Shown here: positions 1 through 37,645 of the stretch, piece after piece
Layout: the number at the start of each line of letters is the position of its first letter
How positions within the stretch are numbered: the stretch's first letter is position 1
Source of the DNA: Dehalococcoidia bacterium
Lineage (GTDB): Bacteria; Chloroflexota; Dehalococcoidia; GIF9; AB-539-J10
Direction: 5' to 3'
Length of the DNA stretch: 37,645 nt
Assembly (NCBI GenBank): GCA_030615965.1
Contig: JAUWYE010000003.1
Span: 1 to 37,645 of the forward strand
Program-made: the position numbers and the translations under genes
Notes under the pieces: model-generated
Seen by the model: only the letters and a program-made list of their open reading frames with translations
Database searches by the model: none
What the model was told of the DNA's origin: nothing

Positions 1-15
1 TCATTATACAATAAC

Positions 16-44
16 ATAATATCAACGCCAGTTAACATTGTCAA
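16..44 (-). promoter_or_regulatory. sigma70-type promoter firing out of the left end of the window
   Basis: Minus strand reads TTGACA (44-39), 17 nt, TATTAT (21-16), with TG just upstream of the -10. Confidence 0.6.
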
Positions 45-126
45 TTAGCTACTTCCGGCTGGAGGGGCTAAAACTCCTTTACTGGACAACTGCCATGTGG
101 TAGGCTGTGTGGGGTGGGTTGGTGCC

Positions 127-357
127 ATGACCCGCATAGAGAAATATCGCTTGCCGGCAACAGGAGCACAAGAGTATGTTTGCCTGTGTCCGCGCTGTCT
201 AACTTTTGAGACCTTGTGCTTTAGGGACGACATCCTGGTCCCGACAACCAGATTCAATCAGGAGGAAGGCGGCAGGATCTATCATAATTGCAACCAGTAC
301 TCATCTGGGCTGCGCCGGCTATTCCCTAACTGGGAGGTAAAGCCCCAGACAGTGTAG
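127..357 (+). CDS. small Cys/His-containing hypothetical protein (76 aa), possible Zn binder
   Basis: ATG at 127 within ORF 97..357; CLCPRC and YHNC motifs. Confidence 0.55.
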   Translation: MTRIEKYRLPATGAQEYVCLCPRCLTFETLCFRDDILVPTTRFNQEEGGRIYHNCNQYSSGLRRLFPNWEVKPQTV

Positions 358-1251
358 CCATGGCTATTCATACCGACCTTTACTTTTAGATGCACTGAAG
401 AGGATGGTAAAGGCGCCATATCGCTCTAATGCAATAATCCGATTAACCCTTATACATAGTTCTCTCCTTGAGTCCAGGATAGTCTGACTATTTTCAATCT
501 CAACTGGCGGCTTCTCACCGCTCCTAATCTGATTAAGACGAGTGCTTGACGCGGTCTTCGTGGGAAGTAGCAACCATATTTCTGATGCGTGTAAATATTT
601 CTAGTAAAGTATTTGTTAGAACTTTCCTTATCAATGACGATGGGCATTTCAGCAAGAGTGGATAAAGTCAAGAACCCCTGTGGTTTGAAGGAGCTAACCC
701 CCCTTATGTTTGGCGCATATACCAAAGCTGGCCTAAGGAATAAGCCGCGCTTAACTGCACCTCTGGACCCGAAGACCAATTGTAGTATGCTTTAAACATA
801 TCTCATTATTTTCCTATCTGCGATTCCTTTAGCTTCAGGGCATAATTATATCTGAAGTGGCTGGTGGTAAAGAAGATGCTCAGGGCAAAGGACTTCGTTC
901 AGGCTGCCGGCATCAGCAAAACGTTTGACCTGAACAAAAAGATGAAATGTTTAATGCGTTTAACTTACATCATACGCCAAGTAGAATCAAGCTTGATTTT
1001 ACGATCAATGGTTTATGAACATCTGAAAGGGTCTTTACTAGTTTTAAGCTACTTTACTTTTAGTCCACGTTAAAATATCATTAACTATTTGAAGTTTTGC
1101 TTTGCTCCCATCAACTACCAAGTCGGTGACCCGAGGTAATACTGTCTGCACTTGTTTTTCGGTGGAGTGTTCTTCGATTCGCCTTATCTTATTTTTGTCA
1201 GTAAGCCCTTTAATTTCTAATCGCTTTCGGTGCTTTATATACTTCTAGTTG

Positions 1252-1280
1252 TTGCCAGCATTAATTCATAAGACTATAAT
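1252..1280 (+). promoter_or_regulatory. sigma70 promoter, probably giving a leaderless mRNA
   Basis: TTGCCA (1252-1257), 17 nt, TATAAT (1275-1280); ATG at 1287 only 6 nt later; no SD. Confidence 0.65.
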
Positions 1281-1286
1281 TGTGGT

Positions 1287-1697
1287 ATGCAGCAGGCAGA
1301 AATAAGTATCACGATTCCTGGACCGCTGATTACATTCAAATCTGCTTCTTGGGATGCAGGACAGAAGGAACTGTACCTCGAATCACAAGAAGCCATCCGA
1401 GAGGCTGTCAAAAAAAATCAATACTGCGGGATCCTTAGGGAATTGTTAACAAATAGAACCAAGCTCAGGATTGAAGTGGAATTCCATCTCAAACCGTTGC
1501 GAGCCTCAAACGCTGATTTAGATTCTCTTCTGAGCGATCTATTCAATCCATTAGTTGAGGGGGCTTGTGGCCCTCGACCAGTACAGAAGCCAATTCCACA
1601 GGTCAAAGACGCATTGTTCTGGGAATGCCACGCAGTAAAAAATTCAGTGCTAGAAACCGAAGAAAAAACCATTGTTAAGATTCAACCTTTGAGATAG
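1287..1697 (+). CDS. RusA-like (Holliday junction resolvase fold) protein, divergent
   Basis: 136 aa; N-terminal IPG, LRIEVEFHL, DLDSLL (cf. RusA DxDN), C-terminal EKTIVKIQPL. Confidence 0.55.
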   Translation: MQQAEISITIPGPLITFKSASWDAGQKELYLESQEAIREAVKKNQYCGILRELLTNRTKLRIEVEFHLKPLRASNADLDSLLSDLFNPLVEGACGPRPVQKPIPQVKDALFWECHAVKNSVLETEEKTIVKIQPLR

Positions 1698-1842
1698 TTG
1701 AAATTTAATTGATAACTGTTATCTATTCAAATAATGATATAATCAGTATAAAAGTTGCTGAGACTACCCAGTCTTAAATGGTCTGGGCAATAACAGCGCT
1801 GCAAGCCGAACTAGATCGGCAGGAAAAGGAAAAGAGGTCGAT

Positions 1843-2013
1843 ATGAAAGATAGCGTTCAGCTTGTAGAAGCATACTTCAGAGACCTCAGAGATATCCGTC
1901 AGACTGGCGGAGGCGTTAAGGAAGAATCATATTACTCCAACCTACTCTTGATGAGAATTATGAACGGTGTAAAAAGAGTGCGTACAAGTGGCCGACCAAG
2001 ACTGGGTAATTAG
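1843..2013 (+). pseudogene. internally deleted remnant of a large Type ISP/IIG-like RM (N-6 DNA methylase) gene
   Basis: SD GAGG + ATG 1843 gives MKDSVQLVEAYFRDLRDIRQTGGGVKEESYY (N-terminus-like). From ~1929 another frame reads ILLQPTLDENYERCKKSAYKWPTKTG* (TAA 2007-2009), resembling the C-terminus of the same family. Confidence 0.6.
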
Positions 2014-2073
2014 CTGGTTTCAATGAAGGTGATTCTTACTCCAGCTGAAATACTTTAAAATCTGAGAAGGCTA

Positions 2074-5000
2074 ATGCAAGAAGACAGTGCTAAAAACCTA
2101 CTAGAAGCAGCATATAGTGACTTAGGTTACGATGAAGGTGATTTATGGGATGCGACTAAAGCGTCTCCCAGCATAGATTATGATGAGTGGATAGAGAAGG
2201 GTGATTGGTTAACCCTAGCCAATAATGTTGGTGCTGAAAAATTATTCTTTGTAGATAATAATCCGGTTGTTGTTTTTGCTCGCTGCGAAAGCGAAGATGC
2301 TGAAATACTTCGCGTAATCTATAACAAAATATGGTGCATGTCACGCCCACGCCTATTATTCTTAGCGAAGCCTGGAGAGTTGGCTGTCTACGATCTTGCT
2401 AATGAACCTTTTAGAACGCACGGAGACTGGCAAAAACGTAAGGTTCTAAACGTAGTAAATAGTATTAAGGAAGTTGCTACAAAACTAAAACAGTATAGAA
2501 AAGAACAAATAGAAACCGGATACCTTTTTGAAGAAAAACATTTTGGCGATTTGAAGTATCGGGCTGACAAATCTTTAATCCAAGACATAAAGAAGATACG
2601 TGAGGCTCTAATCAATAATGGACTGACCGGAGAAAAACTTAAGTATGCCCATGCTCTAATAGGGAGGTCAATATTTGTTCGCTATTTGGAAGACAGAGAG
2701 ATATTAACACGTGAGTACTTTTATAACATCGCGGAGCAAGATGCAGATTGGGTGGCCCTGTTAGACTCAACATCGGTAAAACCTGACATTGACCCTGAAA
2801 TGGGGAAACGCCTTTACCACAATATTTTAGGAAATAAAGATTTTACTTATGCGCTTTTTAACAAGCTGGCTAAAGATTTCAATGGGGATATGTTTCCTCA
2901 AAGTGATGAGGAACGAGACATCGTTTCTGAGGATCATCTGTTGCTACTTCAGAGCTTTCTACGTGGTGATATGGACATCCAGAAGAAGCTCCTCTTCTTT
3001 GCGTATCGTTTCGAGATAATTCCGATTGAATTGATAAGCAGTATTTATGAGGAATTTTATCATAAGGAAATCGGAGTAAAAAATACTAAAGGTTCTTTCT
3101 ATACTCCTCCAGCTTTAGTAGAATTTCTCCTACATCATGTCCTGACAAGAGTAAAACTTGAAACTAAGCCACGTATATTAGACCCTGCCTGTGGCTCAGG
3201 CATTTTTCTGGTCGAAGCTTTTAGGCGGATAGTAAGGTTTCAAGCAAAGCTTGCTGGACGGCGGTTAAGCTTCTCAGAACTAACAAAGATACTGAAGGAA
3301 CAAATAGCCGGCATAGATATTAATCCTGAAGCCATACAGGTTGCCGCATTTAGTCTGTATCTGGCAATGCTGCATTATCTCGAACCACCCGATATATTAC
3401 ATCATATCGAAAGCGGTGACCATCTTCCTCATTTTACAGTCAACTCAAATACCCAAGATAATGTTTCCCTAAATATATTATTAATCGCTAATACGTTCGA
3501 TATTGATTTGAGCATACCCGTATCTTTAAGAGAGAAATTCTCACAATCTTGTGCTGATGTAGTTGTCGCCAATCCACCTTGGGGAGACCCAAAATCGGAA
3601 GATAAAGAGGCACGAGAGGCAAACGATATCGGCCTCCGTTGGTGTGCAAGTAACGATTATCCGGTAGGGGATAAGGAAAGGTCACAGACATATATATGGA
3701 AAACTATAGACCTTTTGCGTTACGGTGGGACAGCAGGGTTACTCGTTTCTGCAGGTATGCTATTTAATTTCAATCGTCCAACTATAGAGTTTAGGAAAAA
3801 GTTTTTCTCCTCTGTTACTGTTGATTATATTTTTAACTTCACGCATACCAGAAAGTTTTTCTTTAAAGGATCAAACGCTCCATTTATAGCAGTGATCTTC
3901 AACAAGACTGAGGCTATTGAATCAAAAAACAGGATTCATTACTGGTCTGCAAAGCGAACCGCAAACATAGAATCATTACAGTCTGTAATATTGAGTAGAA
4001 ACGATCTGAAATTCATTGACCAATCGGATGCCGTAAAAGAGCACATTTGGAAGATTTATTGGTGGGGTAATCACCAGGACGAAGCACTTATCCGATATTT
4101 GAAAATGAATGATCGCCTTCGTGATTTGACAAAACCGGATTTAGTGGGACAAGGATTTAAAAAAGCAAATCAGAAGTTGGATGCTAATTGGTTAAAGCAA
4201 TACAAAGAATTTCCTGCAGAATCATTTCAAAGATATGGACAATATGATGCTAGCTTATTAAGAGAGGTTCCACAAAAATTCGAGTCGAGAGGCTCTCAGA
4301 TAATATATGAAGGGCCCCGACTGTTGATAGGACGTGGGATCGACGAAAAGACTCGTCCGAAAGGAAAAATCATTGCACGTTTTGAGACTGATAAGTTCTG
4401 CTTTACTAATTCAATTCATGGAATAAAACTAACAAATGCAGAGGACTGGCGTTATAAATGCATTCTGGGTATATTATGGTCTTCATTATCACGCTATTAT
4501 TTCTTTATGACGTCCGGTTCATGGGGAATGTGGCACAACGACATTCGTCTGAATGAACTGCTAAATTTACCAATTAGATTACCAGAGGATGGTAGTTTGA
4601 AAGAGAAGATAATCGATACTGTTAATAAACTGAGAGACTCCATTCCAGATGAAAATGAGTTTGCTTTATTTACGAATACACGGAATAGAAACAATTCTAA
4701 TCGCTTAAGAGAACTAGAGGGAAAGCTAGATGCAGCGGTATTCAAACTGTATGAATTGAGTGAGTCAGAAATAGATTTAATAAACGATTTATGTGATGTA
4801 GGAATTGAATATTTCTATTTCGCTTCCAAGAGCTCTGCTAGCGAAGCATTATCTCAAAATAGTCCTGCTATTAGAGAATATTTAGAAGCTTTTTCAGAAA
4901 TATGGAACCGAGAATTAGATAAAGATTCTGAATTTTCTTATGAAATGATAATCCCTCAAAATGGAATAGGTATGATCGCTGCTATTTTTTCGCCTCAACA

Positions 5001-5256
5001 TACAAGAAACGCCCAAAGCAAGCAGGTTATAACATCTGATTACAACAGATGGGACGAACTACTTAAAGATGAAAGTCTTTTTACGTACCCACTCGGAAGC
5101 AGAAGAATATACGTTGATGGCATATTACGTGTAGTAACTGATAAGGAAATAGTAATTATAAAAAGAAATGAAATCAGACTATGGACACGCAGTATGGCAC
5201 GCGAAGATGCAGAAGCAACTTTAGTGCAAGCGATGAGCCGGAAAGCAGTACAGTAG
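2074..5256 (+). CDS. large N6-adenine DNA methyltransferase (N-6 DNA methylase, Type IIG-like) with C-terminal target-recognition region
   Basis: 1060 aa; GSFYTPP, motif I ILDPACGSGIFL, GIDIN, motif IV VVANPPW. Confidence 0.9.
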   Translation: MQEDSAKNLLEAAYSDLGYDEGDLWDATKASPSIDYDEWIEKGDWLTLANNVGAEKLFFVDNNPVVVFARCESEDAEILRVIYNKIWCMSRPRLLFLAKPGELAVYDLANEPFRTHGDWQKRKVLNVVNSIKEVATKLKQYRKEQIETGYLFEEKHFGDLKYRADKSLIQDIKKIREALINNGLTGEKLKYAHALIGRSIFVRYLEDREILTREYFYNIAEQDADWVALLDSTSVKPDIDPEMGKRLYHNILGNKDFTYALFNKLAKDFNGDMFPQSDEERDIVSEDHLLLLQSFLRGDMDIQKKLLFFAYRFEIIPIELISSIYEEFYHKEIGVKNTKGSFYTPPALVEFLLHHVLTRVKLETKPRILDPACGSGIFLVEAFRRIVRFQAKLAGRRLSFSELTKILKEQIAGIDINPEAIQVAAFSLYLAMLHYLEPPDILHHIESGDHLPHFTVNSNTQDNVSLNILLIANTFDIDLSIPVSLREKFSQSCADVVVANPPWGDPKSEDKEAREANDIGLRWCASNDYPVGDKERSQTYIWKTIDLLRYGGTAGLLVSAGMLFNFNRPTIEFRKKFFSSVTVDYIFNFTHTRKFFFKGSNAPFIAVIFNKTEAIESKNRIHYWSAKRTANIESLQSVILSRNDLKFIDQSDAVKEHIWKIYWWGNHQDEALIRYLKMNDRLRDLTKPDLVGQGFKKANQKLDANWLKQYKEFPAESFQRYGQYDASLLREVPQKFESRGSQIIYEGPRLLIGRGIDEKTRPKGKIIARFETDKFCFTNSIHGIKLTNAEDWRYKCILGILWSSLSRYYFFMTSGSWGMWHNDIRLNELLNLPIRLPEDGSLKEKIIDTVNKLRDSIPDENEFALFTNTRNRNNSNRLRELEGKLDAAVFKLYELSESEIDLINDLCDVGIEYFYFASKSSASEALSQNSPAIREYLEAFSEIWNRELDKDSEFSYEMIIPQNGIGMIAAIFSPQHTRNAQSKQVITSDYNRWDELLKDESLFTYPLGSRRIYVDGILRVVTDKEIVIIKRNEIRLWTRSMAREDAEATLVQAMSRKAVQ

Positions 5257-5267
5257 AGAATATTATT

Positions 5268-5972
5268 ATGCAAAAAGCTAGAATACCGTCTCCTGATAAA
5301 CTGTGGAGAAACATAGAAGAGCGGATAATAGAAGTAATATCCATTGCCCTCACAATGCTTCAGCAGGAATCTTCGTTGCCAAGCAAAGAAGATGAAATTA
5401 ATCCTAAGTTATGTGTAAAACTCCGGAAGGCAAACTATGATTTATGGAGTAAAGGCAGAGGCTTGCTCTCACCGCCTTTTTGTGAGGCACAGAATCAACC
5501 ACTAACAGAAGAAGACATCAATTCCCCACATATTAATAAAAAACCAGACATTCAATGGGGAATAACTAACCCCTCTGAAGAAGATTATGAAAAGGCCTAT
5601 AAATTTTACGCAATTGAATGTAAACGTTTAGGGGATCCTCCTAGCGATTCATGGATTCTAAACGAAAACTACATGAAGAAAGGTATTCTACGTTTCATTA
5701 AGAAAGAACATAGTTATGGGAAATTCACACCATCCGGAGCAATGGTTGGATATATTCAGAGCATGGAACTTGATGACATACTCAAAGAAGTGAATGGCTA
5801 TTTACAAGAAGAATCACTTGCCGAAATCGTTTTGCCCTTTAGTGGCTGGAATAAAAACGGAGTTTCTAGATTGGAGCAATGCTTAGAAAGGAGTGAAGTA
5901 CCACCCAGTCCATTTGATTTGAGACACCTGTGGGTTGATTTAAGAAACAATTATCACAGCCAGAAAAATTAG
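5268..5972 (+). CDS. PD-(D/E)XK-type nuclease partner of the methyltransferase
   Basis: 234 aa from ATG 5268, 11 nt after the MTase stop; KPDIQW...FYAIECKRL catalytic-type motif, followed by GILRF and MVGYIQ. Confidence 0.7.
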   Translation: MQKARIPSPDKLWRNIEERIIEVISIALTMLQQESSLPSKEDEINPKLCVKLRKANYDLWSKGRGLLSPPFCEAQNQPLTEEDINSPHINKKPDIQWGITNPSEEDYEKAYKFYAIECKRLGDPPSDSWILNENYMKKGILRFIKKEHSYGKFTPSGAMVGYIQSMELDDILKEVNGYLQEESLAEIVLPFSGWNKNGVSRLEQCLERSEVPPSPFDLRHLWVDLRNNYHSQKN

Positions 5973-6479
5973 TCGGTCGGCTTTCTAAAAATTGGTACGC
6001 CCCAGATCCACAGTCATGGTCTCACATATGATTGACTTCAGTACATTCAGTCTCTAACAAAATCTATCGACCATTCCGCAGATAAGTCCTTAACTATACT
6101 GACATCAGTATACTGGAGTAGGCGAACAGCTGGATACAAAAGAATAGTGATAGGATCTAGTAGCTTGGGAAAATAGTCACTATACTGGATAGACTAAGAC
6201 TACCAAAGGTGAGTAGCTGAGTCACTGACTATGTTAATGCTCCTAGCTACTCAGAGCACTCATGAACTACACACAAACTCCACTAACTGTACATGCCGTT
6301 TCAGTAACTCGAATACAGTATACCTCATTAGGAAGTCACTAGCTCAGTAGTTTGGTAGGATAAATTCCAGTTCCGTCCATTACACTTTCTGACGTTTTGT
6401 ATTCTCCAACATGCAATATCGTTACCTACAGCCATCCAACTCCAGCCCACTAAACAAACTACCCCAAAACCCATATATT

Positions 6480-7616
6480 CTAGTCGATAATATCCTCTTT
6501 GAGACCATGTAATCCATTCACCCAAGGTATAGGAGCTATGAGCATTGGTGCATCTGCTTCTTCAAGGATTTCTTTAACCTCTGACTCATTCTTAACGCAA
6601 TTATAATGATAGCGTAATTCCTTCATTTTACCAGCATATCTACCCGTCTTATGATATGCTTCACCGTGGTATACAATATACTCACAATTCTTCTTCGCTA
6701 CATTAATATCTTTATACAAGGAACACTGACTACAATCGAAGTATCCCTGCTCAGGTTCTTCATTATTTGAGCAGATCTTAATAACCTCATCACAGTACAA
6801 AATCCACTCAGAGCATCTACCGCACCTATAAGGTTGTGGTTGATTACGATCTCCAATATTAACTGAGAAAACTGGAATGGATGTAACTAGCGAAAACGAA
6901 CTCATCTGCTCTTCCTTACCTGTCCCAACTTCTATTCCAAATATTTCTCCTTTAGACCTAAGTAATAGATAATCTGGAGGTACAATAAAGCTTTGATTCC
7001 CAAGTATACGTTGTGAATGCAACAGAGAAACTAAGTAACCGAAGTTCTTTCTAACGAAATGAGCATAAACCAACAATTCTGGAACAGCTCCTATCCGTTT
7101 AGGCAGCATAGAATCATAACAACTCTCATGGCTTTGACCTTCTCCATATCTACCAGGAATGATCTTTCCCTTATAATTCCTTAATTCCGTAAATCTTTGT
7201 TGTTGATATTTATCTTCAAAGAAATCGGTACCCATTTTACTTTCTAGTGTATCAAGCATTTTATTCCTGAGTCCTGTATCTACAGATGTATCTTCCATCA
7301 GAAGAATAAGATTGCATACATACATTATCATAGACACAAAAGCTTCTCTTTGCTCATCGCCACGTACTGAGAAATAATAGCCTCTTCCAGTTAATATGTA
7401 TTGCAGAAGGTCACCAAGTATCATTTGTCTACCATATCCATACTTGCCTCCTTTCTTACCTCCTACATATATTTCTTTACGAAGTTCATCATATAGAGGT
7501 AAACCCTCAAGCTTCCGAGAAATCTCTGCATATGTGGGATAATTTCCTCTAAAGAATTTATCCAATACTGACAGGTGTTTCCCCGCAACAGAAAGACTGT
7601 CTAATAATTTTTTCAT
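6480..7616 (-). CDS. hypothetical restriction-endonuclease-like protein with Cys-rich C-terminus
   Basis: 378 aa; VPPDYLLL...FGIEVGTGK (PD...E-x-x-x-x-K variant); CGRC, CSQC and HYNC potential Zn ligands; 21 nt downstream of the REase. Confidence 0.6.
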   Translation of the reverse strand: MKKLLDSLSVAGKHLSVLDKFFRGNYPTYAEISRKLEGLPLYDELRKEIYVGGKKGGKYGYGRQMILGDLLQYILTGRGYYFSVRGDEQREAFVSMIMYVCNLILLMEDTSVDTGLRNKMLDTLESKMGTDFFEDKYQQQRFTELRNYKGKIIPGRYGEGQSHESCYDSMLPKRIGAVPELLVYAHFVRKNFGYLVSLLHSQRILGNQSFIVPPDYLLLRSKGEIFGIEVGTGKEEQMSSFSLVTSIPVFSVNIGDRNQPQPYRCGRCSEWILYCDEVIKICSNNEEPEQGYFDCSQCSLYKDINVAKKNCEYIVYHGEAYHKTGRYAGKMKELRYHYNCVKNESEVKEILEEADAPMLIAPIPWVNGLHGLKEDIID

Positions 7617-7637
7617 AATGGCTTAACTTCTTTTAGA

Positions 7638-8417
7638 TTATCTAGTAAATTTAGCAAAATATTGGTCAATTTCTTCTCTCAATTCGACCCCCACTCTTTC
7701 AAAGCAATCTAACAAATCCTCATAGGCTCCTTCACCACCAAGAAAGTTCCAAAATTCATCCCCCACCTTCAATTCATTCTCTAGATCCAGCATCCCTCTC
7801 ATTGTCCAACGATTATACGGCTGCGGCTCATAAGGATTATAAGGAATGGCAATCAATGTGTTTACCTCAGCCTTCGGATTAGAAGCCAGAACCGAAGCCG
7901 CCCACTCCAATAATGTCCTTTTAAACTCTTTAAAACCTCCGGCATTCGGCTTTGCGGTCTTTAAATCAATTAAGTAAAGCTCGCCTGCCTTACTTTCAAG
8001 TTGTATATCTACTCTTGTAAGATTCACTTTTCGCTTCGAGCCCGATTGGCAAAATTTTCTAATGGTATCAATTTCTTCAATCTTATTTGGTGATGCTACA
8101 GCTGTCATTAAGTTATCCATCGTCTTTTGTATCTCAAATTGTGCATCTTCATAGATATACTCACCCGCTATGGCATGGGATTTGGCGCTCTTAAAGTTAC
8201 CTTCTGATATTGTTACGGCAATTGGTTCAAATATGGCCGTACCAAAATTAGTACTTAAAGAATGTATAAAAGAGTACAATGCCAGTCTGTCTTTACCGAG
8301 TAATCTGGTATGAAAGGGCATTGAGGCTGGTTCCGGATTGTAGTTTTGGAACTTTTTCCTTAAACTACTTTTTAGTACTTGTTCAACATCAGAGATCTGT
8401 TTTCTTGTAAGTCCCAT
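7638..8417 (-). CDS. Type II restriction endonuclease, TdeIII/MjaII family (family members cut GGNCC)
   Basis: 259 aa; MPFHTRLLG, SFIHSLSTNFGT, VDI...IDLKTAKPN, AIPYNPY, EFWNFLGG. Confidence 0.8.
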   Translation of the reverse strand: MGLTRKQISDVEQVLKSSLRKKFQNYNPEPASMPFHTRLLGKDRLALYSFIHSLSTNFGTAIFEPIAVTISEGNFKSAKSHAIAGEYIYEDAQFEIQKTMDNLMTAVASPNKIEEIDTIRKFCQSGSKRKVNLTRVDIQLESKAGELYLIDLKTAKPNAGGFKEFKRTLLEWAASVLASNPKAEVNTLIAIPYNPYEPQPYNRWTMRGMLDLENELKVGDEFWNFLGGEGAYEDLLDCFERVGVELREEIDQYFAKFTR

Positions 8418-8422
8418 AATAC

Positions 8423-10006
8423 TTATCCCTTTAAGTGAAATATGGTTTCTGAATAAGCACCCTTATCTCTTTCAGTTCTGTTTAATACTGGTCGCTTGTG
8501 TCTATTCACAACCTGCATGTTTGCTTTTTCAGCTATCAACGGATACAGGTCATATTTGTCATTTGCCACGAGAAAAACATCATAGTCATTAGCCAAATAT
8601 TTTCTGCAATTGTTTAAGACCTCCGAAATTGCTCGGATATATGACTCCCGGGCGTCTGCTCCCTGCCCGCTTGAGAGTGGGCCGATTTCCAGTTGGTCTT
8701 TTCTTTCAAAGTGGAATAAGTCATATGCATACGCATGTTGGTCATGATAGTCTATTAAACCTACGTAAGGCGGACTCGAAAATATCCCCTTGATTCTTTG
8801 GTCTTTAATTAGCCGGGCAAGGAACTGGTCATTCTCTTCCAGTTCCTTCACTATGTTAATAGTCCTAGAATCTCCGGTTAAACAGACCTGGTGAGTATCC
8901 GTTCGCAACTTATCAAACTGGGCTAGTCTTTCTATCGTGTCCTTACTGTATCTTACCCACCAGCTCACAATCGAAAATAGAGGCTTACATATTTTCCCAT
9001 GTTTATGGCAATAGTAAGTAGATGTTACCGGATCTTTAAGTGTGGCTAGGTCGAAGTGTGTTGTTGCACGACACGAACGGATAGTCCGGCTAAGAACTAC
9101 GATCAATACGTTTCTAATATCTTGGTCGCTAATTTGTTCAAATAAACTTTTAACAAAGTCTATTTCGCGTCTTACGTGTTTCATGTACCATTTGTTTAAG
9201 AATGTCCCGTTATCTTCTAAGCTCAGATCAATATTATATTGGGCTACCAGAGCATCATATATTAGTTTAAAATCATTTTCCTTCTCTGTACCATATTCCT
9301 CTTCGTCGATATCTCCGGCTCTTACCCTTAATTTAAATTCAGGTGAAGGAAAATACCTGGTGTTATAATTTACCAAAGCTTCTTTTAAGGAGGATTCAAA
9401 TTTAACGGTATTGGAATTGGAAACAAACTCTCTTAACGTTGAAGTAACTCTGCGCACTTCACTAGATAAATCAACTGGGTTATATTTATTTGTCTTTACA
9501 TTGCTGATTAACGCGTTAAAACTTGAAACATCTATACCGATACCGTGCATTCCGAGTTCGTTTGCTTGTACCAGGGCAGTGCCGCTACCACAGAAGGGAT
9601 CCAGTATAGTATCACCTTTTTTGAAATAGACGTCTTTTTTGAAATCGTTAACGTGGTTATCTAGGAAGTATTCAACCAGTTGAGGGATAAACTTACCTTT
9701 ATAAGGGTGTAGCCTGTGAACATGTTTGGTTCTCTCAGATTCTTTAAGATGGTCAAATGACAAGCTCCAATTTAGATCGTCCCCAAGCTTCCTAACCCAT
9801 TCTGTTTCCTTTTTCCCATGGTATGACTCATAGTACTTAATTAAATCCTCTTTATTAATCCAGGTATTGCCATTCTCGGTAACTCTATTTATTCTGCCAT
9901 ACTGGATCAGGTACGAAATGTTGGATGTAGTGACATTTCTCCCTAGATATTCACTCGCCCACTTGCTGGCCTGCTTGATTGTCATTAAGTTCGACGCTTC
10001 TTCCAT
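8423..10006 (-). CDS. site-specific DNA methyltransferase (likely N4-cytosine) with N-terminal HTH, M.MjaII/M.TdeIII-like
   Basis: 527 aa; HRLHPYKGKFIPQL, motif I LDPFCGSGT, motif IV SSPPY; N-terminal MTIKQASKWA...SNISYLIQYGRI HTH-like segment; 5 nt from the REase. Confidence 0.88.
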   Translation of the reverse strand: MEEASNLMTIKQASKWASEYLGRNVTTSNISYLIQYGRINRVTENGNTWINKEDLIKYYESYHGKKETEWVRKLGDDLNWSLSFDHLKESERTKHVHRLHPYKGKFIPQLVEYFLDNHVNDFKKDVYFKKGDTILDPFCGSGTALVQANELGMHGIGIDVSSFNALISNVKTNKYNPVDLSSEVRRVTSTLREFVSNSNTVKFESSLKEALVNYNTRYFPSPEFKLRVRAGDIDEEEYGTEKENDFKLIYDALVAQYNIDLSLEDNGTFLNKWYMKHVRREIDFVKSLFEQISDQDIRNVLIVVLSRTIRSCRATTHFDLATLKDPVTSTYYCHKHGKICKPLFSIVSWWVRYSKDTIERLAQFDKLRTDTHQVCLTGDSRTINIVKELEENDQFLARLIKDQRIKGIFSSPPYVGLIDYHDQHAYAYDLFHFERKDQLEIGPLSSGQGADARESYIRAISEVLNNCRKYLANDYDVFLVANDKYDLYPLIAEKANMQVVNRHKRPVLNRTERDKGAYSETIFHLKG

Positions 10007-10015
10007 TGTATTTGT

Positions 10016-10044
10016 ATTTTACTCGCATTAAGGGCAATACTCAA
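10016..10044 (-). promoter_or_regulatory. promoter for the MTase-REase operon, with a very short leader
   Basis: Minus strand TTGAGT (10044-10039), 17 nt, TAAAAT (10021-10016); ATG 9 nt later; no SD. Confidence 0.5.
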
Positions 10045-10312
10045 GATCTGATTAACCTAACAATAGCTCAAATTGTTACCTTAACTGCACTTCATAGCGT
10101 CCTGAGTGACGCGCCGGCTTATGGTTGCACAAAACTGACAATTGTTACCTCATTACTACATAGTGGACCTTGCTGGAACAATTCCCGAACTCTTGTTTGA
10201 GAAGAAACAGCTTATCCCGGCGTTACAAGGGCTACTTGCATCCTATCCAAGTGTCGTCAGGAAGCGGATTATGATAGAATTACACTGGGTTGCCTAATCA
10301 GTGAGAAATAAG

Positions 10313-11071
10313 ATGGCATATAAAGATCAACAGCCAACCTTAATGGGGTTTATGTGTTCGCCATTTGTGGACAAGATTACTAGGAAGCCACTATTTGGTA
10401 GCCCATATGCACGCGCGGTTGACATTCTTGGGGTTGAAGCACAACTCTATTCGATCGGGGCAGCACTGGGACATGCGCTACGGAATAAGCTAGATACCTT
10501 GGTGAAGTTGCTATTTGTTCCTGGCACAGAGAAGCAGAAAGTCAACGAGGTTCTACGATTATGCAAAAACGATGTTGAGAAAAACCTTGAAGAATTTAGA
10601 GATGAATTTGGACAACAACCTGATACATTTGATGACTTTGCTTTTTACAGAGGAATAGGACATGTACTTAAGGCTGAAGGCATCAGATTAAGTCCTCGAG
10701 AAGCTTTTGAAGCCTACCTTAGTGGAGATAAGAAAGTAAGGAGACTATTCGATACAAAGGTCAACACAGCAGGGATTGGACAAAGAATCATGGTCTTGCT
10801 ATTACAGGGCATACATTTTGGTAGCATTTTCTCAGAATTGACAGAGAAAATGTATCAGAATGCTTATAAGGATGATAAGAACTTCTGGGCTGGTAGGTGG
10901 GCACAAGGTTTAACCGTTCCCGAGGAGCTCAAAGTGAAAAGCCTTGAAGAAACAGAGAGGGCAGTTCTTCAAATTGTGGCGGTTTACGCTTCAAAGTACT
11001 ACCCGGAACTCATCGATCCTTTGGGCCTAATGGGTTTTCTGCAACCGAGTAAATCCCGAGAGCAGAAATAA
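10313..11071 (+). CDS. hypothetical protein
   Basis: ~252-256 aa ORF (ATG 10313 or GTG 10301); extended -10 TGATAGAAT at 10272-10280; no family recognised. Confidence 0.7.
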   Translation: MAYKDQQPTLMGFMCSPFVDKITRKPLFGSPYARAVDILGVEAQLYSIGAALGHALRNKLDTLVKLLFVPGTEKQKVNEVLRLCKNDVEKNLEEFRDEFGQQPDTFDDFAFYRGIGHVLKAEGIRLSPREAFEAYLSGDKKVRRLFDTKVNTAGIGQRIMVLLLQGIHFGSIFSELTEKMYQNAYKDDKNFWAGRWAQGLTVPEELKVKSLEETERAVLQIVAVYASKYYPELIDPLGLMGFLQPSKSREQK

Positions 11072-11101
11072 TGGAACTTTAAGCAGTGATATGGTGAACC
11101 C

Positions 11102-11629
11102 ATGAGCAATGAGAAGACAATAAAATCACATGAAAGGGACCTCTACGAGCCTATTAAGGACTATCTGGCAGAATCCTTTAGGCAGAAGTTCGGTAACTGC
11201 TATTTGGAAATTACCGCTGAAGGAGTCTTTAGTCATACGCTGAAAAGCGTTGTTCGCCATGACATCATCTTCTACTTCTTACGGAAGAAAGCACCTGATT
11301 TAGTCGGTTTTGTCGCCAGGAAACAATCAGGATGGGATGCTTCATTTGTGCCCAGTATCGTTCAGGACTACATCACGGTAGAGATTAAGAAAGATAAAAT
11401 AGAATTGAAAGATATTTATCAAGCGAAGATGTACGGAGACCTTTTTCAAGCAAAATACGCCTTACTGATTTCACCTGAGCGCATACCTGAGGAAATCAGG
11501 CGACTTGACCAGAACACTTATGTAACACGGCGTTATATGAGCGGCTGGTATGTCCATGTCGGACACTGGATTAGTACTGTAGATAGGATAGAACAGAATT
11601 GGCTTCCGCGTTCGCCGTTTCAGGATTGA
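11102..11629 (+). CDS. small PD-(D/E)XK restriction-endonuclease-fold protein
   Basis: 175 aa; ERDLYEPIKDYL...APDLVGF...ITVEIKK...IYQAKMY (E, PD, ExK, QxxxY pattern). Confidence 0.7.
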   Translation: MSNEKTIKSHERDLYEPIKDYLAESFRQKFGNCYLEITAEGVFSHTLKSVVRHDIIFYFLRKKAPDLVGFVARKQSGWDASFVPSIVQDYITVEIKKDKIELKDIYQAKMYGDLFQAKYALLISPERIPEEIRRLDQNTYVTRRYMSGWYVHVGHWISTVDRIEQNWLPRSPFQD

Positions 11630-11829
11630 CCACCTATACTCACTAGCTATTCCGGATAGGCTTTACATCTACCGTTTACGTGGTTGCATGACAGAGCGCT
11701 TGTCTGTGGATGGGCTGTTACCATTGCACAAGAACTCATAATGTTTACCCCGTTCAGACAGGGGTCGCTAGGCATTTTCTGTCGCTTGGTGTATGATTAT
11801 CCTAAGTAAGTAATGCAAGGAAACAAAGA

Positions 11830-12513
11830 ATGCCCTGGCTCTCCATCAATTCGGTTCTTTTAAACTTTTTGATTTTTATTGGTGCATGTCTATCCGTAGC
11901 TGCGATTGTTTTCTTGGCACTAGCAGCAAAAAAACGAAATTGGGGGAATGCTGCTATGGTATCGGCCATGCTACTCATAGCAGTATTCGGCTGGATATTT
12001 AGTTTGCAGGAAGGCTATCTCTCCACACCAGCAGGTAATCCAGACCTCGAAATAATTGACCAAATTGAGACGACAGGTGGCGGAAGTTTATATCTTACAT
12101 GGGTGACGGTATTGAACCGTGGGACAGGAACTGCAAGGAACTGCGTTGTAGAGATCGAGCATCGTACCCCTGAGGAGAAAGAATATAAATACTTAGGTTA
12201 TGCATTGTTTCAGCGTGATAGATTTACACCTCATACTCAGTCGAAGTTTTGGCTTTTATTGGCAAGATCATATGATGAAGGCGCACACTGGGAAACATGG
12301 ATTATGCTAAGAGACATAAGAGATTATGCAGATCAAGAAAGCAACGTTGTCCATTACCGCGTCAGCGCCGGCGAGTACTATTTAAAGTTGACAACGATTG
12401 CTGAAAACGCGGAATCCTCTCCCCGCGAATTCAAATTGTATGTCTCACAAGATGGAACTAAACTACCAAAGCTAGAGGCTCTGTCTCAAAAAGAAGTTCA
12501 AGCTGAACACTAA
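11830..12513 (+). CDS. membrane-anchored hypothetical protein (2 N-terminal TM helices, beta-rich soluble domain)
   Basis: 227 aa; two hydrophobic stretches, then VTVLNRGTGTARNC (CARDB/Ig-like flavour); SD AAGGA. Confidence 0.7.
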   Translation: MPWLSINSVLLNFLIFIGACLSVAAIVFLALAAKKRNWGNAAMVSAMLLIAVFGWIFSLQEGYLSTPAGNPDLEIIDQIETTGGGSLYLTWVTVLNRGTGTARNCVVEIEHRTPEEKEYKYLGYALFQRDRFTPHTQSKFWLLLARSYDEGAHWETWIMLRDIRDYADQESNVVHYRVSAGEYYLKLTTIAENAESSPREFKLYVSQDGTKLPKLEALSQKEVQAEH

Positions 12514-12709
12514 AACACCTTTGTTTTAACTTGATCGTACCTAAACAGCGACTGGATAACCTATATTAATAGCCAGAGAACTGGCTGAAACCATTGCGAG
12601 CGCTGTGGTACTCGTTGACAGGGCAATAAATATCAATTTCACAAAATAGCGATTTGGTTAACGAAATAGTGTTGCGTATTAGAGATCATCTATTAAGCTT
12701 CCGCCGTAC

Positions 12710-15109
12710 TCATGTCAGCTGGTGTTCCGTCCGCGCGATGATCTCATCTTGTACCGCTTTGCCCAGATTAACAAAGTAGGCACTGTAACCAGCTACCCTT
12801 ACAATTAGATCACGATGTCTTTCTGGATACTTTTGGGCGTTCAGTAGTGTGTCCTTATTGATAATATTAAATTGAACATGCTTTCCATCAAAGCTGAAGT
12901 AGGTCTTTATCAGGTCTGATAGTTTTTTCAGGTCTTCTGTGCTCTTTAAGGCCGATGGATGGAACTTCATGTTCAGCAATGTTGACTGGAAGGGCACCTG
13001 GTTTATTGTCATGGCACTTCTAATGAGCGCTGTAGGCCCATGAGTATCCCTACCTTGCGCCGCTGACATTGTTCCGTCAGCCAGAGTTTCACCGGCATAT
13101 CTACCGTCGGGCGTAGCACCGGTTAAGGCTCCACCCGGCACATGCGCCGTAATCGAGATGCCTGCCGGTTTCATTGTCCCCCCCCAAGCAGTAGCGAATG
13201 TAACTGCTGTATCAACCCAACACTGGTAGAGTTCTTTGGCTATCGAGTCAACATAGTAGTCACCATTTCCATATTTGGGTGCCGCCAGAAACAATTTTCG
13301 CATTTCTGTGTATCCATTCCCCTGCCAGTTTGCCTCAAGAGCCGCCTTTAATTCTTTCTTGGCGACTTTCTTTCCGTCAAAGACAAGCCTCTTCACTGCC
13401 GCCATTGAGTCAGCTACATTTATCATGCCAACAGGGTTCAGCATTGAGCCATTCTCAAACGGCATTGTGCGGTCAAGAGCATCTTTGCCTTCCTTTATCG
13501 CGTCAACCATCAGCGCAGAATGAAAAGCGTCAGGGAAGAGTTCAGTCTGCGCTCGTAAGAGAATGTTGTGCTCCTCTGCCGCCAAACCCATGAAATAGGC
13601 AAGCTGTTCCTTGAATGCTTTCATGAAGTCATCGAATGTCTCAAAGCTTTCAAAGTCTCCGGTTCTGGGACCGAGTTGCCTACCGGTCCGCGGTTCAACG
13701 CCGTTGTTCATGGTAATCTCAAAAACCAGCGGTACAATGAACATGCCAATGGCATTGATGCGTGATTTACCGGCTAGGTTAACATCAAGACACCCGGCTA
13801 ATGCGTAATCCCGCGCATCTCGAAGAGGCACACCATGGCTAACCAAGTACTCGATGTAGGACTTGTCCCCGACGAAGGCGGGCATACCAATCCCGGTCTT
13901 CACCACTTCGAGAGCTTTCAGCATTAGGGCTTCGGGTGTCCCCTCATGAACCCTCACCGTTATGGTGTGGTGAGGAGTCTGACAGTCCTTCGCCGCTTCC
14001 AGAATGAGGTAGGATAGCTCGTTGGTAGCGTCTTCACCATCAGGTGTTACACCACCAATAACCCAATTGTTCCACCTGGCCAATCCCGACCACTTCTGTC
14101 GCTGAATATTGCCGCCGCCGACAAAATTGTACTGCATAACCTTAATCCGAAGACATTCCAGCAATTCCAGCACTTCATCGTCGGTGATTCTACCCTCTTC
14201 TTTATCTTTCTTGTAGAACGGGTACATGTATTGGTCAAACCTGCCTCCTGGCGCTGTCCCCTGAGCAATCATCATCCAAGTAAACCAGAAAGCCTGCATC
14301 GCTTCATAAAAGGTTCTGGCCGGGTTACCCGGCACCCAGTGGCACGTTTCCGCTATCCGTTTTAACTCTTTCTTCCGTGTTAGGTCTTTTTCCTTGAAGG
14401 CCATTTCTGCTGCCACGTCAGCGAATCTGTTGGCAAGGCGAACAACAGCCTTATTGATTATGATTACTGACTTCAGAAAATCTGCCTTTTTTATCGCATC
14501 GGTGCTGGTATACCTTAAATTCTTTAACTCTTCCTCTGCGTCTTCTATTATCTTGTTAAGACCCTCATTGAGCACCTTGGCATAGTCCACAACAATGAGA
14601 CACTGGCCCAAGCCTAAACCCCAGCCAACCCCGGCTGCCCCAAACCCACGCCCTTCGTCTTTCTTTTTCCACGGTGGGCAAAGGATACCCGACTGAATGA
14701 ACGGCCACAACCTCTCATCATCGTAGAATTGTCCCTGTCTCTCTTCGAGGGTCCTACCTTTACCTCTCCAGTAGTCATCCATTGACCTTAACAAGGCTTC
14801 ATCTTCATCAGAAATTGTGAGTCCCTGTTTCTTGAGTTCCTCTAGATCTTCCTCAGGCCATGTTGGACCTAGGGAGCCAGCCTCAAGCCCCATTGGTTTA
14901 CTCGCCACGTTGCCAACAATGAGTTCACCATCTTCAATGATTATTGTTTTGTTATCCAAGTAGTGCGCAGTCGCTTTCGCCCTTCTTAGAATTGCCGGTT
15001 CACCCTCGGTCTGTCTATACGAATCCATAACTAGGCGAGCCTTCTCCACGCAAATCGGGTATTTCTCTAATCTAAGACTTTCTTTTAGTTTCTTTACTTT
15101 TTGGTTCAC
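12710..15109 (-). CDS. glycyl radical enzyme (PFL2/glycerol dehydratase superfamily), paralog 1
   Basis: C-terminal LIVRVAGYSAYF glycyl motif; thiyl loop ALAGCLDV; GATPDGR. Start set at GTG 15109 because of SD GGAG and alignment with the paralog start. Confidence 0.93.
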   Translation of the reverse strand: MNQKVKKLKESLRLEKYPICVEKARLVMDSYRQTEGEPAILRRAKATAHYLDNKTIIIEDGELIVGNVASKPMGLEAGSLGPTWPEEDLEELKKQGLTISDEDEALLRSMDDYWRGKGRTLEERQGQFYDDERLWPFIQSGILCPPWKKKDEGRGFGAAGVGWGLGLGQCLIVVDYAKVLNEGLNKIIEDAEEELKNLRYTSTDAIKKADFLKSVIIINKAVVRLANRFADVAAEMAFKEKDLTRKKELKRIAETCHWVPGNPARTFYEAMQAFWFTWMMIAQGTAPGGRFDQYMYPFYKKDKEEGRITDDEVLELLECLRIKVMQYNFVGGGNIQRQKWSGLARWNNWVIGGVTPDGEDATNELSYLILEAAKDCQTPHHTITVRVHEGTPEALMLKALEVVKTGIGMPAFVGDKSYIEYLVSHGVPLRDARDYALAGCLDVNLAGKSRINAIGMFIVPLVFEITMNNGVEPRTGRQLGPRTGDFESFETFDDFMKAFKEQLAYFMGLAAEEHNILLRAQTELFPDAFHSALMVDAIKEGKDALDRTMPFENGSMLNPVGMINVADSMAAVKRLVFDGKKVAKKELKAALEANWQGNGYTEMRKLFLAAPKYGNGDYYVDSIAKELYQCWVDTAVTFATAWGGTMKPAGISITAHVPGGALTGATPDGRYAGETLADGTMSAAQGRDTHGPTALIRSAMTINQVPFQSTLLNMKFHPSALKSTEDLKKLSDLIKTYFSFDGKHVQFNIINKDTLLNAQKYPERHRDLIVRVAGYSAYFVNLGKAVQDEIIARTEHQLT

Positions 15110-15325
15110 TGTTATCTCCAAACTATAATCGCATTAGACTCTATGGTCACCCTACATTTACCCAGAGCACCTCATCTAGGTATGGATTGTCAAGAGGCTT
15201 TTAGCGCTTGACACGGTGGTGCAGAGTAGTTTTGTGCATTAATCAGAGGTGGTACATAGATTATCTCCTCAATAGTCTACTTCATATATTCCAGCGGGCA
15301 GATTACCGGCGAGCGGCCCTGATAT

Positions 15326-15396
15326 ATTATAACAATGTTAATATAATCAAACAATATATTACAACTCTTGTAATTGTTTTTACAAGTGGGTATAAT
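15326..15396. promoter_or_regulatory. back-to-back sigma70 promoters for the two GRE genes, with overlapping palindromes
   Basis: Plus: TTGTAA (15368-73), 17 nt, TATAAT (15391-96). Minus: TTGTTT (15354-49), 17 nt, TATAAT (15331-26) with TG extension. Palindrome TTACAA-CTC-TTGTAA at 15359-15373. Confidence 0.65.
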
Positions 15397-15449
15397 ACAA
15401 ACGGACGCGAGGCAAGGTATACTTGCATACTTTTGCTTCGGGGATAATT

Positions 15450-17846
15450 ATGAGCCAGAGAATAGCGAAACTTAAGGAAGGGCTCCGTATAGATAAGTAC
15501 CCAATCTCCTGCGAGAAGGCTCGACTGATTACAGAGTCCTTTAAGCAGACCGAGGGCGAACCTCAAATCACAAGAAGAGCTAAAGCCCTTGCCAACGTCT
15601 TAGATAAGATAACAATCTTTATTGAAGATGGTGAGCCTATTGTTGGCAATGCGTCAAGTAAACCGATGGGGGTTGAAGTCGACTTCGATTATGGAATATG
15701 GTCCCGTGAAGAAATAGACTGGCTCAAGGAAGAGGGATACACAATCTCCGAAGAGGATGAATCAGAGATAATATCGATGAACGAGTATTGGAAGTCAAGG
15801 ACTCTTGTAGGTAGATCCGGGGAAATATTTGATGACGAAAGGCTGTGGCCATTCAGGCAATTAGGGGTGGCCCTTCCACCATGGAAAAGCAGAACAGAGG
15901 GAAGCGGAGGTGGATATGCCCAGGGTGGCATGGGCTTAGGTCCAGGTTTTCTTTTGTTTGGGGTAGACTTTGCCAAGGTGCTCAATAGCGGCTTCAACAA
16001 GATAATAGAAGACGCAGAGGAAGAGTTAAAGAATTTAAGGTATACCAGCACCGATGCGATAAAAAAGGCGGATTTTCTGAAGTCAGTAATCATATCACTT
16101 AAAGCTATTATTCGCTTTGCTAATAGGTTCACTGACCTGGCAGCAGAAATGGTGGCAAAGGAAAAAGACCTAACACGGAAGAAAGAGTTAAAACGGATAG
16201 CGGAAACGTGCCGATGGGTACCAGCTAATCCAGCAAGAACTTTCTATGAAGCTATACAGTCCTTCTGGTTTACATTCTTGATGATAAACCCATCGACTAC
16301 TGCGGCAGCAGGTAGGTTTGATCAGTATATGTACCCGTTCTACGAGAAGGATAAAGAAGAGGGAAGAATTACCGACGAGGAAGTCTTAGAATTGTTGCAA
16401 TGTCTACGGATTAAGGACATGCAGATAAACCGGACTTCAGGTAAAATTAACCGACAGAAGAACGCGGGGATGGCCAAATGGCACAATTGGACTATTGGTG
16501 GTGTAACACCTGATGGTGAAGACGCTACCAACGAGCTATCCTACCTCATTCTGGAAGCGGCCAAGAGATGCCAGACTACGCATCACACCATAACATTGAG
16601 GGTCTATGAGGGGACACCCGAAGCCCTAATGCTGAAAGCTCTGGAAGTGGTGAAGACCGGGATTGGTATGCCAGCATTCGTCGGGGACAAGTCCTACATC
16701 GAGTACCTGCTCAATCAGGGCGTACCCCTTAAGGTAGCACGAGATTACATAATGACAGGATGTATTGATGTAAATATAGTAGGACAGTCTCGTATTGCAT
16801 CCTACGATATGTTCATTGTTCCGCTAGTTTTTGACATTTTCATGCACAATGGCGTGGACCTGAACACCGGTAAACAAGTTGGCATCAAGACTGGAGACCT
16901 TGAAAGCTTTGAGTCGTTTGATGACCTAGTGAGAGCGTTTAAGGAGCAGCTTGCCTATTTCATGGGTCTGTCTGCAGAATGTAATAATATTCACCTGCGA
17001 GTAAATGCTGAATTATTCCCAGACCCAGTTCGGTCCTCATTGATGCTTGATGCTATTGAGGAAGGCAAGGACATTCTTGATCGCACTTTACCATTTGAGA
17101 ATGCTGCAGTACTTAACGCTGTTGGCATGATAAATGTAGCCGACTCGCTAGCGGCAATAAAGAAGCTTGTCTTCGATGAAAAGAAAGTCACCATGAAAGA
17201 GTTGAAGGCGGCTCTTGACGCAAACTGGCAAGGAGATGGATACGAAGAAATGCGAAAATTGTTTCTGGCGGCACCCAAATATGGAAATGATGACAATTAT
17301 GTGGACTCAATAGCCAAAGACCTCTACAAGTTCTGGGCGGATACGGCAGTGACATTTGATACCATCTTTGGGGGGAAACATAAACCGACAGGCATCTCAA
17401 TTTCAGCACAGTGGCCAGGTGGAGCCTTAACCGGTGCTACCCCTGATGGCAGGTATGCTGGTGAGTGTCTGGCTGATGGAACAATGTCACCTATGCGAGG
17501 CAGGGATACTCATGGGCCTACCGCAGTAATTAAAAGTGCGGCGAAGATAGACCAAGTGCACTATCAGGCTACACTGCTGAACGTGAAGTTCCATCCATCG
17601 GCGTTACAGACTACAGAAGACACGAGGAAACTATCAGATCTGATAAAGACCTACTTTAGCCTAGGTGGAAAGCATATTCAATTCAATGTTGTTGGTAGGG
17701 ACACGTTGCTAGATGCCCAAAGACACCCGGAGAACTACCGTGACCTAGTTGTAAGAGTGGCTGGTTATAGTGCCTACTTTGTACAGCTGGGCAAAGTAAT
17801 ACAAGATGAGATCATCAGGCGGATGGAGTACCAGCAGACGGCATAA
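15450..17846 (+). CDS. glycyl radical enzyme, paralog 2
   Basis: 798 aa from ATG 15450; LVVRVAGYSAYF; thiyl loop IMTGCIDV; clearly homologous to paralog 1. Confidence 0.93.
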   Translation: MSQRIAKLKEGLRIDKYPISCEKARLITESFKQTEGEPQITRRAKALANVLDKITIFIEDGEPIVGNASSKPMGVEVDFDYGIWSREEIDWLKEEGYTISEEDESEIISMNEYWKSRTLVGRSGEIFDDERLWPFRQLGVALPPWKSRTEGSGGGYAQGGMGLGPGFLLFGVDFAKVLNSGFNKIIEDAEEELKNLRYTSTDAIKKADFLKSVIISLKAIIRFANRFTDLAAEMVAKEKDLTRKKELKRIAETCRWVPANPARTFYEAIQSFWFTFLMINPSTTAAAGRFDQYMYPFYEKDKEEGRITDEEVLELLQCLRIKDMQINRTSGKINRQKNAGMAKWHNWTIGGVTPDGEDATNELSYLILEAAKRCQTTHHTITLRVYEGTPEALMLKALEVVKTGIGMPAFVGDKSYIEYLLNQGVPLKVARDYIMTGCIDVNIVGQSRIASYDMFIVPLVFDIFMHNGVDLNTGKQVGIKTGDLESFESFDDLVRAFKEQLAYFMGLSAECNNIHLRVNAELFPDPVRSSLMLDAIEEGKDILDRTLPFENAAVLNAVGMINVADSLAAIKKLVFDEKKVTMKELKAALDANWQGDGYEEMRKLFLAAPKYGNDDNYVDSIAKDLYKFWADTAVTFDTIFGGKHKPTGISISAQWPGGALTGATPDGRYAGECLADGTMSPMRGRDTHGPTAVIKSAAKIDQVHYQATLLNVKFHPSALQTTEDTRKLSDLIKTYFSLGGKHIQFNVVGRDTLLDAQRHPENYRDLVVRVAGYSAYFVQLGKVIQDEIIRRMEYQQTA

Positions 17847-17942
17847 GTGAAGGAGCAAATTTTCCTGAGTCAGGAGGTGGTGCCTATGAGCTTAAGCATG
17901 TAAGTGGCTTGGTAGAAATTAGCATAAAGGAGATAGTGCAAA

Positions 17943-19043
17943 ATGAAAAAGGCAATTTTGTTAATTTGCATCCTGATGGGACTAATGCTCATGATTAGCC
18001 CGCTCTTGGGTGCTTGCGCTGAACCAACACCCGCACCTACCCCGACACCACCACCTACGCCAACTCCGACACCACCACCGCCCCCACCCGAGCCGATAAA
18101 GTTGACCTTTGGCGGTCTGTATCCCCCGGCCCACCCCTTCTCGGTCGCCACTCAAGCCTGGATTGAAAAGATGGCGAAGGAGACCGACGGGCGGGTGGAA
18201 ATCGAGCCATTCTGGGCTGGCGCCCTCTACGGCCCCAGGGAGTCCGCTACCGAGCTAGGCAAGGGAGTAGCCGACACCGGCGACTTCTCCGGTGCCTACG
18301 CTGCTACGGGATTTGACTTCGAGAAGTCGTTTCGTATGGTATTCTGGGGTGTTGACGATAGAGCTCTCGCCCGGAAGGTATATTATGAGGTGTGTGCCAA
18401 GTACCCCGAGCTTGACGCCGAGTTCGCCGATGCCAACATCAAGGTTATGGCATATGCTTCCGTCCCACCCTACCACCTGATTACCGTGGACGACCCGGTC
18501 CGTAAGGTGGACGATTTCAGCGGCCTGATGTTAAAGACGACCGGCGATATTGGCAAGTTGGCTGCTGCCCTCGGCGCTGAGGGGATGACCATAGGCATGG
18601 GCGACACTTATATCGCCCTGCAGAAGAACACCATTGATGGCGGTTTCGTCACGGACGAGACGCTGAAATCGTTCCTGTTCGCCGAGGTGATAAAGTACTG
18701 CACGAGGCTGACCATCGCCTCCGCCCCCGCCGGGCACTGGGGCATGAGCATGGACGTCTGGAACAGCCTGCCACCGGACATCCAGCAGGTGTTTGAGGAC
18801 AACATCGAGTGGTTTGGCTTGAAGGTAGAGGAGTTGGCCTTTGCTATGAATCAGGAGGGCATCGCCCTGGCTGAGCAACATGGGGTGGAGTTCATCGAGC
18901 TTCCACCGGCGGAGCTGGACAAGGTCTACGCAGCGGCTGACACCGTCATACGAGAGGAGATGGCTGACCTTGACGCCAAGGGTTTTGCCGGCACTGCCGT
19001 CTATGAGGAGATACGCCGCCTTATCAAGGAGTACGGCGGTTAG
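17943..19043 (+). CDS. dctP: TRAP transporter substrate-binding lipoprotein
   Basis: Lipobox LGAC, Pro/Thr linker, ETDGRVEIEPF, YIALQKNTIDG, WNSLPPDIQQV. Confidence 0.9.
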   Translation: MKKAILLICILMGLMLMISPLLGACAEPTPAPTPTPPPTPTPTPPPPPPEPIKLTFGGLYPPAHPFSVATQAWIEKMAKETDGRVEIEPFWAGALYGPRESATELGKGVADTGDFSGAYAATGFDFEKSFRMVFWGVDDRALARKVYYEVCAKYPELDAEFADANIKVMAYASVPPYHLITVDDPVRKVDDFSGLMLKTTGDIGKLAAALGAEGMTIGMGDTYIALQKNTIDGGFVTDETLKSFLFAEVIKYCTRLTIASAPAGHWGMSMDVWNSLPPDIQQVFEDNIEWFGLKVEELAFAMNQEGIALAEQHGVEFIELPPAELDKVYAAADTVIREEMADLDAKGFAGTAVYEEIRRLIKEYGG

Positions 19044-19103
19044 TGTCCAGCAGCAGTGGACTCTGTCCGCAAGCCTTTGACCGCAAGATTAGGTTGTCCT
19101 GAG

Positions 19104-19133
19104 TTGGGGGGTGCTGAGAGTAGCACCCCCCAA
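19104..19133 (+). other. intercistronic stem-loop between dctP and dctQ
   Basis: TTGGGGGGTGCT-gagagt-AGCACCCCCCAA, a perfect 12-bp stem without a U-tract. Confidence 0.7.
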
Positions 19134-19143
19134 AGGGGAGATT

Positions 19144-19635
19144 GTGGAGATTTTTGCCAGTATAGTCCAACGTGTGACCAGAGTGGGTGCGGTGGCGGCT
19201 GGGGTCTTCTTGTTGGGCGCCATGTTACTTATTGTGACCGGCGTCATCGTCCGCTTCTTCAACATAGCTATTGTCGGCAGCTACGAACTGATGGAGCTGA
19301 TGATGGCGGTCACTATCGCCTTTGCCCTGGTCTATACCGCCCTGCGGAAGGGGCACGTTGTGGTCAAGATTATCGTCTCTCGATTCCCGACAAGGCTCGG
19401 AGCCATCGTCGGTATAGCGGTCTCCTTCCTCAGCTTGGCCATATGGGGTCTGATGAGCTTTGCGGCAACACAGCTGGTCTATGAGAAGGGGCTGAGGGAG
19501 GTAAGCGAAACGCTGGAGTTGCCCTACCTCCCTTTCCGGATTGTGTTTATATTAGGCCTGTTCTTGTTCTCGCTGACCTACGTTTCGGACATCTTTGAGG
19601 AATTCAAAAAGGTGCTAGGCAAATGGACCCGGTAA
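19144..19635 (+). CDS. dctQ: TRAP transporter small permease
   Basis: About 4 TM helices; GSYELMELMM, GHVVVKII, PYLPFR; GTG 19144 follows SD GGGGAG. Confidence 0.88.
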   Translation: MEIFASIVQRVTRVGAVAAGVFLLGAMLLIVTGVIVRFFNIAIVGSYELMELMMAVTIAFALVYTALRKGHVVVKIIVSRFPTRLGAIVGIAVSFLSLAIWGLMSFAATQLVYEKGLREVSETLELPYLPFRIVFILGLFLFSLTYVSDIFEEFKKVLGKWTR

Positions 19636-20921
19636 CTATCGGCCTTATTGGCTTCGTGATACTCTTCTCGCTTCTGGCTCTTGGTATACCCATCGGTGCC
19701 GGCATGGCTCTAGTAGGCTTTGTTGGAGTGTGGTTTATTACTTCCGAGGTGGCTGCCTTAACCAAGCTGGCTATCGTGCCCTTCCAGGTGGCGACAGACT
19801 ACTCCCTGGCGGTGCTGCCGCTCTTCCTGCTCATGGCTCATGTGGTCTTTGTCACTGGAATGGGCCGCGACCTGTTCAACCTGATGGCCAAATGGCTGGG
19901 GCACCAGCCCGGTGGGGTGGCCCAGGCCGCCGTCGCCGGCTGTGCCGGCTTTGCCGCCGTCAGCGCCTCAAGTATAGCCACGGCAGCTACCATGGGCCTG
20001 GTGGCTTTACCCGAGATGAAGCGGCTGAAGTACGACCCGGCTCTGGCTACCGGTGCCGTCGCCGCCGGGGGTAGCATGGGCGTTCTCATCCCCCCGAGCG
20101 GGGCACTCATTATCTACGGCATACTTACTGAGACATCCATCGGCAAGCTGTTCGCCGCCGGCCTTATCCCCGGCATACTGGAGGCGGTATTCTACATGGT
20201 TACCATATACATCCTGTGCACCTGGCGGCCCAGCCTTGGCCCCCGCGGTGAGAAGGCCACCTTCAGGGAGAAGATAGCGGCCTTTGGCAGTTGTGGTGAG
20301 GTAATCGCGCTTGCAGCCCTGGTGCTCACAGGCATAATCGTGGGCTGGTTTACGCCCACGGAGGCTGGTGCCGTCGGCGCCTTCGGGGCGATACTCTTCG
20401 CGCTGTTAAGGAAAAGGCTCAATTGGGAGAAGATGAAGACTGCCGTGCTGGAGACCCTGAAGACCACGGGGATGATCTACGGCATATTGATCGGCGCCTT
20501 CATCTTCAACTACTTCCTGGCTCCCACCACTATTCCCTACGTCATCGCTGAATCCGTAGGCGGCTTACCCTTGCCCCCAATGGCCATCTTGGGGATGGTG
20601 CTGATGGTATTCTTCTTCCTTGGCTGCTTTCTAGACGTCGCCGCGATGACTGTGCTCACCATACCCATCTTCTTCCCGCTGATTACCAGTCTGGGATTCA
20701 ACCCGGTGTGGTTCGGCATCCTGTTTGTGAGGATGGCAGAGATAGCCATGATTACCCCCCCGATAGGTATGAACGTTTATGTCATCGCCGGAGTCGCCCC
20801 CGATGTGCCCCTCCAGACGATATTCAAGGGTATTGTACCCTTTGTGTTGGCCGACTTCTTCCACGTGGCCCTGCTGCTGTTTGTCCCGGCAATTGTGCTG
20901 TTTCTGCCAGGCTTGATGTAA
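19623..20921 (+). CDS. dctM: TRAP transporter large permease
   Basis: 432 aa polytopic protein; LIPPS, FTPTEAGAVG, ITPPIGMNVY. Confidence 0.93.
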   Translation: MDPVTIGLIGFVILFSLLALGIPIGAGMALVGFVGVWFITSEVAALTKLAIVPFQVATDYSLAVLPLFLLMAHVVFVTGMGRDLFNLMAKWLGHQPGGVAQAAVAGCAGFAAVSASSIATAATMGLVALPEMKRLKYDPALATGAVAAGGSMGVLIPPSGALIIYGILTETSIGKLFAAGLIPGILEAVFYMVTIYILCTWRPSLGPRGEKATFREKIAAFGSCGEVIALAALVLTGIIVGWFTPTEAGAVGAFGAILFALLRKRLNWEKMKTAVLETLKTTGMIYGILIGAFIFNYFLAPTTIPYVIAESVGGLPLPPMAILGMVLMVFFFLGCFLDVAAMTVLTIPIFFPLITSLGFNPVWFGILFVRMAEIAMITPPIGMNVYVIAGVAPDVPLQTIFKGIVPFVLADFFHVALLLFVPAIVLFLPGLM

Positions 20922-20985
20922 CAGGTGTTACAGGAAGTCCGGCAGAAGCCAATGACGGCTCAAGAAAGGGGGTAAAGCGGTTCTA

Positions 20986-22359
20986 ATGAGGGAATCTCGG
21001 ATACTGGCGGAACACATTGCCCACATTCACTATGATGACATACCTAGCAGTGCTGTAGATGTCACAAAAAGTAGTCTTCTTGACGGACTAGGTGTGATAC
21101 TAGCTGCCGGCACTATGGGTGAAGGGTGCCAGCAGTTTGTCAACCTAGCTATAGAAGAGAGTGGGAAAGAAGAAAGCACAATCATTGGTTTTAATGCCAA
21201 GGTATCGGCAGCTATGGCTGCATTTGCTAATGGATCGATGTCGCATGCGCTGGATTTTGAGGACACTCATGACAGAGCGCTTGTCCATCCCAACGCAGCA
21301 ACAATACCGGCTGCCCTTGCAGTAGCTGAATCTATCGGGAATGTGAGCGGCAAGGAGCTCATTACGGCACTTGCCCTCGGAAGCGATATTGTTTCCAGGT
21401 TAGGTCTTGCACTAAAGGAGGACCCTATTAGATATGGTTGGTATATGCCCCCAATCTTGGGGGCTTTTGGCGCCGCAACGGCGGCTTGCAAGTTACTGAA
21501 CTTGAGTCCAAAGCAGATACTGGATGCCTTTTCTCTAACCCTTTGTCAGGTAACGTGTAGTGCAGAACTAACACGTAGTCCCCACTCAGTTGTCAGAGCC
21601 ATACGGGATGCTTTTTCAGCAAAGGCGGGTGTGTTATCAGCACTGTTGGCTGAAAAAGGCGTCACTGGCTTTGAGCAGCCAATAGAAGGTAAAGCCGGGC
21701 TTTTCCGGCTGTATTCAAGGGAAGACTATGACCTTACGGTGCTAGGGGATGGGCTTGGCAAAACCTTTGAGGGTGCTAATGTTAGCTTTAAGCCGTGGCC
21801 AAGTTGTCGCGGCACTCATTCCTTTATAGAAGCGACCTTTCAAATTGTGAACACTCACGATATAAAGCCCGGTGATATCGAAGACATTAGATTGATTGTA
21901 AGTCCTACCCCACTTAATAGAGTGCTCTGCGAGCCTTTGGAGACAAAACGGAGCCCAAGAACAGCCATAGATGCTAAATTTAGTATACCCTTTATTGTGG
22001 CTCTAGCCTCAGTCCGGAGAGGAGTTACTCTGAGGCATTTCACCCCACAAGCTCTAACAGACCCTGAGGTACTTGAAGTCGCCCAGAAGATTGCCTATGA
22101 GTTAGATAGCAAACTGGAGCCTATGGAGGGCTTCATACAGATAAAGGCTGGACACAAAGTGATGAGTTCAAAAATACCAGAGTTCGCTTATGGGCATCCT
22201 ACAAACCCGATAAGCCAGGAGTCACTTGTTGCCAAGTTCGTGGATTGTGCCGGGCATTCGGCAAAACAAATCCCAAGGGAAAACCTCAACAAACTAACAG
22301 AACTGATTTTGCACTTGGAAGATGTCAAGAACATCAGAGAGATTTTAGTGTATCTCTAG
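20986..22359 (+). CDS. MmgE/PrpD family protein
   Basis: 457 aa; ANGSMSHALDFEDTH, HP, FKPWPSCRGTH, AKFSIPF, GHP. Confidence 0.9.
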   Translation: MRESRILAEHIAHIHYDDIPSSAVDVTKSSLLDGLGVILAAGTMGEGCQQFVNLAIEESGKEESTIIGFNAKVSAAMAAFANGSMSHALDFEDTHDRALVHPNAATIPAALAVAESIGNVSGKELITALALGSDIVSRLGLALKEDPIRYGWYMPPILGAFGAATAACKLLNLSPKQILDAFSLTLCQVTCSAELTRSPHSVVRAIRDAFSAKAGVLSALLAEKGVTGFEQPIEGKAGLFRLYSREDYDLTVLGDGLGKTFEGANVSFKPWPSCRGTHSFIEATFQIVNTHDIKPGDIEDIRLIVSPTPLNRVLCEPLETKRSPRTAIDAKFSIPFIVALASVRRGVTLRHFTPQALTDPEVLEVAQKIAYELDSKLEPMEGFIQIKAGHKVMSSKIPEFAYGHPTNPISQESLVAKFVDCAGHSAKQIPRENLNKLTELILHLEDVKNIREILVYL

Positions 22360-22502
22360 GTTTTATGTGCTGCTATCTATCTCTCTTTACCTCGGTTAGT
22401 CAAGAGCAAAAACGCTGATAACCACCTTGCGGACAAAGGCAATAGGTGTATTGTAATATCTTTCGGCTCGTCGAATACTAACCTTAACTACAGCCCAGCC
22501 TG

Positions 22503-22793
22503 CTAAGTGATTGCGTTTTCGTTCTTAAGAATTGCAATATCTTGCCATTCAAGATGCTGCGAATCGCCGATATGTTGCTTTACCATTTGTATGCCAGCTT
22601 CACAAAGAGCATGCGCGACTCTGAGCATCCCCTCCAGTGTGTAGTGTACGCCCGGTTGGTGCTGGCCCTCAGCCAATGTAACATCACGTATGGTAACTCT
22701 CTCCAATAAGTCGGGATACCCTGCCCTTACCTCTTCCACGTAGTTGTAATGGCTGACACGATATTTACCAGGCACTTCCCAACTCGTTCCCCT
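22503..22793 (-). pseudogene. truncated DRE-TIM metallolyase (LeuA/homocitrate synthase/HMGL-like), N-terminal fragment
   Basis: VTIRDVTLAEGQHQPGV (cf. DTTLRDGEQxPG); stops after ~90 aa; in-frame AGG at 22793 behind SD AAGGAGG looks like a mutated ATG. Confidence 0.65.
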
Positions 22794-22856
22794 GACGCCT
22801 CCTTGACCCTCTGCTACACAGCCATAATACTCTGCCCCAACTTAAACCTTCCGTGG

Positions 22857-23990
22857 CTAGGCTTTCCGAATTAGGACTTCATCTCTTTCAATAACGTACT
22901 TAGTATTAAAACCTTGGTCTCGGGTAATCTCCTCCATGTATCTGACCACTTCACCAAACCGCTCATCTTTTGAACTCAAGACCTCTGGCTGAGATTGTTT
23001 ATTGATATAGGTAGGCAGAAAGGAAACACTCCTTATCTCTCCATTGGAGATAACACATTTAACAATAATTGTTTTCCTCGAATCAGGGGGTAAATAATAA
23101 GTGGGATACTCGGGGTCTGGCTGCCAGCTAGGATTAAGCACCTGTATTTCTTTATGCCTTGGACTTTCTAGCATTTCCTTGGTTGGAGACAGGTCTAAAG
23201 CAAAATTACAGAGGCTATAAAAGACCACTTTACCTGCATAAACCTCAATGCCCTTGAGTATGTGGGCGTGATGACCCAGTATCAGGTCACCTCCAGAATC
23301 AATCGCTACACGAGCGATCTCTTTTTGATATTCGGCTATCACGGCAGGGATGAAATGGATTCCCCAGTGCATGGACAGGATTACTAAGTCAGCTTGAGAC
23401 TTTGCTTTCCTGATATCATCCACCATCGCCTGCAGGTCATCCCTGTGGGGAAAGGTATGTATTCGGCATGGCGTGCCTGGCTGATCATGCTCAATCTGCT
23501 CATATAAGGTGAGACCCCTCATGGGAGCACAACCCGGACGATCGGTCTCAGCCCAATACCCCTGCGGTAAGATTGAATTGTAGGCTAAAAAGGCTATTCG
23601 GGTTCCCTTACATTCAACAATTGCTGGCTTTCGAGCCTCTTCAATATTCCTACCCACACCTATGACCATGAGCCCCTGTTCCTCAAGGGCGTGTATAGTA
23701 TCAAAAAAGGCTTCACGCCCCCAGTCCATGCAGTGATTGCTAGCGAAAGAGACGATACTGAAACCAGCTTCTTTAATTGCCTGGGCTGTTTTGGGATCAG
23801 CACGCATGGCAAGCCTAGCTTGTGGCAGAGGAGTCCCTTTGTGAGATAGATTGATTTCAAGCTGACAGAAGGCTATGTCAGCTTGTCTGGGAATGACTGC
23901 GACACACTGAAAAATTGAGCCCGGGTCTTCCCTATAGGGAGCCACATCGCCAACGGCATACAACACCAAATCATTAGCCTTATTTACCAT
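22857..23990 (-). CDS. CapA/PGA_cap family metallophosphoesterase-fold protein 1
   Basis: AVGD, ASNHCMDWG, SMHWG, ILGHHAH, YSLCNF; ATG 23990 after SD AGGAG. Confidence 0.88.
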   Translation of the reverse strand: MVNKANDLVLYAVGDVAPYREDPGSIFQCVAVIPRQADIAFCQLEINLSHKGTPLPQARLAMRADPKTAQAIKEAGFSIVSFASNHCMDWGREAFFDTIHALEEQGLMVIGVGRNIEEARKPAIVECKGTRIAFLAYNSILPQGYWAETDRPGCAPMRGLTLYEQIEHDQPGTPCRIHTFPHRDDLQAMVDDIRKAKSQADLVILSMHWGIHFIPAVIAEYQKEIARVAIDSGGDLILGHHAHILKGIEVYAGKVVFYSLCNFALDLSPTKEMLESPRHKEIQVLNPSWQPDPEYPTYYLPPDSRKTIIVKCVISNGEIRSVSFLPTYINKQSQPEVLSSKDERFGEVVRYMEEITRDQGFNTKYVIERDEVLIRKA

Positions 23991-24157
23991 GCACTTCTCC
24001 TTTCTCCCGTATATTTGACGTCCTCCTACCACGTCCTATGATAGACGCATCCCCAATAAGGCGGTTTCACCAGAAGTAAGGTTTCGACACTATTATAAGA
24101 TGTCTTCAGCATAATATAAATAGTGCATGTTTATCTGTCATTAAATTTATCTTTTTG

Positions 24158-24199
24158 TATATTATAACAGTTGTATTTTTTTTTGTTGTACTTTATAAT
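24158..24199. promoter_or_regulatory. divergent promoter/operator region between capA-like gene 1 and the MarR gene
   Basis: Plus: TTGTAT (24171-76), 17 nt including a T-tract, TATAAT (24194-99). Minus: extended -10 TGTTATAAT (24169-61). Imperfect palindrome TATAAC-A-GTTGTA. Confidence 0.55.
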
Positions 24200-24251
24200 T
24201 GGGTTAAACTGGGTTACTGAAAACTTGAATAAGATAAATAAGAACCTTTAA

Positions 24252-24797
24252 ATGACGGTGAAGAGGGAGATTCAAAAAGTAGACAGGGAGATTCGAGCCA
24301 TGAACTTTCCCCGTCTTGTTGTGTTCGCTGATGTTGTAAACCGGTACACCAATAAAGTATTTAGGAGCAAGACCAGTTGGCTGCGAACAAGCGCCTTGTT
24401 TTTCATGATTACACGAGGGGGTAGTCTGACCCCCAGTCAGCTTGCCCGCATTATGCTTCGCTCTAACTACAGTGTGACGAAGATAATTGATGGTCTTGAG
24501 AAAGATGGATTGGTGAGAAGACGTCGTAATAGGAGGGATCGAAGGACTGTTAATGTTCAAGTAACTCCCGCTGGTCTAGAGTTTGTCATGGCAAGCTTAA
24601 ATAATGCTACTGTGGCTGAGGATGAAGTGAAATCCTGCCTGAGTAATAATGAACTTAAAGTGCTGGCAGACCTTACTCGTAAATTGAGGCTCAGACTTAT
24701 TGACAGGGTATCTGAAAGATATTCGCTCTCCGTCGATGATAGACGGGCGATTTTTGAAAAACCACTTACTTGGATATCAGAAATGTCAAAAAAGTAG
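24252..24797 (+). CDS. MarR family transcriptional regulator
   Basis: LTPSQLARIM...VTKIIDGLEKDGLVRR...DRRTVNVQVTPAG winged-helix signature. Confidence 0.92.
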   Translation: MTVKREIQKVDREIRAMNFPRLVVFADVVNRYTNKVFRSKTSWLRTSALFFMITRGGSLTPSQLARIMLRSNYSVTKIIDGLEKDGLVRRRRNRRDRRTVNVQVTPAGLEFVMASLNNATVAEDEVKSCLSNNELKVLADLTRKLRLRLIDRVSERYSLSVDDRRAIFEKPLTWISEMSKK

Positions 24798-24902
24798 AAA
24801 ATGGGACAGACTTATAGTTTTGCCTACAGCATCAATTCTTAACAAGAACACACCATGCTTTTGTGGCTGCCTTAGGATTCTTACTGTAGGAGGTAATGGG
24901 GT

Positions 24903-25492
24903 TTGTCAAAAAGCCTTTTATTGAAGGAACTATCTCGGTATAGTATTGGCACGTACGCAGATATAATCTATAGAAATGCGCTCCTGTATCCAAACCAAGA
25001 AGCCTTCGTGTATGGAGATACGAGGATAACCTTCTCCGAGTTTAATACAAGAGTTAATAGGCTGATTCATGCCTTACATGAGATGGATGTTAAAAAGGGG
25101 GATGTGCTTGGCATTCTATCTTTGAACTGTCTGCAGTTTGCAGATGTGTATGGTGCAGCAATGAAAGGAGGATTCATTGCTGCACCATTTAATACGAGGT
25201 TGAAAGCGGAAGAGCTTGATTACATCATCAATTATTCGGAAGCCAATATCCTTTTTGTAGGGCCTGAATTATTAGAAGTGGCCAATTCCCTTAAGCTGCG
25301 ACTACCTAAGGTTAAGAATTTTATCTGCAGGGAGCAAGCACTACTGCCGAAGAGCTTATCGCCTTTTGCAAAGAGACCATAGCAGGTTATAAAGCACCGA
25401 AGTCGGTTGAGTTTGTTGATTCCCTGCCCAAGAACCCTGCCGGCAAGATTTTGAAGCGCGAGCTGAGGGAGAAGTACTGGAAAGGGCTATAG
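24903..25492 (+). pseudogene. acyl-CoA synthetase (AMP-binding) gene with a large internal deletion
   Basis: N-terminal ~142 aa (TFSEFNTRVNRL, VKKGDVLGIL) joined out of frame at ~25326-25331 to a C-terminal AMP-binding_C tail, GASTTAEELIAFCKETIAGYKAPKSVEFVDSLPKNPAGKILKRELREKYWKGL* (TAG 25490-92). The TSGTTG core is absent. Confidence 0.88.
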
Positions 25493-25527
25493 CAGTATTG
25501 CCCTGAGCTACTGCCACTTTACAGAAG

Positions 25528-26493
25528 GTGGTGTTTGTGGTACAGACTGAAGATGAGATAATTAGCAGAAATGAAGTAGAAGCTACAAAAGGCGTGATTT
25601 TCAATATACAACATTACTCCATTCACGATGGTCCTGGAATTCGGACTACTGTTTTTATTAAGGGATGCCCGCTGAAGTGTGTTTGGTGTCAGAACCCTGA
25701 GTCACAAGCATCGCAACCTGAAATCTTTTTTGATAGCGAGAAGTGTACTGGATGTGGAAAATGTGCTCAGGCTTGCCCAGAGGGAGCCATCGAAATTTAC
25801 GAGGGACGATCGAGGACGAACCGGCAGCTTTGCAAGGGTGCTGGGAAGTGTGCTGAAGTGTGTCCCAATGAGGCAAGAAATCTTATGGGAAGATATGTCA
25901 CAGCCGGAGAGGTTTTCAAAGAAGTGCAAGGGGACGCAATATTCTACCAGAGGTCGGGTGGTGGCGTCACCCTGAGTGGTGGTGAGCCCTTGGCCCAACC
26001 TCAGTTTGCGATTAGCTTGCTTAAGCTCTGTAAGGATGCTGGCATACATACAGCACTCGATACGTGTGGATACGCCAGATGGGAAACTGTGAAGCGGATT
26101 CTAAATTATGTTGACCTAGTGCTGTATGACCTTAAACATATGGATCCGGTTGAACATGAGAAGTGCACTGGGGTATCAAACGACTTGATATTGGATAACG
26201 TGAGAAAGATTCATCATGAGTTGCCCATTCCCATTCTTGCTCGGGTATCCATAATACCGGGTTACAGTGATTCTGTTGAAAACATTGAGGCAACAGCTAA
26301 ATTCATAGCAACTGAACTAGGGAATTCAATAAAGGTTCATCTTCTCCCATATCATCGGCTTGGGGAGACAAAATACGAAAGGCTGGAAAGGCTGGGCAAA
26401 TCAGTCTCAATTGAACCTCCCAGTGATGAGCATATGTCGGAACTCCAAAAGATTGTCGAGTCTTTTGGGTTAATAGCTTACATAGGTGGGTGA
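25528..26493 (+). CDS. glycyl-radical enzyme activating protein (radical SAM with 2x[4Fe-4S] ferredoxin insert)
   Basis: HDGPGIRT, GCPLKCVWCQNPE, CTGCGKCAQAC, CKGAGKCAEVC, GGVTLSGGEP, LLPYHRLG; exact start uncertain. Confidence 0.93.
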   Translation: MVFVVQTEDEIISRNEVEATKGVIFNIQHYSIHDGPGIRTTVFIKGCPLKCVWCQNPESQASQPEIFFDSEKCTGCGKCAQACPEGAIEIYEGRSRTNRQLCKGAGKCAEVCPNEARNLMGRYVTAGEVFKEVQGDAIFYQRSGGGVTLSGGEPLAQPQFAISLLKLCKDAGIHTALDTCGYARWETVKRILNYVDLVLYDLKHMDPVEHEKCTGVSNDLILDNVRKIHHELPIPILARVSIIPGYSDSVENIEATAKFIATELGNSIKVHLLPYHRLGETKYERLERLGKSVSIEPPSDEHMSELQKIVESFGLIAYIGG

Positions 26494-26566
26494 GGATGTC
26501 GAGATTAGGCAAAGTTATACTTGGGCAGAGTAATGCGCCGCGTCAGACCAAGAAGATTTGAGAAGA

Positions 26567-27748
26567 ATGGACGCATTTGAGACGATGCAAAAGCATTATC
26601 AGCAGCGTGACCTAGCCGCCAGGAAATGGAAGGAAAAAGGGGGAAAGGTGGCAGGTTATTTCTGTAACAATGTTCCCGAGGAAATGATTCTAGCTGCTGG
26701 CTTCTTCCCTTTTCGAATCAGTGGTGACCCGTGGGGTGGCACAGAGGTAGCGGACAGATACACTGAACCCTTTTACGAACCTGACGTGCGTTCCATGTTC
26801 AACATGCTTCTGACCGGGCGGTATGATTTTCTGGATTTCCTGATTATCCCACATTCCAGGGATGCTATTCTCGCATTGTATTATCACCTGGGCAAAGTGC
26901 AACAGATTGCCCCCACCCTGAAGCTTCCCGAACTTCACCTTTTTGATACACCTCATACCAGGTTCTGGATGTCTGGCCTTTATATGCGTGACAGGGTGCG
27001 TGAACTTAAGAAGAAACTAGAAGAATGGTCAGGGCAAGAGATTTCCAACGAACGGCTATCAAAAGCCATAGCCATCGGAAATGAAAACAAGATGTTGCTG
27101 AAGAAGGTTGCTGCCCTGAGGGCAGCCGAGCCACCGCGCATCTCAGGGGTGGAAGCACTCCAGATAATCGGGTCATCCATGTTTATGCTTAAGGAGGAGC
27201 ATAACAAGCTGCTCAGACAATTTCTGACGGAGGCTGCTCGGCTTCCTGCCAAGGATGGTGTAAGGCTATTTGTCGAAGGAAGCCCTATTGATAATTTGCA
27301 ATTCTATGAACTTGTTGAATCCGGCAATGCTACGATTGTTGGTGAGGATAACTGCTGGGGCAACAGGTATTCTGATGACCCAGTGGACGTATCTCTTGAC
27401 CCTCTAGAGGCTATTGCCGAGAGATATCACCTTAAATCACCCTGTCCTCGGATGCATCCCATGGATCGGAGAGTGGAGTATTGCCTACGGAGCGCTGTAG
27501 AGGCGAAGGCGCAAGGGATGATATTTTTCTTTCTTGAGTGGGATAATGCCCTAGCCTGGGAGTATCCTGACCAGAAAAAGGCACTGGAAGAGAAAGGTAT
27601 ACCGACTGTGTGTTTTGAGATGCAGAAATACCTTCTATCTGATCCTGAGCGTGAGCGGCTAAGAACCCGTATTGAGCAATTTGTTGAAGCTATAGGCATG
27701 GATAAAAAGTCGGCAAGAAGTGCTCATGCTCGACATGCTGCTCAGTGA
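26567..27748 (+). CDS. 2-hydroxyacyl-CoA dehydratase / benzoyl-CoA reductase subunit (HgdB/FldC/BcrC-like)
   Basis: WKEKGGKVAGYFC..VPEEMILAAG, DNCWG, IAERY, RTRIEQFVE. Confidence 0.85.
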   Translation: MDAFETMQKHYQQRDLAARKWKEKGGKVAGYFCNNVPEEMILAAGFFPFRISGDPWGGTEVADRYTEPFYEPDVRSMFNMLLTGRYDFLDFLIIPHSRDAILALYYHLGKVQQIAPTLKLPELHLFDTPHTRFWMSGLYMRDRVRELKKKLEEWSGQEISNERLSKAIAIGNENKMLLKKVAALRAAEPPRISGVEALQIIGSSMFMLKEEHNKLLRQFLTEAARLPAKDGVRLFVEGSPIDNLQFYELVESGNATIVGEDNCWGNRYSDDPVDVSLDPLEAIAERYHLKSPCPRMHPMDRRVEYCLRSAVEAKAQGMIFFFLEWDNALAWEYPDQKKALEEKGIPTVCFEMQKYLLSDPERERLRTRIEQFVEAIGMDKKSARSAHARHAAQ

Positions 27749-27864
27749 GCAGGCCAAAGACTTTTCTTCACAATGCACACTAAAAATGGATTTTAACAAT
27801 GAAAGAGTGTAGGGACAGTTAGAATCTACCATAGTTGTAATTCATGAGTAGACAGAGGTAGGCA

Positions 27865-29106
27865 ATGGCTGACAGTTTATTGGGTGGTTTTCGGGCTCTG
27901 GATCTAACGGATGAGAAAGGGTTTGTCTGTGGTAAGATTCTGGCGGCTTTAGGGGTGGAGACAATAAAGATTGAGAAACCTGGGGGAGACCCAGCACGAG
28001 GCATTCCCCCCTTTCTTCATGATGCACCGGCTCCTGAAAAAAGTCTGTACTGGTTTGCTTTCAATACCGATAAGCGGAGCATAACCCTTAATCTGGATGC
28101 GAGCCAAGGGCAAGACTTGTTCCGGAAACTAGTGGAGAGAGCTGACTTCGTGCTGGAGTCGTTTGCTCCAGGCTATATGGATAGCCTTGGGCTCGGTTAT
28201 GAAGCGTTAAGGCGAGTAAATCCTAGGATTATTATGACCTCGATAACCCCATTTGGGCAGAAAGGTCCCTATGCTCAATATAAGGGGAGTGAGTTGATAG
28301 CTTCTGCCATGAGTGGAGTCATGGTAAGCACTGGAGACCCGGATCGGCCACCTGTCAGGGAGGGGCCTGATTCTATATACTTCCGCTCTAGTGCTGCGGC
28401 TGCTCTCGGGACAGTAATGGCCCATTACTATCGTGAAAACACTGGCGAAGGACAACAAGTTGATGTTTCCCTGCAGGAGGTTGCCGCCAGCAGAACCTCA
28501 TCGGATCTTGTGGTCTGGGAGTTTGATAAGCGCTTGATAAAACGAAATGCCACTATCCGTACGGTTGGCGCTCGTGCTACTCAATGGCTCTGGCGATGTA
28601 AGGGCGGGTACGTGTTCTGGCCGTATATGGGTGGTCCGGGTGGAGCGCCGGCTAATAGCGCTCTGTCGCAATGGATTGACGACGATGGATTAGAGAATCC
28701 GCTTAATCAGGTGACAAATTGGGACGAATTTGATTTTGCCACATTGCCCAGGGCAGTGCTTGACGTCCAGCAGGAGGCAATACGCAAGTTCTTCATGAAC
28801 CACACCAAGAAAGAAATCGCTGAGGAGGGATTGAAGAGGGGGATAAATGCAAGTGTGGTAAATAATCCTGCCAATGTGCTTGAAAACCCGCAACTTGAAG
28901 CACGGAGCTATTGGGTAGAATTAGAACATTCCGAATTAGGCGTTACGCTTACCTATCCAAAGTATTTCTTTTTAAATAATCAGACGGAGAACTTTATAAG
29001 ACGCCGAGCACCACTTATCGGTGAGGACAACGACGATATCTATGCAAATGAGCTAGGATTGTCGAGCACTGAAATGGTGGCATTGAAGGAAGCAGGTGTT
29101 ATTTGA
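27865..29106 (+). CDS. class III (CaiB/BaiF) CoA-transferase subunit, probably non-catalytic (BbsE-like)
   Basis: IKIEKPGGD, NTDKRSITLNL, SITPFGQKGPY, APLIGE; no Asp at the usual catalytic position. Confidence 0.88.
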   Translation: MADSLLGGFRALDLTDEKGFVCGKILAALGVETIKIEKPGGDPARGIPPFLHDAPAPEKSLYWFAFNTDKRSITLNLDASQGQDLFRKLVERADFVLESFAPGYMDSLGLGYEALRRVNPRIIMTSITPFGQKGPYAQYKGSELIASAMSGVMVSTGDPDRPPVREGPDSIYFRSSAAAALGTVMAHYYRENTGEGQQVDVSLQEVAASRTSSDLVVWEFDKRLIKRNATIRTVGARATQWLWRCKGGYVFWPYMGGPGGAPANSALSQWIDDDGLENPLNQVTNWDEFDFATLPRAVLDVQQEAIRKFFMNHTKKEIAEEGLKRGINASVVNNPANVLENPQLEARSYWVELEHSELGVTLTYPKYFFLNNQTENFIRRRAPLIGEDNDDIYANELGLSSTEMVALKEAGVI

Positions 29107-29119
29107 GAAGGAAGAACAA

Positions 29120-30358
29120 ATGAGGCGGGTCAGTGGAAGTATGGAAAAGCAGGCATTAGCTGGAGTAAAAGTTCTGGATTTTGGCTGGGCTTTAGTGGGC
29201 AGTTTGACTAGTAAACAACTTGCTGACCATGGAGCGCAGGTGGTCCGTGTCGAATCTATCACACGTATAGACCTCACGAGAACAAACCGGATGGTCTCCA
29301 TGTCTTCCGCAACCAACCCGGATGATAAACCATGGTTTACCCATCTTAATACCTCAAAATATGGCATAGCGGTTAATTTGAAGCATCCTCGGGCGCGGGA
29401 GGTCATAGACAGACTTATTCGTTGGGCCGATGTAGTCAACGCTAACATGGTTCCGGGGACACTGGGTAGGCTGGGTTTTGGCTACGAATATATTAGGAGT
29501 ATAAAGCCCGATATAATAATGGCTGAAGGGAGTGCGTATGGCCAAACAGGCCCCATGGCGCGCAAATGGGGCGTTGACGGAACTGGCGCGGCTTTATCAG
29601 GCTATCTCGATCTCACCGGCTGGCCAGACAGGGGACCAGTAGGCCCTAATGTTCCCTATGGTGATGTCGTGCTTCCGTTCTTTATTGCTGCGGCCATTGT
29701 TAGCGCCTTGGACTATAAGCGCCGCACTGGGAAGGGGCAGTATATTGATGGTAGTATGTTTGATGTTTGCGCTCATCAAATTACACCAGCTCTTCTTGAC
29801 TGGGAAGCTAATGAACACTTACAGACCCGCAATGGTAACCGCATCGCCTATGCTGCCCCACATGGTGTCTTTCCCTGCAGGGGAGACGACCGGTGGTGCG
29901 CCATCGGGGTGTTTACTGATAACGAATGGGAAGCTTTTTGTCATGTAATAGAGGACCCGTCCTGGACAAGAGAGCCGAGGTTCGCCACCCTAAAATCCAG
30001 GAAAGAGAACGAAGACGCACTGGAAGAGCTAGTAGCAGAATGGACAAAACAACATTCAGCTGAGGAAGTTATGCAAATAATGCAGGCAGCTGGTGTGCCG
30101 GCGGGCGTGGTGCAAACCATGCAGGATTTATTGGAACACGATCCTCAACTGAAAGAGAGGGAGTTTCTTGTGCCACTGGAGCACCCGGTAATAGGGGTCT
30201 TTGGTCATCCAACCCCTCCCTACAAATTACTCAAGACCAAAGCGCAAGTGAGGACTTCCCCGTGTTTGGGGGAACACACCGAGTACGTCTGTACCCAGCT
30301 TCTGGGTATGTCTGATGAGGAGTTTGTAGAGCTATTTCGGCAGGAGCTATTTAAATAG
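29120..30358 (+). CDS. class III CoA-transferase subunit, catalytic (BbsF-like)
   Basis: LAGVKVLDFGW, LADHGAQVVRVES, YGQTGP, VPYGD (catalytic Asp), PHGVFPC; start at 29120 or 29141. Confidence 0.9.
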   Translation: MRRVSGSMEKQALAGVKVLDFGWALVGSLTSKQLADHGAQVVRVESITRIDLTRTNRMVSMSSATNPDDKPWFTHLNTSKYGIAVNLKHPRAREVIDRLIRWADVVNANMVPGTLGRLGFGYEYIRSIKPDIIMAEGSAYGQTGPMARKWGVDGTGAALSGYLDLTGWPDRGPVGPNVPYGDVVLPFFIAAAIVSALDYKRRTGKGQYIDGSMFDVCAHQITPALLDWEANEHLQTRNGNRIAYAAPHGVFPCRGDDRWCAIGVFTDNEWEAFCHVIEDPSWTREPRFATLKSRKENEDALEELVAEWTKQHSAEEVMQIMQAAGVPAGVVQTMQDLLEHDPQLKEREFLVPLEHPVIGVFGHPTPPYKLLKTKAQVRTSPCLGEHTEYVCTQLLGMSDEEFVELFRQELFK

Positions 30359-30402
30359 AGCAGGTTATTGGTGGTAGTGGTATACGAAAGTGAGGCTGAT
30401 GG

Positions 30403-31707
30403 ATGAGTGAAGTAAGAAGTGTTAGCGGTCAGCCCAAGGCTGGCAGCGGGCAGGGGGATAGGAGTGTCAAGCAGTTGAGGAGCTCCGTCGAGGCAGCTGC
30501 CTACCAGAAAGAATGGTTCAAGAAGACGAGAGAGAGAATAAGCGAAGGCGACCCCTTCGCTCTAGCGCAAGCTGATACACCCCATGAAATATTCCTTACC
30601 ATGGATATACCGGTTGTACCGGTTCAGTGGTGGTCGGCGGTTATTGCTGCCAAGCGCCTGTCTGCCTACTACTTCGATTTGATGAACGAGCGGGGCTACC
30701 AAAGGAACCTGTGCCGTTACTGCTGCCTGCCATTGGCTTGTACCATGGACCACAATCCAGAGCGCGCACCCTGGGGGGGATTGCCCAAACCCACAGTGCT
30801 ATTAGCGGAACTAACATGTGACTCACATTCAAAAATATTTCATCTCTGGGCCCGTGAGTATGGTTGCCACTTCTTTCCGCTGGAGTGTAGCGCTTCTACC
30901 GTATCGTACTCTCGTTGGTGGGAAAGGATAAAACACCACTGGGATGAGGTAATCGAGCCTCATAGACTGGATTTGAGGGTTGAAGAGCTGAAAGCGCTGA
31001 TAAGATTCTTGGAGGTTACCACTGAAAGGACATTCAGCCATGCCAAGTTTGTAGAAATCATGGAACTGGAAAATGAACAAGAAGAATACTTCAAGAAGAC
31101 GCGTGACTTGATAGCTGAGACCGTTCCTTGCCCGGTGAACTTAGCCGACCAGTTCGCCAGCACTATGAATCCACAGTGGCACCGGGGCACGCAGTGGGGG
31201 CGCGACCAAGCCAGGATGTTCTACGAGGAGGTGAAAGAGAGGGTAAATAAGGGCGAAGCAGTTTGCAAAAATGAAAAGCTCAGGCTGATGTGGATTGGGG
31301 CAGGACTCTGGCATAACATCGCTTTTTATCAGTACTTTGAGGAAAAGTACGGTGCTGTTTTTGTTTGTTCCATTTATCTCTCTATTGCAGCAGACGGCTA
31401 CGCTCGGGATTGCCTTAATGACCCGCTGAGAGCTTTAGCTAGCCGCCACTTGAGCATGGGAGAGCACTTGCGCCAACCAGACTGGCTGGTGAAGGAGGCA
31501 AAGCTGCACAAAGTCAATGGGGCGGTTATGATAGTAGCTGAAAATTGCATACGTGATGTTGGACGCAGATTCACACAGATAGCTTTCGAAGATGCCGGTA
31601 TACCGCTGCTTACCATTTATGCCGACGTTGTTGATGCCAGGGAATGGGATGACGATAAGATCAAATCTCAAGTTTCCAGCTTTATTGAAGAAAGGCTTTT
31701 ATCCTAA
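30403..31707 (+). CDS. 2-hydroxyacyl-CoA dehydratase / benzoyl-CoA reductase subunit (HgdA/FldB/BcrB-like)
   Basis: PHEIF, LCRYC, GGLPKP, TCD, EKLRLMW, ENC, GIPLLTIYADVVDAREW. Confidence 0.85.
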   Translation: MSEVRSVSGQPKAGSGQGDRSVKQLRSSVEAAAYQKEWFKKTRERISEGDPFALAQADTPHEIFLTMDIPVVPVQWWSAVIAAKRLSAYYFDLMNERGYQRNLCRYCCLPLACTMDHNPERAPWGGLPKPTVLLAELTCDSHSKIFHLWAREYGCHFFPLECSASTVSYSRWWERIKHHWDEVIEPHRLDLRVEELKALIRFLEVTTERTFSHAKFVEIMELENEQEEYFKKTRDLIAETVPCPVNLADQFASTMNPQWHRGTQWGRDQARMFYEEVKERVNKGEAVCKNEKLRLMWIGAGLWHNIAFYQYFEEKYGAVFVCSIYLSIAADGYARDCLNDPLRALASRHLSMGEHLRQPDWLVKEAKLHKVNGAVMIVAENCIRDVGRRFTQIAFEDAGIPLLTIYADVVDAREWDDDKIKSQVSSFIEERLLS

Positions 31708-31810
31708 ATTAGGTTTAGGGCGCCACTTATCGGAGAGCATAATGAGCAAATCTACGAAAAAGAGCGTGGCTTATCTAAGCAGCAGATAGCTGATTTGAAG
31801 GAGGTAAAAG
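31708..31810 (+). pseudogene. C-terminal remnant of a third class III CoA-transferase gene
   Basis: Reads IRFRAPLIGEHNEQIYEKERGLSKQQIADLKEVK; aligns with the tail IRRRAPLIGEDNDDIYANELGLSSTEMVALKEAG of 27865..29106. Confidence 0.75.
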
Positions 31811-32932
31811 ATGACCGACGAGACACTCACGATGATGGCTGTAGGGGATTTGATTCTTGACGAGCCACAAGCTGAAACCTATTTTGAGCTTGTGGTGCCG
31901 GTGCTGAAGTCAGCTGACGTGGTAGTTGGACAAGGAGAGGTCGTCTTTACCGACCGTGGTTTCTGTGCATCTACAGATGTGGTTGCTCCACCTTGTGACC
32001 CGAGTAACATGAGTGCTTTACCCTTTGCCGGCTTTAACGTAATCACCCTTGCCGGCAACCATCTCTGGGATTCGGGCCCACCAGGGATAGAGGACACAAT
32101 AGCTGGTCTTCGGAATTATGGCATTGCCGTTTGCGGAGCCGGGATGAATATTGACGAGGCCAGGCGCCCGGCCATAGTTGAGCGTAATGGAACACTATTT
32201 GGTTTTCTGTCTTACAATTGCGTTGGACCCAAGGAATCCTGGGCGACCGCTAACAAGCCGGGTTGCGCCTATGTGAACATCCTTACCCACTATGAATTGG
32301 ATTATGCTACTCCCGGAGGTCCTCCGGCCATATACACCTTCGCTGAGTCCAGAAGTCTCGAATTGATGGAAGATGATATCCACAAGCTCAGGTCCCTTTG
32401 TGATGTTCTGGTAGTTGCTTTACATAAAGGTATCGGGCATGTGCCAGCCAAGCTGGCAATGTACGAACAACAAGTATCGTATGCCGCCATCGACGCCGGA
32501 GCTGACCTGATCCTCGGACATCACGCTCACATACTCAGAGGAGTCGAGCAGTACAAAGGGAAAACGATATTTCACGGCTTATGCAATTTCGTTACCGTCA
32601 CCCGAGCTCTAACAGTTGACCATACCCAGGACTCCCAGCAGTGGGCTATAAGGAGGAAGGAACTCTTTGGCTTTGAGCCAGACCCTGAGTATCCAACGTA
32701 TCCCTTTCATCCTGAAGCAAAGCAAACAATAATTGCCAAGTGCACCATAAGTGATGGTAAGATTACCCGGGTGAGTTACCTTCCCTGTTTGGTCAATAAA
32801 CAGGGACAACCGGAGATACTCAAGAATGACGAAAGGGGACAGCAAGTTTTCAATTACATGGACAGGATAACCCAAGCAGCAGGTCTAAATGCTCGGTATG
32901 AATGGGACGGGAATGAAGTAGTAATCCATTGA
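31811..32932 (+). CDS. CapA/PGA_cap family protein 2
   Basis: AVGD, LAGNHLWD, ALHKG, ILGHHAH, HGLCNF; shares PDPEYPTY with paralog 1; SD GGAGG. Confidence 0.88.
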   Translation: MTDETLTMMAVGDLILDEPQAETYFELVVPVLKSADVVVGQGEVVFTDRGFCASTDVVAPPCDPSNMSALPFAGFNVITLAGNHLWDSGPPGIEDTIAGLRNYGIAVCGAGMNIDEARRPAIVERNGTLFGFLSYNCVGPKESWATANKPGCAYVNILTHYELDYATPGGPPAIYTFAESRSLELMEDDIHKLRSLCDVLVVALHKGIGHVPAKLAMYEQQVSYAAIDAGADLILGHHAHILRGVEQYKGKTIFHGLCNFVTVTRALTVDHTQDSQQWAIRRKELFGFEPDPEYPTYPFHPEAKQTIIAKCTISDGKITRVSYLPCLVNKQGQPEILKNDERGQQVFNYMDRITQAAGLNARYEWDGNEVVIH

Positions 32933-33049
32933 TAAGGAATTAGGGGAAAGGGGATAGAATACGTGATAAGCAGCTGTGCCATGAATATGGGTTGTGACTC
33001 TTGTGTTTAGCTGTCAAGACAACGTTTAAAATGTTTAATATCTAAACTG

Positions 33050-33080
33050 TTGACCTGTAGGGGGGGGGTGTTAGTATAAT
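33050..33080 (+). promoter_or_regulatory. promoter of the second TRAP operon, with a G9 tract in the spacer
   Basis: TTGACC (33050-55), 19 nt containing G9 (33060-68), TATAAT (33075-80). Confidence 0.6.
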
Positions 33081-33223
33081 ATTGTAACACTACAGTTCGG
33101 CAGCAAAGTCTCTACTTATAGATCAAGACTGGTTGAAATAATGCCGAAAGGAGGTAGGACAAATGAGAAAATAGCTGCTGGATTACGCTGCAACAAAGAG
33201 TATACAAAATCAGGAGGTATCAA

Positions 33224-34252
33224 GTGAAAAGTCTAAAACTGGTAGTGTTCATTCTTGTAGGAGTAATTTTCGTAGCCACCGCGTTCTTGGGTGCCTGTGC
33301 CGCACCAGCTCCAGAAAAGGTTATAGAACTAACCTACGGCCAGACCGAAGGCCCAGAACATACTTTCTCCCAGGCGGATTTACTCTGGATAGACAAAATA
33401 GAGAAGGATACCAACGGCTGGGTTCATATCACGCCGTATTGGGGTGCAACCTTAGTCAGCAGGGCAGAGAATACCGCTGAGCTCATTAAAGGGGTTGCTG
33501 ATCTTAGCTATCTTTCTCCAAGAACAGGGTACCCTCTTATGTTGGGAACTCTGGGGTTTCCTTTTGGGGTCCCTGATTGGGAGACCCAAGTGCGTATTTA
33601 CGAGGAAGTGTTTGAAAAATTCCCTGAGCTCGACGCCGAATGGGTTGATTTGAAGGTTATGGCAAAGTCCGTGGCATCGAACTATCAGCTTATCAGCACA
33701 GTGCCCGTCCGCACTCTAGATGATTTCAAGGGGCTGAGAATAAAAGCTACGGGGGCCTACATCGAGGTAGGTAAAGCGCTGGGAGCCGACGCGTTCTATG
33801 TATCTATGGGTGAGACCTATATGGCTTTAGAAAAAGGGACTATAGATGCTTGTTTTGCCCCCTACGACACCCTCAAGTCATTTAGGTTTTATGAAGTGGC
33901 ACCGTACGTCACTATCTTAAACCTGCAAAGCGCGGTTCGCCCGACGAGAGGAATGAACCTGTATACCTGGAACAGGCTGCCACCGGATATACAGCAGATT
34001 TTCGAAGACAGCATTGCGTTTTGGAGTTTAGAGGATAATAAGGCGAGGGAACGTGTTAATGGGGAGGGTGTTGAACTCGCCGAGCAGGCAGGTGTTGAGT
34101 TTATTGAGGTGTCAGCGGAGGATTTAGCCGAGCTTTATCAAATTATGGATACCGTAATGCGTGCCGAGGCAGCCAAGCTTGATGAGAAGGGGCTTCCCGG
34201 GACCGAGATTTATGAGGAGGTACGCCGCCTCGTAGAAGAATATACCAAGTGA
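33224..34252 (+). CDS. dctP: TRAP transporter substrate-binding lipoprotein 2
   Basis: Lipobox LGAC; DFKGLRIK, YMALEKGTIDA, WNRLPPDIQQI; SD AGGAGGT. Confidence 0.92.
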   Translation: MKSLKLVVFILVGVIFVATAFLGACAAPAPEKVIELTYGQTEGPEHTFSQADLLWIDKIEKDTNGWVHITPYWGATLVSRAENTAELIKGVADLSYLSPRTGYPLMLGTLGFPFGVPDWETQVRIYEEVFEKFPELDAEWVDLKVMAKSVASNYQLISTVPVRTLDDFKGLRIKATGAYIEVGKALGADAFYVSMGETYMALEKGTIDACFAPYDTLKSFRFYEVAPYVTILNLQSAVRPTRGMNLYTWNRLPPDIQQIFEDSIAFWSLEDNKARERVNGEGVELAEQAGVEFIEVSAEDLAELYQIMDTVMRAEAAKLDEKGLPGTEIYEEVRRLVEEYTK

Positions 34253-34343
34253 GGTTTAACTGACACATAGAGAACATACACTCTTGCACATAAAGTCGTA
34301 ATAATTCCTTGCCCCGACGCAAGAGGGCAGTGGAACGTAAAGT

Positions 34344-34826
34344 ATGGACTATTTGGCTAACATTGTTCGTCGGATGGGCGGGTGGGGTATGGCTCTGGGG
34401 GCTGCCTTCCTGACAGGGATGATGGTTCTCATTGTGGCAAACATTATTTCCCGCCTTTCCGGGCATGTTATAGCCGGTAGCTACGAGCTTTCTGAGCTTA
34501 TGATAGTCGTCGCCGTTGCCTTTGCCCTGGGCTATGCGGCGCTGAAGAAAAGTCATGTTGTTGTAAAAATTGTGGTATCTCGATTTCCCCAGCGGGCTCA
34601 GTCAATTATTGAAGCTTTTATGTCCCTTATTTCCCTGGCTACCTGGGCACTGATAGCCTGGGCTGGTTTTCTTATCTTGTCTGAAAGGTGGCTTACAGAA
34701 GAAACTGACCTGCTCGATGTTCCTTACCTCCCATTTAGATTTGTCTTTTTGTTGGGTTTGCTCCTGTTCTGCTTGGTATACCTGATAGACCTATTTAGGG
34801 CGCTGAGCCAGGCGGTGAGGAAATGA
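34344..34826 (+). CDS. dctQ: TRAP transporter small permease 2
   Basis: About 4 TM helices; GSYELSELM, SHVVVKIVVSRFP, PYLPFR. Confidence 0.9.
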   Translation: MDYLANIVRRMGGWGMALGAAFLTGMMVLIVANIISRLSGHVIAGSYELSELMIVVAVAFALGYAALKKSHVVVKIVVSRFPQRAQSIIEAFMSLISLATWALIAWAGFLILSERWLTEETDLLDVPYLPFRFVFLLGLLLFCLVYLIDLFRALSQAVRK

Positions 34827-36142
34827 GCCCGGTTGAAGTGAGCCCGGTTGTTGTAGGTCTTATCGGTTTCGTTGCTCTTTTTTCCCTTTTAGCCTTTGGA
34901 TTGCCGATTGGCGTTGGCATGGCTATAGTAGGCTTTGGTGGGCTATGGTATTTGATATCGCAAGGTGCCGCCATCGCCAAATTTGGATTGATGCCATTTG
35001 ACACGGTATGTAATTGGGATTTGGGCGTCCTGCCCCTTTTTCTACTTATGGCTCACGTTATCTTTGCCTCCGGAATAAGTAAAGACCTGTATAACGTTGC
35101 CGCTAAATGGCTGGGGCATCAACGCGGGGGGGTAGCTATGGCTACTGTGGGGGGATGTGCCGGGTTTGCTGCTGTCAGCGCCTCCAGTCTAGCCACAGCA
35201 GTTACTATGGGTCTGGTGGCCCTCCCCGAAATGAAAAAGTATAAGTATGACCCGGCGCTGTCTACCGGCTGTGTCGCCGCTGGGGGAACTATAGGCCAAC
35301 TTATCCCCCCCAGCGCTGGCCTTATTACGTATGGGATAATCACTGAAACATCCATAGGCAGGCTTTTTGCTGGCGGCATAGTGCCAGGAATACTCGAGGC
35401 TATCTTCTATATGGTTACCATTTATATTCTTTGCCGGTGGAAGCCTAGCCTTGGTCCTCGAGGACCCAGCTTCAGTTTCAGAGAAAAGGTGGCGTCTTTT
35501 GCGAGCTGCGGCGAGATAATAGGGTTAATTATCCTTGTCCTCGGGGGTCTCATCGTTGGTTGGTTTACCCCTACTGAAGCCGGGGCAGTAGGCGCTTTCG
35601 GGGCTATCTTTTTCTCCCTGCTCAGAAGGCGACTCAATTGGGAAAAATTCAAGCATGCTCTGACTGAGACGATGAAGACCACGGGCATGCTTTATGGTAT
35701 CCTGATTGGCGCCTTTATTTTTAAATACTTCCTGGCGGTGACCACTATTCCGTTCGTGCTAGCCGATTTTGTCGGCGGGCTGCCCCTGCCCCCTCTAGTC
35801 ATTATGGTACTTGTTATGTTAGTGTATATATTCCTCGGTTGCGTTATGGATGCACTGACAATGATTCTGCTTACTATACCCGTTTTCTTTCCCCTGGTTC
35901 TAAGCTTGGGCTTTGACGCAATATGGTTTGGCATAATAATAGTGAGAATGGTGGAGATAGGGCTGATTACCCCACCTATAGGTATGAATGTATATGCCAT
36001 CTCCGGGATAGCTCCAGATGTGCCTGTAACTACTATATTCAAAGGCGTAATTCCGTTTCTTATAGCTGATATGTTTCACGTGGCCCTCTTGTTGTTTGTT
36101 CCCGCAGTTGTACTGTTTTTGCCCGGCATCATGATGCAGTAA
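34823..36142 (+). CDS. dctM: TRAP transporter large permease 2
   Basis: 439 aa; LIPPS, FTPTEAGAVG, ITPPIGMNVY; ATGA overlap with dctQ. Confidence 0.93.
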   Translation: MSPVEVSPVVVGLIGFVALFSLLAFGLPIGVGMAIVGFGGLWYLISQGAAIAKFGLMPFDTVCNWDLGVLPLFLLMAHVIFASGISKDLYNVAAKWLGHQRGGVAMATVGGCAGFAAVSASSLATAVTMGLVALPEMKKYKYDPALSTGCVAAGGTIGQLIPPSAGLITYGIITETSIGRLFAGGIVPGILEAIFYMVTIYILCRWKPSLGPRGPSFSFREKVASFASCGEIIGLIILVLGGLIVGWFTPTEAGAVGAFGAIFFSLLRRRLNWEKFKHALTETMKTTGMLYGILIGAFIFKYFLAVTTIPFVLADFVGGLPLPPLVIMVLVMLVYIFLGCVMDALTMILLTIPVFFPLVLSLGFDAIWFGIIIVRMVEIGLITPPIGMNVYAISGIAPDVPVTTIFKGVIPFLIADMFHVALLLFVPAVVLFLPGIMMQ

Positions 36143-36143
36143 G

Positions 36144-36389
36144 CTAGAGACGATTAACAATGTTCGGCCACAGGTAGTAGGCTTAAGTGGATTCTTGACC
36201 CTGGCCTACGATTCCATGAAGAGCACTATAGCCGCAATCAAAGATGCTGGTCTGCGAGACAAAGTGAAAATTATGATCGGCGACGGTCAGATTAGCAAGC
36301 AGGTAAAAGAGTATCCCGGCGCTGATGCCTATGGCCGAGACGCCATGGCCGGGGTATCACTAGCCAGGGCATGGATAGGGGGCAAATAA
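36144..36389 (+). pseudogene. 5'-truncated corrinoid (B12-binding) methyltransferase protein
   Basis: Frame reads ETINNVRPQVVGLSGFLTLAYDSMK...LRDKVKIMIGDG...GADAYGRDAMAGV; the cap domain and DxHxxG are missing; the conserved GGG reads GDG. Confidence 0.8.
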
Positions 36390-37645
36390 GTGGACAAGGA
36401 ATGGACCGGGTTATCGCTGGAAGCAAAGCTGGAGAAGATGTTTGAGTCCTGGCTTGCGCCACAGGGGATAGATTTTATCAGTGCTAGAGCAGAGAAGGCG
36501 TACCAGGAAAGGGCAACCAGGATAAAAGACGCTATTCAATTGAAAGTGCCGGACAGGGTTCCGGTCATCCCCAGCGTCGGGTTTTTTCCTGCCTATTATG
36601 CCGGGATAACAGTTGAAGAAGCCATGTACGACTACGACAAGCTTTGCCAGGCATGGGGGAAATATACCTTTGACTTTGCGCCAGATGCACATTCCGGCTG
36701 TGGCCGTGCTGGGCCTGGGAAGGTCTACGATATTATCGACTATAAGCTTTATGTATGGCCAGGGCATGGCATTGGTCCCGATATGCCATTCCAGTGCGTT
36801 GAAGCTGAGTATATGAAAGCTGATGAATATGACGCGCTGATTCAAGACCCGTCCGATTTCTGGATGAGGGTTTATTTACCTCGCATTATCGGTGTGCTGG
36901 AGCCTTTAAGTAAGCTCTTTCCATTTTCCAGGGTAATTGAAATAAGTAGTATAAGTAGTTTTGTCCTGGAGTACGGCATGCCAGACATCCGCGCCTCGTT
37001 TGAGACCCTTTTCAAAGCGGGAGAGGAAGCTATGAAATGGAGAGAGGCTTGCCGTGCCTGTGATAAAGCGGTAGTGGAAACCGGGTTTCCAATGTTTCGC
37101 AGTGGTGGCAGTTTAGCACCTTTTGATGTGCTCGGTGACACCCTCAGGGGAACCCGAGGCATAATGCTGGATATGTACCGGCAACCTGATAGGCCACTTG
37201 AAGCTATGGAAAGGCTGACGCCCCTGATGATTGAGAGGGGGGTATCAAGCGCGCGCTCTTCGGCTAGTCCTCTGGTGTTCATACCTTTACACAAAGGTGC
37301 CGATGGTTTTATGTCTGATGAGCAGTACAAGTCGTTCTACTGGCCCACCCTCAGAAAGGTTATCCTGGGTTTAATTGACGAAGGGCTCATACCGTTTGTT
37401 TTTGCCGAAGGCTCCTACAATGGGCGTCTGGAGATTATCAGGGATTTGCCCAAAGGCAGGGTCGTATGGAGGTTTGACGACACAGATATGGCCAGGGCCA
37501 AGGAAATCCTGGGTGATAACGCTTGCATCTACGGGAACGTGCCAGCGGCAATATTAAGCACAGGAACGACCGATGAGGTGAAGGCCTACTGTAAGAAACT
37601 CATAGACGTTGCTGGCAAAGGCGGTGGATTCATCTTATCCTCCGG
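36390..37645 (+). CDS. uroporphyrinogen decarboxylase (URO-D/MtaA-CmuA) family protein, likely a corrinoid-dependent methyltransferase; partial at window end
   Basis: Not in the ORF track because it has no stop in the window. My translation from GTG 36390 gives VPDRVPV...PFDVLGDTLRG...FIPLHKGADGFMSDEQY...CIYGNVP...GKGGGFILSS. Confidence 0.85.
   Translation, partial: MDKEWTGLSLEAKLEKMFESWLAPQGIDFISARAEKAYQERATRIKDAIQLKVPDRVPVIPSVGFFPAYYAGITVEEAMYDYDKLCQAWGKYTFDFAPDAHSGCGRAGPGKVYDIIDYKLYVWPGHGIGPDMPFQCVEAEYMKADEYDALIQDPSDFWMRVYLPRIIGVLEPLSKLFPFSRVIEISSISSFVLEYGMPDIRASFETLFKAGEEAMKWREACRACDKAVVETGFPMFRSGGSLAPFDVLGDTLRGTRGIMLDMYRQPDRPLEAMERLTPLMIERGVSSARSSASPLVFIPLHKGADGFMSDEQYKSFYWPTLRKVILGLIDEGLIPFVFAEGSYNGRLEIIRDLPKGRVVWRFDDTDMARAKEILGDNACIYGNVPAAILSTGTTDEVKAYCKKLIDVAGKGGGFILSS

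Follow-up and report, generated by a model that had tools for sequence, protein, structure and literature searches.

A pair of Cys-x-Asp glycyl-radical enzymes in a putative anaerobic catabolic island of a Dehalococcoidia bacterium

The window, meaning the whole stretch of DNA analysed (37,645 nucleotides), is one entire contig of a MAG with 69% completeness from a sediment bacterium. Genes in the region at 12710-37645 were identified by Pfam searches over its 19 large ORFs and three intergenic small ORFs, by NCBIfam cut-offs and by comparison with PDB structures. Two divergent glycyl-radical enzyme (GRE) genes open the region. GRE1 (12710-15121, minus strand, 803 aa; Pfam PFL-like 573 and Gly_radical 102 bits) carries the motifs Cys444-Leu-Asp446 and RVAG778YSA, and GRE2 (15423-17846, plus strand; PFL-like 584 and Gly_radical 123 bits) carries Cys447-Ile-Asp449 and RVAG781YSA; the GRE2 length of 807 aa is counted from the first TTG, and homologues align from about residue 9. 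The two proteins are paralogues, 71% identical, with intact Gly and Cys loops. The region between them (15122-15422) contains sigma-70-like hexamer pairs on both strands (15319-15347 and 15368-15396, plus; 15150-15122, minus), which as consensus matches only are candidate promoters. Restriction-modification genes lie immediately upstream of the region.

Two TRAP transporters are encoded on the plus strand, with all components assigned to the Pfam families DctP, DctQ and DctM. TRAP-1 (17943-20921) consists of DctP1 (17943-19043), DctQ1 (19111-19635) and DctM1 (19623-20921), and TRAP-2 (33224-36142) of DctP2 (33224-34252), DctQ2 (34344-34826) and DctM2 (34823-36142). Both DctPs have a lipoprotein-type N-terminus, which ends ...LLGAC in DctP1 and ...FLGAC in DctP2. 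With a GC content of 0.54-0.58, against 0.46-0.48 in its neighbours, TRAP-1 is a compositional outlier and therefore probably a recent insertion; it is missing at the corresponding position in the related loci L002-L004. Its joint is bridged by an independent unitig from the run that probably yielded the MAG (X1), which spans 17260-24986 with zero differences, and contigs from another study span the joints HgdX1-CoAT1, CoAT2-HgdX2 and HgdX2-CapA2. The MarR-family regulator (24252-24797, plus; Pfam MarR and MarR_2), whose NCBIfam matches, to MprA and HpaR, are weak and stay under the cut-off, is also missing at this position in L002-L004. The sole activase of the window (25528-26493, plus) combines Radical_SAM and Fer4 domains with a ferredoxin-like two-cluster insert, and scores 365 bits against TIGR02494 (cut-off 174), while all substrate-specific activase equivalogs stay below cut-off.

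The MmgE/PrpD-family protein (20986-22359, plus), which has both the N- and C-terminal Pfam domains, falls in an IRG1/IDS-epimerase-like branch, and its nearest structures are the B. subtilis IRG1 homologue, IDS epimerase and cis-aconitate decarboxylase. As a PrpD equivalog it was rejected (48 bits against an NCBIfam cut-off of 950). The characterised members of this family all act on C2-substituted succinates, including an (S)-(R)-methylsuccinate isomerase (PMC12290011). CapA1 (22857-24032, minus; PGA_cap, 220 bits) has a calcineurin-like fold, with the MslH entries as its sole solved relatives (78 bits); counterparts of MslH E44, N87, H88, D91, H259 and H295 are kept, H261 is replaced by Gly, and D11 is not aligned. 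A second PGA_cap protein, CapA2 (31811-32932, plus; 168 bits), reaches 83 bits against the MslH model (cut-off 700) and is 82-83% identical to its orthologues in L002 and L003. The hydrolysis that the first-pass annotation had proposed finds no support in the CapA proteins, since MslH, which alone among their solved relatives is characterised, is an epimerase. The last gene (36390-37645, plus; ORF 36390-37643), truncated where the contig stops, encodes a URO-D-fold protein (Pfam URO-D, 57 bits); its homologue in L009 measures 449 aa. In L005 and L009 such homologues immediately precede a B-type GRE, and a second URO-D-like family is found near the GRE in L036 and L039. No B12-binding family appears in the Pfam results for the region's ORFs, a DxHxxG motif is lacking from the URO-D-like protein and from 13 further proteins of the region, and the match to the MtaA-type model is weak (29.5 bits, cut-off 244), so that the proposed corrinoid component and demethylation are not supported.

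The AMP-dependent acyl-CoA ligase at 24903-25492 (plus) is an internally deleted, frame-shifted pseudogene, in which a stretch of about 135 codons from the N-terminus runs, near 25329, into the final 48 codons (25349-25492), which are read in a different frame. Its Pfam AMP-binding match covers profile positions 3-116 only, it shares 76-79% identity with the N-terminal part of the full ligases of L002 and L004 (529-530 aa, intact), and in comparison with other assemblies the junction has loose ends at 25329. Here, where the ligase is dead, a CoA-transferase/HGD-D block occupies the space between the activase and CapA2. HgdX1 (26558-27748, plus; HGD-D, 246 bits) is closest to BzdN (158.8 bits in the PDB comparison, followed by HadC with 106.9 and a double-cubane protein with 68), and all its NCBIfam matches are below cut-off. 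The overlapping class III CoA-transferases CoAT1 and CoAT2 (27865-30358, plus; 27865-29106 and 29096-30358; CoA_transf_3, 250 and 343 bits) match formyl-CoA, succinate-glutarate and mesaconate CoA-transferases best in NCBIfam, always below cut-off. HgdX2 (30403-31707, plus; HGD-D, 164 bits) is closest to BzdO and MbdO (65.8 and 63.3 bits, with HadB at 54), and scores 77.5 of 750 against the HadB and 77 of 448.6 against the BzdO model of NCBIfam. No BcrAD-type ATPase is encoded in the window, and the 69%-complete MAG yields just one, a fusion of two domains encoded on a different contig among unrelated genes.

Pfam thus bears out nearly all of the first-pass gene list where it was placed: the two GREs, the single activase, both TRAP systems, the MmgE/PrpD protein, the two CapA-fold proteins, MarR and the URO-D-like protein, as well as the HgdA/B-like and class III CoA-transferase pairs, which appear as two HGD-D and two CoA_transf_3 proteins. 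The corrinoid component falls away, and the ligase pseudogene had been overlooked. The reported absences also hold, in that Pfam detects neither BMC shell proteins nor GRE small subunits, and no aldehyde or alcohol dehydrogenase, among the 19 large and three small ORFs.

Both GREs score below every NCBIfam equivalog cut-off, with PFL2-3 as the top match of GRE2 (628.9 bits, cut-off 678.2). Among solved structures the diol dehydratases come closest to GRE2, at 524 and 506 bits (the best match is glycerol dehydratase, 1r8w), followed by AAD (7e7l, 430 bits), MasD (377), TutD (343) and HPAD (293). According to a recent review, every characterised eliminase and isomerase keeps a C-x-E motif, HPAD and IAD do likewise, and the string "CXD" occurs nowhere in that review (PMC13450708). 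The GREs therefore stand outside the characterised classes: judged from sequence, they belong to an uncharacterised, widespread PFL2-type clade whose thiyl loop has Asp at the place of the catalytic Glu of C-x-E. The family set comprised 46 sources (45 related loci and the window) with 63 full-length members, of which 58 have G-C-[LIV]-D; the motif is found in 15/15 members of clade A, where GRE1 is placed in the tree, and in 39/39 of clade B, which holds GRE2. In GRE2 numbering, K/R352, W353, N355 and D449 are found in 54/54 clade members and R457 in 53/54. An A-type copy occurs in 18 sources, and in 14 of them a B-type copy lies within 10 kb; L007 has a B-like copy, L023 a divergent second copy, and in the last two the view is limited by a contig edge or a short contig. 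The pair is ancient, standing side by side in several phyla, where no more than one activase is visible nearby.

The surroundings of these GREs were compared across the 46 sources, in counts that are biased to B-type neighbourhoods through the use of GRE2 as bait and that include nine of 45 loci shorter than 12 kb. At least one of CapA, PrpD, CoA-transferase III and HGD-D lies within 10 kb of the GRE in 19/46 sources and at least two in 11/46, while none of the four occurs in the 35 control loci with a different GRE class (L047-L081). Individually, HGD-D is present in 12, CapA in 10, CoA-transferase III in nine and PrpD in eight. An activase was found in 25/46, some CoA-activating enzyme in 17/46, and a flanking transporter (MatC/CitMHS, TRAP, TAXI, MFS or SBP5) in 29/46. 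Two Dehalococcoidia MAG loci (L002 and L003) share the order GRE-A', GRE-B, PrpD, CapA1, ligase, activase, CapA2 at 70-84% identity, but without TRAP-1 and without the HGD-D/CoA-transferase block between activase and CapA2. A locus from Bacillota (L008) encodes PrpD, activase, GRE-A, GRE-B, TAXI-TRAP, a fused HGD-D, a CoA-transferase and CapA. The accessory families are found with the GRE repeatedly, and in varying order, in Chloroflexota, Bacillota, Desulfobacterota, Acidobacteriota and Clostridia MAGs, and the modules are reshuffled between genomes. The earlier proposal of a candidate undescribed pathway built around two GREs is partly supported, in that no characterised class fits the enzymes and the gene combination recurs in further genomes and phyla.

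The region is best explained, with a probability of roughly 0.6, as an island for the anaerobic breakdown of a carboxylic acid that the cell imports, with the Cys-x-Asp GRE clade at its core. Paired sister radical enzymes beside importers and CoA enzymes point to a carboxylic-acid breakdown route, and the conserved neighbours are consistent with the acid uptake, radical step and CoA-dependent chemistry predicted earlier. The TRAP systems would import the acid, and the one activase would place the glycyl radical on both GREs, which may serve two related substrates, stereoisomers or consecutive steps. Asp449 (GRE2 numbering) could be the base, in the role of the Glu of eliminases and isomerases, and Lys/Arg352 and Arg457, family-invariant basic residues near pocket positions, might hold the carboxylate(s). 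The PrpD-like and MslH-like CapA proteins would perform enolate chemistry (isomerisation, epimerisation or dehydration) beside a carboxylate. The CoA-transferase pair would form the thioester in place of the ligase, which the nearest relatives still have in intact form. The BzdNO/HadBC-like pair, served by an ATPase from another part of the genome, may catalyse ketyl-type reduction or dehydration as an ATP-dependent Fe-S enzyme.

It is doubtful, though worth weighing, that the 25 kb hold more than one pathway, as a plastic island in which a self-sufficient core (regulator, activase, GRE(s) and importer) lies beside independent modules: the BzdNO-like enzyme with CoA-transferases, CapA with PrpD, the second TRAP and the URO-D-like protein. 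Many clade-B loci are minimal, with only regulator, activase, GRE and carrier, and the accessory modules vary by locus, so the region may indeed exceed one pathway; the block and TRAP-1 missing from L002 and L003, the GC content of TRAP-1, the ligase pseudogene, the restriction-modification neighbours and the presence of each accessory family in just 8-12 of 46 sources fit this. The gene content of the island is shifting, and part of it may be decaying. However, chance juxtaposition is hard to reconcile with the same families accompanying the GRE across phyla, or with 11/46 sources against 0/35 controls; the window genes run in the same direction with spacings from -11 to 292 bp, and intrinsic terminators show no enrichment there (21 found, 19 expected).

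For the radical step, 1,2-elimination or isomerisation of a hydroxylated (di)carboxylic or hydroaromatic acid is tentatively preferred, by analogy; a reaction of the diol-dehydratase type should be followed by aldehyde-handling enzymes, and the window encodes none, which counts against it and favours decarboxylation. The latter comes next as a reaction type. As a full alternative it is unlikely: the GREs would be radical decarboxylases (Kolbe-type or hydrogen-atom-transfer) for acids with a stabilised alpha-radical (arylacetate-like, beta,gamma-unsaturated, substituted malonate or succinate), with the product CoA-activated afterwards, and in minimal loci the reaction may be coupled to a dicarboxylate/monocarboxylate exchanger. 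The MatC/CitMHS-type dicarboxylate carrier directly behind the B-type GRE in 13 loci would suit this, and the indoleacetate decarboxylase model scores 509-521 bits, on par with eliminase models. Both DctPs have 4n6d and 4pgn/4nap as nearest solved relatives, the latter presumably solved with indole acids. Small-subunit-free decarboxylases such as AAD exist (PMC13450708), but diol dehydratases remain the most similar structures and HPAD the weakest PFL-like one. The C-x-D motif is no pointer to decarboxylation, because HPAD and IAD also have C-x-E. Moreover, cells excrete the products of the known GRE decarboxylases, whereas here an extensive set of genes for later CoA-dependent steps recurs, and the GlcDEF-like 2-hydroxy-acid oxidoreductase (four loci), AFOR (five) and HGD-D neighbours suggest oxo-/hydroxy-acid or aldehyde intermediates.

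BbsEF is a heteromeric class III CoA-transferase pair that follows an X-succinate synthase. A bbs-like route for a substituted succinate, with small-subunit-free, fumarate-adding GREs, a BbsEF-like CoA-transferase pair and the PrpD-like protein as X-succinate isomerase, could draw on LssDE, another such pair (PMC12583861), on the C2-substituted succinates of MmgE/PrpD members, on the thiolase with DUF35-type partner, Bzd-like reductase genes and ferredoxin upstream of the GRE pair in L002-L004, on ACAD/ETF in L031, L032 and L028, the last from the culturable Geosporobacter ferrireducens, on the MaoC-like hydratase of L023, and on the dicarboxylates classically imported by DctPQM- and MatC-type carriers, but it is very improbable: MasD and TutD are among the most distant solved relatives, the importers favour an anionic substrate over a hydrocarbon, and the 19 large and three small ORFs encode none of the beta, gamma and delta small subunits, such subunits being required by every known X-succinate synthase (PMC13450708).

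Elimination or isomerisation within a carboxylic-acid island would take place in a pocket that differs from those of the nearest known enzymes. In alignment to glycerol dehydratase and IseG, pairwise only and with the loop near GDH 152-165 aligned uncertainly, His164 gives way to a Gly-rich six-residue insertion without His, N-G-H281 is deleted, and Ser282, Tyr339 and Tyr640 are replaced by Thr, Trp and Ser, respectively. Arg676, which binds the sulfonate in IseG, is replaced by Thr.

The region from position 12,710 to the contig end holds an intact pair of glycyl radical enzymes (GREs) of a Cys-x-Asp type, in which Asp replaces the Glu of the C-x-E motif on the thiyl loop. Genes for an activase, for importers and for CoA-dependent enzymes accompany the pair, a combination that recurs across phyla. 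The two genes are divergently oriented: GRE1, an A-type copy, occupies 12710-15121 on the minus strand, and GRE2, a B-type copy, 15423-17846 on the plus strand. Pfam and NCBIfam confirm the gene list that the first-pass annotation had drawn up for this region, and microcompartment, GRE small-subunit and aldehyde/alcohol dehydrogenase families are, as it had stated, missing among the 19 large ORFs and three intergenic small ORFs. The exception is the corrinoid half of its methyltransferase module, since none of the Pfam scans made there shows a B12-binding family, and neither the URO-D-like protein nor 13 other proteins of the region contain a DxHxxG motif. The URO-D-like protein (36390-37645) reaches 29.5 bits on the MtaA-type model (cut-off 244), and no corrinoid methyltransferase can be recognized within the region; the contig ends inside this gene, with downstream partners possible.

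The contig (37,645 bp) is a complete contig of a metagenome-assembled genome (MAG) that is itself 69% complete, and the nearest related loci lie in Dehalococcoidia MAGs. In the probable source run, one 7,727-nt unitig corresponds to 17,260-24,986 with zero differences and spans GRE2, the first TRAP system (TRAP-1), PrpD, CapA1 and MarR (24252-24797), and in run X3, from another study, the junctions HgdX1-CoAT1, CoAT2-HgdX2 and HgdX2-CapA2 are spanned by contigs of 90-99% likeness. Because the joints are bridged in this way, the gene order is no assembly chimera. The acyl-CoA ligase gene at 24903-25492 is dead, having undergone an internal deletion and a frame shift. Its AMP-binding match in Pfam is limited to profile positions 3-116; the N-terminal ~135 codons are 76-79% identical to intact ligases of 529-530 aa at the same position in two related loci (L002 and L004), and from ~25,329 the last 48 residues of the ligase follow in another frame, with the stop codon at 25,490-25,492. 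On this C-terminal piece, which is conserved, contigs of four runs accumulate to a depth of 57-116, diverging at 25329 and at 25482-25486. Elsewhere in the MAG no close copy of the ligase was found, the other ligases being 29-35% identical. TRAP-1 (17943-20921) is probably a recent insertion. Its GC content is 0.54-0.58 against 0.46-0.48 in its neighbours (0.44-0.50 in the wider region), it is missing at the corresponding position in the related loci L002-L004, where PrpD directly follows GRE-B, and its DctM shares 85% identity with the DctM of L033, a further Dehalococcoidia MAG. An Rfam scan of the whole window gave no match at the gathering score, and 33 promoter-like sites were found in it against 23.7 expected; operon ends were left unset, because the number of intrinsic terminators in the window (21) is near expectation (19.0).

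Bases 1-12,500 contain restriction-modification genes and unannotated ORFs, with a GC content of 0.37-0.43. Two restriction-modification units lie at 2074-10006 (GC 0.37-0.39), comprising a fused N6-methylase/Eco57I-type protein of 1060 aa (2074-5256) and a TdeIII-family type II endonuclease (7638-8417) that adjoins an N4/N6 methylase (8423-10006); for five ORFs nearby Pfam gives no match. In L002-L004 the same position, directly upstream of the GRE pair (~1-7300), is taken by genes for an HGD-D protein, two BcrAD ATPases, a ferredoxin, a large Fe-S flavoprotein (833 aa), a thiolase and a DUF35-type protein. This block presumably resembles a bzd-type benzoyl-CoA reductase cluster joined to a BbsAB-like thiolase.

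GRE1 and GRE2 are 71% identical to each other (567/802). RVAGYSA is intact in both, as is the lone Cys of the thiyl loop, whose sequence is G-C-L-D in the former and G-C-I-D in the latter. Recent gene conversion was considered for the peptide stretches common to the two and was dropped, as an inverted-repeat search found arms 78-85% complementary over the whole length without any long identical tract. Of 7985 candidates scored in a protein search, 3238 are relatives at E ≤0.001, and identity to GRE2 is 65-90% in the top 120 of these; their source names, where given, are generic, with an uncurated ‘formate C-acetyltransferase’ on some. Among contigs of one genome per species, 154 stretches carry a relative; the loci retained number 80, namely 45 related loci at 44-84% identity to GRE2 (46 sources with the window) and 35 control loci of another GRE class at 35-38%. 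The clade comes from sediment, subsurface, soil and gut or rumen MAGs of many phyla. The motif G-C-[LIV]-D is found in 58/63 full-length members of the window and the 45 related loci; another sequence stands there in the upstream copies of L002-L004 (G-C-L-E), in L034 (A-C-L-E) and in one copy of L037 (G-C-V-Y). The L034 copy (9956-12364, Dehalococcoidia) also has N-M-S-T-H-H in place of RVAGYS, and its sequence suggests either a degenerate protein or a non-glycine (aminoacyl) radical enzyme of a kind that one study has reportedly described.

A maximum-likelihood tree resolves an A clade, with GRE1, and a B clade, with GRE2. Asp449 (GRE2 numbering), Lys/Arg352, Trp353 and Asn355 are present in all 15 A and all 39 B members, and Arg457 in 53 of the 54, while the A clade is marked by Arg161, Trp170 and Trp347, for which the B clade has Ser, Leu/Met and Asn. 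From the alignment to the pocket positions of glycerol dehydratase (GDH) we infer that the conserved residues line the pocket. The A/B pair is old and conserved. An A-type copy occurs in 18/46 sources, 14 of which have a B-type copy within 10 kb; of the others, L007 has a B-like sister copy, L023 has a more divergent second copy, and in L017 and L018 the contig is short or its edge is reached. The carriers include Dehalococcoidia, Dethiobacter, other Bacillota, Desulfobacteraceae, Desulfobacula, Spirochaetales and Sphingomonadales/Proteobacteria MAGs. B-type copies are often solitary, and the gene maps contain at most one member of the activase cluster per locus. GRE1 and GRE2 differ in history, because the nearest relative of the former is a Desulfobacteraceae A copy (83%) and those of the latter are Dehalococcoidia B copies (83-84%); the A' copies of Dehalococcoidia are 70% identical to GRE1 and have Glu in the loop.

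For the comparison of neighbourhoods, ORFs were called in the window and the 45 loci and clustered by BLASTP, and cluster representatives were annotated with Pfam. The activase is encoded in 25/46 sources, any transporter in 29/46, HGD-D in 12/46, CapA in 10/46, a class III CoA-transferase in 9/46 and PrpD in 8/46; any CoA-activating enzyme (class III or class I transferases, AMP-ligases, ADP-forming synthetases) is found in 17/46. At least one of CapA, PrpD, class III CoA-transferase and HGD-D is present in 19/46 sources and at least two in 11/46. These fractions are lower bounds, since 9/45 loci are under 12 kb. A MatC/CitMHS carrier directly follows the GRE in 13 sources, and TRAP, TAXI-TRAP, MFS and SBP5-ABC systems also occur. 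Rarer are URO-D-like proteins, AFOR, carboxylesterase/tannase and BcrAD ATPases, each found in five (AFOR together with a Zn-ADH in two), a GlcDEF-like oxidoreductase, found in four, and ACAD/ETF, found in three. The culturable carrier Geosporobacter ferrireducens IRF9 (L028) combines PucR, GRE-B, MatC, ACAD/ETF and an HGD-D pair. In the 35 control loci, tblastn with the window proteins found the activase alone, with PrpD, CapA, HGD-D, CoA-transferase and TRAP at 0/35, an imperfect background because the taxonomy differs (mostly gut Clostridia). The window order GRE-A', GRE-B, PrpD, CapA1, ligase, activase, CapA2 is kept in L002/L003 at 70-84% identity, and in L004 as far as the ligase. In L031/L032 the GRE pair is followed by a class I CoA-transferase, an AMP-ligase, ACAD and ETF, which we take to be the gene order of the car operon of caffeate reduction.

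Tannase/feruloyl-esterase-family genes stand beside Cys-x-Asp GREs in L016 and L044 (Acidobacteriota MAGs), carboxylesterases in L018, L023 and L037, and cytochrome P450 genes in three loci (L019, L030, L044). These neighbours hint that some lineages use substrates that are aromatic or bound as esters. Two distinct URO-D-like families adjoin B-type GREs, c19 in L005 and L009 and c70 in L036 and L039, with no corrinoid protein visible beside them in these four loci; the L009 homologue of the URO-D-like protein of the window has no Pfam match at E ≤0.001.

The region is a conserved but modular context around a known kind of enzyme. One rival reading, which overlaps the others, is a mosaic of independent modules. 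The probable arrival of TRAP-1 and the dead ligase fit such a mosaic, and the co-occurrence of the accessory families around the clade does not; we consider it doubtful.

Both proteins belong to the PFL-like branch of the GRE superfamily (PF02901, 573 and 584 bits; PF01228, 102 and 123 bits), and the cognate radical-SAM activase (25528-26493) is present (TIGR02494, 365 bits, cut-off 174). They remain under every curated NCBIfam cut-off: 600 and 629 bits against 678 for the PFL2-3 subfamily (TIGR01774), 591 (590.8) against 1000 for HpsG, the second-best model, 533 and 550 (best 549.9) against 1100 for HypD, 499 and 549 (best 548.8) against 1050 for CutC, 521 and 509 against 1100 for IAD, 411 and 438 against 1150 for HPAD, and 104 and 122 against 994 for PFL (TIGR01255). 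Thus none of the eliminase/isomerase equivalogs (HypD, CutC, HpsG, HpfG, PflD-type) is reached, and both loops have Asp in place of the Glu of C-x-E; a pyruvate/2-ketobutyrate formate-lyase is not indicated either, as the loop has Gly-Cys without a Cys-Cys pair. With GRE2 as query, the top solved relatives are glycerol dehydratase (1r8w, 524 bits) and propanediol dehydratase (5i2a, 506), followed by 9rco (478), CutC (477), IseG (443), HypD (442) and AAD (430), and far behind by MasD (377), TutD (343) and HPAD (293). The entry 9rco presumably comes from a chymotrypsin-digestion study. In pairwise alignment His164 of GDH gives way to a Gly-rich six-residue insertion without His, in a loop whose alignment is uncertain, Asn-Gly-His281 is deleted, and Ser282, Tyr339, Gln340 and Tyr640 become Thr, Trp, His/Asn and Ser; the sulfonate-binding Arg676 of IseG is likewise aligned with Thr. 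The C-x-E motif is kept in all six C-O eliminases, CutC, three C-S lyases and three isomerases, where its Glu binds the substrate hydroxyl, and the string ‘CXD’ has no occurrence in the available text of the 2026 GRE review from which this is taken (PMC13450708).

A carboxylic-acid substrate would also suit a decarboxylation at the GRE step. The scores on the decarboxylase equivalogs HPAD and IAD miss the cut-offs, the small subunit that HPAD has is absent among the scanned ORFs, and in the review text available HPAD and IAD have Glu at the same loop position (PMC13450708); we consider decarboxylation unlikely. A fumarate-adding enzyme that dispenses with small subunits is highly improbable; no ORF for such subunits was found among those scanned, and MasD (377 bits) and TutD (343 bits) lie far behind the dehydratases.

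The same MAG carries a third GRE on another contig (C18, 2-2856), cut by the contig start with 619 aa visible. It is 38-39% identical, by tblastn, to the L002/L004 homologues of GRE1/GRE2, which served as reference, and its best model is CutC (582 bits, cut-off 1050). As its own activase follows, the MAG has at least two GRE systems.

Among the accessory proteins, HgdX1 (26558-27748) has BzdN as its nearest solved relative (158.8 bits), then HadC (106.9) and a double-cubane protein (68), and HgdX2 (30403-31707) has BzdO (65.8) and MbdO (63.3), then HadB (54 bits). No curated cut-off is reached: the BzdN and BzdO models of Bzd-type benzoyl-CoA reductase give 152 bits against 453.8 and 77 against 448.6, and those of HadC and HadB 128.7 against 700 and 77.5 against 750, with class III CoA-transferases adjacent and the activator absent from the window. 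By sequence, the two proteins are best placed as a new branch that lies between the aryl-CoA reductases and the 2-hydroxyacyl-CoA dehydratases, two enzyme types that each need an ATPase. No BcrAD_BadFG ATPase/activator gene is found in the window, and the BcrAD ATPase of the MAG is one fused copy on contig C139, next to an enoyl-CoA hydratase, a 3-hydroxyacyl-CoA dehydrogenase and a repeat protein; a partnership with the HGD-D proteins was dropped, as it sits among unrelated genes. The two class III CoA-transferase genes (CoAT1/CoAT2, 27865-30358) overlap and lie between the two HGD-D genes.

The PrpD-like protein (20986-22359) belongs to the MmgE/PrpD family (PF03972, 201.5 bits; PF19305, 101.6 bits) and falls far short of the PrpD equivalog (48 bits against 950). 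Its nearest solved relatives are IRG1-like proteins, iminodisuccinate (IDS) epimerase and cis-aconitate decarboxylase, and a family member is described as a methylsuccinate isomerase acting via an enolate in the accessible part of one report (PMC12290011). CapA1 (22857-24032, minus strand) and CapA2 (31811-32932) contain a PGA_cap domain (220 and 168 bits), and the solved structures related to them are all of MslH, a peptide epimerase. Its metal ligands and His/Asp dyads are, in the portion of the source available, D11, E44, N87, H88, D91, H259, H261 and H295 (PMC10406935). CapA1 keeps six of the seven aligned residues (E44, N87, H88, D91, H259, H295); H261 becomes Gly and D11 lies outside the alignment. 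The CapA proteins are no MslH orthologues, because they score 97 and 83 bits against 700 on the MslH equivalog. With an epimerase as the solved relative, nothing indicates the hydrolysis that had been proposed as a step of the pathway. Taken together, the PrpD-like and CapA families may reasonably be expected, by analogy, to perform enolate-type chemistry beside a carboxylate.

The two TRAP systems, TRAP-1 and TRAP-2 (33224-36142), are full DctP/DctQ/DctM sets. Both DctPs score 82 bits on TRAP_S1 (cut-off 50) and have lipoprotein-type N-termini, and their nearest solved proteins are 4n6d and 4pgn/4nap. The last two were, we assume, solved with indole acids.

We assign a probability of about 0.6 to a general scheme in which an organic acid is imported, converted by the Cys-x-Asp GREs, activated with CoA and processed by a BzdNO/HadBC-like enzyme. 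Asp449 would take the base role of Glu, and the conserved basic residues would bind the carboxylate(s). Within this scheme an eliminase or isomerase type of GRE is somewhat short of an even chance; the outcome would be elimination or isomerization on a hydroxylated (di)carboxylic or hydroaromatic acid, with decarboxylation next most likely. The A and B copies may act on related substrates, on stereoisomers or in successive steps. The product would become a CoA thioester through the transferase pair of the window, to which CoA transfer is assigned because the ligase is dead, and the BzdNO/HadBC-like enzyme would then process the thioester. The first-pass annotation had proposed acid uptake, hydrolysis or demethylation, radical cleavage or decarboxylation and CoA-dependent dehydration or reduction; its observations stand save the corrinoid part, and its interpretation is supported in part.

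A bolder version is improbable as a whole: that the Cys-x-Asp clade catalyzes a new GRE reaction on a free polycarboxylic or hydroaromatic acid, that A and B form an obligate pair, and that the product passes to a BzdNO-like ATP-dependent enzyme. Substrate candidates would then be quinate/shikimate-type acids, substituted succinate or malonate, and tartrate-type acids, derived from plants or sediment, and the pair would perform consecutive or stereo-complementary steps or form a heteromer served by one activase. If true, an abundant organic acid would reach CoA-thioester metabolism by an anaerobic route so far undescribed.

In the literature searched, a description of the clade or locus is absent, and similarity networks in the supplements of GRE papers may already show the cluster. 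Among the matches listed, those for GREs with PrpD/MmgE/CapA showed no link between them, apparent MmgE mentions in PMC8163825 being the word ‘mmgenome’, and those for Dehalococcoidia GREs did not include this locus by title or abstract start; a search that added CoA-transferase and TRAP gave one unrelated genome report, those joining Dehalococcoidia, benzoyl-CoA reductase and formate lyase gave nothing, and those joining glycyl radical and quinate returned unrelated matches only. GREs give anaerobes chemistry that is hard by other means, and newly assigned classes (choline, hydroxyproline, isethionate, anhydroglucitol phosphate) have revealed pieces of anaerobic carbon, nitrogen and sulfur cycling. 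Whole GRE clades are still without assignment, as is stressed in the available text of the 2026 review (PMC13450708). Here, a large clade departs from the single motif common to all eliminases and isomerases. The window is its richest context so far, with both paralogues, the activase, two binding proteins, a regulator and candidate downstream enzymes, and the substrate question is therefore directly testable. Should the substrate prove to be an acid common in plants or sediment, the pathway would bear on how Dehalococcoidia and other anaerobes of the subsurface turn over carbon.

Among known systems, the limonene GRE was set aside as a match, being described as a BSS-like enzyme in the part of the source available (PMC12583861). 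The arylacetate decarboxylases (IAD, AAD 7e7l, HPAD, PAD) share the carboxylic-acid substrate presumed here, and IAD and AAD are also without a small subunit; the IAD model gives 509-521 bits and AAD 430 bits, with the equivalog cut-offs of 1100-1150 missed. They differ in that HPAD and IAD keep C-x-E according to the review text available (PMC13450708), and their loci are without the CoA-dependent follow-up genes of the window. In IseG/IslA, HpsG and HpfG systems a TRAP importer for an organic anion likewise adjoins the GRE, and DctP1 and DctP2 weakly match the isethionate-binding DctP 8t9t (46-50 bits). By contrast, the position of Arg676 of IseG holds Thr here and Arg187/Gln191 fall in an unaligned stretch (IseG residues from the available text of PMC13450708), and the C-x-D loop and an HpsG score far under the equivalog cut-off separate the pair from the C-S lyases and DHPS dehydratase.

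With FldABC, HadABC and BzdNOPQ (8s02) the window shares a class III CoA-transferase encoded with an HGD-D alpha/beta pair. However, the equivalog cut-offs are missed widely here, the activator/ATPase gene is absent from the window, and two CoA-transferase genes are interleaved between the HGD-D genes; coupling of such a module to a GRE is undescribed for the Fld/Had or Bzd systems in the literature covered. The glycerol (C. butyricum 1r8w) and propanediol (5i2a) dehydratases have the same PFL2-type architecture, RVAGYSA loop, single catalytic Cys, acidic residue two positions past the Cys and activase with a ferredoxin-like insert. Their C-x-E is C-x-D here and their pocket residues are replaced, and the GRE pair of the window is accompanied not by microcompartment or aldehyde/alcohol dehydrogenase genes but by anion importers and CoA enzymes.
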